A stretch of DNA of 62,830 nt, counting the filler. It is 12 parts of 12 records of this genome, joined end to end, with 100 filler letters (N's around TTAATTAATTAA, not from the genome) between each part and the next. Parts side by side here need not be neighbours in the genome. Positions count along the whole stretch, not along the records: positions 1 to 4,904 come from SRR7504441_17786; positions 5,005 to 14,153 come from SRR7504441_17798; positions 14,254 to 20,207 come from SRR7504441_17817; positions 20,308 to 27,223 come from SRR7504441_17821; positions 27,324 to 32,471 come from SRR7504441_17927; positions 32,572 to 37,250 come from SRR7504441_17931; positions 37,351 to 41,146 come from SRR7504441_17985; positions 41,247 to 45,310 come from SRR7504441_17988; 4 more parts are not named here. One strand, written 5' to 3'. Each line of letters starts with the position of its first letter. The first letter of the stretch is position 1. The notes beneath the pieces were generated by a model. That model was not told the DNA's origin, searched no databases, and saw only the letters and a list, made by a program, of their open reading frames with translations. Positions 1 to 62,830 of this stretch are shown here, one piece after another. Position numbers and translations under genes: made by a program.

Positions 1-169
1 CCCCGAGCAAGATCTGGATGAGCTTGAGGTGCCCGGCTGACTGGTGCCCAGCGGCCACGTGGAGCGGGCAGCTGCCGGTGTTGGCCATCAGGTTGGGCGA
101 GGTCCCGTCCCGCAGCAGCCGGAGCACGTCCGCAATCCGAGCCTGCCCTACGCACTCGTTCAGCGACAT
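1..169 (-). CDS. Ankyrin-repeat protein, N-terminal fragment (runs off window start)
   Basis: Translation from ATG at 169 gives MSLNECVGQARIADVLRLLRDGTSPNLMANTGSCPLHVAAGHQSAGHLKLIQILLG, matching the ankyrin G-x-x-PLH-x-AA...G-H...I-x-x-LL pattern. Confidence 0.6.
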   Translation of the reverse strand, partial: MSLNECVGQARIADVLRLLRDGTSPNLMANTGSCPLHVAAGHQSAGHLKLIQILLG

Positions 170-280
170 GGTGCCCTCTCGTCCTTAGTTCCGCCTCACC
201 ACTCGGAAAGATCCATGGCCGCTGTCGGGGCTCCCGCAGCCAAGAAGAGAGAGATCAACGGAATGCGGCAATGCCGTGGC

Positions 281-667
281 ATGGCCGCTCAAATCAAGGA
301 TCAGTCCAAATACGATTCAGCAGGCGCTCGCGATCCGGCGATCGACCCAAGTGCGGTTCGTCCAGAGGATGTCGCAGCAGTGCTATATGGGATGTGCTGC
401 GCGGGCCATGCAACCGTAACTTTAGGGGCAAAGCGCAAGGCTTTGAAGACCGTGCGGACAGAGAAGGAGTGTGGAGCGAGCCACTGCCTGGCCGACGAAT
501 ATCTCCGGCTAGGAGCGTCCGATGCCATCAACAACCTAGTGCCATCTGGGCTAAGACTCCCAATGCCTGGTGTAAGGCCCATGCTGTGGAACCCAACAGG
601 GCTAGGAGGGCAAGGTAACTCCCAGTCGCTTGCAAGCATCGAGACAGAGGCCGCGTCCGCTCACTGA
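281..667 (+). CDS. Hypothetical protein (uncertain)
   Basis: Open frame MAAQIKDQSKYD... divergent from the ankyrin gene, with CAACGG at 256-261 in the spacer. No recognisable domain. Confidence 0.25.
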   Translation: MAAQIKDQSKYDSAGARDPAIDPSAVRPEDVAAVLYGMCCAGHATVTLGAKRKALKTVRTEKECGASHCLADEYLRLGASDAINNLVPSGLRLPMPGVRPMLWNPTGLGGQGNSQSLASIETEAASAH

Positions 668-734
668 CAGGTGGGTGGTCGAAGTCGCGTCTCAAAGAAC
701 AACAACAACAGCCGTCGTACCTTGTACCGCGGCA

Positions 735-2639
735 ATGCTGATCACTGAGCTGTCGGCGGGGCTGCTCGAGCGGGTGCTCGGCTTCCTCGGGCACAGGCAC
801 CTCTCTGCCTGTCAGCTCGTCTTCCGTGAGGCCTCTTCCGACGACGCCCTCTGGCGCCAGCTCTGGGCGATCTGTGGCTGGCGGGACGCGTCCCGCAAGC
901 GGCCACGGCCCGACGGCGCATCGTGCCGGAGCCGGTTCGCGCGGCAACTGGCGCAGGGCCGGCGGGTGTGGGCGCCACTGGCCCCGGGGTGCCTGCCGTA
1001 CGGCCAGCGGTTGGATCTGACCCAGCTGCCGCCCGCAGCTGATGGGCAGGGCGTGACGCTGGCTGGCCATCGGGCCGGCCGGCTGCTGGTGGCCGGCTCG
1101 GAGCGGCCGCTGGAGCGGCTGGTGATTGGCTCCCGAGTGAGTTCTCTCGAGATTGTCGGACTGCCCGGCCGACCGGCGGTTGTGAGCGCCGAAGTGCTCT
1201 TCCACATGCCGCAGCCGAGCGACCCGCAAGGCGCGAGCGAGCGGCCGAGGCTGAGGCTGGTGAATCTGGAGGTGCGAGGGCGGGTGTGGCTCAGCCACGC
1301 GTGGTTGGAGCTGGACGGGTGCATCCTGGGCGGTGGAGTGCATTTAGGCGACGGTTGTGTGCTTGAGGCCTTCGATAGCCAAATCAAATCGACAGAAAGT
1401 CCGACTGGCGGCGACGGCGGTTGGCTGCTGAACACGGGGATGGTGCTGATGGGGATGGCCCGCCCGTCGCGGGCCAGGCTCGAGCGGTGCGCGGTGCTGG
1501 ACTGCGGAGGGCTCGCTGTGGTCCAGTCGGGGCTGAGCACACTGGTGCTGAGCAAGTGCTCCATCGCTAGGAACAGGCTCGGCGGCGTGCTTCTCTCCCC
1601 GCTCCCTAGCAGCGACCCGGGTCGGCTCAGCGCGCTGGTGCTCAACTGCCAGTTCCGGTCCAACCACCGGTGGGGGCTGTGCGCACAAGGTCTCTCTCCG
1701 TAGTCTCTACATAGTCTCTCTAGGGTCGAGCGTCCTGACTCCGTCGGCTGGGCAGATGGTGCCCAGTTTGCCATGGTCGGGACTACCGTGAGCCAAACGA
1801 TCGGGGATGGTCTGGCGCTGCTTCCGCCAAGTACGTGCGCCTTGGGCGGCAGGAGCGAGTGCGGTAGGTGTCGGGTTCGTGCAGCGCTGCAGATTTGAGG
1901 CCAGCGAGCAAAACGGGATCGCGGTTGGAGGCGAGTGCCGCCCCCTCGCATTGCGAGCGCGTGCGGTGCAGCCACGCGGCTCACGTTTCTGGATCGGAAT
2001 GAATGCATCGGCAACCAGGCTGGAGGGATTATCGTTGGGCCGCAGCATCATGTCACGGATGGGCCGTTGGAGGTGCTTGCTGACTCAGGCCTTGAACGAG
2101 TCCGGGCGGCAGAACCCGTCGGTCTGGCTCAGGCACAACCGTTGCGATAAGAACGGGCTCTCTGGAGTGATTTTGCAGGTCTTGCGAGTCTGGTTACCTG
2201 AGCCCGAATGCTGGGCAGGGCAAGGCTGCAGTGCTGGCAGAATCGAACATTGCCTGCGACAATCAGCAGTCGGGCGTGCTTTGCCGCGACGAGGTTTCTG
2301 GCAGACAGGGTTGCAGGGTGTGACTGGCTGGTGATCAGGTGAGGGCGTGGCTTTTTGGCAACGAGGCCATGCGTAATGAGTTTTATGGCATCGCCTGTCA
2401 AGGTGCTACGTAAAGATCTCAGGCTGCTTGAGATGCCGATGAGCAGATCTGCAGGCGATTCTCGGTTTGTCGAGCAAGACAGCTGTATGGAAAAGAATGG
2501 CCGGGGCGAGATCGGCGTATTTGAGCATGCGTCACAAGCTATCCAGCTGAAGCAGCGGGAGCACCTAAACCTAGATGCCCTTGTGAAATTGGAGAATTTA
2601 GCTCACGAAAAGTTTGAGCGTGCTAGCTTCTTCAATTAA
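735..2639 (+). CDS. F-box + right-handed parallel beta-helix (PbH1) protein, FBXO11-like, about 7 introns
   Basis: N-terminal F-box (ITELSAGLLERVLGFLGHRHLSACQLV...SDDALWRQL). Repeated beta-helix units (CSIARNRLGGV, CQFRSNHRWGL, NECIGNQAGGI, NRCDKNGLSGV, NIACDNQQSGV) are restored by removing short GT/GC-AG introns. Confidence 0.75.
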
Positions 2640-2713
2640 AGCAGTCTCATCTGAAAGCAAGGCAATTATCCAAGTAAAACATTTAAATTGAGAGCAGAAG
2701 TAGGCGGCCGATC

Positions 2714-2948
2714 CTATCGCGGCGTTGTGCTGCCCCGTTGGGTGCACCCATCGTACAAGTACGACGGCCTCGAGCTGCTCTTCCCTTTCTGGTTTATTTC
2801 TGGTTCCATCTCTCCGAGGCCGTGGCTACGATGACCTCTGCCTTCTACTGTGCCAAGCCTCTCAGCGTTCCTCCTGCATCCAATCTCGCCTTTGCGGCTG
2901 CTATACACATGTGTAGCTATGCTGTACTAAGCACTAGTACTCTGCCAT
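2714..2948 (-). CDS. Putative small spliced protein
   Basis: ATG at 2948 followed by an exact 40-nt GT..AG intron (2940-2901) joins into the 2714..2908 ORF (MADSRKGEIG...). It is divergent from the 3015 gene across a spacer containing CCGTTACCGTTA. Confidence 0.3.
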
Positions 2949-3014
2949 CCTCTTGAAGAACCGATCGGTGAATCCGTTACCGTTATCCCGACTTCAGGTC
3001 CACTTCGGGCCGCG

Positions 3015-4755
3015 ATGAGCAACCGGGTGTGGAATCATGATACATCCGGCTACGAGTTCAGCGAGATCTGGCAACAGAGGTGGCACCAGTGCTTCGGAAT
3101 GTACACCGGAGATTGGGACTACCCGCAGGCATATGGACAACACAGCTATGAGTGGAACACCCGCAAGCTCCCGCCGAAGGAGGGATTTTGCCAGTATCGT
3201 GAGCACGAGTGCAGCGGCGCCGTCGGGATCCATTGTTCGGGTTGCATTGGCTGTTGCATGGGATGTCTTCCTGGCTGCACCCCGCTCGACAGTAAAGAAG
3301 TGGCCGTGTGCCTGGGTAGAGCTCGTAGGTTCTGGGCCCCAAGATCCTAATTGGTTCGCCTCACACTGCTGGAATACACCATTTAAAGACTCACTGCAGA
3401 TGCTAGAGTGGCATGCGGAGGTGCATGGCCTCTCTACAGACAGCTCGTGGTGGTTCTGCACGCTGGCCAAGTATGCTCGTACCTGACTGATCCACGTTCT
3501 AACGCACTTCAGAACCATAATTACCTAGGTTGCTGACTTTTGAGCTGACGTTGTGGTGTGCAGCAACCAGTGGGCACTTGGTGAGGTGAACGCGTCATTG
3601 ATGGAAACCCCATTCTGCAGAGCGATTGCCATGACATGCTGCAAGGGGGTGGTAATGCTGATGAACAGCATCTGTGAACCGCTCACGCGTGTTTGGTGGT
3701 GAGCAAACACCATTCTAGCACTGGCATTACTGCCGTAGTTGTTAGCTGCTGGGTGTTGCAGCATCATTGAGATCGTGATGGTGCTTGAAATAGTTGGAAA
3801 AGGCTACATGATACTTCCTGGCTCTACAAAGATGGAGCATCGACCTGATATGATGTTCCATTCTACTGTATTTGAGATCCTTGCCATGATCTCGGAGAAC
3901 ACACAGCATTTTGAAGGTTCGCCTGTACCAGCGGGCCCAGCTCTGCGGGACGGACAAGGGAAAGAGCACATCAAGGAGACTGTGGGCATTTTTCCACCGT
4001 TAGTGGCAGAATTGGGAGCGCGGGTGAAGGTACAGAACGGCAAGGCTGGTATACCGGCAGACAGAAACAGAATCATGAATTTCATCGTCTACAGCGATAA
4101 GGATGAACCACTGACAAACACTGTTTTAGTTGCTGAGCACGAAAACGATGAGCCATTCACAGAGCACGAAAGGTACGAGGGCCTGAACAACCGAGTTCAG
4201 GATCTATTCAGAGGACCTGCAATCTACAGTCACGCGGAGAAGGGTGAAGTGGCAGAGATTCATCAGCTGCTGCACGGCGGAGAGCTCAGAGCTCCGCCAG
4301 CCTCTAAGGGCGACAACCTGCCGAGTAACAAGCTGCATGCTATCCCGTTCAATCAGCGATGGAATCCGATGAACTATCAAACTGTGAACGATCAGGCCTC
4401 AGCACTACTTATCGCAGCTGCAAACGGACATACTGAGGTGGTAAAAATGCTTGCTGAGCACGTTGATTTGGACCTAGCAATGAACAACGGGGCCACTGCA
4501 ATGTACATGGCTGCTCAGAATGGGCACGCGGAAGTGGTGCGAGTGCTGATCAACGTCAAGGCTGATCCGGACAAAGATCGAAGGGGCGTCACTCCACTGG
4601 GTGTTGCAACGGCAAGGGGGCAAACACAAGTGGTGCAATTACTCACTCCGGTCACCACTAAACCAACTGCGGCTTATGCCGACCCAAGACTCCTTGATGA
4701 CGTTGAGCTCACAAGAACGAGCTCGTACAACGAGTATCAACACTTGCCTCGATAG
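3015..4755 (+). CDS. HET/TIR-like domain + C-terminal ankyrin repeats
   Basis: After splicing: CAWVELVGSGPQDPNWFASHCW...WWFCTLANNQW...TPFCRAI...GVVMLM...EPLTRVWCIIEI, then ankyrin repeats (ALLIAAANGHTEVVKML, ATAMYMAAQNGHAEVVRVLI, TPLGVATARGQTQVVQLL). The 5' exon structure is uncertain. Confidence 0.7.
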
Positions 4756-4904
4756 GTTAAATTGATAGGTCGTGTGTATGCACACCACCTCGTATTATTA
4801 AGACTGTGCACAATCGTAAAATTCAGTTTAATAATTACAAGTATAATTATACAGTGCCTCATTCATGATTACGGTATAATTATCATTCATAGTGTTGAGC
4901 GCGA

Positions 4905-5004
4905 NNNNNNNNNNNNNNNNNNNNNNNNNNNNNNNNNNNNNNNNNNNNTTAATTAATTAANNNNNNNNNNNNNNNNNNNNNNNNNNNNNNNNNNNNNNNN
5001 NNNN
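4905..5004. other. Artificial contig spacer N44-TTAATTAATTAA-N44
   Basis: 100-bp N-padded six-frame-stop linker, identical at 11 positions in the window. Confidence 0.98.
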
Positions 5005-8000
5005 CTGGAGCAGCTGGAGATCAAACTGGGCGAGGGTTCGGTGCTGCTGCACGACGTCGAACTCAACCCGGCGGCGTTCAACGGTCTGATCGCCCAGGGC
5101 GCGGGCAGCCTGAGCATCGCCTCCGGGGTGGTCAAGGAGCTCTGCATCGCCATCCCGTGGCGCGACCTGATGCACAAGTCCTGCCGGCTCACAGTCCGCG
5201 GAGTCGAGGTGGTGCTCAGCATCGGGACCCCGGCCTGCCCACCGGCCGCCGCGGCCAGCCCGTCGGAGCACCCGTCCCAGCCGGATCTGGAGCACCCCGG
5301 GGAGGACAGTGGGAGCGAAGGGGTGCAGGTGCTAGAGCGGTGGGTCGACAGCGTGCTCTCTCGACTGCAGGTCTCAGTCGAAGACGTGGTGCTGCGGATC
5401 GACCACTGCGCCCAGCAGCTGGGGCACAGGTTCTTCTGCCTGACCTTCACAGTGCAGCGGCTCGAGTATCGTGACACCACGCTTGAAGACCAGCCGCTCG
5501 CTGAGCTCGAGGCCGGAAAGATCCACAGCTCCGGTATAAAGAAAGAAATCAAATTTCAAGGGGTGAGCCTACAGTTGACAGAGGCCGAGGCCGACCCGGG
5601 CGAGGCTGCGCTCCTCAGCAGTGGCGACGCGGATGGGCATGACGACTACCTGTGTGTCACGCTCGTTTCTGCCATGGGAGACGCTAGCCAGCAGGTAGAT
5701 CTGTGCTTCTTCATGCATGCGCTGAACTGCTCGGTTGCGCCCGAGCAAATGCAGGTGCTGGCCGAGATGGCGGCCACCTGGCTGGAGAGTCAGGCCACAG
5801 CGGAGGCTGCTGCGCCGTCGGAGCTGTGCGACAGCCAGAGTGGCCAGAGCGATTCGTTATCGGATTCGCTGAGGCTCGGGGACTTCAGGACGATCGAGCA
5901 GATCCTGGCGGTGCACGAGGGGGTGTCGATGGACCAGCTCACGCTGCCGAGCCCGGAGCTGCCGACTGCGGACGACAACAAGCTCTTCTATTCGACCATC
6001 GGGGGAGACTCAGATGTGTTCAGCAGTTTCATGCAGGGCTCGATGAGCGGAGGCTCCGACTTTGGTAGCGTGATGGGTGGATCCCCGGTCGGCGCCGGGT
6101 CCCCGCTCGGCTCACCAGGGTTGAGCGGTGCGGCGGTGCCTGCAGACGTGCCACCTGACAGTGCGCTCTGCCTGAGTATGCGCGTGCATGTGGAACAAGT
6201 CCGGATTGAGCTGCTGGCGGAGGCGAGGCCCAGCCGGAGTCTGCTGCTAGAGACCAAGCTAGTCGCGAGCACCTGGCTGCAGGCCGGACTGCACTGCGAC
6301 GTCAAGGCCACGCCGATCTCAGCGTATCACTGCACGCCGGAGCTGGATGGTGAGACCAGCCAGGAGATTGTCCTCGGGTTTGGACCGGCCATGAACCTCT
6401 CGCAGGACCTGAGCTGCTCGATGCACATGCACGAGCCGGTGCCCCACCTGCATCTGTCTGGCACTCCGAGCTCTCCTAGCGCGACCCATTTCACTGTTAA
6501 GACGCAACACCTGATGGCATCATTCAATAGCCAGGCTGCAGAGACAATGAACCAGATCGAGCAAGCGATCGGCCAGGCGGTCGATGCGTTCAATGTGGCA
6601 AGCAGCGAGACAGGCGTAGCTGTGGCTGGTGGCGAGCAGCACACCCTGAGCTTGAGCATGCCAAGCCTCGAACTCAATCTGGGGCAACAACTCCGGTTTT
6701 GTGTGTCGGTGGTTTCTGTCGAAGTGGACGCTGATCGCCAGATTGAGGCCAAAATGGGTCGCCTGGAGCTGATGGTGCTGCAGGAGAGCCCGGACGACTG
6801 GGCGCGTGTGCCCTCCTGTGTGGCGAGTGCCAGGTGAGCTGATGGTGTGACAGGTCTGACTGGGGTGGCAGGGGCACAGAGCACCACGAGCTTGTGCTGC
6901 GGGTGCGTTCCACTGCTGATCCTGCCAGCTGGAGCCAGCCCACCCTGAGTCACAAGAGCAGCCACCGGCACGCGCTGCAGGCGGAGGCTGTAGCCGCCTC
7001 GCCAGTGTTTGTGCATCTGTCAGTGCCCGAGTGCGACTTCACCTTGACTAGCTCGAGCTACCAGCTGCTGGTTCACCTGCTGTTCGGAGGCGAGCCCGGG
7101 GATGCCCCGGAGCCCAACCCGGCTGACAGCTTGACAGAGCAGGTGACAGCTGGCTGCTGCTATCTAAGCTGACATTGGTGGGCAGTTGCTCCTCAAGTAC
7201 TCGCTCCTTGTGAGCGTTGCCAAGTCTAACTGGCATGTCTCAGAGGACGCCGCACCAGAGGTGGCGTGCACCCACGTGCTGCCGGATAAGCAGCCGGCGG
7301 TGTATACTGCTCTGCTGGAGGACGCGGCTGTCTTCTTTGCTCAGGCCAAGGCATGCGACTCGAGCTGGCTGTCGGCCAAGCTTGGTTCTATAACGTTGTC
7401 CGAGGCACGCACGGGGCATCCGTGTCGCAAAGTGCTGGCCCAGGCGCCACAGTTTGGGGTGGATCCAGACAGCCAGCCGCCACCGGTGCTCTCAGTGCTC
7501 TGCGCATTTGATGTGGGCGATGGGAGCACTGTTGATGTTTTGGGAAGTGACTTGGTGTATTCATACTATGTAGGCTCAATATGGATCCTGCGTGTGCAGG
7601 ACTTTTTTGTGGCACCATTCAGCCAGCTGCCCCCGGTGGACGAGCTGGCCCCGCCTCAGCTCACCAAGCTCACAGTCGACATGCAGCGGATCTGCCTGCA
7701 CCACGAGCCACTGCTGCACCGAGCGGCTGTGCTGTTCCGACTAGAGAGTGCGCAGCTCTGTGCCAACCTAATCGACCAGTGCCCAGAGGTAGTACTCTGG
7801 CTGGCAGTTCCGTCGGCTCAGGGCTTCCTCACCAAGCAGGCCAGTGCGCTGCGGGAGGTGCTCGAGGCGGTGCACACTCCACACAAGGAGTTCCTGGGGG
7901 ACATCCTTGCGATGAAGCACATAGTGCAAGTGGCCTCGCTCACCGAGATCGAGGCCACCATCACGATCTGCGATGGCCCAGCTGGGGCGGCGCCCATGTT

Positions 8001-10150
8001 GGAGGTGGATGTGCGCAACCCCAAGGCACGCTGGCTGGCCGGCTTGGTTGCTTACCCCGGTCCAGGCGGGTAAACTCACTATTTCCTTCTGCGCCGACTC
8101 GTGCTCAGAGCTGGTGCAGCTCACGGAGGTGGCTGGCTGGCCGGTGCTCCCAGCTGACTGCGGAGGTGCAGCACTGGATCGACGCGGTGGACGTGGGCGG
8201 GTTGATTCTGCCTGCGCCCATGAGCCACGAGGATAACCCGATGGCTGACTCGATGCTGCTCTCCCTGCTGGGCGACGTGGACCCGTTGGCGTTTGCTCCC
8301 TCGAATGCTCCACTAGACGGGGTAGAGGGCCTGCCAGCGGCCGATCCGCAGCAGCTGCCATTTGTGATAGACGACTTCTATCAGATGGGCCATGCAGTGC
8401 GGCGGACGCGCAGTCCGTCGAGTGGCTCGCAGAGTGGATGGCACGAGGAGCCAACGATCGTGGTCGACTATTTCAACACGCGGAATGCTGACAACGAGGC
8501 ACTCAAAGGGCTTGGGGTGCTGGGCGAGCTGAGCGAGCATGAAAATTACCCGCTGGTGCTCACTAAGATGACCTTCACAGGAGTCAACTTGCAGCTCGAG
8601 ATGTTTGGCGGGTTCGACTGGGCAGATCAGTTGCCTCCATCCGCTGTGGATGAGTTCATGCCGCGGCCGGCTGGGCTGGGAGCGGCTGCGGAGGACGAGT
8701 TTGAACCGATGGCTGCCAGCGCGGTGCTGTTCGGACGAGACAAGTCAACGATGCTCCGACTGGAGGTGGCTAGCTAGTGAGGGGCGTGCCAAGACAGGCG
8801 CGGTGCAGGTCGTGGACGCGATGGCGCGGTACTGGGAGTTTGAGCCGCGCCAGGAGCACTCATGGCGGCTGGTGGCGATGGTGCATGACGTCGAGCTTTT
8901 CGACTGCCTGTCCAAGTCGAGCTGGAAGAAGTTCCTCACCCGGTCTCGCCGGTTTGGCGAGCAGCACGGCAGCCGCCCGATGGTCAAGCTGGAGATTGGG
9001 GCGGTCCACCCGGACAAGGACAAGCTTGTCGAGGACTGGTTGCTCAAACTCAGCCTTGTGCCACTCAAGCTCAACATCGACCAGGCACGCGCACACGCCC
9101 TGCCCGCGGCTCAGCTAGCGCAGGACGCTCTAGACTTCCTGGTCGCATTCCTCTCGTTCGATTCGGACCTCGAGCCCGAGGATGAGCTGCAACCGCAGAC
9201 TCCGCCGATATTCTTCCAGTCGTTTGAGCTGTCAGAGCTTCAGGTCACACCGGGCGTCTCAATAGCACTCAGCTGCTTGTCGTAGGTATGCATTGATTAC
9301 AACGCCAAGCACTTTGACGTGGGCAAAGTGCGCGATGGGCACTATGAAGAGTTTGCCAACCTGCTCTCTCTAGAAGGTTCTGGCCAGGCAAAGCTCCGGC
9401 CCTTACCGGTTGCAGGGATGGAGCTTCGCCTAGCCCCAGTGAGCATGAAGGGCGTCTCTGGCTGGGCTAACATCGGCACCGGGGTCCTGTGCCAGTGGGC
9501 GCCCTCGATCTGGGAGTCCCAGATACACCGGTACCAGCCGGGCCCTCAGCAGCTGAGTCCTGGCCAGGTACGCTCAGTCTGTCCAACCGATCCGGTTTGT
9601 GGCCAATTTGGCCAGTGGGATGTTTGACCTTATCTACCTGCCTCTATGTGACGAGCGCTCGGTACTCCGGGGTGTGCTGTGATCATTGGTGCGGAGCTTG
9701 ACCGGTGGAGCAGGTGCGCAGCGAGGGACAGTTTCGTGTGCGTGGAAGGTCTCTCTTGAAGTGATGAGCATGGCAGCCAGGATGGCGGTGACTGCCCAGA
9801 TCGCACTGGAGCACGTGCGCGACAACGTGGTGCCCAACAGCACCCATGATGAGTCCCAGTGTGCCTCGCCTCACTCCAAGTTCAGCAACGCGCCGGGCTC
9901 GATTGGGGCTGGGCTGCACCAGGCGTACAGTTCGCTGTCTGGAGGGCTCAAGCAGGCGGCCAACTCGCTAGTCAAGAGGTCAGGGAAGCCGAGCAAGCGG
10001 ACCACGCAGCAGGGCTACATAGCGTCGCTACTGCAGGGTGTGCTCGGCGTGGGCATCGTAACGGCCGAGGCGGCATCCAAGGTGTTGTTTGGGGTCCGGA
10101 ATAGCCTGGACCCAACGCACAAGATGGAGGCCGCAGATAAGTACAAATAA
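5005..10150 (+). CDS. ATG2: Autophagy-related protein 2 (5' partial), about 10 micro-introns
   Basis: Chorein_N-like start (LEQLEIKLGEGSVLLHDVELN...IPWRDL), CADS motif after splicing, LNIDQ|DALDFL, IDYNAKHFD, and a C-terminal ATG_C region ending GVRNSLDP...DKYK. Confidence 0.9.
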
Positions 10151-10214
10151 AGATCAACCGGTCGGGTGCCGGTCGGGTTCGTAAACAATTACATGAGAAC
10201 TTTATATCCACGGC

Positions 10215-10403
10215 GACGTGGGCAGGGCCGTAATTGCGCTCCGTGGGCATGTAGCTGAAGGCGCAATGTTCGGCTGTACCTGTACACGTACCGCGTACAG
10301 CCGTACACGTACGGGTACAGATGCTGAGTCCTCGCTGTACCTAATCGCGGCAGTCTTTTTCCCCTATAAGGCAGGTCATGAGGTGAGTTTTCTTGCGTCA
10401 TCG
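10215..10403 (+). promoter_or_regulatory. Putative HYOU1 promoter with UPRE-like bZIP sites and a GTAC cluster
   Basis: GACGTGG at 10215-10221, seven GTAC in 10276-10318, and CGTCATCG at 10396-10403 (the same 8-mer lies upstream of PDIA6). Confidence 0.4.
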
Positions 10404-10438
10404 AGCTGTACCGTGCGCTACACTCGCGCCTCGAACCA

Positions 10439-13400
10439 ATGAAGCGCTTCAGCAGCTCGTGCCTGTTGGCCGTGCTCGCCACACTGGCAGCCCCTGGCTC
10501 CGCCCAGATGAGCGCGGTGCTCGGTATTGACCTCGGCACCCAGTTCTTCAAGGCACCTGGGCCAGGGGCGCGGGCCGCCAGCGCCGGGCAGGTGGCTTAC
10601 GTGAAGACCGGCAGTTTCGACCTGGTGCTCAACGAGGCGTCCAAACGCAAAACCTTCACTGCGATCGGCCTGAGCGAGGGCGAGCGGTTCGTCGGCGACA
10701 CCGCCAACACGCTGGTCAGCAGCGGGTGGCGGGCAGGGCGTCTGAGCCCCGGGCGGCAGCGACAGCGATACCCGGACCGGGTGATAGCCAAATTCCAACG
10801 GCTCATCGGCCGGCTGGCGGACGACCCGACGCTGGACGAGGCAGCCCGCCGGTCGGGGGTCGGGCTGATTGCGGGCGGCAGTATGGGTTTGGTTCCTACG
10901 ACTTGCCTTTTAAGATGGAGAAACACCCGGAGCGCGGGACAGTTCTGATCGAGCTCGGCTCCGGCGAGAAGTTCCAGCCGGAGGAGGCGCTCGGGTACCT
11001 GCTCTCCTACATCAGGGACATTGCTCAGACCCACCTGGAGCAGACAGTGAGAAGCTGTCCAACGTTGCTGGGCCAGCGCGCGGCCAGGTGTCAGAATGTG
11101 TGATCACGGTGCCGCCGTTCATGACCGAGCACGAGCGCCGGCTGGTGCACGACGCCGGTGCGGCCGTGGCCAGGCCTGATGGGCTGAGTGTGAGGTGCAG
11201 CCCAGCTGGTTGGTCTCAAGGTGCTCATGTTACTGAACGACAACACCGCGGCCGCTCTCAGGCACGGGATCGAGTCCCCGATGCCGCCCGGGAAGGAGAC
11301 CAATGTGCTGTTCGTCGACGTGGGCGCGAGCCACATGACCAACACAATTGTGACCTATTTCAGCCAGAATGTGTCGACCTATGAGCCGCCGGTGCTTTCC
11401 GGAGGCGGCGGCGGGTTGACGGCGGGCAGGTGCCATCGATGGACATCAAAGCGGTGACGTTTGACGCCACTGTGGGCGGGTCGAGCTTCGACCGTGTGTT
11501 CACCTCGCACCTGGCTCAGCAGTTCAACGAGCAGCACAACAAGAAGATCGAGGAGCACCCGAAGGCGATGATGAAGCTGGCCAAGGAGGCTGAGAAGGTC
11601 AAGAGCGTGCTGTCGGCCAACCAGGAGACGATGGTGATGGTCGAGTCCCTGCTTGACGATGTCGACTTCAAATACAAGGTGTACGAGCGCTCGCTGGCTG
11701 CAGCCGACTAGGCCGGGCAGATTACCCGCAGCCAATTCGAGGAGCTCTGTGCTGAACTGTTCACCAAACTCGAGGCCCCGATCAGCGAAGTGATCCGCAA
11801 GTCCGGACTCAAGCCGAGCGAGATCGAGCAGGTCTGCCACCGATTGCAGCCTAGCCGAGGGAGAGGCAGGTCGTACCATTCGGAGCTGCCACCCGGATGC
11901 CCAGGCTGCAGACCGCTGTGCTCAAGGCCACCGAGCGAGACAGCTGGACCCCGCGGGTGGGCGCGGCCCGAGTGCCCCAGCTAAGCGCTGTGCAGATCAA
12001 CACTGACGAGGCTGCTGCGCTGGGCGCTGCTTTCGTGGCCGCAAACTTCAGCAAGAGCTTCAAGCTCCGTAAGTATTACGTCTACGATCGGTTCCCCTTC
12101 TCAGGTGGCCTGCCGCCCTGCCGCACGCTGAGCGTCTGCCCGCAGTGGGTGTGTCGATCAACGGGAAGGAAGCCACGCTGTTCAAGCCTGACTCGGGCAT
12201 GGAAGCCAAGAAGACGCTCACCCAGCCCATTGACGACAAGATCAAACAAGAGGACAAGCTTGTCCTCTCGCTCCAGTACGACGACAAGTCTGTGCTCCCC
12301 CTCAGTGACCAAGCCTTTGACTACCCAATGGGTCTTGCCGAGTACACCGTGACCGGGATCAACGCAGCGCTCGCCAAGCATGTGAACGTGACTGGCGAAC
12401 CCAAGGTGACGCTCGCGATTGGACTCGGGGCCGACGGGATTGTGGATCTGATCCACGCGGACGCCAAGATCCACTCGATGGATCTGGTCAAGAAGCAGCG
12501 TTTTGTCAAGAAGAACGTGACTGTCGAGCAGTGAGTGCTCTGGCCAGCCCAGTGCTCACTCCAGACTGGCAGGTGGGTGCCACTGAACGAAACTGAGGCC
12601 GACAACAGCACGAACGGCACTGAGACCGCCGAGGCAAAACCTGAAGAGCCTGAGAAGCCTGCAGAGCCCGAGGCTGCCGAGAAGCCGGCTGAGCCGGAGG
12701 CCGCTGCAGCCAATGAGACTGCAGACGGTTCGAACGCGTCGAACGACACCAACACGAGCAAGCCCAAGATCCCTCGGGGTAAGCTTGTGAATGTGACCAA
12801 GGAGAAGACCGTAGAGGTGTGGGAGGAGACTCTACAGAAGGTTCTGCACATGGAGCCTCTCAACGTGACTCGAGCGCACAAGGGAGTCCCGAGCATGAGT
12901 GACGAAGAATTTACAGTGAGTCTGAGCAGTCGAGCCTGCTCTAACCGGTTGGCAGGCGGCATCCAAACGGCACAAGACTCTTGTGGCGGAGGAGAAGGAG
13001 CGGGTGGCTAAGATTAACGCTAAGAACGAGGTGGAGGCGTGGATCTTTGGCTCTAGACAGAAGCTGGGCGAGGATGGGATGGAGACCGTGTCGACTGAGG
13101 AGGAGCGAGAGAAGATCAGCAAGTTGCTAGAGGATGGCGAAGAGTGGCTGTGGGAGGATGGCGAGGACGTGGCCACTGAAGTGTACAAGGCCAAGAAGAA
13201 AGAGATGCTCGATACAGTCAAGAGCGTCTTCATGCGATTCGATGAGCTCGACAGGCGGGCCGAGGCTACCAAGAAGTTCAGCACGGTGGTTGAAGACGCA
13301 CGGTGCCAACACTCCCTCGTGCCCGATGAACTCATGGTCTGGTTGCAGTGAGCGGATCGCCAACTGGACGGCTCGTGAGGAGAAGCGGGTTGCCGCGAAC

Positions 13401-13786
13401 GAGAGCAGCTGGATCCACAAGAACGAGACTGACAGGCTGACCAAGATGGTAGACGACGCTGACGCCTGGCTCAAGGTGGCTGGGCTGGTCGGGATCGGCT
13501 GAGGCGGCGGGCTGTGCAGGAGAAGCAAGAAGAGCTGGAGAAGGCTGGGCTGCTGGTCGACCCGCCGTTCACTGCTAGGGAAGTAGAGCAGCAAATCCGA
13601 CCGGTCCAGAGCGAAGTCGAGTACCTGCGCTACCGGCCCAAGCCCAGATCGAAGCGTAAGCCAGTGCCCAAGAACGCAACTAAAAACGCGACCAGCAACA
13701 GCAGCAATACGACTAGCAATGCGACCGAGCCGGATGCGAGCGAGGCAAATGCGAGCACTCCTGAACCGGCCAAAGATGACCTCTAG
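10439..13786 (+). CDS. HYOU1: Hypoxia up-regulated protein 1 / GRP170 (ER Hsp70-family nucleotide exchange factor), about 14 introns
   Basis: Signal peptide, VLGIDLGTQFFK|VA, LNEASKRKT, CVITVPP, LLNDNTAAAL, DVGAS, AEKVKSVLSANQE, INTDEAAALGA, acidic insertion, and C-terminal KDDL ER-retention signal. Confidence 0.93.
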
Positions 13787-14153
13787 GTCACAAGATGACT
13801 TGTGATTTATGCGCAATCAACCAATCGCTTGACTTCACCCTTAAGCTTGATTGATTGGTTGGGCATCCACAGTGCAATCTGTAGAGACACCGTAGCTCTA
13901 GACACCGTAATGGTTAGACATTTAGTGATTATTTAGGAAGATTACGTACAATATTGAAGATGACTACGTATTTAATGATACTTGTACATGTAAGTCATAA
14001 TTATACTATAGTCTAATTTGATTGTACTTGCTCAATCTTGAGGTGTCGGAGGCGAGCTCGGCGGCGTTTATACATGTACATGATTGTTATGGAGTTTATT
14101 GATTGCTTCAAATGAGTTTTTGGTTTTTCAGCCTAATAAGTAGGTGAATGTGA

Positions 14154-14253
14154 NNNNNNNNNNNNNNNNNNNNNNNNNNNNNNNNNNNNNNNNNNNNTTA
14201 ATTAATTAANNNNNNNNNNNNNNNNNNNNNNNNNNNNNNNNNNNNNNNNNNNN
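14154..14253. other. Artificial contig spacer
   Basis: N44-TTAATTAATTAA-N44. Confidence 0.98.
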
Positions 14254-14962
14254 CGGGCTGAGATAGCCGGGAACGTCAGCAGCGCGTACTTGCTCCTTCG
14301 TAGAGGGCCCCAATGTGCCCATATCACAGGAAGCGCTTACTCTATCCGAGGGATCGCATCGCCTCGCGAGCATCGTGCCAGTATACCAATCAGCCGATGA
14401 CGACGAGATGCCCGATTTAAAACGGCTTCCTGACAAGGCGTTTTTGCAAGCAGCAGGGTTCAAGTCATGCAGTTATCAGAGCCACAAGTTTATGAGCTAC
14501 AGTGAGTGGGAGGCACAGAAGACAACAAGCGGCCAGCTCTTGAACACACAACAAGCGTGGTTGGATTCAGCAGAAGTAGATCCAGAGAATGCTTGTGCAC
14601 ACTTTCGGGATGGCAAGCCTCAATGCTCCAAGGAGCAAATGACCTCAAACTGGTTCATGGAACCATACTTTATTGCAAAGAAGCAGGCACTGCCAGAATA
14701 TGACAGCATCATTGACTATGGGACGTGGGACAAATTGGAGCAAGTGAGTGAAATGGCCAGTTGTTGCTGGCAATTCGCCGTCAACCCGCTAGTGTATTTG
14801 TTCAATCCACTTGTTCATGTCGACAATAGTGATTTGCTAGAGGAACCGAAGGAGCGAGTTGAAGAGCACCGTGGTGAGGATTTGGAACGGGGACAGTATT
14901 ACCAGTGGGTGCACCACATGAATTGGGTCAAAGCACGGGCTCAACAGAATTGTTGTCTATAG
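14254..14962 (+). CDS. GT49 / LARGE-like glycosyltransferase, C-terminal part (5' partial)
   Basis: MEPYFIAKKQALPEYDSIIDYGTWDKLEQVSEM...WQFAVNPLVYL resembles the GT49 EPY...P-x-FD...YG-x-NK...F-x-V-x-P motif. Confidence 0.6.
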
Positions 14963-15272
14963 TGGCATTATAATTATACGTAGCACCTTGCACAATATGA
15001 ACAATACTCGTACAGGATTTTAACTGAAAATCAGTTAACTGTTTACGGGTCTGGCGTGGAAACTGAATGCAGACTTACATAGTAATGTTCAGGTGCTTGA
15101 CAGATCTAGACATTTGAAAGTGCACATCATCATTGGTTGAGGTCGCAATGAATTCAACGATTCAATCGTGGATCTTGTCCGCAGCAGCTGTACGCCCATT
15201 TTGCCTGGACAAGTTCAGTTCATCAGCTTGCCATCGAAGCCCAGGGCTGCGGTCCAGCCGCTGGCCACCGGT

Positions 15273-16121
15273 ATGGCCGAGCCTCAGATGAACCTTGTAT
15301 GTCCACCCGTCGCCTGTCCCCTGGTCGGCTTTCCACCGGTGCCGATAGACCACTTGGAGGGGCCCGCGGCGCCTGCAGACGCCCTGCCTGCGGCACAGGA
15401 CCATCTGGCAGTGGCCGATCTGGCCAGCTGGCTTTGCACCCAGAAGGCCCTGTGGAGACAACGCCGCAAACCCACTGAGCCAGAACCGCGGCCAGCCAAG
15501 CGGCGCAAGAAAGCTGGCGAGGGCGGCGGGGCTGATTGGAATAACCGTCGGTGGAACGAGTGGTATGAGCTGCTGCTCGCCTGGGGCGACGACCCGGACG
15601 GCGGCAAAGGCATGCATTACAACGTGCCACTGGCCACCGTCTACCGCGGGCGCAAGCTCGGGATTTGGCTCCAGAACCAGGTGCCACAGCCCTGGGCGGC
15701 TCGGCACCGAGGGCGGGGCAGCGCGCTCAGGTCCGTGGAACCGGGTACGCGCTACCGGCTGCGCGGCGAGCGAAACTCGAGGTGCCGGCACTGCGGAGGG
15801 AGTGGGGCGGTGAAGTGCTGGCAGGCGATGATCGCAGCAGGGAAGCTCAAGATCAGACAGGGGCCCAATAAGCGGACCCATCGCAAACCGGCCGCTAACG
15901 TTGAGCTCCAACCCCCTGATGAGCCTACCAACCTGACGGTGCCGATGGTCGTCGAGCCGGTCTGCATTCCAGAGACAATCAAGAGTCCACCAATTGTTGC
16001 ACCTAGCGTTAAGCTCGCGAGTGTGTACCCTGAGCTTGTCGGTGAGAGCGTATCAATCGGCACACATCATGTCACACACGTCACACACGTACCGATCGCC
16101 GAACCCCATCACCTAATATGA
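15273..16121 (+). CDS. Helicase-associated (HA) domain protein, 2 introns
   Basis: WNEWYELLLAW...HYNVPLATVYRGRKLGIWLQNQ|R...RRAKLE|AM matches the HA repeat. Introns of 41 and 43 nt restore the frame. Basic NLS-like PAKRRKK. Confidence 0.65.
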   Translation: MAEPQMNLVCPPVACPLVGFPPVPIDHLEGPAAPADALPAAQDHLAVADLASWLCTQKALWRQRRKPTEPEPRPAKRRKKAGEGGGADWNNRRWNEWYELLLAWGDDPDGGKGMHYNVPLATVYRGRKLGIWLQNQVPQPWAARHRGRGSALRSVEPGTRYRLRGERNSRCRHCGGSGAVKCWQAMIAAGKLKIRQGPNKRTHRKPAANVELQPPDEPTNLTVPMVVEPVCIPETIKSPPIVAPSVKLASVYPELVGESVSIGTHHVTHVTHVPIAEPHHLI

Positions 16122-16303
16122 TATGAGGCTCGAATGAATCTTCGTAAAATTCGTAACTTTATATCACTTTAGCATTGAAGGCCGATGACTAGCGATGATG
16201 TGTAATATGCTAAACCTAGCGTACTTACGACTACGAGTATGAGTATTGATTAATTAAACGCGTACAGAGTAACCGATTCAGTGATTTTCAATACAAGCAA
16301 TGC

Positions 16304-16889
16304 TCAAGTGCCGGAGCCGAGGTCAATTAGACTGGTTATGATGCCACGGTGGTCACGAGGCGTGGCGTGACAGCCCCCTAGAAAGCCCCCTTGCGGCACT
16401 AGCGCGGATTGTTGAGGCCGCGCTCGTGGCCATGCAGCCGTCGGGTCCAGGGACGAGGACGGCCGAGCTGGCAGCGCGAGTTTGGGCGGGTGCGACTGGC
16501 TGGATCTACGACGAGCACGATCGGGAGCGGGCTGTTCGGAGGGCGTTCTGACGTACTCGGCCAGTGGCTGGGGCGGTCTCCTAAACTGCACGGGCTCGTG
16601 CTTGACTCTCCAGACTCTTCGCACGTAAGCCTGCCACCCCCCAGTCAACGCGGCTACTGATGGCCAGTACCTCCAGCTGTAGCCTGCGCGCTCGGGCTGC
16701 TGAGGACAGCGCCAATGGCGGCAGCCCATGCCGGGGTACCCTAGCAGCACCCAAAGGCCGGGAGTGCTGATGGCTGATGCTCACCCGCATCCCGGGGCCC
16801 ACCCTGACCGCCCCGGTGCTCCAGCATGGGCCCGCAGACGGCCGGAAGCTCCCCTCGTCAGCCTGAGACCCGCTGACCTGCTCCGCCAT
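16304..16889 (-). CDS. Hypothetical protein
   Basis: GC-rich block flanked by AT-rich spacers, with two overlapping minus-strand ORFs joinable by a short intron. No recognised domain. Confidence 0.3.
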
Positions 16890-17180
16890 AGCAAGGGGCG
16901 CTGGCCGTCACTTTTTTGGGCTGTCCCTTTGTGGGCACATGCACGTGTTCAGTGGATGCAGTAAAGATCGATGTACAACGGAGTCTTTATAATTATAGGC
17001 TTGCTTATACTACGTACTGTAATGATGGGTGTGATTGGAAATCGGAATAACTAACAGATTCTAGTGTGGGGCCCCCACCGGTGACGGAGTTTGTTAATAG
17101 GATCATCGTCAACCTTAACAACAATCGAACAATAGGCGTTTACAAGTGTGGTGGTGAGTGGGGCCGGGCTGTGCTGGTAG

Positions 17181-18745
17181 CTAATAGCGCTTTGTGAAGC
17201 CCACCGTGCTGCAGCTGCGCTCGTGGGGCAGCACCGCGGCCAGCACTTGGTCCCAGTTGGGCTCAGCCTGGTCGTCCACTAGTTTGGCATCAAACTGCCG
17301 GAAGAACAACCCGACCAGCGTAGGGATCTCAAGAAGCGCCAGGAACTTGCCCGAGCACGAGTACCGGCCCAGGCTGAACGGGAACCAGCTCCGGTCGCCC
17401 ATCGAGTCGAGCGGGGAGCGCACCCCGGGCTCGAGCCACCGCTCCGGCCTGAACACCTCCGGGCTAGGGTACAGCGCTTCGTCGTAGTGCACAACGTATG
17501 AGGCCACACTGATCATGTCGCCCTTGGGCAGCCTGTACCGCACCCCGGCCCCGGTGGTGATCGTGCAATCTCGCGAGACCTGTCCCCCAGGCTGACTCAC
17601 TCCTCGATCGGGCGTTGCCTTCCGGTGGGTCAGGATCGCCACGTACATCCGGAGGGTCTCCTTCAGGCAGGCCCGCACATACGGCATGGTCTCGGCCGAC
17701 ACCTCGTAGTGCCCGCGGTCGTCCGGCATCTTGCTGAACGGTCCATGCCGCACCTCGTGTTCGACCTTGGCTCGCACCTCCGGGTTCCTCAAGATCTCCA
17801 ACATCATCCAGAAGCTCAGCGGCAGCGTGTTCGCCTGCGCCGCCCAGAACAGTGACACCATGAACGCCGCCCGGTTGTCGTCTGAGATCGCTGGGTCGCC
17901 GGCCAGCACCGCAGTCCTTGCCTTGAACACTGGTGCCTGGTCTGTCCGGTGCACCCCGCGCGCGATCCCATCCCGGAACAGCGCCCTGATCTGCTCCAGC
18001 GCCGCCTGATGCTCCGGGAACAGACTCCGCGGGGCCCCGCCGGTGATGGCCGGCAGCGCCTCGTCGAACTGGAAGAAAAGATCCTGCGAGCCAGTGAGCC
18101 GGCCGTCCAGCAGGCTGCGCACCTTGGCCATTGGGCATCGGGCGGGCGAGATGGTCTGGTCGCCGTACAGGTGCTGGTTGGCCGGCCAGAAGGTGCTCGA
18201 CGCCAGCTCAAACACGTCGATCTCCCCCACCGCCGGCAGCTCGGCGAACCGGCGCTCGAGCCCGGCGGCGATCTGGTCGTTGAGCGATCCGGGCTCGGCC
18301 GATTTTGTGAGCTGGGACCGGACTGCGTTGAGCCCCGCTCGGGTGTGCGCCCCGCACACCTTTGGGATCCCGAACCAGGCGTACGCGATCTTGTCCATTT
18401 CCATCTTGATCGCGTCGCCGACCTCCTCGTTCTCAGACAGCTGCCCGGCCTCAGCCCCGCCGCCCAAGCCCGCACCTCGTCCGGCTTAAACACAACATCG
18501 AACAGCGCTGGGTCGGCCACGATGGTAATGTGCCGCCCGCCGAAGATCTCGTAACGGAATACGCCGCCGAGCGCCTGTGCGTCTTCCTTGATCTCAGCCA
18601 TCGTCGGGAACAGGCTGCCCTCGCGGCAGCTGGCGGCCGGCGGCACGGGCAGCTCCGGATCAGACTGAGCCCCGCATGGCCGAAGGTGCGCCATCATCCG
18701 CTCGGCCCGCCGCACAGCCATTCCGCTGGCCTTGCGCCTTCTCAT
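17181..18745 (-). CDS. Cytochrome P450, CYP7/CYP8/CYP39-like
   Basis: I-helix FWAAQANTLP, ETLR, PERW and heme motif FSLGRYSCSG. Three introns, including a GC-AG one. Alternative start at 18721. Confidence 0.88.
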
Positions 18746-18887
18746 CAATCGAGGAGCCGAGATGGAGTACGTTACGTAGGATCATCAGTTCAAGCAGCGC
18801 GGGTATTTGCAGTACGCGCAGTACTCTAGGAATTCTACTTGCGCTATACTTGCGCATTCATTTAGCATTCATTCTAGCTATCTCCGA

Positions 18888-20207
18888 TTACAAGAACACA
18901 TCGTTTTTGTCATCCTGGGAGGAGAGATGCATCATCAGTTCGTCCTCGTCTATGACACGAGGAGAGTCAGCCAAGAACAACAAGTCATCCGACACGGCCG
19001 CCTCCGCCTTGTTTTGGGGCGGTGTTCCAAGTAGGTCTAGGAACGTTTGATCGGGCGACTGGGTGCTGCCTGCAGGCTCGACCGGCGGAGGATCGCAATG
19101 CAGCAGGTCTTGGTTGGCTGTTGCTGGTGCCTGTGTCGGGGTGAGCACCGCAGGCTCGACCACAGGTGTGGCTGCGCTCTCGCCGAGCTCTTGCTCCCCT
19201 TCAAGCCACTGCTGCGCCTCCGGGTGGTGCGCCGCCGCCTCTTGCACCACTGCGCGGATCCGTTGGTCGAAGTCTCGCCGCACCTGCCGCCAACCATCGG
19301 CTGCGAGCCCTGTGTGAGCCGGTACCTTGTCCTTGGAGCCGCCGATCTCGCCCTGAAACTGGGCCAGGTCCTTCGCCATAGTGCTCGCCTGCCGCCAGCT
19401 GCTCGAGCCACACTCGGCCTGCAGGCTGACCTCCCGCTGCTTGAGAAAAGTAGCCCGCTTAAGCTCATTCAATTTGTTGGAGTTGAGATCTCGAAGCTGT
19501 ATCAGTGCTTTGACCTCCTGCACAGCACATGCGCATGAGGACAAGGCTGGCGGCATTCGGACCTGCGACAGCCGTGTGGCGCCCTTGAAGTCCTTCATGG
19601 CCACCGCCTGCTTCTTCTGCTCCTCGATCTTTGGGATGCCCGCTTCTATTTGGACCAGTTCATCCTCCAGCGATCCAGCTTCTTTCTCACTTTCCTTAAG
19701 CTTACGATTTAACTGTGACAAGCCGAATCACAACTCCAACTCTGCATGGCGCAAATGAGCACCTGCTCAAGCGACTCGATCCACTGGGCTTCATCACTAT
19801 CGATCGCATCAAGTTCGGATTGCCTTCCAAGTTCCAAGCTTTGAACTGCAATAAAACACTCATCCTGGCTGATCATTTGAGCTCACCTTTGTGCTTCCAG
19901 GCCATCGCGTCACTCCGGCTACTCGGAGAGAGCGCGGAGGCCTGTGCAATCTGAACCGCCATCTGCTGCTCCACTTGGTTGGCCATCCGCAGCGCTTCCT
20001 CAAGAGCTGCCAGTAGAAACTTGCCCAACCCGCTACGCTGTTTTGCCTCAAAGCTCTCGAGCAACTGCACCTGGCTCCAGGAATCAATCGCCCAGGCTCA
20101 AACCAACTCACCTGTCCTTCCATCGAGCACCGCTGCTGCTGCTGCTGCTGCTGCTCCAGCTGGGCTTGGAGCTCTGTCTGAGCAGTGGAGAGCTCTTGCA
20201 GTCGAGC
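18888..20207 (-). CDS. Coiled-coil protein with UVR-like motif (5' partial)
   Basis: Heptad-rich exons, a poly-Q tract and IEEQKKQAVAMKDFKGATRLSQ|EVKAL, with several micro-introns. Confidence 0.55.
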
Positions 20208-20307
20208 NNNNNNNNNNNNNNNNNNNNNNNNNNNNNNNNNNNNNNNNNNNNTTAATTAATTAANNNNNNNNNNNNNNNNNNNNNNNNNNNNNNNNNNNNN
20301 NNNNNNN
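20208..20307. other. Artificial contig spacer
   Basis: N44-TTAATTAATTAA-N44. Confidence 0.98.
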
Positions 20308-20308
20308 C

Positions 20309-20337
20309 TGATTGATTGATTGATTGATTGATTGATT
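20309..20337. repeat. (TGAT)n microsatellite at contig edge
   Basis: About 7 perfect tetranucleotide units. Confidence 0.9.
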
Positions 20338-20492
20338 TTTCTATAAAAGAAGTATAGAGAGGGCTTGCCGTGCTGCCGAGGGCCTGATCCATACCGGACA
20401 CGGGTCTGGTTCCCAAGGCTGCTCCAACTTCCATCGATTTGACGATCCGGGCACACTGCGCGTGACTGCGACTCGAGCTCGAGCTTCAAAGA

Positions 20493-22002
20493 ATGGTCGG
20501 GTGCTGCAAAGTGGTGTCGCTGTTCATCGGAGTGCCGCTGGGGGCGCTGGTGCTGCTCATGTCGTTCGAACCGGGCCGCCAGCTCTACCTCGGTGGGCTG
20601 ATGCGCCTCCGCCGCGATTTGCTCCTCCCGACCGTGTCGGCCCGCGGCCCGAACGGCGAGATGCTTGCGGACCCCGGGCTGAGCAAGGCCATCAAGATCA
20701 TGAGCTACCCGTACCTGATCGGAGTGCTGGTCACGGGCGGGAGCGACTTCCGGCGGATCATGTTCTTCCACTGCAGAGACTTGTCCGGTGGGTATGCGGC
20801 CAAGTACGGCCCTTGGATCGACGGGGTGGCCCAATTCTCGCACAAGGCGGTAACGGACGACCAGCTGGACGTGCAGCAGCAGCGCGGGCCGTTCTTCGGT
20901 GGGCTGCTGGTCGGGGGCGCCCAGGCTGACGTGCCGTACGTCTGCATGAGCGGCTGGCAGCTAATGACCTCGACAGACAGCCCGGCGCACAGCAGGGTGC
21001 GGGCGATTCTGAGCCAGGCGGTGGCTGGGCTGGCTGCCAGCCACCATCCGACCGACTTTGATCTGGTGCTGCCGCCAGGGTTGGCTGCAGACAGCGATGC
21101 TGTTGACACTGGCACGTTGTCTAACATAGTCGGGATGAATCTCTGGAGACTCATGTTCGGGTTAAGTCACTGGGACCCTACCCTTGAGGCGCTATTCGCC
21201 GAGTACGGCAGCAAGGGGGCGCTCTGTGCAGTCGGGATCTACAAGGGCGACAAGGATAGGGTCGCCGAAATTGTCCAAGAAGTCGCGATGCGCATCGAGA
21301 AAACCTCAGTCGGTCAAAGGATTATCGAGCTCTCCTCCGCGCCGGGTGAGACGCCGTTGGAGCCAGCCAAGGTGATGAACATGGTGGCGTTTGGCTTCTT
21401 GTTCGCTGGTGTTGGAGGCACCTCGCACCTGGTGACCAACTCTGTGCTGAGGCTCCGGTCGGACCCGGCAACGTACATCCCCATGTGGCTGGCCAGCCCG
21501 CGCAATTTTCTGGTCGAGCAGGTCGCACAGGCGGGCCGGGCTGGCTTAGCCGTGGGACAGGCCCGGCTGGACCCTCCGGTCACATCTTACAACTCGTTGG
21601 TGCCCGCAGACACCACAGTGAAGATGATGGGCAAGGCTGTCAGCATAAAGAAGGGCACCAACCGGCAGGCGGCCGGGCCGAGCCAGGCCGAGGCTGACTG
21701 GGCGACAGATGTTTATTGCGACGGCCAACCGCGACCCCAAGGTGTTTGATGATGCGGATGTCTTTGACCCGTCTAGACCAAACTTAGACAAGGCAACCGC
21801 TTTGCTGATTAATATTAATACTGCTAATGCCAATACGAGCTCATTCGGTGGCCAGGTGCTCAGTTGGAATGGACCGGAGGGCTTGGTGTCGCTAGGGCAG
21901 GCGCCTCGCGGGTGCCCGGGGCACGATGTGGCGCAGTTTGTGGCTCAAAAGGTGGTCGGAAGGTTCCTGCCTGCAGGCCAGGCCGGCAAGACAGAGCTCT
22001 AG
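20493..22002 (+). CDS. Cytochrome P450 with CYP74-clan-like features, 3 introns
   Basis: N-terminal TM anchor, I-helix FLFAGVGGTS, EQ|ARLDPPV (ExxR), ANRDPKVFDDADVFDPSR, heme loop VLSWNGPEGLVSLGQAPRGCPG, and C-terminal KTEL. Confidence 0.85.
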
Positions 22003-22275
22003 ACGGCTAGACTCTGCCACCCGCAGGGACACCTAGCGTTTAGTGTATGCATGTGCGCGCGCTTCCTCTAAGCGGTGCGCCGATCAGTACATGATTGTGT
22101 ACGTCGAGCTTGATATACACTCATCAACTCACTTCTATCATACGATTGAATGAGAGTGGAAACCACATCGGATGCACATGAATGCGGCCTGCATAACGCG
22201 TCTAGGCCGAAGTGAACGAAGCTCCCCACATACTGTACTCCAATACTCGTGCCTCGTGTGCACAGCACAAAGCCA

Positions 22276-22752
22276 TCACCAGCCGGGGAACTGTTGCTGC
22301 AGCCCGAGCCCCATCCAGGCCCCGCCCAGCGCCGCCAGCAGCCCGAGCAGCACCGTGCCGTTGGTCGACTCCCGCCCAAACCCCAAGTATCCCAACGCCA
22401 GCCCCGCCTGCGACCAGCAAACAACCCCCCGCCGCTTGTACGTGCTCAGTATCTGGCCCCGGCTCTCAGCTATGGCGACCGGCCCGCGCACCAGTCCGAG
22501 CGCGAGCAGCATCAGCTGGCACCCGACCGCGCTCCAGTGCTCGCTGGACTTGTCTGCCCGCGAGAGGCCCAGCCTGCCGGCCACTGCTTGCAGTTGCATC
22601 AGCGCCCCAACGGCCTCGACGCCCCCCGCCAGCCGGGAGAGCGGGTGCCGGAGCAGCCCGGCCGCCTTCATCAGCCCGACCACCCCGAGGAAGCCAGTCA
22701 ACCACAGCAGCACCGCCGTGCCCAGCCACGTCTTGCGATCCGCCGACACCAT
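22276..22752 (-). CDS. Small multi-pass membrane protein (DoxX-like, tentative)
   Basis: Several hydrophobic helices and one in-frame 39-nt GT..CAG intron with a CTGAG branch-like site. Confidence 0.55.
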   Translation of the reverse strand: MVSADRKTWLGTAVLLWLTGFLGVVGLMKAAGLLRHPLSRLAGGVEAVGALMQLQAVAGRLGLSRADKSSEHWSAVGCQLMLLALGLVRGPVAIAESRGQILSTYKRRGVVCWSQAGLALGYLGFGRESTNGTVLLGLLAALGGAWMGLGLQQQFPGW

Positions 22753-22777
22753 CGCTCACGAACGTCCGTTGGAGCTG

Positions 22778-23304
22778 ATGGATCCACTCGGGCTGCTCGG
22801 CGGCCAGTACGACTCGTCCTCCTCCTCCGAGGAGGAGGAGCCCGCCCCTGCCCAGCAGCCTGCCGAGCCGCCCGCTCCCCCTGCCGCCCGGCCTGCAGCC
22901 GCGCTCCCGGTGCGCTGCGTGTCCACTGGCCGGGCGAGCCTGCCGGCAGTCGGCGGCTGAGCTCTTCGCCTCGGTGGATGCGCCTGAGTTCCTCCGGCAG
23001 CCAGCGCCCGTGGACGACGGGTTCCTAGCCGAACCGGTACGGCCCAAGCGGCCGAGAGAACCGGAGCCGGCGCCCGAGGAGGAGCAGGAGGAGAGGCGGC
23101 CGCCTGTTAGTCGGCCTGCGGCGCGGCCGGTGCTGGGCTGGCTGGGGTGGGGCGGGAGGGCGGCTCAGGCGAAGAAGGAGACGAACCGGCAGAAGAACAA
23201 CCGGAAACAGAAGCTAGGACAGGTGCGGCCGCCGGTGGGTGCGCGGGCAAGGCGGGCTGCAGGCAAATTTCTCTCTCAAATGGGACAGAGACTGCCCTGG
23301 ATAA
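22778..23304 (+). CDS. UPF0690/C1orf52-like small protein, 3 introns
   Basis: Spliced product MDPLGLLGGQYDSSSSSEEE...LP|SAAELFASVDAPEFL...KKETNRQKNNRKQKLGQ|ANFSLKW. The LPxxxELFxSVxxPxFL motif resembles C1orf52. Confidence 0.6.
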
Positions 23305-23466
23305 TAAACAAACCTGGTAGGTTCACCTGCAGCTGTACAATCAATTGCAAGCGCGTCGCACCGCCGTCCGAACTGTCCACAATCATGCAAACGGTGCTTG
23401 GATACGTACGAGTTCGGATACAACGATACAAGAGGTTTGGCCATTTTACTCACACGCATGGCGCCA

Positions 23467-24585
23467 CTAAGCCCGCTTGGCGTTGGTGTGCGCCGACACC
23501 CGCTCCTCTGGTCGCATCACCATCCGTTCGCCTCGCGCGTGCACCGTCGTGTCGAGCAATTCAAATTCAAACTCACAAGCTGCCTTGGGGACCACTGCCA
23601 AACGCCCGCCATGATCACGGTGCAGCCACCGGGGCCGGGGCCACCTTTCCAGCGATCCTGCGGGGTGACCAGCCTGAGCGTGTGCATAGTCTCCAGCACC
23701 ACTATTCCCTCCGCGCCGATCAGCCCCGGTGTCTTGGCCCGCACCACTGTGGCCGCGGCTCAACACCGGCCGACCCCGCACCCACCGCGCACCGAGGCGC
23801 CTACCAGGTCTATCCTGTGCAGCGCCACCCGCAGCTGCTGCTGGTCATCACCGCCAGTCTCCAGCCGCCCCTCGCTGGGCAGCAATCAACCGCTCTGGCA
23901 GCACCCAGCGCACACACCGGCAGTACACTCCGAAGCACTCTCGCGAGTAACGGCGCCAGCACTCCTGCAGCCCCTTCAGCGCGCTGTACCTGCCCGGCCT
24001 CCGCGGGCCCGCCCGGCTCGCGCACTCCGGACACGCCGACTCCCCGTCCGGCGCCCTCATCGCCTTCCTTGCTCGTGCGCCGAGCAGATCCCGGTTGGTG
24101 GCCCGCTGTTTGCGCAGACTGCCGCCTATCAGCTGCCGCCGGAGCGCGGCCTCACTTGCGCTCGGCCGCCCTAATCGAGAACTCGCTTTTGATCGGGTTG
24201 TCCAGGTTTAGGCTTTTCCCGTGCACCTTGCGGCCCGCTGGCCGGCGCCGCGCTTGCCTGGCCGCACCTTGGCAGTCACGATCGCGTCCGGGTCGGCCCC
24301 GCGCGCCCCGGGGCCCCGCGCCACCAGCCCGCCCAGGTATCGGGTGACCCAATCCCGCGGGGTGGCCCCGTCCAGGCTCAGCCCAGACTTGAGAGGCCCG
24401 GCCCGGAGGTAGGCTGGAAGCTCTGACTCGGGGCCCGGGCTGGCGGCAGGCTCGGTCCTGGCGGCCTTGCTCGGGCCGCCGTAGGTGGCATGCAGGTGCG
24501 CTAGGGCCCGCTTGGCCCGTTCGCTCGAGCTCATCTCCCCGCCGCTTTTTCCGGTACGTTTCACTAGATCTATGTTCGAGCTCAT
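23467..24585 (-). CDS. POP4: RNase P/MRP subunit p29, about 6 introns
   Basis: LQECWRRY, IDLVGASVR|VVRAKTPGLIGAEGIVVLETMHTLRLVT...K|VVPKAACEFEF is the Rpp29 signature. The start could be 24585 or the next Met. Confidence 0.85.
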
Positions 24586-24731
24586 CTATCGATATCACTG
24601 GCCATGGTGATCGAGCTCTGCGAATTTTGAGAGAGGAGAGCCCAAAGGCGAAATGCCTCGCTGCTCCGCCGCGGGCCGAAGAAATCTAGTAGACACCAAC
24701 ACCTCGTTAAAGTTGCAACAATTCCTAGACC

Positions 24732-26054
24732 TTAAAGTATTGCCCGCGGATCCCAGCAGAAGTGCCTATCATTATCCAGCTCTGTCAACTCCATGAGCTC
24801 CTCCTCTCCGAGCCCGAATTGCCGGTCAACGCCGCACCCCTCCGGCCCTGCGTGCTGCTCGGCCTCGTCATCGCCCGCCGCGCACAACAACCGGAGCGCA
24901 TCCGCATTCTGATGAATGTGTGCAGCGCAGGTGCTCTTGGGCAACACGGGCACCCCTTGCTGCATGGCCCACTGCAGCAGCACAGTCGCGGCAGGCCGGC
25001 CGGTTCTGTCTGCAATTCGCACAACGGTCGGGTGCTCGAGAAGCGCTCCTTTACTCTCAGGGCTGCCCAGTGACGAGTAAGCCTGTATGATCACGCCGTG
25101 CTCTGCGCAGTATTGCCTGAGCGCGGGCTGGGCTAGCTGAGGATGCATCTCGACTTGATTCACGTGCGGCATCAGCACCGACCCATCCCGCGCCGCCAGC
25201 TCTTTGATTTCTTCTAGATGGCACACTTCATAGTTACTCACACCCACAGACCGAGCCTTGCCCTCGCGGAACATCCGACACACGCCCCGCCAGCTCCCAA
25301 GCCTCACGGCCCGGTTCGCGGGGTCGTCGGCCTTCTTCTTCTGGACGCCCGGCCAGTGGATCAGCAGCAGATCGAGCCGGTCTAGTCCGAGCGCCTCCAG
25401 CTGCTCCAGGCCACACTGATACGCCTGCTCCTCACCGTGCTGGCTGCCACACCGGTCACACCATCGGCCGCACTTTGCCTACCTGGGCGGCACTTTGCTG
25501 GTGAGGAAGACCTCCTCCCTGGGCACCAGGCTCCGCTCGATCGCCTCGGCTATGGCCTGGTGGTTGTTATACATCCCGGCCGTGTCGATCAGACGGTACC
25601 TGCCCCTTATCCGCGGCCGCCACAGTCACGCCCCCCACCCGGCCTGTAGCGCCTGGGTGCAGGCCTTCACGCACTGGTCGCCCTTCAGCCGGAAGGTGCC
25701 CAGCCCCAGCAGCGGGAGCCGCGGTCCATGCCGCATCCTGCCCGAACGGGCCCACAGCCCCGGCGCGTTCCCGTGTCCTGTAGCCTCCAGGTGCGCGAAT
25801 AGCCCGTTCCGCGACCCGGCCACCGTGCCGCACACCTCGCACGTCCGGCGCGACTCCGGCTGGGCGTCCGCGGCCCGGCGGGCGGCGGTGCACCCGCGGC
25901 AGCGCGGCGGTCCTCCGCGGCGGGGGGCCTTGGAAGGGAGCAGCCCGGCGGCGGTGAGCTGGGTCTTGGAGAAGGCGGCAAGCGGCAGCTCGGCCTGGCA
26001 GTCGTCGCAGCGCGCCGTGCTCGGCTCTGCCCCGCTGTCGCCGGCCGGCTCCAT
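24732..26054 (-). CDS. Aldo/keto reductase with N-terminal Stc1-like and C2H2 zinc fingers
   Basis: AKR motifs LGLGTF, G|YRLIDTAGMY, VFLTSKV, LDLLLIHWPG, VGVSNY, NQVEMHP, QAYSSLG, VLPKS. The N-terminus has CDDC...FSKTQL...CRGC and CEVC...SRNGLFAHLEATGH. Confidence 0.88.
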
Positions 26055-26154
26055 CCTCTTCTGTGTGAAGCCCGCCTGATGAAAGTCGCCGCGGCCGTTA
26101 CAGCGGGTGGCACCAGGCCACGCGCAGAGAGGAGGCCGCGCCGGCGCTTAGGGG

Positions 26155-27132
26155 ATGGTCCTGATTCGAGTGCGGCGGGGCCCGCACAGCAGCACCCGGT
26201 TCCTGGAGGTGCGGGACGACGTGCCGCTGGCTGAGCTGCTCCCGTCGATCGCCGCGCACATGGGCCTCGGCATGCAGCAAGGGCTCGGGCTGTGCCGCTG
26301 CCCATCCGGCGTCGACTACGACCCCGCCGGCCTGGCGCTGCTGCAGCTGCCGCTGGAGCGCAGCCTGCAGCAGGCTCACATCTCCAGCGGGGCCTGCCTG
26401 ATTCTGTACGGCGGGCCCCCAGAGGAGGCCAACACCGGCGCTAGGCCCCGCCGGCTGAGACAGGAGGACGGCCAAGAAATGCCGGCGCCGCCTACCAACC
26501 GGGAGGCGCTCGACTTGGCCAGGTGCGAAGTCTCGCCGCGCAAACGGGCCGAGGAGTATGATCGGACTCGGCGGAGTCGCAGCGCCAGCCGCCGAAGGAA
26601 GCCAGAGCGAAAGGAGCGGTGGCCAAAGGTGCTGGCTTCTGGTCAACGGAACGTGAAGACTGTCCAAACTCCGCGGCCGCTGCAGGACGACGGGAAGGCC
26701 AAGCTGCGGCTGTCCTCGTATCGGGCCACCTCGATACAGCGCTCGATCACAGAGCAGCTTGCAGACGAGGAGGAGGCCAGGCAGGAGAAGCAACTGAGTG
26801 CGATACAGCCCGGCGACATGGCGTACGTCGCGCTGTGCACTAAATACCACAACGGGGCGCCCAACTTGCTCGGGAGGGACCGCCGGTTTACTACGCTTAA
26901 GGAGGATAGGGTGAGGAGACTGAGGTGCAACAGGGATCTAATTCGGTACAACGATCCTTGGCAGACCGACGACGCGATCAGCCGAGGCTGCCCGTTTGCT
27001 ACGGCCAACACTATTCGTGGGCCGTTGCACTGGCGGCGGATCCAGCAGTGCTCATTTGGTAAAGTAGCGTCCCCCGAGAGGCAATCCAAGCCTGATCCGC
27101 CGGCCTGCGACGACTCGGGGGTAGCATTATAA
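26155..27132 (+). CDS. Hypothetical protein with N-terminal ubiquitin-like fold (tentative)
   Basis: 325-aa ORF; MVLIRVRR...FLEVRDDVPLAELL...RSLQQAHISSGACLIL resembles a beta-grasp domain. Confidence 0.55.
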   Translation: MVLIRVRRGPHSSTRFLEVRDDVPLAELLPSIAAHMGLGMQQGLGLCRCPSGVDYDPAGLALLQLPLERSLQQAHISSGACLILYGGPPEEANTGARPRRLRQEDGQEMPAPPTNREALDLARCEVSPRKRAEEYDRTRRSRSASRRRKPERKERWPKVLASGQRNVKTVQTPRPLQDDGKAKLRLSSYRATSIQRSITEQLADEEEARQEKQLSAIQPGDMAYVALCTKYHNGAPNLLGRDRRFTTLKEDRVRRLRCNRDLIRYNDPWQTDDAISRGCPFATANTIRGPLHWRRIQQCSFGKVASPERQSKPDPPACDDSGVAL

Positions 27133-27223
27133 TCATTGTAAGTTAAACGAAGTTAGTATTTTTGAAGTGAAATTCAGCGGTTAGATGTTCCTATATCCCT
27201 TAGAGCCAGCAGGTCGGATATAT

Positions 27224-27323
27224 NNNNNNNNNNNNNNNNNNNNNNNNNNNNNNNNNNNNNNNNNNNNTTAATTAATTAANNNNNNNNNNNNNNNNNNNNN
27301 NNNNNNNNNNNNNNNNNNNNNNN
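27224..27323. other. Artificial contig spacer
   Basis: N44-TTAATTAATTAA-N44. Confidence 0.98.
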
Positions 27324-27952
27324 ACTTTGGCGCGAGCTCTTGCCCCCCTCCCCGCTATTGCTTCAGTTGACGCAAGTCACTCGGCACCCTTGATCGTTAT
27401 CGAGTTGGCGATGCTCTTGACTCGATTCAGCAGCTTCCGCCCGTCCCCCTCGGCCCAGCGTGGCTCTTGGCTCTGCCCACCACTCGGCCCACCCCGGGCC
27501 TGGCCCTACCGACTCCTGCCCCGGGCCGGCCTCGATCTGGGCGGTGAGCGCGGCCACGTGCTCCCGCGCCAGGTCCAGCTCGCGCGTCAGCCGGCCCATT
27601 TCCTGCCGCCTCAGCGTCCGGGTGGCGTCCAGCTCCACCTGCGCCGGCTGGCACCAGCCCGCCCCCCTGCCCGCACCTGCAGCCGGCGGACTTCGTCCCG
27701 GCACTCCTCGTTCTCCTGGCGGAGCTGGGCCACCTGGCGGCCGCGCTGTGGCCACAGCGCCAGCCGGCCGGGCGCCTCGTTCGAGGAGAGGGTGAGGCGC
27801 TGCTCGGAGCTGCGCTGGGCCACTTCCAGTTCGGACATCCGGTCGGCCACAGATTTGGCCGCCCGGCGCGGGCTGCTGGTCTTGCCCTTGGGCCTCGGGC
27901 TGTTCGGCTGCGAGCTCGACCCCGCCCGCCTCCGGGGTTCCGTCGTCTCCAT
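27324..27952 (-). CDS. Coiled-coil protein (3' partial)
   Basis: METTEPRRR...VAQLRQENEECRDEVRRLQ|VELDATRTLRRQE with GC-AG and GT-AG micro-introns. Confidence 0.5.
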
Positions 27953-28044
27953 CAACACGACGCCCCGCCCTCTCCGGCTGTCCTGAAGCCGCCGAGTTGG
28001 TTGGCCGTTGCCGGATCGAGCACTCTGCACCGCACTCAGCAGTC

Positions 28045-29037
28045 ATGGGGGAGCCGACGGAGGCGACCCCAGTGCTGCTGATCACCGACATCGGGGCGGA
28101 CATCGACGACACGCTCGCGCTGCTCGTGCTGCTCGGCTCGCCCAGCCTGCGGCTGGTCGGGGTGGTCACAGCCGTCAACGACGGCAGGGCCCGCGGTGCG
28201 CTGGTCCGGGGCTGGCTCCGGGCGCTCGGCCTGCCCGACTCGCTCCCGATCCTCCCGAGCGTGGATCCGGCGGTGGCGGCGTGCGTCGAGCAGCCCGGCT
28301 TCCCGACCGTCGCGCAGGCGGCGCTGGGGCCGGTTGAGGATACCCCCCGCCGGATCATCGAGCTGGCGACGGCGCACCCGGGGATGGTGGTGCTGGCCAA
28401 CGCGCCGGTCACCCCGCTGGCGGCCGCTGTGCAGCTGGACTCGAGTGGGGTGCTCAAGCGCAACGTGCGCCGGTTGTATCTCCAGGGGAATGTCCGAATC
28501 GGACCGGAGGGCAGACTCTCGCCGGACCCGCAGGCGTACAACTTCAGGGTGCACATGGGCGCGGTCGAGAGGGTCTTCCAGGAGCTGCGGGAGGCGGTGC
28601 CGCTCTCTTTGCTGGGCAAATTTGCGGCGTACCAAGTGGGGATCACGGTGCGCGACCTGGAGGAGCTTGCAAGGCCCGGGCTGCCCTCGCTCGCGGTGAT
28701 GGCGCGGGAGCAGATGGATGGGTTCCGGCGGGGCAACCCGGAGCTTTTCTACCGGCTGTACCCGGTGCCCGAGCAGTTTCGGGATTCGGGCAGCTGGGAG
28801 TGGTTTGACAATATACCGGGCGGCGTAGTCTCACACCCGTACGATCCTCTCTGCGTGCTGATGGCGGCTGAGGACGCGAACAGGGGAAGCCAATCGGTTT
28901 TTGACCGGCAGAGTGTGCCTGGCCCGGCTGGTTGCTCTGAGATAGTGGGTAACGAGAAGGATGAGCCGCGTGTGGTGGATCCAGAGGGCGCCAGGCAAGC
29001 GCTGCTCGCGGCGATGGCCCGGGCGCTCCAACTGTGA
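28045..29037 (+). CDS. Inosine/uridine-preferring nucleoside hydrolase family protein (intronless)
   Basis: LLITDIGADIDDTLAL Ca-binding motif, APVTPLA, YNF and C-terminal YDP. Confidence 0.85.
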   Translation: MGEPTEATPVLLITDIGADIDDTLALLVLLGSPSLRLVGVVTAVNDGRARGALVRGWLRALGLPDSLPILPSVDPAVAACVEQPGFPTVAQAALGPVEDTPRRIIELATAHPGMVVLANAPVTPLAAAVQLDSSGVLKRNVRRLYLQGNVRIGPEGRLSPDPQAYNFRVHMGAVERVFQELREAVPLSLLGKFAAYQVGITVRDLEELARPGLPSLAVMAREQMDGFRRGNPELFYRLYPVPEQFRDSGSWEWFDNIPGGVVSHPYDPLCVLMAAEDANRGSQSVFDRQSVPGPAGCSEIVGNEKDEPRVVDPEGARQALLAAMARALQL

Positions 29038-29251
29038 GCTTCCCACAATGGAGGAGGGCGCCAAGCTAGGCGATCTCCGTGGACTGGCGCACCGGAACGG
29101 TGTGGCCAAGACGACGAGTCGTGGACAAGGCAACACGAGCTCGATTTGCAACCATGCTTATTAATTTTGTAATTACGTACGTAGAACTTTAAGCCAATAT
29201 TATATGTATTGGTACTTGGTCACGATACAATAAACTCATAGGGACTGTCCT

Positions 29252-30055
29252 CTACAACCAAGATTCGCCGAGGACCTTGCGGGCAAAATTTGCAACATCG
29301 GTATCAACAGCATCCATCACGGCATCGCTTTCAGTATTTGACTCCCCGCGGTCAAACTTGGCGATCAGCAGCGTCAGATGGCGGCGGATGCGGGGGCACG
29401 GGTTTGGGGGACGCCGTTTGCGGGCGCTGATCCGTGAGGTCTCGGTGTTCATTGCAGCCACCCACTGCTGCAGCACACTCAGGGCTTGGTGAAGCTCTTC
29501 GGGGTGTTCAACGTCTTCAATGAAGCCCATATGGCCAGGCACGTACCGGCTCGATGCATGTATTCTAGTGTTGTAAGTGACGTAATGCGGGATATTGCCG
29601 GGATCCAATGTGGACAGCAGACCCCGGAACACACAACCGCCGGCTGCTGCCTTCTTCAAGAAGCTCCGCAGTGAGTTGTTCACTATCCTGTTCTTCTTGT
29701 GCCCCCCATCCACAGTATCCAGAAACTGTGCAACAGCATCGATAATATGTGCGGCACCTGAGCAATCACCCAGTTGCGCCATATTCAGGATGGCGAGCGC
29801 GTCAACCATCGGGTCTGTTAGCTGTGCGCACACCTCTTCTGGGAGGGGACAGGGCCGCGGCTTGCACAGGGCATTCTGCAGGGCTAATGTGCACGCTGAG
29901 ATTCGAGGGACGAGGAGCTCAGCCTTGTTCGACACCGAACTCCACAACCGACTCACCCGGGCGCACGCGAATAACTGAGCTGTGCTGAGGTGCGCGAAGA
30001 CGAGGGGGAGCTCCCAGCCCCGGGAGTTCGGGCAGATAGCCACCACCACGGCCAT
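29252..30055 (-). CDS. F-box protein
   Basis: ELPLVFAHLSTAQLFACARVSRLWSSV F-box signature in a 267-aa ORF. Confidence 0.6.
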   Translation of the reverse strand: MAVVVAICPNSRGWELPLVFAHLSTAQLFACARVSRLWSSVSNKAELLVPRISACTLALQNALCKPRPCPLPEEVCAQLTDPMVDALAILNMAQLGDCSGAAHIIDAVAQFLDTVDGGHKKNRIVNNSLRSFLKKAAAGGCVFRGLLSTLDPGNIPHYVTYNTRIHASSRYVPGHMGFIEDVEHPEELHQALSVLQQWVAAMNTETSRISARKRRPPNPCPRIRRHLTLLIAKFDRGESNTESDAVMDAVDTDVANFARKVLGESWL

Positions 30056-30095
30056 CCAAGGTTCCCCGGTGCGATATCCGACGTACCAGTATGAG

Positions 30096-30169
30096 CCACG
30101 TCAAGGGTTGCGCCGGAGCCCTGCTGCACAGCAGATGATGTCCGTTACCGTTAAGAGCAGACGTCATCG
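30096..30169. promoter_or_regulatory. Bidirectional promoter with UPRE (TGACGTGG on minus strand), CCGTTACCGTTA and ACGTCATCG
   Basis: CCACGTCA at 30096-30103, TCCGTTACCGTTA at 30141-30153 (identical to 2973-2985), and CGTCATCG at 30162-30169. Confidence 0.5.
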
Positions 30170-30192
30170 CGGCTGTGCTGCAAAGACACACA

Positions 30193-31751
30193 ATGATGAA
30201 CCGGCTCGCTGCTGCCTTGCTGCTCGCGCTCCCGAGCCTGGCCCTGGGGCTGTACAGCCCGAGCGACGGCGTGCTGCTGCTCACCCCGTCCAATTTCCAG
30301 TCCGAGCTCATGCAACACGACGGCGTGTAACTGGCGCCCGACCGGCCGCGTTCTGACCGGCCGCGCAGCGCGCTGGTCATGTTCTTCGCCCCCTGGTGCG
30401 GTCACTGCAAGCAGGCCGCTCCGGGGTTTGTCGACGCCGCCAAGGCGCTCAAGGGCATCGTCAAAGTGGCCGCGGTCGGCCCGGGCGGCTGTGTCGACCG
30501 CTCACCGAGTGGTTCAGGTGGATATGGACCAGCACCAGGCGCTCGGGCAGCCGTATGGCGTGCAGGGCTTCCCGACCATCAAGGCGTGCCGCCGGGCTCG
30601 AGCCGGGTGAGCGGGCGTGCCAGATTTTCGGGGCAGACAAGTCGAAGCCGAAGGATTATGAGCAGGCCCGCGAGGCGGGGGCCTTCGTCCAGGCAGCGCT
30701 GCAGGAGGCGCTCTTGCCCGCTGCGCACTGGCTCAGCTCGACTCACAGGTGAGCGGCGTCGTGCAGCAGCGGATGGGCGGTGGCGGCGGTGGCGGCGGTG
30801 GCGCTGGCGGGCCGAGTGCTGTGGTCACGCTCACAGATGAGAACTTCGACAAACAGGTCGAGCGGGCCAACGGGGCGTGCTGAAGCCCGCGGCAGGTGCT
30901 GCAGTCTGATGAGCTCTGGCTGGTGCAGTTCTACGCCCCGTGGTGCGGGCACTGCAAGCAATTGGCCCCGGAATGGGAGCGGGCGGCCTCGGAGCTGGAG
31001 GGCAAGGCCAAGCTCGGCAAGCTGGACGCCACCACCGAGAAGCAAATGGCCGGGCAGTACGGGGTGCAGGGCTTTCCGACCATCAAGTACTTTGGGCAAG
31101 ACAAGCAGAGTCCGGAGGACTACAACGGCGGCCGGTCTAGCTCCGATCTCGTGACCTTCTGCATGGGCAAGGTCGAGGACGCCCTCCCGCCCCCCGAGGT
31201 GGTCGAGCTCTCGTCTCAGAAGGTCTGAACGCCGTTATGACTGCGGCCTGACCAGCCGGCGACAGGTTTGGGACGACAACTGTGCCCAGAAATCAATCTG
31301 CCTCGTTGCTTTCTTCCCAGGTCTGGTCGACACCCAGGCAGCCGGCCGGAACGGTTACATCGACATCATGAAGAAGCTCACCGAGAAGCAGACGCTCAAG
31401 AAGTTCGGATTCGTCTGGACTGCGGTCGGCCAGCAGCCTGATCTCGCAAACACGTTCCAAATCGGAGACTACCCTGCCCTGGTGGCTGTGAACCCCAAGA
31501 AGTCGAAATACGCCCAGATGCGAGGCTCGTTCTCGTCCGAGGAGCTGTCAGGGTTTATCGGACGACTGCTCAAGGCCCGTGAGAGCACTTCGCCTTTCGA
31601 CGCGCCGGAGTCTCTCGCCAGCTACGAGCCGTGGGACGGGGGCGAGGAGGTGCAGGGCGGGCTAGGGCTGGCTGAGGCGGGACAGGCGGTTGCGGCGGAG
31701 GAGGAAGAGTTCTCGCTGGACGATTTGATGAACGAGGAGCTCGACGCTTAG
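30193..31751 (+). CDS. PDIA6: Protein disulfide isomerase A6 (P5), 7 introns
   Basis: Signal peptide, LYSPSDGV, two APWCGHCK thioredoxin sites joined by a Gly-rich linker, P5_C domain, and acidic tail (EPWDG). Confidence 0.93.
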
Positions 31752-31995
31752 AGGCATGCACACGGTTCTGGCCCGGCATACTTGTATGCAAAACAAATGA
31801 AGCGGATACATAATTATATAGTCGCATAGTGAAATAGATGATCAATCACATGATGGAAATGCTTAAATAAACACTTACGAAATACTGGTGGGTGGGTAGG
31901 CGATCAAAGCCATCGACTCGATTTAGAATCGATTGATGTATCAGCGACTCGGTATGAAACCTGAAGACTTAGCAAACTTCAAACATTATTTTAAA

Positions 31996-32463
31996 TTAAT
32001 GCAACCGATCGATTAGTGCCAATGAATCGGAGACGAGTGGGCCACGGCTCAGATCCCCCCTCGCCGCGCGCGAAAGTCGCGCCCATGTCTGGTTGAAGAG
32101 CGTATCTCTGAGCTCTTTGGGGAGCACATCGTTCAGGTACCGGTCCTCAGCGGCTTTCCTCTCGGTCTCTAAATGCTTCATATGCCCCATCAGTAGGATG
32201 AGTGGGCTTAGAACGGCCCCAACCACCATCTGGACAACGAGCTCCGGGTAGTCGCGCGGCGTTGCTGTCGGGGTTGCAAGAATTGCTGCACTGGGAAATC
32301 CAACCAGTAGCACTGCAGCTGCTACGCTGCTCCATAGCCTGCCCAGGGCCAAGCTGAGGACGCAGACTGCTCCTAGAGCACATAGCACGTATCCACACCC
32401 GACCAGCCAGCTCGGCAAGACTTTGTCAGCCACAGGTGCAGGCGCAGCATGCGGTCGCTCCAT
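31996..32463 (-). CDS. Small membrane protein
   Basis: 155-aa ORF with about 3 hydrophobic segments. Confidence 0.5.
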   Translation of the reverse strand: MERPHAAPAPVADKVLPSWLVGCGYVLCALGAVCVLSLALGRLWSSVAAAVLLVGFPSAAILATPTATPRDYPELVVQMVVGAVLSPLILLMGHMKHLETERKAAEDRYLNDVLPKELRDTLFNQTWARLSRAARGDLSRGPLVSDSLALIDRLH

Positions 32464-32471
32464 GGGCTTTT

Positions 32472-32571
32472 NNNNNNNNNNNNNNNNNNNNNNNNNNNNN
32501 NNNNNNNNNNNNNNNTTAATTAATTAANNNNNNNNNNNNNNNNNNNNNNNNNNNNNNNNNNNNNNNNNNNN
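32472..32571. other. Artificial contig spacer
   Basis: N44-TTAATTAATTAA-N44. Confidence 0.98.
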
Positions 32572-33508
32572 CTCCAGAGCCCGGACCGGATGAACTGCGG
32601 GTTGGAGCCATACGTGTGCCTAGAGTTGAACCTGGGCCGGCCAGCTCAGGCCTCGCGGCTTGGTATCTATCACCTGTATTTCTGCAAGTCTGCGACTGTC
32701 TCGATCACTAGCCCCAGCGCGAAAAGCCCAAGTCCGAGCCGATCCAGCCCATCCAGCCCCGGCTGGTCTGGAGAATCGGCGAGCGCCCAGAGGCAAAAGC
32801 CGTTGGCCCAGCACCAAGTGCCTCCCGATGTCCACCCGAACCAGTTGTACGCCGGTTCGGAGATGAGCTTGTCGAACCTCCAGTCCCCGCCGCGCACCAT
32901 CACCCGGATCCCGACGTGCAAGCACAGCCGGGCGCACCAGAGCATGGCGCCGCCGAACACGAGCAACTGCCGCGCGGAGGGATCAGGGATGCTACTGTAC
33001 TGGAAGCCGATGATAGCCCTACCCAATCCGTCCGCCGGGCCGGCCCGGGCAGGGCGCACATGTAGGAAACGTCCTCGCATATGTCGAAGAACTTGTCCGT
33101 CCGCAGCGCGATCGAGAGGCAGAATCCGAGCCAGTGAGAGCCGATCGCCAGCGCGGCCACCAACTGGAAGCGCGCCGAGGGCGAGCATGCCCAGAGCACC
33201 AGGCACTGGCCGAGCGCCATCCCGACGAACGCCCCGGGGCTGGTGTTGCCCGGTTCGAGCTCGGAGGCCTGGGCGTCCCGCTGCACTCTGTCGAGCCAGG
33301 AGCGCGGCGGGGGCACACGGTGGCCGCGCCGGTTCCGATACACCGGGGCGGGGGTAGGGGAGAAGCCCAGAGGACAGCCGCTCGCCTGGCCGCCGCCCCC
33401 GAACCCGAGTGGGCAACCACTGCCCCCGCCCGCACCATTGCCCCCGACTGCAGGAGCTGGCGCGACGTGCTCTTCTGGAGCCGGAGGAGGCGGGCAGCAC
33501 GGCGCCAT
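32572..33508 (-). CDS. DUF1295 / steroid 5-alpha-reductase-like membrane protein (3' partial)
   Basis: TDKFFD, WCARL...R...GGDWRFD, IETVADLQKY|RF...FIRSGLW are DUF1295 motifs. The N-terminal extension carries GCPLGF twice. Confidence 0.85.
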
Positions 33509-33555
33509 CGCCAACGGACCTCGGCTGCAGCAGCTGAGCTCCACAGGAGATCAGG

Positions 33556-34562
33556 ATGATGAGGATTGCGGGCGCCGTCGCGGTGCTGTTGGCGGTGCAG
33601 GGCCTAGCCGCGCAGAGCTCGCTTCCGGATGTTGTCGGTGAGCCTGCCACAGTCCCCCTCTGACCGCCTGGCGCAGCCTCGCTCGGGCCGGAGGACAGGC
33701 TAGCGTTGATCTCGACCGAGGACGCCCCAAGCCCCGTGGCAAAGTCCGATGCGCCGCCGGGGGCCGCGGAGGACTCGCCCGAAGTGCAAGAGAAGGTGAT
33801 AAAGGCGTTCGACGAGTCCAAGAAGCAGGCCGATGCCGAACTAGCTCCCATGGACAAGACCCAAAAGGCTCTGACCGCGAGCACCGCCAAGCTGCAGCAA
33901 AGCCAGGCCCAACTCAAGCAATACATGGTGGCCCAGGTGACCTGCTCGGCTCTGAATCTGGGCACTGAGCCGCCCGCGGTCAGGATCTCCCGGAGCCTCC
34001 GGCCCAGGCCAAGCCAAAGGTGGCCCAGGTCAAGCCAAAGGTGGCGGCTTCGTCAAAAGCTGAGTCAGCAGTAAAGCCGATGAAAGTGACAAAAGTCAAT
34101 GAAACTGCGGCCGAGCCAGCAGAGACGGCAGAAACGGAGGCCGCAGAGGAGACGGCCAAAGCCGCTGAAGAATCTGCTGAACGTAGTGCGAACCGCTCCG
34201 AAGCTCGGGCAGCCAGGCAGGTCAAACGTGCTAACGCCGAGGCAGAGGAGAAAATCAAAGAAATGAAGGACAGCGAAAAGAGCAAGACCGCGCAGGTCAA
34301 AAGGCAGGCAAAACGAGCTGAGGCTAGGATGGAGCGCAAAATGGACCGGATGAAGAAGGACGAGCAAGCCAAAGTGGTCAGAATGAAAACTGGGCTCGAG
34401 GCTGAAGCTGCAATTCTAGCCAAAAAGTCCGAAGCAGCGGTAAATGCGGCCAACGCTAAGGCTTCTGCATTGCAAGTGCAACTTGACATGGAAAGGGCAA
34501 AGAATGGCGGAGGTCCAGCTGTTGCTCCTGCTACTCCAGCAGTGAATCAAACCGCTTACTGA
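33556..34562 (+). CDS. Secreted Ala/Glu/Lys-rich coiled-coil protein, 2 introns
   Basis: Signal peptide MMRIAGAVAVLLAVQGLAA; short GT-AG introns join to the 34020..34562 frame; 21-nt tandem repeat encoding AQ(A/V)KPKV. Confidence 0.65.
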
Positions 34563-34802
34563 AGTTCTTCTTGCCGGAGCCAGCTGGCGGCCGGGCTCGC
34601 ATCACACAACTTTAGCCGAAGCCTAAGGTTTGACTAATAGCATGACCCAAGAATAAAATAATTAATATACCGATACAACCATGTCCATATACTCGTATAT
34701 ATATGTGCAATCAACGGTCCCGAGCACATGGCCACACGCTCCGAGTTCAATTCAACATTGGCACTGAACATTGATAACATGATGAATAGCATACCTATCT
34801 GC

Positions 34803-36742
34803 CTAAGCTGCAGGAACCTTGTTGAGCTGGTCATGATCATGCGGCAATTGCCCGGAAAGCGTCTCTAAATCTATTGCTGTCGATTCGGAGGCCATGGAGG
34901 TGGCGTCCGCACCCGCTGCTACATCCGGCTTGTCCTCTGCATTTTCACTAGCTGCAGCACTATTCGGTGACACACCTGGCGTAAGCCGGCCAGAATCCTG
35001 AGCTTCGGGCAGGGGCTGAGGCGGCGGGTTTGCGTTGTCCAAATCGGGGGTGTCGTCTGCCTCAGGAAAGGTGCTCATCCAATAATATGCAATGCCAAGC
35101 GCAGTACAAGCACAGCACGAGGACAGAAAGAATGGCGTCCAAGCATACCTGCACACAGAGGGATTCAGAATGGGAAGACAGAGGCCGCCACCGATCATCA
35201 ACGTCTCCGTACTCGTTGTCAGCGTCGCTACAGTCGCCTCCTGAGCCGACCGAGTAGAAAATGACTGAATAAACAGGGGCAAAAATAGCCAGTGCAAGAA
35301 GGAACACGGCTCCTATTGCAGCTTGAAGCTTGGCCTGGTCCTCTTGGCGGACTTGCTGGCTGATGAGACCCATGAAGGCAGGATTGGCCATTATTGCAGA
35401 TGCATACAATACCCCAGCGACGATGAACGGCACGACCGAGTAAGGCGCAGCAATCATGACACAGCTTCCAATTGTAGCAACAGTGATCCCGAACATGAAG
35501 ATTCTCCGGTTGCCAAACCGCTTGATCAGGTAGACGCTTGCCACCGACCCGCACAGAATCAACACCACCAGGCCGCCCAGCAAGAACGCTGTCTGGGTCT
35601 GGGTAAAAGAGTAAGCCGCGATCGCAAAAGCCTGAAGAATGAATCCTATCGAGAGCGCTGCTGCAACACAAAAGATGCAGAGCGCCAGGACTGCGATATA
35701 CTTGGTCCGCCACAGAATCGATATGTTGGTGAACGGCGAGAGCTGCTTACACTGCCACTGCTTGTGCTTGTGCTCGGGAAGTGTCTCCTTCAGGATGACC
35801 ATCGCCAGCGCCACCACGACGAGCGCCACCGCGGCCAGAGCGAACAGGACCCACCTGTAGTCGCTCAAGTTGCGCGCTAGCACTGCCCCGCCGGCGATCC
35901 CGATTCCGACCACGTTGAAGATGGCCTTGGTCACTTGCAGTATCCCGTAAACACTCCCACGGGTATCGGGCTCCTCAAACCGATCGGCGATCATCGCAAA
36001 CACAGCCGCCGTCCCGCCGTCGGTGCAGCCTTTGATGGCCGAGGCTGCTATGATCAGCGCCACCACCCCGCCGCCTGTTTCAAACAGTGCAGCAACGCCC
36101 ATTACCCCACAATTGGCCGCAAGTCCGAGCAGTCCCAGCACCACCAGAGGCTTTCGGCCAAGCACGTCGCCAAAGAAGCCCTGTCCCGAGCCTCAGCCGG
36201 ACTGGCCGGCAGCGCACCAGCATCGGGAGGCACACACACTGCAGCGCCTGGTCGGTGCCGTCTGCGATCCCCTTGATCAACTGGGCCTGCACCAGCCTCG
36301 CACACGGGACAGACCGGCCGGCAGACCTCCTCGGCCACGTAGCACCGGTCGGCACAATGGTCGCTCCCGCTCCACTTGCTCGAATCCTTGTCGAAATCAC
36401 TCGGGGTGTCCGGGTTGCAGTTCACACTGCCGGCCAGTCGGCCCCAGCCCGGCCGGAGCCGCACGTGGTCCGGATAAAGGAGAAGAAGATGAGCCCGCGC
36501 ATCACCCCCAGCATGGTGTCCAGCGAGGCGATCAGGAGCAGTGCCCACACTAGCTTGATCCGCTCGCACACCGACAGACCGGCCGACGGCTCGCCCGCCG
36601 GCTGATCGGCGTCACTCGCGGGCTGATCGGCGTCACTCGCGGCCGGCGGGTGACTGCGGCCCGGGGTGAGCCCGCCCGCCGGCCCGGGCCACCGCTCGTC
36701 CTTCAGCTCGAGGTCGTCGTCCAAGTCGACCGCGGAGTCCAT
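34803..36742 (-). CDS. MFS transporter (MFSD14/SLC46-like)
   Basis: Motif A-like DVLGRKP, AMIAD, many TM helices, QQVRQEDQAKLQAAI. A Cys-containing first loop and a 21-nt tandem repeat (ASDADQP x2) lie near the N-terminus. Confidence 0.85.
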
Positions 36743-37250
36743 CTGTGAGGCAACCGGTGCGTCCACTCGCGATCGCACGTGCAGCTGACGTGTGAGACAA
36801 CTGAACTGAAGGGCCAGTGCTTAGCCAGTGCTAAGGAGGATAGTGGCTGTTGCGACTATTCTCCGGAGGCCGTGCTGCAGCCAGGCTATCACCTCGACCC
36901 CGAGTACGTCTGCCTGGACAAGGACTCAAGTACATGGGAGGAATTTCTGGATGTTGGGTAGGCGACAAGTGTGCTTGGGAGCGCGGGAGCGTCGTTTGTA
37001 AGAGAATTTAGCATGGCCGTTCATTCGGACCACAAGTTGAACGGTGGGTGGACACTTAGCTGTAGCGATTGTTTGTCCCCTTCCCGAGTGTGTGCAGTGC
37101 CCTTGCAGCATCCATACCGGCTCCGGTTGCTACGCGTGTTCGGCGTGTTCACCATCGGCCAAAGCTGATCAACGACAACAACAACTCCCGTCGGCGGCGT
37201 CGGGATCGACAGGCCTCACTGCAATGGCTGGGCTGTCCGAGTACGAGCAG

Positions 37251-37350
37251 NNNNNNNNNNNNNNNNNNNNNNNNNNNNNNNNNNNNNNNNNNNNTTAATT
37301 AATTAANNNNNNNNNNNNNNNNNNNNNNNNNNNNNNNNNNNNNNNNNNNN
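37251..37350. other. Artificial contig spacer
   Basis: N44-TTAATTAATTAA-N44. Confidence 0.98.
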
Positions 37351-39662
37351 GGCGGCTGCATCTGCCTGTGCTACATCTGCGCCGAGGCGGTGGTACAAGC
37401 TCACGCTCGACGATCGGCGCACCGTCCTGCTCAACCGGGACGTCACCGACCCCGCCCAGCCGGTCGGGCGGGCGTTCCACAATGACTTCTGGGGAAGCTC
37501 GCTGGACGAGGACGGCTCACACAAATCGTATCGCCCGCTGGTCACGCTGAGCCTCCGGGCCGACCGGTGGCTCTCCGGGCTGCCCGTGCCGATAATCGAC
37601 GTGAAGACACTCGACGCCAACGACAACGGCGGGTTCCCCGGTGCGACTGCGCTGGGGCTGGGGCTGCACACCACCAACGTGCTCCTGCACGGTGCGGCCT
37701 CGGCCGGGCTGGGCTGGCTCGGCTGGCGGCTGGGGCTCGGGCCGGGCCCGGCGGCGCTGGCCGGTTGTCTGTTTGCGGCGCACCCTGTGCATACGGAGAA
37801 CGTTGCCAACGTGACCGGGCGAGCGGATGTACTGGCCCTCTTATTGATCATAGGGTACATCGCCGCCCTGCTCCCTGGGAGGGACGCCGGCGGTCGGGAG
37901 CCGAGGGCCGGCCGGGTGATCATGGCGGCAGTGCTCGGTGCGGCCGCAGTTTTATGTAAAGAGAGCGCTATGCCAATGCTGCTGATCCCGCTGGTCTGGC
38001 GAGTCTGGTGCACCGCCCGATGCCCGGCTGGGACGGCGGTCGCGGCGGTCATCGCAATCGGGGCCCCACTCGCGCTTCGGATGGCGGTCTCCGGGGGCAG
38101 TCTCGGGGATATTTCGGCACGGCGGTTCGACTGGTACGACGCACCGTTGCTGACCGAGGCCAACCTAGTACAAGACTTTGCCTACCCCATGCCCTCACCT
38201 AGTCCGCCGTCCGGGCCGGCGCACAAGGCCATGACCGCTCTGGCGAGGCGGTGCAGCGCGCTGCGCAGTTCTATTGTGCCTCCGCTGCCTCCGGCGCCAG
38301 GGCTGTACCGGCCGGTGCCAATCGCGCTGCTCGGCCCTAGCCACGCCACAGGGCGACGGATTGTGACTGCACTTGAGCTCGCCGGCAGATACATTGAGGG
38401 CCTGGTGGTGCTGCCGTGGCCGTCACGAGAGCTGATCAGCTCGCTAGGCTACGGCGGTTCGCTGTCCTCTTGGCCGCTTATTCCCTCAACATGGCCGCGC
38501 TCGTATGCTTTCGACTATAGCTACCCGGCATCCATCCCGGGTCAGATCTCCGGGCTCAGGCTAGCGCTGCTCCTGGGGGCTGTTGGGTGCTCTCTGGTTG
38601 TTGCGGTCAAGTCGCGGGCAGCAGGGTTACAGTCGGGCCATTCGCGGCGAGCCGTTTGGGTGCTTGGGCTAGCTTCTGGGTTGGTACTCCCTTGCCAGAT
38701 CATCCGGCCTATCGGGACCATATACGCAGACAGACTCAGCTACTTGCCGTCAGCTCCCGCGGCGGCGCTCGCATCGGAGGCTTTGTTCGCTGTTGCCTCG
38801 CCGGCTGTGGCCGGAGCCGTCGGGGCAGTGGCCGTGTCATCGCTGTTGCTCTCTTCCAGGGCGCACGCCGAGGACTGGGGCTCCAACGAGCGGCTCTACG
38901 TGTCCGGGCTGCAGGGCCCGGCCGGCCGGTCGGCCAAGGTACAGTTCAACGCGGCGGTTACGCTCGGACACGTCGGGATGCATTGGTGCAGCAAAAGCGA
39001 CCCGAGCGAGCACTGCAAGCAGGATGCCTGTGCGTTCATCATACGGGCGGCCCAGCTGTTCAATGCAACAGCCTTCAGTGTCCCCGATCAGCCTAACACA
39101 GCATGGAATTCCGGTTACATGGCCCGCGAGTGCGGGATGCTGGTGGAGGCCGGGCACAGCCTGGCGCACGGGCTGGCCGCTGACTGCTACTCCGGGTTTA
39201 CCCGGCATTTGGCCCCAAAATGCGTCCGAGACTTGATCAAAGTGGCCAGGTACGTACATAGTTAATATTACAGATAGCAAGCGGCTGAGCCTCGGGTAGT
39301 CTGGCAGCCGAGAGCATCATCGGGCTGCTCGAGGCCTTCGACGGCAAAGAGCATCTGTTCCACACGCTGATCCGGCCAAAGCTGGCTCGGATAGATGCCT
39401 TGGTCTACCTTGCCTTCAACGAGCGGCAGCCGACCTGGAGGCAGACGGCTGTTCAGACCAAAATGCTCCAACCAGGGGGGCCGTCGCCTAGCTGGCGGCA
39501 GGAGGTGAGATTGGGGCTGATAGTAATTATATATGTGTATTAATAATTTTGGGCCAGGTGAACGCTGTGGACGAGGAGTGCCTTGTGCGAGGGCGGGGCT
39601 GCCCCGAGTGGCCGTACAGGCTAAGCGACGTTGGCCGGGCCGAGATTGGCTCTCGCGGTTAA
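37351..39662 (+). CDS. TMTC-family protein O-mannosyltransferase (5' partial, 3' exons uncertain)
   Basis: LDDRRTVLLNRDV...NDFWG...SHKSYRPL, NVLLH, LFAAHPVHTENVANVTGRADVL, LCKE, YADRLSYLPS, DWGSNERLY and SAKVQFN. Confidence 0.88.
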
Positions 39663-39991
39663 CTGTGATAATCTCGGAAATCTTTAGTGAATGATATTAA
39701 GTGATTCACTCATTGCCTATTATTCTGGCAATTTCTGGCCAGGTTTCCTGGCCATTTTCCGGCACGCCGATTTAGCCTAGATTAATTAAAGGCGCTAGAC
39801 TGGGCCCACTATAGTCGACGTATCGCCCCCCTCGCCCCTCGAATCGGACTAACTCCTAGCGATCGGCCTCAACTCAATTAATTAATAATTTGTAATACAA
39901 TACGAGAGTGCTTTAGCAGAGCCTCTCTCCCGGACAGCACCCGCGGCCCCGCCAGCTTCCAGGCGCGGCGTCCGTTGTATTCCGTTGGCGC

Positions 39992-40828
39992 CTAGAGCCG
40001 GGCTTCGGGCAGCGAAGTCCACAGCGCATCAGGTCGATCGGGCATGTACGCCGTCGGCATCGGGCACTGGACCTTCCCGACCACCTCGCCTTGGTTGTTC
40101 ATGGTGGCCGTGCCCTCGAACCAGATGTCGGCCAGCTTGGGCAGGCTGTCGTCAACGTCCTGCGCGCGGTTCTCGTAGTGCGCGTGGAACCTCGGCTGAA
40201 ACACATCGGGCAGGTGGCCGTGCCGCCACGGGTTCTTCCCGGAGGCGTCCTTGTACTCGGTCTCGGCATACCACTCGGGCAGGTCGAAATTGTACGGCCA
40301 CATCAGCGTGAAGTCGGCCCCGGGGTCGGCGAACTTCACGTTGATCGCGGTCCCGCATCCGCCACAGAAGAAGACCTCGGCGGTGCCCCGAAGGTTGCGT
40401 GAGAGCTTCTGGACCGTCCATGACTTGAGCAGCTCCTGGCCCTTGGTGACGGTCACCGCGTTCTCGTTGTTGACCCAGAGGCAGTGAGTTGGGACCGCCT
40501 GGGCCCAGTAGATCCGGCACATGGCGCAGTGGCAAATGAAGGAGGCGCACAGCGAGCCGTCCACGCGGAAGAGAAGCTGGCCGCACTTGCAGTGCCCAGT
40601 CATGTGGATCTCGGGGTGACCGTTCGGGAAGAAGCTCTTATCAAGATTCTCAAAGATCTTCTTCCATAGCGCCGCCGGGAACTGCGTTGCCGCAGCCGGC
40701 TCCGGCGCCAACGGGCTCTCGGCCCGGGGGCGGGCGGCGGGGGTGCAGGGCACGCAGCTCTCCACCTCGTCTAACGGCTTCTTGTTGAGCGAGGCCAGCC
40801 AGAGGCCCGATTGGAATCCGCAGGCCAT
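39992..40828 (-). CDS. GFA/CENP-V zinc-binding domain protein
   Basis: TGHCKCG...ICHCAMCR...FFCGGCGT...PRFHAHYENR; C-terminal ARL. Confidence 0.82.
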   Translation of the reverse strand: MACGFQSGLWLASLNKKPLDEVESCVPCTPAARPRAESPLAPEPAAATQFPAALWKKIFENLDKSFFPNGHPEIHMTGHCKCGQLLFRVDGSLCASFICHCAMCRIYWAQAVPTHCLWVNNENAVTVTKGQELLKSWTVQKLSRNLRGTAEVFFCGGCGTAINVKFADPGADFTLMWPYNFDLPEWYAETEYKDASGKNPWRHGHLPDVFQPRFHAHYENRAQDVDDSLPKLADIWFEGTATMNNQGEVVGKVQCPMPTAYMPDRPDALWTSLPEARL

Positions 40829-41146
40829 TGCGCGCGTGTGCTTGCAGGCGCGGCGTCCGCAGCAGTTCTGAAAAGTCAGAAGCAAATTGTGGACCACTTG
40901 CGCGCGCACGTCTTCTGCAGGCTTGTCGGTGGATCTACCTGCACGGACATGGCTAGCCGCTGTTGGCGCGCTGCTGCTGGCATGGGGGTCGGCGTGGTCC
41001 CGCCGACCGGCCCGCGGCCAGTCTGACTGCTCTGCCACAAGAACTAGACTGATGCATCGGAGATCAGAGTCTGTTAGAGGTCGTGAGACCATGCGTGAGA
41101 CCAGGATCATACGATCAGGGAGCGTTTCATGCGCATTTAGATTACA

Positions 41147-41246
41147 NNNNNNNNNNNNNNNNNNNNNNNNNNNNNNNNNNNNNNNNNNNNTTAATTAATT
41201 AANNNNNNNNNNNNNNNNNNNNNNNNNNNNNNNNNNNNNNNNNNNN
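41147..41246. other. Artificial contig spacer
   Basis: N44-TTAATTAATTAA-N44. Confidence 0.98.
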
Positions 41247-42350
41247 AGGCTGAGGCAGGTGATGAGAGCAAGTGCGTCTGTAGCTTTACTTTCTAGTCTT
41301 CAGAATGCTGTATTTGCACCCCAGGCTCAGGCCGACCTCATCATTGCCAAAACTGAGGCAAAAATCGACCTGCAAGATGCTCTGGCTGTTCTCGAAGATT
41401 TGCGATTTGATGAAAAGGCGAAGCACGATGAGCAGCAGCTAGAAGTGGATCATTTACAGCAGATGCTTGCTCTGACCATGACTGAACTTGAGACCATGCA
41501 AGCAGAAGCGGCTTCTCGTGTCGCAGTTCTTGGCGAGCTAGAACGACTGAGATGGCAGCTTGCTGAGGCCGAGGCTGTGATACAACAAGCAGAGCGTAAA
41601 TCCGAAGAGCAGCGGGTTTTCATAAAAGCACTGGAGGTGGAACTGCTGGAGGGTGGTGGTCCAGAGGAGCTGCAGAGGCTGAGGGAGGCAAACATTGATC
41701 TCGAGATGCAACTTGCAGATGTGGAGGCGCATACAGTAGGCACTGATCTCGAGTACAGTTTGGCGAGTAACACCATCGCGGCCCTGACTACTAGAGTAGA
41801 CAGACTGCAATGTTCTCATGCTGAGCTACAAGCCCGGTTGTGTCTAGTAGAACCTGAGAAACGGGCATTGGAGCATGAGGTTCAACAGTTGAAGGAGCTA
41901 GCAGAGGCTTCTGCTGCAGAGGCCAGGCAGCTCGCGGATCAAGTATCGCTGCATGAGAGCCAAAAACAATGGCTCAAGCAAGACCTGCACGAAACTAAGC
42001 GACAGCAGGACATTACTGATGAAGCTCAGAAGCTAATTGGGTATTATACTGTGGAATTCAAAAGTGAAGCAGAGCAGGAGAGGCAAAGGCGCAGAGTTGC
42101 TGAATATCAGGTCGAGGATCTATTTGAAAAATTGCAGACACTTCAGTTAGAGCTCGCAACATCACGTTCTGGCAATGTGCTTCAAAAGCAGCGCCACACG
42201 ACTTCCCGTGTTTTGACAAGTGATTCTGAGCGAGCGCGCTCGTCGTGTTTTAGGCAGAAAAGATGGCGTTGCTACCTGAGAGAGGCTTTTTCGCTATGGA
42301 GACGGAGTGCTCGTGGTAGTAGCTCGAGGAATGGAACTTTTCGTGATTAA
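41247..42350 (+). CDS. Long coiled-coil protein (5' partial)
   Basis: About 340-aa E/Q/L-rich heptad ORF. Confidence 0.65.
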   Translation, partial: RLRQVMRASASVALLSSLQNAVFAPQAQADLIIAKTEAKIDLQDALAVLEDLRFDEKAKHDEQQLEVDHLQQMLALTMTELETMQAEAASRVAVLGELERLRWQLAEAEAVIQQAERKSEEQRVFIKALEVELLEGGGPEELQRLREANIDLEMQLADVEAHTVGTDLEYSLASNTIAALTTRVDRLQCSHAELQARLCLVEPEKRALEHEVQQLKELAEASAAEARQLADQVSLHESQKQWLKQDLHETKRQQDITDEAQKLIGYYTVEFKSEAEQERQRRRVAEYQVEDLFEKLQTLQLELATSRSGNVLQKQRHTTSRVLTSDSERARSSCFRQKRWRCYLREAFSLWRRSARGSSSRNGTFRD

Positions 42351-42637
42351 GAGCCGGTTGGGGCGCCATGGATAGCTATGCGGACGTAGTGGGGACGGTC
42401 TAGGGCCAACTTTTGCATGAAGAGTCCTCCGCTCATCAATTCTAGACGTAAATAACGAAACAAATTAGCCATCAATTCTTGGGCGCCCTATTGCATAGTT
42501 ATTAATGCCAAGCGTACAATAGTCATAATGCTTCTCTATAGTAGAATGTTTAAAATTAGAACAGTGCGAATCCTGCTATACGAACTAGAATTACATTAAT
42601 TTTGTTGGGTAATGGCAAAGCAGTAATAAAGCAGTAA

Positions 42638-45310
42638 TTACATTTGATTGGACATGTCAAAAGCACTGCTCTCCCCTACCGCACCAGCCGCCTCTGTGGA
42701 TTCTACACCGCTTGGAGTTCCGAACAGTGTCGGCTTCGACTGTTCAGATTCGCTCAACCTTGATGAGATTTTCATCCTATCGGTCCGTCCTTTGAGAAGC
42801 GCTTGAACCCTTCTAACCGCTTCCTCTTTCTCTAATTTGATTTGCGCGTCGATCTCAGACGTAGCTTCGTCGAGTCCGTGGGAGCCTGCAGCCGATGGAG
42901 CAGCTAGGAAAGACTGACCAAGTCTGTGCTTCCCACTCCCAGCCGTCCTAATGTCCTCAGTTGGTCGGTCAAATACCGAGCCAGAGTCCAACAGATCAGA
43001 ATCTTTTACTATTTTCCTTTTGACCAGCTCGTCCAGGGTCTTCGATAGCCAAGCTTCTGTTCGTAGGGCTCGCCTCTGAGTGAAAGCCAACTCGATGTAC
43101 AGCTCACCATGCCGCCGCAGCGCTTCATACTCTGAATACATGTTGATGATAATTCCAACGAACAGCTGAGAGAACAGCACACCGACAATGAATACATAGA
43201 TGATAAAAAACCACGCGTTTAGCCGATTGGTTGCATAGCTCGTAGCGTACATAACTTCGTGCCACCCCTCGCCGACCAACATCTGGAACATCGTTACAAA
43301 AGAAGCCAAGACGGACTCAAACTTGGAGTTGTCATAGCGAAAGAGGTAGTATGCTATCGCAGCAAAGAAATACATTGTAATCACCAAAACGATTGCATAA
43401 ATCTTGATTGCTGTCAAAGTCACCAGCAGAGAGTAAAGCAGGCTGTTGACAATGGGCAACAACACCAGAAGCCGCAATAGAGAAATAGCCATACATGTCC
43501 GCAACAGCCCCACTGCAAAGGCGTTCTCGTCATTGAAGACCGCCAAACGATATATAAGAAGCGCCACTGAGCTTACGAACGCAAAGGACACAAGGATGAG
43601 ATCGTAGCGCCTGTCAGCTGTAATACGGCGATTGAAGGGATGAACAAGCAATCGCCACACTCCAGGCAAATCAGATCCTCGGTTGACCATTGTGTCTTTT
43701 GCGAGCATGGCAGAGTTGTAGCTGAGGACAGTTGAGCGGAACTCGTCCTGAAAGAATTCTGAAACGCACAAACAATCTTGTTAGGGTACATGCGCTTTGA
43801 AACAAGGGGGTGCCTGGATGTGCGAGGTGGTGCTGCTTGAATATATATATCCTGCCACAGGTTTCCAACACATATGCCAAGTTGAAACTCATACTGGCAT
43901 AATCGATCGCGCTGTCTGTCATGACAGTGCCGAACATCATAAGTATTGTCCCATGAACAGCAATGATGGCGCAGATCGTGTAGTTAATTCCAGCTTCAGA
44001 GTTAAAGAAGGTATCGGTATATGGGTCAAGCTTCCGTTTCTCCAGATCAATTCTAAGCTTGAGTCTTCGAATGCGCCGCCTGAACTTGTCGGCCAACTCC
44101 GCTTTCTTATCCGCCTCCGACAATCTATCTTTACGGAAGGATGTTTCTGCAGTAACCCCAGGCTCCTCTTCATTCTGAACAATATCTTCGAAGGACTTGG
44201 TGTAGTATGAGAACAAAATCTGGTCCCTGAGCACTTGATTGCTGGCAATGACTGCAAGCATCTCCACAACATCTGGCACAATATGAGGATTGAGACGCAG
44301 GAGGACTCACCAAGCATCAAATCGAACTCAGCCATGGAGATACCATCGTCCTCGTTTTCATCGAGAATGGCGAAGGCTGGAAAGCAAAGACTCATGAAAC
44401 TAGTACCCAACGGTGACACACCTTGTGAAACCACGTTCCGTTGCACCTCTGAAGCGTGGTCTCGATCCAACATGTCGAGGTCAATCCGGAGGATGCCTAA
44501 AACCAAATAACCATCAGAAATTTGTTCTGGGAAGCTAGCACCCAGCTCATTGCATTTCGCAATCAGATGCTCGAACTGATCCTTGTTGATCGTGGTGTAA
44601 ACGTCACCGAGCTGATCGCACATGCTAAGAACTGATGCTCCAGCCACTTGATCTGGCACATTTTGCAAAAGGTCCATCTGGCAACAAAATCCTCAACTTT
44701 TACACGTTTTAGCCGGGGGACCATATTGTTCATTGCATTGTTGCCAGAGATAAAGAAGTCCGCTTGGATTGCCCGTCCAGATCCGACCGAAGATAGCTTT
44801 CCCACCTGGATAGATGCATCGTTCGGCAGCCGATTTTCGAGTTCTCTCTGGATCAGTGTCCTGGTGAATTCTTCGTCAGCTGAGTTGAAGTCGGCAGCCA
44901 GCTCCAATGCTCCTCGTACAATAGCCTGTGGTTGTGGCTGGGAAGCGTGCCAAAGTAGAAACGTTGGCCTGACCAAACCTCAGACAGTTCTGGACTCGGG
45001 GATCACGCTAGCATTTTGTAACGCTCGGCTTGCTCCAGCGCTTCCTGCTCCAGTTTTTGTGCATCATGCATTGCTTGAAAGGTGGCAACTACAAGAGAAA
45101 TCAGTCCAAGGGTTCCTACAAGAGCCCAGATCGCCAGCCCTGAACAACCAAACCGAATGAGATTTTTTGGTCGAGAAAGTGGGAGCGCACAAGGAAAATA
45201 GCCATAGGAGTCAGCATATACTTTGTCTGCAACGTCGGCGTAGTTTTCTCCCTGTCACGGGTAAGCTGTCGCCAACCCCAGGCTAGCTTACAGTTGCCAG
45301 ATAAACAAAA
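42638..45310 (-). CDS. Two-pore/Cav-like Ca2+ channel subunit, C-terminal part (5' partial)
   Basis: Ion_trans repeat with pore FESVLASFVTMFQMLVGEGWHEVM and S6 LFVGIIINMY. An upstream EF-hand (DENEDDGISMAEF) and a C-terminal IQ-like motif (VQALLKGRTDR). Confidence 0.8.
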
Positions 45311-45410
45311 NNNNNNNNNNNNNNNNNNNNNNNNNNNNNNNNNNNNNNNNNNNNTTAATTAATTAANNNNNNNNNNNNNNNNNNNNNNNNNNNNNNNNNN
45401 NNNNNNNNNN
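45311..45410. other. Artificial contig spacer
   Basis: N44-TTAATTAATTAA-N44. Confidence 0.98.
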
Positions 45411-47811
45411 TGGCGATTCTACTGATGGCGACCCTGGCGGTGATCCTGGTGGCGACTGCTCCTGCCCAGAAAGAAGGAATGTTGGTGCTGCTGCTGGATG
45501 CTCCTGGCCACCCGCCAAGTCCTGAAGACCTCGTCAGTCACCCATCGCATGCGCTGCCAACCTGCAGAAGCTCTTGCCGGAGCACATTGTTGTGCTTTGA
45601 TTTCTTCTCAAGCGCATGCTGTATCTCCTCCATCTTCTGAACCTGCCTCCAAATCACAAGGTACACACCTCACCCACGGCCACCTTATGCGACAGGCTAT
45701 CGTCTCGGCGGCCACGACTGATCAGCAACGGTCGAGGCAACGGCAGTGCCGGGACGCAGAACCCTGTCGCCGTGGCCTGAGCAACCACCAGCTCGTCCCC
45801 AATGTCGATCTGGAGCTTGAGTCCAAACAAGACGTTGCATGCATGCAGCTTGAGCTTGTAGACCAGCTGGCGGTGCAGGTTGTAGGTCATGAACGGAATC
45901 TGATCCGACACAAACATCGCACTCTTCTCGCCCGCAGAGTAAAGCTTACGCCGAGCCACCTGAGAACTCGGTCGATTGGCCAGGGCGGGGGAGGTGCCTG
46001 TGCGTTAATCAGCACGCCAGGACCGACTGAGGTCATTCCCTCCGGGGGCTCGATGGTGGCAAATAGCAGCTCGGGCACGTGCATCTTATGGCACTGCTTG
46101 CACAGCACGCTTCGCATCGGGAAGGTCACCTGCAGCGGCTCACAGCAGCAGGGATGGCAACGGTCACTGTGGTCGGATTGTATGGCACGTGGAAGCAAGA
46201 ACTCTCGCAGCTCGGACCACGCACGCCAGCGAGGCTAAGGCTCGGGATTGGCGACACGCCATCCACCTGAGCCGGCTGGCAAACTGTGGGGTATTCGTCC
46301 TCGTTCCACTCAAGGTTGACAGCGGAGCCCGAGGCGGATATAATGCATAAATCACCGTGAATCGCGCAGCTCTCAGAATAGCCAATTACATGCGAGCAGC
46401 CGAGAGACTTTGCATGCGACTTGATCTGCGGCCGGTGAGTCGCCGGACTAGCAGTGGCCGACGGACCTCGTCTCGCAAGTCGTGCCACCAGCTGTCCCAC
46501 TTCATCCCAGTTCTCTTCCCAATTAACAGCTTGACCGCGTGCGCAGTAACGTAGCCTCCAATCATCAGCTTGTACCGGTTCGAGAAGCCTTTGAGTGTGA
46601 GGATCTGGACGGACTGGGACTGCAGCGCCACCGGCGCAGCTATGTTGTCGTCTTGCTCAGCAAGGTCCGCTGGGCCTGCAGAGCCTCCACGCCTGAGAGC
46701 GACTGCAGAGCCCATTCTCGAGAGCCTAAGCCCGTCCTGTGGCCGACTGCCAGCCCCGGTCAGTCCTTCCGCTTGGCCAAGACGGCACCGGGTGTCTTCT
46801 GGCAGCCGCGGTGACACGAACCGGCCAGGCGACGGCGCCGGGCCTGCCTCTTCCCCTCCAAGCAACAACCCTCCTGGCTCGGGCATCGCAGTCGGCTTGG
46901 GCTTCAGCGGGCCCAGCACTCGGACGGCGGTGCCATACCCGCGGGCAATCACAAATCCGCCCAGCTTGTCCAAGTCGAAGTGCAGCTGATACCCGAGCAC
47001 AGCGTTCCCCTCGAGCTCAACAGTCTTCTTGCCCACAAACCGCCGCACCTTGCCTCCAGAATCAGCCAGACCCCGGGCCGAACCGACCTTGCCCGAGAGC
47101 ACAGTGAACAGCCGGAGCCGTCGCTCGTTCGAGTTTCGCTTGGAGCGGAACGAGTCCTGCCACGCCTCCTCCGGGTCCTCCTCCATGAAGAGCTCCTCGA
47201 CAAACCCTTTGGTCTCAAACTGGGGGAACCCCTCCGGGATGGACGCCCCGGTGAAGAAGAGCACGCCCAGCGACGAGTCACGGAACGCGTTCCGTTCTGG
47301 GATGAAGCGCACTTTAACCTGCCGCCCGGCTCACCCCAGCCCCGCCCGGCCGGCCGCCTTCACGTGCAGATCTCCGCAGCAGCCGCGCAGCGTATCGTAG
47401 ATCGGAAACCAGCCCTCGATCGCGCCCGGGCCCCAGGTGTCCGAGGAGAGGCGGGCGAACTCCTCGTCCACACACAGGCTGGTCAGGTCCAGGTACACCT
47501 GCCGCCGGGGCTCGCACTGCCGGCAGCAGCCCGGCCACCTTGCCGATCACGTCGTCGGCCCCCGCGTGGCTACTATCGAGCACTTCCAGCCGCATCGGCT
47601 CGTCCTGGAAGTACCGGTCCTCCGGCAACTCGAAGGTGATGCTTTCGTTCCAGTAGACCGACCAGCCGGTGTGCGGCGTGGGCTGCTCCGACTCGGGCGA
47701 CGAGGATCCAGTCTGCATAGTGTCCAGGTCGGCGAACTTGATTTGGACCCGGGCGTCCGAGCTCGGCAGGTACCGCGCCCGGTGCACCCGGATCTTGATC
47801 ACGTTCGGCAT
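45411..47811 (-). CDS. C2CD5: C2 domain-containing protein 5 (3' partial)
   Basis: MPNVIKIRVHRARYLP...QDEPMRLEVLD...DVIGK|VYLDL...GWFPIYDTL, GFVEEL...DPE..WQDSFR..R.SNERR, GNAVLGYQLHFDL, ARGYGTA, WWHDLRDE, and NLHRQLVYKLKL...NVLFGL. Confidence 0.9.
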
Positions 47812-47853
47812 ACGCGCGTGTGTGCAGACAGCACGGGCCTCTGTGTGGCGTTG

Positions 47854-47872
47854 CCGTTATGAAAGTCCGTTA
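47854..47872. promoter_or_regulatory. Twin CCGTTA motifs in divergent spacer
   Basis: CCGTTATGAAAGTCCGTTA; ATGAAAGTC followed by CCGTTA also occurs at 26079-26100. Confidence 0.45.
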
Positions 47873-47984
47873 TGGCGGTTGTGAACGGCCTTGCGTGGCT
47901 CTTGGCGCTCAGCTCCTGTCGCGTGCAACCAAGCGTGGTTGTGAACCGTTCGCAACCAGTAGTTCGAGCGTCTCGGTCCGCAGG

Positions 47985-48470
47985 ATGAGCGTGCCCTGCC
48001 TGGCCGAGCGGTCCCAGTACGGCAGACGACGTTACCGCGCCCCTAACCTGGTGCCCGCTCTGTCCATCCACCACGCGGGCGAGCGCCGGCATTACACCGA
48101 CAACCATGGCCGTGGCCGGACCCTAGGCTGGGGGGCACCGCGGCCGGACCGACAGGCGATCGCCGCGCAGGCCCGGGAGCACGACGCTGGTTATAGGCTC
48201 GCCTGGACTGGAGCCCGGGCCGACTCTTTCGGGGTCGGACTGGTGAACAGGGTGGGGGAGCGGCTCGGGAATTCGCTTACCTTCGCGACCAAGAAGGACC
48301 CGGACAGCCCCAAGCTGAACCCGAGCCTGGTCAAGTACGACCAGCCCAAGTCTATAAATAGCGAGCAGGCCGACTTGGCGCTCGGGCAGTCACTCCGCGC
48401 CGAGATCCTGACTCCCCACCACCGGCCTCGCCCCCTCCCGGAGCAAATTCACCACTGGCCGTCGCCGGTG
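47985..48470 (+). CDS. Hypothetical protein (3' partial)
   Basis: Open frame from MSVPCL to the contig end, divergent from C2CD5. Confidence 0.45.
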
Positions 48471-48570
48471 NNNNNNNNNNNNNNNNNNNNNNNNNNNNNN
48501 NNNNNNNNNNNNNNTTAATTAATTAANNNNNNNNNNNNNNNNNNNNNNNNNNNNNNNNNNNNNNNNNNNN
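48471..48570. other. Artificial contig spacer
   Basis: N44-TTAATTAATTAA-N44. Confidence 0.98.
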
Positions 48571-48681
48571 CAGGCTGTTGCCCACAATATTCCCAGACTA
48601 GTCACCCATGGCCAGGCTTGGCCAACATCTTACATCTGCGTCTCCCACACCCACAACCTGCCAACGGCAGCTCCGGTGTTG

Positions 48682-49175
48682 ATGGAGCGTTCGGCGGAGG
48701 AGGAGCAGGCGCTGCAGGAGGCGGTGCACTCTATGTTCGCCAACGTGAGCGAGTACATCCAAGGCGAGCTCGAAGGTGGGACCGCTTCGGGGCCGGCCGG
48801 AGGGCGGGGCCAGTATCCAGCCAGGACTACAGGCTGCTCGAGCGGATGAACCTGGCCACTGCAGAGAAGTAGCCGCCCCCGTTGGGGCCAGCCGAGCTGG
48901 GGCAGGTACCGGCACCTGGCCGACCACGCTGAGAACCTGCTGGTGGCCCGGCAAACAATGCTCACTAAATGTGCCCTGCCGGAGGCGTGGGCCGGAGCGG
49001 CGGGGCAGACGACGAGTTTTTGCCGTACGTGTACCAGATCGACGAGCTGAGCAGCGTGATGCTCGAGCTGGAGAAGACGGTGCAGCAGCTGGACGAGTAC
49101 ACCAAGCGGCTAGGTGCTGGCCCCGGCGGTGTGGCCGAGCGGTGACTGGCAGAGGCAAAGTTCAAGGCGCTATGA
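48682..49175 (+). CDS. BLOC1S2: BLOC-1 complex subunit 2, 4 introns (not recovered by the ORF track)
   Basis: Spliced: MFANVSEYIQGELE|VSSQDYRLLERMNLATAEK|Y...PYVYQIDEL...LEKTVQQLDEYTKRL|EAKFKAL, with introns of 37-39 nt. Confidence 0.9.
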
Positions 49176-49325
49176 CAGTACTATGACAAGCCGATTGTGC
49201 CTACTAGATACCCACTATAAATACGTGCACCCAATATAGCATAAATGTTTTAATATCTATACACAGTTTGTCAAACTTAATGAGCGGCGCTCAGCCGATG
49301 GTTAATTAATTGCTCAGTCGCGTTG

Positions 49326-50871
49326 CTAGATCGCGATCCCGTTGAGCTCGTCCTCGATCAATTGCTTTTGCAGGCTGGTCACTTCCTGGTTGGCTGTGCA
49401 GAGCTTGGCCTTGAGCTGCTCGCGGGCCGCCTCGCACTCCATTAGTTGGCTCTGCAGCTCGCTCACCTGCCCCAGCTCACCGGCCCTGGCTGCCCTGCCA
49501 CCTGCAGCTGCTCGGCTCTTAGGCTGCTCTGCAGTTGCTCGCTCTCCCGGCGCGAGCGGTCGAGCTGCTCGGTCGGGTCTGCTGCCTGGTGAGCTTAGGG
49601 CTGGCCAGCCGGACCTAGATCGAGCAGCTGCTGCTGCAGCCCGGAAAGCTGCTGGTTGGCCTGCTTGAGCCGATCCAGCAGCCCAGCCTCCCGACGCTTG
49701 CTCTCGCCCAGCTGCCCCCGCTCGGGCCGGGCCAGCGGGCCGCACCTCGGATTCCATCTGACTCGCCCTCGCCCGCTCCGCCCCCGCCTGCTTCAGCTCG
49801 GCCTCCGCCTGCCCTCACACTCTGCCCGGCCCACAGCTGGCTCGCCTGGGCCAACTCGGCCGCCACGCCCCGTGCGGCCTGCTGTGACTCGGCCGCGGCC
49901 TCCAGCTTGGCTTCGGCCTGGGTTGGGGATGGCGGGTGGCTCAGGCGGGAGACCCTAACCTCCATCATCTGGAGCTGCATCTGGGAGAGCTCCCCATTGA
50001 GCGCCGCAGTCCGCTCCCGGCCCCTCGCCGCAACGGCCAGCTGCTCCTCCGCCTGCGACCGGTCAGAGGCCGGCTGGACGGCATAGCACCTCCATCAGCC
50101 GCTGCTGCATCTCAGCTTGGCTCTGGAGCCACTCGCTGCACCGGGCTCACCGGCACCCTCAAAGGGGCAAAACCGCTTGCTGTGCTGCTGCTTGGACTGG
50201 GAGCAGGCGCTCGCCTCGAGCTGCTCGCCCGCCTGCAGGAGCTGCTGCTGCAACCCGGCCACTTGACTGTTGGCGGCCCCCAGCTTGCGCTCCAGAGCCA
50301 TCAGCTGCTGCTGCAGCCGGCTCACCTGCCCTGGCTCGCCCCTCTCCAGCCGGGCGGGCGCCTCCTGGTTCCGGTCGGCCAGTTGCCGCTCGAGCTCGGC
50401 TTCCGGCTTGCCCTCCGCCTGCCCCAGCTGCCCCAGCTACGCGGCACGCCGCACCATCAGCCGCGCCTGCAGCCGCGCCACCTCCTGCCTGGCCTGGATC
50501 AGCTCGGTCTTGAACTTGCTCGCCCGCTCCGCCTCGCCCTTGGCCGCCTCCTGCTGGCTCATTTCGGTTTTGAGCTGCCCGCCGCTAGACCGGCCCCAGC
50601 CCGGCACGGCACCGCCTCGACCTCCGCCTGGCCGGCCAGCAGCCCCTCGATCCGGCCAGCCTGCTCTGCCAGCCGCTCTTCGGCCTGCGCACGGCTCGGC
50701 AGTGCGCCAGCGGGTCGGGGGCCTGTGCCAGCTGGGCGGCCAGCTGCTGGTTCTCCTCGGTGGCCTTCTCCAGCCGGGCGCGCACCTCGTCGATCTGCTC
50801 CAGCTTTGGCCTCGCGCAGGACTGGGCCGCACCGGGAAATGCCGATCCCGCGACAGCCGTGCCTTGCCCAT
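49326..50871 (-). CDS. Multi-exon coiled-coil protein
   Basis: MGK|SCARPKLEQIDEVRARLEKATEENQQL... with many Q/E/L/A-rich exons separated by about 40-nt GT/GC-AG introns; ends QKQLIEDELNGIAI. Confidence 0.65.
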
Positions 50872-50958
50872 CGGCCCGGGCTCCGGCACGCCTGTTCCGG
50901 CACGCCTGTTCCCAGTGCTGCCCAGTCACGGCTGAGCTCCAACTGAACGGCACGATCG

Positions 50959-51542
50959 ATGTACAGGCTGCTCCAGCGGGCGGCCCCGCTTGCTGGGCTG
51001 CTGCTGCCGGGCGGCGTGCGGTGCGCCGCGGCGCAGCTGGACGAGCACGGCCAGCCATGCGAGCACCGGGCGTGCAAGAAGGCGGCCAAGACCAACCGGG
51101 CCTTCTTCAGCGCGGCGGTGGCGGCAGGGCCGCCCGAGTGCCCATTGGACGTCGAGCAGCTGGGCGAGGCCACCTGGCGGTTCCTGCACAGCACGGCGGC
51201 CTACTACCCAGAATCGCCCAGTCCAGCCCAGCGGGCGCACGCGGCTAGTCTGATCGAGGCGCTGGCGGCGTTGTACCCCTGCCCGCACTGCGCGGCCGAC
51301 TTCAGGTGACCCGCCCGCCGGCCCGGCAGACCCCGGACAGGGAGGAGCTCAAGCGGAACCCGGCCCGGCTAGGCAGCCGACAGGAGTTTGTGCTGTGGCT
51401 GTGCGAGCAGCACAACGCCGTGAATAAAAAGCTAGGCAAGCCGATCAAGCCGTGCAAGTTCAGCAAGCTCGACGCCCGCTGGCGGACCGGCCTGGGCAAC
51501 CCAGCCTGCGACGAAGATGCACTTGGCCGAGGAGGTGAATGA
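50959..51542 (+). CDS. ERV1: Erv1/ALR FAD-linked sulfhydryl oxidase, 1 intron (51306-51340)
   Basis: CPLDVEQLGEATWRFLHSTAAYYP, YPCPHCA, WLCEQHNAVNKKLGKP and RWR. Confidence 0.93.
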
Positions 51543-51813
51543 CAACGCCAACTGAGCCTATTAATGTTAGATACTCGTAATTGCGTGTACAAGCCGTGTT
51601 ATTCATTTAGTGGAGTACGAGTAGTTCTATTATGCTCGTATTTTATATGGATATAGCTGCATTCACTGGTAAGGTCGAGACTAGCGGTCGACACATAGTC
51701 GCTATCAAATCTTTCTGCGAACTCGAGCAGTTGCGATACATGTTAACTAACACAATATTCTATTACATGACTTTATGTACAATCATTCAATGAATCTTCT
51801 TCATCGTTTACAA

Positions 51814-52890
51814 TCATCCGGTAGCCGGCTGTATCTGCCCACATAGAGCCTCGATATCCTCGGCTTGGCCGGCCTGGCCGACTGACCGCAACAGGTCGGC
51901 CAGCTCACCGAACCCCTGCGCCGCCGCCTGGTCGTTCTCTGCCCGGCTTGCCGCCCGGCGTTTAACGTCCTCGGGCACTTTGTGGCTGATCTCGCACGCC
52001 TCCATCCCGTCACCCAGCCTCCACCTGTTGATATCCGGCTCCGGCTCGGGCTCGGGCTCGCTGCACTGATACTCTTGCTCCGAATAGCACTCGCTCGGGT
52101 CGGGGCTCGGCTCTGCAGCACGGAGCTGCTCCTCTCTCTCTATTATCTGGTCTATCAGCCGCTGTATCCTGTCGGCCTGCTCGGTCAGCTCGCACCGGGG
52201 CGCTGGATTGTCCGGCCGCAGCGTGAGCAGCTCCGCCACGTACGGCTGCGCCACGTACGGCTGCAGCCCGCTCTTGTCCAGTGTTTCGTTCTGCTGCTCA
52301 GGGTATGCAACCACCACCCGGCCCTCCGCCTCCATCGGTTGCGGCCCCTCGGCCTCCGCTCCGTCGGCCGCACGCCTGGAACTGCTCCTCCTGCGATCCC
52401 TCCGGCCCCGGCTCCTGCTCCTCAAGCCGCGGCTTCGACTCCTCCGGCCCCGGCTTTGGCTTCGGACCCGCCCTCGACTCTGGCTGCGCTCCCGGCTCTT
52501 GCGCCGGGGCTTGCGCCGGCTCTTGCGCCGGTTGTGAGATATTGTGGCCGGCTGGTCTTGGGGCGCTTGGGCCGGATGCGCGAGCTGGACCTGCCGCCTG
52601 CGGGTGTTCCGTTGGATCACCGTGGCGGCCGCGACCAGCTCGCGCATCAGGTGGTACTCGATGGTGGCCTCGTCGGCCTCCGGCTCCAGCTGCACCGGCC
52701 GCGGCTCCAGGGTTTGTGCAACTCCCCCTGGTGGCTCGCGCAGCACCGTCTCCACCTCGGCTCGGAAGCAGAGCTCGTCGATCTCGGCATCCAGCTGCGC
52801 GATCTCCCGCTTGGTGGCCGGGGCCCACGGCTGCTCCGCCGCCCCCCGCTCGCCAGCCGGCGTGCTGGTCCCAGGCTGCTCACTTGCCAT
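51814..52890 (-). CDS. Hypothetical protein with IQ motif and RS-rich region
   Basis: AATVIQRNTRRRQ IQ motif, RSRSRG repeats, (QPYVA)x2 and EPEPEP. Confidence 0.6.
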   Translation of the reverse strand: MASEQPGTSTPAGERGAAEQPWAPATKREIAQLDAEIDELCFRAEVETVLREPPGGVAQTLEPRPVQLEPEADEATIEYHLMRELVAAATVIQRNTRRRQVQLAHPAQAPQDQPATISHNRRKSRRKPRRKSRERSQSRGRVRSQSRGRRSRSRGLRSRSRGRRDRRRSSSRRAADGAEAEGPQPMEAEGRVVVAYPEQQNETLDKSGLQPYVAQPYVAELLTLRPDNPAPRCELTEQADRIQRLIDQIIEREEQLRAAEPSPDPSECYSEQEYQCSEPEPEPEPDINRWRLGDGMEACEISHKVPEDVKRRAASRAENDQAAAQGFGELADLLRSVGQAGQAEDIEALCGQIQPATG

Positions 52891-52976
52891 CCCAACGCTT
52901 GCCGTTGCTGCAGCAGCAGCAGTTGCCACCCTGCGCCACACGCTTCAGCTGTGGGCCCAGCGGCGGGTCGGGCAGC

Positions 52977-54224
52977 ATGCCAGCCGGCGGCTGGTGTGGT
53001 TGCCTCCGGTCGGTGGTATCACAGAAGAAGCGGCGGTACACGGAGGGCGAGTTCGACCTGGATTTGAGCTACATAACCCCGCGGATCATCGCGATGGGCT
53101 TCCCCTCCTCCGGCTGCGAGGCGCTCTACCGGAATAGGCTCACCAGCGTGCGCGCCCTGCTCGACCAGCGGCACCCGGGCTGCTACCGGGTGTTCAACCT
53201 GTGCGCCGAGCCCAAGCACCGGGACGGGTACACCGAAGACCAGTTCGGCGGCCCGGTCGAGACCCGGTTCGCGCACTCGGACCACAACCCGCCCCCGCTG
53301 CACTTCCTGGGGCTGTTCTGCCAGGCCGTGGACGCCTGGCTGGCCGAGGCGCCGGATAAGGTGGTGGCCATCCACTGCAAGGCCGGCAAGGGCCGGACGG
53401 GCACCCTGATCTCGGCCTACTTAATGCACAGCCAGCGGCTCGGTGCGGAGGCCGCCATGGCGCTGTACGGCCAGCAGCGGACCACCAACGGCCAGGGCGT
53501 GACCATCCCCTCCCAGCGGCGGTACCTGCACTACTTTGAGGCCGAGAGGGCCGCAGCGGTCGGGATCCAGCCTGGCAGCGACCGCCGGCAGCTCTGCGCA
53601 GTTCGGCTCGAGGAGCAGCAACCCAGCTGCTGCTGCGGGCCCGGCCCAGCCCGGGCCCGGCTAGGCCGGTACAGTGGGTGCGATATCGAGTGGTTCGCCG
53701 AGGTGCCGAGTGCGCCGGGGGAGCTCGGCCGAGAGTGGCGGTTTGCGGTGGAGCTCACCGGGGACTTTTGCATCCAAATCGACCAGCGGCCGAGTATGCG
53801 CGCATGGATTCACACGGCGCACGTGCCCGGGCCGGGCCGGGTGGAGCTGGACACCGGACAGATCGACGGGCTGCATAAGGGCAAGGGTAGCAAGCTCGAG
53901 GTTCGACTTTGCTTCGAGTTTGCGCCGGTCGCCGACCCGAGCCCAACACAGCCGGCCTGGCCCGAGCAACCCGACCCGAGCCCGACGCAGTCGGCAGTCG
54001 TAGAGGTCGAGCTGGCCGATAAAACCAACACCGACTTGGATCCGGCCGAGCCGCCGCCAGATAATTGCGATCCCAAACCCGACGCACAGAAGCCTAATGA
54101 GCTCCCGCCCGACCTGCAGGAGAGACAGCCAGAAGCAGCGCTCACAGAGCTCGTCGACGGCCAATCCGAGCGCGGCTGTCGGACCTGCCTTACGAGTAAC
54201 GTGACGGTTACTAGGAACTGCTAG
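52977..54224 (+). CDS. PTEN: PTEN-family phosphatidylinositol 3-phosphatase (intronless)
   Basis: VSQKKRRYTEGEFDLDLSYITPRIIAMGFP, YRN, DHNPP, catalytic HCKAGKGRTG and GVTIPSQRRY, followed by a divergent C2 domain. Confidence 0.9.
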   Translation: MPAGGWCGCLRSVVSQKKRRYTEGEFDLDLSYITPRIIAMGFPSSGCEALYRNRLTSVRALLDQRHPGCYRVFNLCAEPKHRDGYTEDQFGGPVETRFAHSDHNPPPLHFLGLFCQAVDAWLAEAPDKVVAIHCKAGKGRTGTLISAYLMHSQRLGAEAAMALYGQQRTTNGQGVTIPSQRRYLHYFEAERAAAVGIQPGSDRRQLCAVRLEEQQPSCCCGPGPARARLGRYSGCDIEWFAEVPSAPGELGREWRFAVELTGDFCIQIDQRPSMRAWIHTAHVPGPGRVELDTGQIDGLHKGKGSKLEVRLCFEFAPVADPSPTQPAWPEQPDPSPTQSAVVEVELADKTNTDLDPAEPPPDNCDPKPDAQKPNELPPDLQERQPEAALTELVDGQSERGCRTCLTSNVTVTRNC

Positions 54225-54377
54225 GGGCGGGGCTGGTAGACCGATTGCGCTCATCTCAAGCGAATCCACGTGTGTCAACACGTGATAAGTACAATATTAC
54301 GCTAATTTAACCACTTGTAATTAAAGCAAGGAAACACATTATACAAGGCGCATCGAGCCACGTATGCCAACAAGTTC

Positions 54378-55478
54378 TTACAACTCATGCAGATCCGGTT
54401 TTGTAGCTTTCCCACGAGTTTCCCGCTGCTTTGCTAGCACGCTGCGCATGGCCTTCTGAAGATCCGAATCAAACGGGTTTGCTGCTAGCCCGAGTCGCAG
54501 GGTCTCCTCGAGAACGTTCTCCCAGCCCGGATCCGCCAGCTCTATCAGCACGCCTGCTAGTCCCTTGTGCGTGCTCGCGGGCAAGTTGCTCTTGCACTCG
54601 CGCAGCACTTGAACGTATCGCTCGCGCGCATGGAGCAGCCTGCCCCTCCCGCGCTGGACCGAGGCGGCGGCGGCCATCAGCTCGCATTGCTCGGCCCCGG
54701 GTTGGAGCAGCCCTATGGCCACGTCCAAGCTCTGCCCGGCCTTTTCGAGGTGCGTGCTGTTGTCGCCGGGCTGGGCCGCAGCTTTCAGGTGGGCCATCCC
54801 GAGCCCGGTGTACAGCGGGGCCGACTCGGGCTCTATCTCTACCGCCTTCTCCAGGCTGCCAACGGCCTGCTCAGCCTGCCCGAGCTCTAGCAGCGCCGTC
54901 GCGTGCAGATGCCAGCCGTTTGCCTGGTCGGGCGCGATCGCGGTGAGCGTGACGGCCGACCGGAGCGCTTGCTCCGGCATCCCGAGCGCCAGCAGCCGAC
55001 GGGTGGCTGCCAGCCTGACGGGTTCCGAGTCCGGGCACGCGCTGAGTCTCCGGTCCACTGAAGCACCGTCGGCCTGTTTGGCCCAATCGTCGGACTCCGG
55101 GCACGTGAGCGCCTCGGCCGGCTCGCCAGCGGGCTCCGTCGGCGCAGTGCACTGGGACGGCTCGGCGCACCGCGGCTGCTGGGTCTGGGTTTGGCTCAAC
55201 TCTAGGTTGTGCGCGGCCGCCTTGTGGCTGGGGTCGAGAGCCAGCGCCGCCTTGAAGGTCTGCGCCGCCCGGCCAAGCTGCCCCGCGGCCGCCCAGCTGT
55301 TCCCCATGTTGAACTGGGCGCGCACCGCCACCGGGTGCCCGGGGGCGGCTTGGACCGACCGCTCGAACGCCGCGATGGCCTGGGGGTGCTCCCCGGCGGC
55401 AACTCGGGCGTTCCCAAGGTTAAAATGCAGCTCAGGATCGCCCGGGTTCAGGACGGTTGCCGCGCTGTACGCCTCGAT
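54378..55478 (-). CDS. TPR-repeat protein, probably ER-luminal (5' partial)
   Basis: TPR units (AQFNMGNSW...ALALDPSH, AVEIEPESAPLYTGLG); C-terminus DLHEL. Confidence 0.75.
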   Translation of the reverse strand: MEAYSAATVLNPGDPELHFNLGNARVAAGEHPQAIAAFERSVQAAPGHPVAVRAQFNMGNSWAAAGQLGRAAQTFKAALALDPSHKAAAHNLELSQTQTQQPRCAEPSQCTAPTEPAGEPAEALTCPESDDWAKQADGASVDRRLSACPDSEPVRLAATRRLLALGMPEQALRSAVTLTAIAPDQANGWHLHATALLELGQAEQAVGSLEKAVEIEPESAPLYTGLGMAHLKAAAQPGDNSTHLEKAGQSLDVAIGLLQPGAEQCELMAAAASVQRGRGRLLHARERYVQVLRECKSNLPASTHKGLAGVLIELADPGWENVLEETLRLGLAANPFDSDLQKAMRSVLAKQRETRGKATKPDLHEL

Positions 55479-55578
55479 NNNNNNNNNNNNNNNNNNNNNN
55501 NNNNNNNNNNNNNNNNNNNNNNTTAATTAATTAANNNNNNNNNNNNNNNNNNNNNNNNNNNNNNNNNNNNNNNNNNNN
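55479..55578. other. Artificial contig spacer
   Basis: N44-TTAATTAATTAA-N44. Confidence 0.98.
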
Positions 55579-57374
55579 CCCCCCCCCCCCCCCCACTGCC
55601 GGCTGAGCCGTGCGCAGCTGCCCGCTCTGCACTGCTCTGCTCCGGGAGTGGCGGCTTCTGCCTGAGTTACTCCCGGCGGCCCAGCTCACGGTGTCCCGCA
55701 GCCCAGCCCCACTCACCCGGTGCGCAGCTCGCCCAGATCGACTGCACAGACCACGCGGCCTTCTGCGGCGGTGCCCCCCGGGTCCGAGGCTTTCCGCACC
55801 TTCGGCTGTATATGCCGGAGCCGCAGCGGCCGGCCGAGTTCGCCGGGGCCCGGACCACCATCTCGATCGCCCGGTGGGTCCGGGCGCAGCTGCGGCCGCC
55901 GTCGGTCGCCCTGGGCAGCCTGGAGCAGTTGCGGTCGGAGCGCCGGTGGCAGCACCCGCGGCAGCCTGTGGCATACGGATGGCTGGGGGATCGGATCGGA
56001 CTCAACGCCAGCTGGCACACGGTGGCAGCTCAGCTGCGCGGGCACATGCTGTTCGCCCACAGCACGGTGCCGGGCGTGCTAGGGATCGGGCCCCCTGCTC
56101 TAACCCTCCGGACGCCCTGGGAGCCTCCGGAAAGGATCAAGCTGGCCGGGATCAGCCCGGCGCGGCTAAAGCGCTGGCTGCTAGCCCGACTGGTCCCGCG
56201 GTTTGGTCGGCTGACCGAATCGAGCTTTATGCGCTACACTGGTGCGGCGAGCCTAGGCAGTGACTGATGAGTTTGTTGCAGCGACCCAGCGGCCAGTGGC
56301 CGTAATACTCACAGGGCCTCACGACAGCTGCGCCATGCCAAAGAAGGCCACTCAGCGGGTCGCCCGCCGGCTGCGCGGTCGGCTCTCTGTGTGCACTGTT
56401 CCTGTGTCTCGCGCTGGGCTGGACTGGCGCCTCACCCGCGGCCGAGCCACGCCATGGCTCGCGATCAAAATGCCGAATGGCCAGTTCCGTGCGACTTCGG
56501 GTGGGTGCCCCGGGCGGCAGGCGCTGACCGTGCGGCAGCTGACCTGGTGGAGTCGGTCTGCGACCCAGGGCAGCTGATCCGGGCTGCGGCCGAGTTCGAT
56601 CAGTCTGAGCCGTTGACTCCGTTGCCGGCCGAGCCGGGCCAGGCGCTCGCAGTCAGTCCGGCCGAGTTTGAGGCGGGTTGGGGGCTGGTGTGGCTGAGGC
56701 TCGGGGCAGGGCCTGCTCGCCAACCGGACGCACGACCTGCTGCTGCTTATCCACGCGGCGTGGCACCAATCAGGCCCATCGGCGCTCACCGCTCTCCGGA
56801 AGGTACCCGAGGCTGCGGCCCGGGCGAGCCGCGCTGGCAGTTGGCACGCGCGATCGAGTTCTCGCCTGGGGTGGCTGCGGGTGAGATGGATGTAACCAGC
56901 CAGCCCGCACGGACACACTCCAGTCTCGGCACGCTGCCTGCCTGGCGGGCTGCTGACCTGCTGGGCCAGCTGGGTTGTCCGAGGAGGTCCCACAGCTTGT
57001 GATGCTCGCACAGAGCGGCCAAGTGCACCGGTTCACGGGCAAACTGCGCGCAGCCGAGATGCTGAGGTTCGCACGGTGCCGGCGGCGAGGCCCGGGCTGG
57101 CTGAATGGTGGCAGCGAGAAGGCGACGGATGCGCTGGTGATAGATCCGGATGAACTGCAACTGCAGCGCCAGATGAAAGCGGTCCAGGCCAGCCCGGGCC
57201 GGCCCTCATGCTGCACAGGTGCGGCTCGCGACAGAGGCGGCCCGCGCGGCCTTCCGCAGGCAGCGGCACTTAGAGCGGATGGTCCGGCGGCTGGAAGAGA
57301 AGATCGAACGCAAGAGGGTGGCTGCATGTCCCTCGACAAACTCTTCTACATATCAACGCAAGTTGCCCGAATAA
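55579..57374 (+). CDS. Thioredoxin-fold / PDI-like protein (5' partial)
   Basis: LAQIDCTDHAAFC...VRGFPHLRLY...EFAGARTTISIARWVRAQLRP is the second half of a PDI a-domain; later VPQLVML...HRFTGKLRAAEMLRF. Exon structure is only partly resolved. Confidence 0.6.
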
Positions 57375-57482
57375 AGTGTATTGAGCCTCAATTGAGCCTT
57401 TATAACAATACATACTCGTAAGTCATTCGATGTCATCAATTACTCAGTAGGCCCAAGCACGCTTGTTTGAGTAGCGGAACAA

Positions 57483-58876
<1,394 letters not shown>

Positions 58877-58959
58877 GGACGAGTAACGGAATCACAGCTT
58901 TTCGAAGCAATGCGGAGCCAGTCCGGCGGACACAGAGCACGGTGAGCGCTGCGCTCATC

Positions 58960-59210
58960 ATGAGCGGGGAGGAGGCGTCCGAGCTGCGGGCCCAGCTGCG
59001 GATGCTCTCGGCCCGGCTCCAGGCGGCCGAGTCCGGCGAGCGCTGCGCGGTGGCCGAGCTCGGCCTGATCCGGGAGGACGGGCCGCGGCTGCTCGCCTGC
59101 CGGGCCGAGCTGGCCCGGCTGGAGGAGCAGCTGACCGAGGCCCGGGCCGAGCTGCGCGAGGGCCAGAAGGCGGCCGCCCGGGCCGAGCTGCGCGGGCAGC
59201 GGGCGACGGC
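58960..59210 (+). CDS. Coiled-coil protein (3' partial)
   Basis: MSGEEASELRAQLRMLSARLQ... open to the contig end. Confidence 0.5.
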
Positions 59211-59310
59211 NNNNNNNNNNNNNNNNNNNNNNNNNNNNNNNNNNNNNNNNNNNNTTAATTAATTAANNNNNNNNNNNNNNNNNNNNNNNNNNNNNNNNNN
59301 NNNNNNNNNN
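59211..59310. other. Artificial contig spacer
   Basis: N44-TTAATTAATTAA-N44. Confidence 0.98.
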
Positions 59311-59382
59311 CCTGGGGTGCACCGGCAGCCGGCGGATGCAGACACCGAGCATGTGCTCGTCCAGCCGCGCCAGCAGGTCCAT
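59311..59382 (-). CDS. Possible gene start (F-box-like), 3' partial
   Basis: MDLLARLDEHMLGVCIRRLP, divergent from the 59430 gene. Confidence 0.3.
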
Positions 59383-59429
59383 CGCAGTGCAGATCGGGCC
59401 CCGTCAGCCGGCGCGGGAAGAGTTCATCG

Positions 59430-60703
59430 ATGCCGGGCAGCTCTCTGGCCTCGCTGCTGCGGGCAGCTGCAGAGTGGCGGGAGCGCCAGGCGGCCGAGCA
59501 GGAGCACGCTCGCGCCGAGGCCGATGCGCAGGAGGCTGAGCGCTGCCGGGCCGCCCAGGCGGCATCTGCGGCCCGGAAGGCGGCGCAGGACCCTCTCGGG
59601 CGGGCCCCTCGCTCTATGAAGCAATGGGACCAAGTCCTGTGCGATCTGGCAGAGCCCGAGCAGCCGGCCCGGCCCGACCCGCCCCCGGCCGCCCCGGCCG
59701 CCCCGCCGACCCCTCCACGGCGCCGCTGGGACCCTGGAATGATCCACGGCGCCCGCTGGGCCGGCGTGTGCAGACGGTTCAGTTCGGGTGCTAGATCTGA
59801 CCGGCCAGAGCCCACGGCGGCCGCGAAGGCCCCGGCAGCGCCCCGCCCGCCCCAGCCCACCGCCCACGGTGGGGAGGGGAAGCCGGCCGCGGTGGCAGCG
59901 CGCAGCAGCCCGCCCAGCGCGATGGGAATCGGCACCCCACCGGCGGCTCGCGGGTGCAGCTACTGCGGCAAGCGGCCTGAGAAGCTCAGCCGGTGCGCGC
60001 GCTGCCAGCAGGCGTTCTACTGCTCGCGAGAGTGTCAGAAGAGCGACCAGAAGCGCCACCGGCACTGGTGCAAGCAGCAGCAGCTCCGGAGGGAGTTCCG
60101 ATGCCGTCGGTGGGTGGTTCGAGGCGGCTGCTTGGAGGCTCTATGCCGGCCCGAGCCGGGGGCCGGGTCGGTGGAAGTACGTTGCCCCGGGGAGCCTGTC
60201 TGGGGGCGTGAGGCGGCGCCGGGATGGGTGCGGCTGAAGGCGGACGGAGTACTGGATCTCGAGGCGGAGGAAAGCGATAGATGGCTTCCGATAGAAGTGG
60301 AAGGCAGGGTAGTGCTGGAGGAGGCTGCGCTGCATCCGAGCCTGGAGCGGAACTCGGCGGTGAAGGAAGGGTGGGAGGTGGGCTGCCTGCGGCTGCGCGG
60401 GCGATGAGTGTGCGACAGATGTTGAGAGAAGACTTTGGAGCTCGAGACGACTGGGAGCATGCGTGCAGCTACGCCGCGACTGTGATGGCCGAGTGCGAGG
60501 AGAATGCGGCCACCGCCGCCTGGATGATCGAAGACAAGCTGCCGCACAATGGGCCTAAGTCGTACACGGATCGGCCGTACGCCAAGGAGCGGATGGAAAA
60601 GATTGAGCAAATGATGGGGTTCAGAGAGTTATGCCAGGAGGGCAGGCCGGCCGCGGCCGAGCTGATGTTCCGCCGGTGGGCGGCTAGCGTGGCCGGGTCC
60701 TGA
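59430..60703 (+). CDS. MYND zinc-finger protein with SH3b-like region, 1 intron near 60377
   Basis: CSYC...LSRCARCQQAFYCSRECQKSDQKRHRHWC; a GT..CAG intron joins to MLREDFG... ending at 60703. Confidence 0.75.
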
Positions 60704-61022
60704 TGGTTGGGGCAGCACGTTTGAGATGGGCATGGGGGACATGGGGGAGACCCTTATGGGCTAAGCCGGCGTGGGCTTCAAACTTGCTTCAACTAAGTTC
60801 GTCATCCAATTTCGCGAGATCGATTCAACAATGGTACAGCGGCAATACAACTACATGACAAAGATAATTAGACGCATGATTAAGTAGATGTCTTGAGGAA
60901 TTTTGCATAAAATGAGATGTTCTCGGTTCAATACAAGTTTATTCAACGAGTGAGCACTAACTCAAACAGGAACCAACGAGTAGTAATGTACACGGTGCTG
61001 TCAGCGCAGCCTCCCATCGGCC

Positions 61023-62516
61023 TCACATCACGGTCCCGGTATCAAATTCGGTAGTAAGCGCTTCCTCGGAGTCCGAATTTAAACATTTGTCCGTCTTCCT
61101 CGCCTTTGCCCGCGGCACCTCCTCGTCGCACTCTAGGTTGGGGTTGCGCCGGCGCAGCTTTGCGGTGGATTGCCTCCACACGCTGCACACGTCGGCGTAG
61201 CTTGATCCATCGTTTAGCACCGTGAACCAGAGCCCATCAAAACCGGATTGGCTCTGCTGATAACCGTACACTGGCGGCGCCCGGCGGGAGCAGTGGGTGG
61301 TGCGCAGGCTGTGCGTGTTGCCACCGGCCTCCTCGAGCACAATTATATCCCCAACTTCCACCTTGGGCAGCGTGATCCCGGACCGGACAATGTCTCCAGC
61401 GAAGCAGAGCGGGCCGGCGATGTCATGCTGGATCATCGGTCCCACCTTGGGCTTCCCGGCCGCGTCGTACACCTTGACCGGGTGCGCGGCGCGCATCTGC
61501 GGCGCGTAGCACGCTCGCATGAATTGCTCTGATCCGACGTGGATCATTGCTATGTTGCCCGTCTCTGTAGGCTTGGTCACCTCACACAGAGAGGCAAACA
61601 GCCCAAACCTGCAGTTGAGGGTGGCGCCCATCTCCGTCACCACCCGCCTGAACGTCCCGTCAAACAGCGACGGCGCCTTGGCTTTCAGCTCTGCGCTGTA
61701 TTGTTCAAATGTAGGGTTTTGCTCCTTGCCCCAGGACACTGGCAGCCCGCCGCCAATGTCAATAACTTCTATCGCACGCTTCCCCGGCCCGCGCAGCTTG
61801 TTTACTTCAAGCGCCAGGTGGGCGGCATTTGCGGCTCCCTCCGCCATCTGAGCGGTTGTCATCCCACCGCTGCCCGTGTGCACATGAATCGCGTTGATGA
61901 AGTCATTCGCCACCAGCGCCTTTATCACCGCGGCCCGGCGGTCGAGCAGCACCTCGCTCGTCTCGCCCGGACAGACCACCCCGAACTTGCTCCCGGAAGT
62001 GCTCACCGAAAGATTGGCCACCGCACCGGCTCCGACCAGCGGGTTAATCCTCAGTCCGATCACGCACCCGTCGCGGGCTTCCGGGGACATGTCAGCCCAG
62101 AGGGCCTGGACGCGGTCGAGCTCCTGCATGTTGTCCAGGTTGGTCATCACCTTGTTGGCCAGCGCGTGTTTGAGCTCCGGGATAGTCTTGCACGGGCAAT
62201 CGAACACCACATCCGGACCGGCGAACCCCATCTCCAGCGAGTGGATCACTTCACCGATCGAAGCGCACTCAGTCCCATGCCCTTGCGCTTGCGCGATCTT
62301 GAGCACCCCCGCGAGCGGGTTGGTCTTGACCGCGATGGCGTGGTGCCAGTGGCCCGGGAAGGCCTCCCGGAGCCGGCGCAGGTTGGACTTGTACCCGTCT
62401 AGGTCGTAAAAGTATCCGTACGGCTGGCTGTCGAGCTCGGTGGCCGGGACTAGCAGCCCGCGCTCGACCGCGCCTTGGATCACGCGGGATTGCTCTATCA
62501 GGTTGGTTGGTGCCAT
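61023..62516 (-). CDS. Group IV PLP-dependent decarboxylase, diaminopimelate decarboxylase-like (intronless)
   Basis: AVKTNP (PLP Lys), ECASIGE, GLRINP, SKFGV, HVHTGS, IDIGGG and IAGPLCFAGD. Confidence 0.85.
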   Translation of the reverse strand: MAPTNLIEQSRVIQGAVERGLLVPATELDSQPYGYFYDLDGYKSNLRRLREAFPGHWHHAIAVKTNPLAGVLKIAQAQGHGTECASIGEVIHSLEMGFAGPDVVFDCPCKTIPELKHALANKVMTNLDNMQELDRVQALWADMSPEARDGCVIGLRINPLVGAGAVANLSVSTSGSKFGVVCPGETSEVLLDRRAAVIKALVANDFINAIHVHTGSGGMTTAQMAEGAANAAHLALEVNKLRGPGKRAIEVIDIGGGLPVSWGKEQNPTFEQYSAELKAKAPSLFDGTFRRVVTEMGATLNCRFGLFASLCEVTKPTETGNIAMIHVGSEQFMRACYAPQMRAAHPVKVYDAAGKPKVGPMIQHDIAGPLCFAGDIVRSGITLPKVEVGDIIVLEEAGGNTHSLRTTHCSRRAPPVYGYQQSQSGFDGLWFTVLNDGSSYADVCSVWRQSTAKLRRRNPNLECDEEVPRAKARKTDKCLNSDSEEALTTEFDTGTVM

Positions 62517-62830
62517 GGAGACGGGATGATTGGAGAAGTCGACGCGTGGCAGCCACGCTGACTTTGTGTTACACTGCCTAATTGAGGAAAACCCTGCTCT
62601 GATCGGCTTTGAGTTTGTGGGTTCACAATGCCCCAAAAAAAAGTGCCGAGAACGCGTGTGCTAACCAGATTCGGCTCTGACAGGCTTGGACTGTTGCAGT
62701 GGCCAGGAAGAGCTATGGGTAGAGGCGATGAGTAAGTAACTGAGTAGTGACTCTAGCCACTAAGCGCCAGTGACTCTAGCAGCCTAGTAGATCCACTGAC
62801 CAGGGTTGGCCCATACGGCATACGGCACTA

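Follow-up and report, generated by a model that had tools for sequence, protein, structure and literature searches.

Tiny introns with frequent GC donors are a real feature of the marine eukaryote studied here, and roughly one donor in six is GC. The window, by which we mean the whole stretch of DNA that was analyzed (62.8 kb in total), consists of 12 contigs joined by spacers of N44, TTAATTAATTAA, and N44. The nearest named relative of the eukaryote is Telonema subtile, and the source is a GC-rich marine protist with a compact genome, probably a telonemid. The G+C content of individual contigs ranges from 49 to 68%, and the contig at 41247-45310 (48.5% G+C) may come from another organism. Introns are richer in G+C than exons (70.5% versus 62%), with G alone making up 42% of intron sequence.

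To characterize the introns, we assembled an evidence set of 38, supported by RNA joints (n = 15), homologue alignments (n = 22), or HMM profile coordinates (n = 1). The donor was GT in 29 of these and GC in 9, a share whose 95% interval is 10 to 38% (computed for 8/37) and which is biased upward because the verified genes were selected in part for predicted GC introns. Among robust introns from a window-wide de novo parse, 11 of 75 had GC donors. The union of the parse and the evidence set contained 14 GC donors among 81 introns (17%), much as in the preliminary description of this DNA, which had counted about 17 in roughly 90. That description also called the pattern genome-wide. The pattern holds window-wide; since the window is made of joined contigs, however, the extent of the claim is 12 short contigs from one metagenomic bin.

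The most direct evidence comes from RNA. Contigs from four marine metatranscriptome runs, three belonging to one study and the fourth a polyA run (X7) from a separate study, were aligned to 5005-14153, and 24 of the 25 aligned RNA contigs matched the window at 99% identity or higher. These data are assembled contigs, from which retention levels are not readable. In an ATG2 gene and a HYOU1-like gene, both on the plus strand, the RNA contigs skip segments of 37 to 46 nt that are present in the window's DNA contigs (15 of 17 joints listed), and a polyA tail lies at 13975, after the HYOU1-like gene. GY..AG borders fit all 15 listed joints; GT..AG placement is possible for 13, and GC..AG is the sole canonical placement for two. 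The first is a 39-nt intron in ATG2 (9085-9123; cag^GC..AG, with ^ marking the exon border), where ATG2 profile positions 1393 and 1394 adjoin. The second is a 41-nt intron in the HYOU1-like gene (10841-10881; gag^GC..AG), seen in RNA contigs of two runs. Both have exactly the borders that had been proposed for them.

The other listed joints correspond to GT-AG introns. In ATG2, these are 9244-9285 (42 nt), 9531-9567 (37 nt), and 9672-9713 (42 nt). In the HYOU1-like gene, they are 11047-11087 (41 nt), 11158-11200 (43 nt), 11679-11720 (42 nt; polyA run X7 included), 11957-11995 (39 nt), 12105-12145 (41 nt), 12531-12572 (42 nt; three runs, polyA X7 among them), 12916-12955 (40 nt; three runs), 13303-13348 (46 nt; four of four runs), and 13476-13519 (44 nt; three runs), together with 11832-11869 (38 nt), whose joint includes 7 ambiguous bases such that GC..AG at 11828-11865 fits equally well. 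The GIDLGT motif, together with coordinates on the HSP70 profile, places a further GC-AG intron of the HYOU1-like gene (10553-10591; 39 nt, aag^GC..AG): exon 1 ends in GIDLGTQFFK, and residues 2-39 of exon 2 correspond to profile positions 14-51. Its support is weaker because no RNA joint falls there among the 15 of 17 listed.

For the remaining genes, spliced models were compared with homologues, and gap-free alignment over the junctions was the criterion. PDIA6 (plus strand) has seven introns, two of which are GC-AG: 30584-30623 (40 nt, aag^GC..AG), with the junction GFPTIK^IFG, and 30708-30748 (41 nt, gag^GC..AG), each gap free against 7 homologues. Its GT-AG introns at 30327-30368 (42 nt), 30475-30517 (43 nt), 30857-30895 (39 nt), and 31223-31265 (43 nt) also have gap-free junctions. 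The last, at the C terminus (31650-31685; 36 nt), is in frame and without stops; it would encode a 12-residue insertion that is missing in the 6 homologues reaching that point, and a GT..AG placement was found for it. In a P450-like gene (plus strand), two of three introns are GC-AG. One of them, at 21669-21708 (40 nt, cag^GC..AG), has a gap-free junction against 5 homologues and was called under all four parser settings. The other, at 21793-21855 (63 nt, aag^GC..AG), is in frame and without stops and corresponds to a 21-residue insertion missing in the 4 homologues covering the site; GC..AG is the only placement within 3 bases that has GY..AG ends. The GT-AG intron of this gene (21522-21560; 39 nt), likewise in frame and without stops, has a high intron score and corresponds to a 13-residue insertion missing in 5/5 homologues, and its removal restores E-x-x-R..PPV. 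A high-scoring GC..AG segment at 21901-21936 was rejected as false, as its excision would remove the P450 haem cysteine.

On the minus strand, a C2CD5-like gene compared with Telonema subtile has four introns, one of which is GC-AG (47319-47357; 39 nt, aag^GC..AG). Its junction is gap free against Telonema transcripts P0121 and P0122, as are those of the GT-AG introns at 47499-47538 (40 nt) and 47049-47087 (39 nt, with the 3' end AAG); a third GT-AG intron, at 46426-46466 (41 nt), is gap free against P0122. TRMT61, also on the minus strand, has one GC-AG intron among eight (57754-57791; 38 nt, acg^GC), and its junction, NFH-D-IRTYE, aligns without gaps to P0137 and other homologues. This is the sole validated GC donor without a preceding AG. 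The GT-AG introns of TRMT61 are gap free at 58506-58543 (38 nt; against P0137 and others), 58291-58330 (40 nt), 58197-58236 (40 nt), 58111-58147 (37 nt), 58012-58046 (35 nt), and 57873-57911 (39 nt), and the one at 57570-57616 (47 nt) is colinear with P0137, the closest homologue.

Recognition uses few, closely spaced signals: exonic (A)G followed by GT or GC, weak G/C at +3 and +5, a YTVAN branch-like motif lying 11 to 18 nt upstream of the 3' end, an acceptor of the form GCAG^G, and a narrow length. In the evidence set, 37 of 38 introns are 35 to 47 nt long and one is 63 nt (median, 40 nt); over 77 introns, the median is again 40 nt (SD, 3.4). HYOU1, PDIA6, and TRMT61 carry about one intron for every 200 to 300 coding nt. 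Exonic AG precedes 8/9 GC donors versus 14/29 GT donors (Fisher P = 0.052, 38 introns), a borderline excess; a larger set gave P = 0.012, but the donor profile built into the parser contributed in part to that value. By position, GC and GT donors have -2A in 8/9 and 14/29 cases, -1G in 9/9 and 25/29, and a purine at +3 in 9/9 and 19/29, respectively, with C at +3 in 10/29 GT introns. The GT donor consensus is G^GT(G/C)N(G/C), and across the 38 introns, agreement with AAGT over +3 to +6 amounts to 1.07 to 1.11 of 4 positions, no better than chance. A polypyrimidine tract was absent from the 38 introns, with positions -20 to -4 comprising 44% G and 44% pyrimidine. YTVAN with its A 11 to 18 nt before the AG occurs in 24/38, mostly as CTGAN or CTCAN. 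The narrower CTVAN occurs in 40/77 introns versus 14% of shuffled introns, and in 35 of these 40 introns, the motif's adenosine is 11 to 16 nt away from the 3' end. Among 81 introns, the 3' ends include GGCAG (34), TGCAG (11), and GACAG (6).

These features bear out most of what had been described earlier, namely, that introns are mostly 35 to 46 nt long, that GC donors nearly always follow exonic AG, that positions +3 to +6 are degenerate, that introns are G rich without a polypyrimidine tract and end in GGCAG, TGCAG, or GACAG, and that the branch site is loose. The further proposal that introns are defined largely by length and exonic AG agrees with the tight length, the weak donor, the leaning of GC donors on AG, and the performance of a leave-one-gene-out model. 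Using length and the two splice-site regions, this model recovered 28/38 true introns as top nonoverlapping picks from 301 to 2,248 candidates per gene, which indicates that local signals and length hold most of the information.

We think it likely that these are ordinary major-spliceosome (U2-type) introns, recognized across the intron, in the compact, GC-rich genome of a probable telonemid. Introns would have been reduced to about 40 nt (35 to 47 nt), close to the minimum, and become densely placed, and the spliceosome would work by intron definition, pairing one end of each intron with the other. GC compositional pressure would turn the +2 T into C, and GC donors would survive wherever A at -2 and G at -1 of the exon, along with a purine at +3, retain enough U1 and U5 pairing. 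The outcome would be about 10 to 20% GC-AG introns with the machinery unaltered. Searching the window for snRNAs found none, so the argument for unchanged machinery draws on other lineages only.

A textbook U1/U2AF reading is nevertheless strained by the absence of a polypyrimidine tract combined with a chance-level match at +3 to +6. An altered U1 snRNA 5' end, or altered U1C or U5/Prp8 contacts, could accept +2 C like +2 U and move the reading of the 5' splice site to exon positions -2 and -1 plus length. This would account for the near-random +3 to +6, the C at +3 in many GT introns, the missing tract, and a GC share of about 17%, but we consider such a change unlikely. The 5' end of canonical U1 snRNA, ACUUACCUG, could still pair with -1G, +1G, +2U, +3G (wobble), and +5G, and the GT consensus, GTGNG, retains the canonical pairing positions +1, +2, +3 (wobble), and +5. 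Furthermore, the putative U1 5' end is reported to be the canonical AUACUUACCUG in Aureococcus and Micromonas pusilla despite their having more GC-AG introns, and the same source proposes base modification or U1 proteins instead of an altered U1 sequence (PMC3033335). By this analysis, a modified U1 would not be needed.

It is also possible to ask whether ordinary U2-type introns are involved at all. The odd composition (42% G), the lack of a polypyrimidine tract, and the very uniform length might suggest U12-type introns, introner-like mobile elements, euglenid-type nonconventional introns, or elements excised at the DNA level. We regard this as very improbable: 38/38 introns start with GT or GC and end with AG, U12-type signals were found in 0/81, only 2/3,240 intron pairs have a 14-mer in common, there is no excess folding (energy not below that of shuffles; mean z = -0.19), the branch-like motif sits at a fixed position, and the segments occur in DNA contigs while being absent from RNA contigs.

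The de novo parse contributed additional candidates, each called under all four parser settings. A 40-nt GC-AG candidate in ATG2 (8026-8065, plus strand) follows from reading-frame logic, neither the ATG2 profile match nor the aligned RNA contigs extend over it, and in-frame GT alternatives of 49 to 64 nt exist at the site; of the seven GC introns named in the preliminary description, the other six were supported. In the C2CD5-like gene, a 38-nt candidate (45960-45997, minus strand) is flanked by exons that fall, in roughly colinear fashion, on positions 3-31 and 44-101 of the YbjQ_2 profile. Frame logic also suggests candidates of 37 nt (49809-49845) and 38 nt (50685-50722) in a coiled-coil gene on the minus strand and another of 37 nt (56673-56709) on the plus strand. 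The parser was noisy, and free self-training drifted to 41 to 55% GC. The parser missed GC introns more often than GT introns (3/9 versus 4/29). When decoy dinucleotides were substituted as a control, decoy "introns" numbered 5 to 19 at a prior of 0.15 and 0 to 9 at a prior of 0.01. The GC count exceeded all 10 decoys in 4/4 settings, with large noise (GC versus best decoy, 25 versus 19, 12 versus 9, 17 versus 14, and 11 versus 6). The notion that most GC-AG introns are misplaced GT-AG borders or false calls in GC-rich DNA, with a true rate of about 1 to 2%, could appeal to this noise, to the high score of the false P450 segment, to the in-frame GT alternatives of candidates based on frame logic, and to the RNA joint that fits GT or GC equally, but it has hardly any credibility left and is already contradicted by the present data, in which GC..AG is the only fit for two RNA joints, protein alignments without gaps fix six more GC junctions exactly, every decoy falls below GC, and a rate of 1.3% would yield 6 GC donors among the first 32 introns with P = 3e-6.

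In animals and plants, where about 1% of introns are GC-AG, GC donors are reportedly compensated by a strong donor consensus, as is said to follow from the work of Burset and of Thanaraj and Clark. The introns described here resemble animal and plant GC-AG introns in the preceding exonic AG (8/9) and the purine at +3 (9/9). In contrast, they lack compensation at +4 to +6, and their frequency is 10 to 20 times higher. Comparison can also be made with Paramecium, whose genome is AT rich, whereas the introns in the window are 70% G+C, above the exons, and have about 17% GC donors. The introns of Paramecium tetraurelia, reported to average 25 nt (PMC8997360), are similar in their near-minimal, narrow lengths, in their number per gene, and in being recognized necessarily across the intron.

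Parallels for the donors come from other GC-rich protists. The usual share of GC-AG introns is about 1% (1.3% of 2.46 million introns in PMC3033335). They reach 39.6% in Aureococcus anophagefferens and 22.2% in Micromonas pusilla CCMP1545 (Iwata & Gotoh 2011, PMC3033335), 14 to 17% in pelagophytes (bioRxiv 10.1101/2024.10.30.620910), and 56% of 241 manually mapped junctions in Emiliania huxleyi (Feldmesser et al. 2014, PMC4028052). Aureococcus, Micromonas, and the pelagophytes share with the window a GC-rich nuclear genome, a GC-AG frequency about 10 times above the usual 1% or so, an AG acceptor, and a place in the marine pico-/nanoplankton. They differ in lineage, the window being telonemid-like, and pelagophyte introns are reported to average about 100 to 180 nt (bioRxiv 10.1101/2024.10.30.620910) versus a median of 40 nt (SD, 3.4) in the window. 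E. huxleyi, as reported, is likewise GC rich, uses the GC donor as a regular alternative, and keeps the AG acceptor, but its GC share is 56% versus about 17% here. A 2026 preprint gives Telonemia as the sister of Haptophyta (10.64898/2026.04.08.717153). Our literature search on telonemid nuclear introns found nothing, so the pattern does not appear to be already documented for this lineage, although the phenomenon is known from other GC-rich protists. The literature already describes abundant GC-AG introns in Aureococcus, Micromonas pusilla, and Emiliania, and the habit is a known one in GC-rich marine microbes.

The contig at 5005-14153, which carries ATG2 and a gene resembling HYOU1 (Grp170), was compared with contigs assembled from four metatranscriptome runs. 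Three of the runs (X2, X3, and X8) belong to one study, and the fourth (X7), a polyA library, comes from a second study. Nearly all of the RNA contigs (24 of 25) matched the window at 99% identity or more, and they contained 17 joints (15 of them listed) at which 37 to 46 nt were skipped. For these joints, we enumerated every placement of the borders permitted by ambiguous bases. All 15 listed joints fit GY..AG borders: 13 as GT..AG, one of them ambiguous, and two solely as GC..AG. The latter pair, at 9085-9123 in ATG2 and at 10841-10881 in the HYOU1-like gene, have coordinates identical to those in the preliminary description, which had claimed that introns of about 40 nt occur throughout these genes and frequently begin with GC. 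The joint at 11828-11869 fits GC..AG (11828-11865) and GT..AG (11832-11869) equally because seven bases repeat at both borders; both placements yield an identical mRNA. The HYOU1-like gene has a polyA tail at 13975, and its spliced open reading frame ends in KDDL. The spliced form thus exists, and the completeness of splicing is outside the reach of assembled contigs. Some RNA contigs diverge from the window near 13409-13448 and 12287, with 110 and 55 loose letters (X3) and 19 loose letters (X8); these ends may be chimeras, variants, or alternative forms.

RNA cover was absent or thin at two further candidate GC introns, 8026-8065 in ATG2 and 10553-10591 in the HYOU1-like gene, and neither was among the listed joints, which argues neither for nor against them. 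Backing for 10553-10591 was weaker and came from protein profiles: exon 1 ends in GIDLGTQFFK, and residues 2 to 39 of exon 2 correspond to positions 14 to 51 of the HSP70 profile. For 8026-8065, the flanking exons gave no ATG2 match in Pfam, and in-frame GT alternatives of 49 to 64 nt are present. Across the RNA-supported intron at 9085-9123, the ATG2 profile coordinates adjoin (1393/1394). The HYOU1-like gene probably holds a further in-frame, stop-free intron at 10715-10759 (GT..AG, 45 nt), suspected from its sequence.

Junctions were also tested by homology, with single exons as queries and the spliced models then aligned to their matches. All six predicted junctions of PDIA6 were gap-free against seven homologues (the closest 73% identical), including those of the GC introns at 30584-30623 and 30708-30748. 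A 12-residue insertion, absent from the six homologues that extend to this point, exposed a seventh intron at 31650-31685 (GT..AG, 36 nt, in frame, no stop). A scan of metagenome contigs with the PDIA6 pattern PWCGHCK, which was too general, kept 80 loci at no more than 59% identity; against our PDIA6 model they reached at most 56%, two short fragments aside. Four junctions of the C2CD5-like gene, including that of the GC intron at 47319-47357, were gap-free against two Telonema subtile transcripts, and eight junctions of TRMT61, including that of the GC intron at 57754-57791, were colinear with the closest homologue. Homology contradicted another TRMT61 intron called by our gene finder (58858-58895). 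The 5' exon that the same parser placed at 58896-59208 (minus strand; Pro/Leu/Gly-rich) is without counterpart in any homologue, and the true start of TRMT61 probably lies within or near 58544-58857.

The P450-like gene (20493-22002) is very divergent. Its last exon alone matches the P450 profile (positions 367 to 418, E = 0.005) and matches P450s in the PDB with E = 6e-4; exon 1 gave a chance-level match alone against the PDB. The closest relatives are proteins of 447 to 524 residues from metagenomes and transcript-length contigs. Alignment with such sequences supported three introns: the GC intron at 21669-21708, gap-free against five homologues; a GT intron at 21522-21560 (39 nt, in frame), an insertion that the covering homologues lack and whose removal restores E-x-x-R..PPV; and a second in-frame insertion absent from the covering homologues at 21793-21855 (63 nt), for which GC..AG is the sole GY..AG-ended placement within 3 bases. 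A fourth segment, 21901-21936 (GC..AG, 36 nt), was among the best intron scores and was rejected, since its removal would delete the P450 haem cysteine; it encodes the haem-binding PRGCPG region, which is conserved in the P450-like homologues. This clear false positive shows that GC introns are over-called when signal scores are the sole guide.

The gene finder, run across the window, used dynamic programming that combined splice-site profiles with intron length and codon log-odds, and it was seeded with RNA-supported introns. When the GC prior was left free under self-training, the parse drifted to over 300 introns with 41 to 55% GC donors, and we dropped it as runaway over-prediction. Self-training was replaced by fixed priors, a consensus of four settings, and a decoy-dinucleotide control. 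Under fixed priors, the parse gave 81 to 180 introns across rounds, varying with the penalty, and 11 to 18 GC donors were still retained in the final round at a GC prior of 0.01. Noise was real: with the prior set to 0.15, ten decoy dinucleotides put in place of GC each produced 5 to 19 "introns," and with it set to 0.01, 0 to 9. Even so, GC ranked first in each of the four settings (25 versus 19 for the best decoy, 12 versus 9, 17 versus 14, and 11 versus 6). Calls common to all four settings numbered 75 introns (64 GT and 11 GC); six of the 11 GC calls were validated and none was refuted. The parser is blind to in-frame, stop-free introns, three of which surfaced as insertions in homologue alignments (21522-21560 also by an in-frame scan). 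Altogether it missed three of nine validated GC introns versus four of 29 validated GT introns.

How common GC donors are depends somewhat on the set that is counted. The evidence-supported set, backed by RNA joints, homologue alignments, or HMM coordinates, holds 9 GC donors among 38 introns (24%), or 8 among 37 (22%; 95% interval, 10 to 38%) without the HMM-only case. These shares are biased upward because PDIA6, C2CD5, TRMT61, and the P450-like gene were picked partly for their predicted or claimed GC introns. Less biased are the robust parse, i.e., the introns called in all four settings (11 of 75, 15%), and the union of the two sets minus the refuted intron (14 of 81, 17%), which make the earlier count of 17 GC donors in roughly 90 introns a fair estimate. 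The first 32 introns, 6 of them with GC donors, exclude a GC rate of about 1% (P = 3e-6). The preliminary description was correct in nearly every detail of what it had observed.

The introns are uniform in length. Among the 38 evidence-supported introns, 37 are 35 to 47 nt long (median, 40), and the standard deviation over 77 introns is 3.4 nt. The donor is preceded by G at position -1 in 34 of 38 introns (25/29 GT and 9/9 GC) and by A at position -2 in 14/29 GT and 8/9 GC introns. Position +3 is G in 17, C in 10, and A in 2 of the GT introns and a purine in all GC introns; +5 is G in 17/29 GT introns, and +4 and +6 are flat. Matches to AAGT at positions +3 to +6 averaged 1.07 (GT) and 1.11 (GC) of 4, which is approximately chance level. 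An exonic AG stood ahead of 8/9 GC versus 14/29 GT donors in the evidence set (P = 0.052) and of 11/12 GC versus 34/65 GT donors in a larger union set (P = 0.012), whose makeup partly reflects the donor profile built into the parser; the intron at 57754-57791 (acg/GC) is a homology-proven exception. On both constrained length and the exonic AG before GC, the original reading was right.

Every one of the 38 introns terminates in AG, with C at -3 in 35 and G at -4 in 26, and the commonest ends among the 81 introns are GGCAG (34), TGCAG (11), and CGCAG (7). The following exon begins with G in 25/38 cases and continues with T in 22/38, so many junctions read CAG/GT and the 3' splice-site signal extends into the exon. 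We found no polypyrimidine tract in the 38 introns: the base composition from -20 to -4 is 44% G, 29% C, 15% T, and 12% A. A branch-like YTVAN with its A 11 to 18 nt upstream of the AG occurs in 24/38 introns; CTVAN occurs in 40/77 versus 14% of shuffles, with the A 11 to 16 nt before the AG in 35 of the 40. The G+C content is 70.5% in the 81 introns versus 62% in the exons of six genes (coding sequence), and G-skew is 0.185 versus 0.067; introns are more usually the AT-rich part of a gene. GGG is 2.2 times as dense in introns as in exons. A role for G triplets as enhancers was considered and dropped, since 56 of 81 introns contain GGG versus 65 expected from shuffles and the density is no more than composition would give.

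The sample behind these counts is small. It consists of 12 contigs of 3.1 to 9.1 kb, separated by spacers (N44 + TTAATTAATTAA + N44) at 4905-5004 and ten further places; no feature can cross a spacer, and contigs on either side of one may lie apart in the genome. Because the window is not one chromosome stretch, the term "genome-wide" in the preliminary description amounts to every gene-bearing contig of this sample. Words of the tested stretch were found solely in metagenome and metatranscriptome runs from marine or aquatic samples. The G+C content is 58 to 68% in 11 of the 12 contigs versus 48.5% in the contig at 41247-45310. That contig carries an Ion_trans (ion-transport) open reading frame (42641-43780, minus strand), but the parser, with codon usage learned from the remaining contigs, built no gene model on it; it may be foreign to the bin or come from an unusual part of the genome. 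The window gave no match in Rfam at gathering thresholds, snRNAs and rRNAs included, and ARAGORN also returned nothing.

Two genes bear on the identity of the organism. The C2CD5 exon had a single match in a collection of 5.8 billion proteins, a transcript of Telonema subtile to which it is 81% identical. Over its full length, PDIA6 shares 63% identity with the Telonema sequence and 65 to 73% with four further sequences, and none of the other matches compared exceeds 49%. A maximum-likelihood tree of PDIA6 placed the window in a clade with Telonema subtile and those four sequences (support, 100/100). An ESM Atlas search with a decarboxylase gave no lineage clue. As the assignment draws on sequence comparisons of two genes and on a tree whose 42 rows are mostly animals, we regard a telonemid or close kin as the likely, though not secure, source. 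Among the full-text literature matches listed, we found no description of telonemid nuclear introns or gene structure. A large ocean MAG study states that its data include no Telonemia (PMC9903769). In a preprint from 2026, Haptophyta are the neighbors of Telonemia (10.64898/2026.04.08.717153).

We asked what the intron structure implies for recognition. A leave-one-gene-out model restricted to length and the two splice-site regions recovered 28 of 38 true introns as top non-overlapping choices from 301 to 2248 candidates per gene, so the information sits inside the 40-nt unit. Such a unit probably reflects recognition across the intron by an ordinary major spliceosome. Lineages with short introns often have no polypyrimidine tract, so its absence here does not exclude the U2-type family. 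The 5' end of canonical U1 is ACUUACCUG and could pair with donor positions -1, +1, +2, +3 (wobble), and +5, all of which remain pairable in the GT donor consensus G/GTGNG. GC donors lose the pairing at +2, and in nearly all of them -2A and -1G stand before the intron and a purine stands at +3. GC donors are familiar for such compensation, to which positions +4 to +6 contribute nothing here. The T at +2 would be converted to C repeatedly by GC-biased mutation or gene conversion, and selection would tolerate the change where neighboring positions pair.

A more radical account takes up the suggestion of a possibly modified U1, on which the original reading outran its evidence. Recognition of the 5' splice site would have shifted away from the intron, and the donor would be fixed mainly by exon positions -2 and -1, G+1, and a measured distance of about 40 nt to a 3' module, CTNAN..GCAG; C at +2 would be made neutral by an alteration in U1C, in the 5' end of U1, or in a U5/Prp8 contact; and the GC-tolerant machinery would have been inherited in common with haptophytes. 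The placement of Telonemia beside Haptophyta in the preprint makes a common GC-tolerant habit thinkable, and E. huxleyi uses GC-AG at 56% of 241 junctions (PMC4028052). Aureococcus and Micromonas pusilla have GC-AG shares of 39.6% and 22.2%, versus 1.3% overall, with putative U1 5' ends that are canonical; the authors called the origin of these introns "an enigma" (PMC3033335). We consider the radical account improbable. If it were true, GC-tolerant machinery would be a molecular character for the proposed grouping of Telonemia and Haptophyta. Other intron classes fared worse still: U12-type introns (donor [AG]TATCC in 0/81, branch CCTTAAC in 0/81), mobile introner-like elements (an exact 14-mer common to 2 of 3240 intron pairs and a 12-mer to 5), and non-conventional introns of the euglenid type (all borders GY..AG; mean folding z-score of -0.19, with 2/38 below -2) were all rejected.

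Abundant GC-AG introns have published parallels among GC-rich protists. GC-AG shares of 14 to 17% have been reported for pelagophytes (bioRxiv 10.1101/2024.10.30.620910). Near-minimal introns are known as well, for example those of 25 nt in Paramecium (PMC8997360). With Aureococcus, M. pusilla, and E. huxleyi, the organism has in common a high G+C content (58 to 68% in 11 of 12 contigs) and a GC-AG share of at least about 10%. The splice-site usage is therefore of a known kind; what is new is its occurrence in an orphan lineage and in unusually small, GC-rich introns. Telonemia are a deep eukaryotic lineage, and if the assignment holds, these contigs would give a first view of its intron-rich genes, with near-minimal 40-nt introns and about one-sixth GC donors. 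Another lineage, independent and heterotrophic, also joins the GC-rich protists in which GC-AG introns abound. For annotation, such genes will defeat callers that expect GT-AG borders, a pyrimidine tract, or introns longer than 50 nt. Of the verified introns, at least three (21522-21560, 21793-21855, and 31650-31685) are in frame and stop-free, so callers based on open reading frames would read through them and add 12 to 21 spurious residues to proteins used in phylogenomics. Finally, with a donor signal reduced to almost (A)G/GY, these genes offer a clean natural case for the minimal 5' splice-site information that a spliceosome needs.
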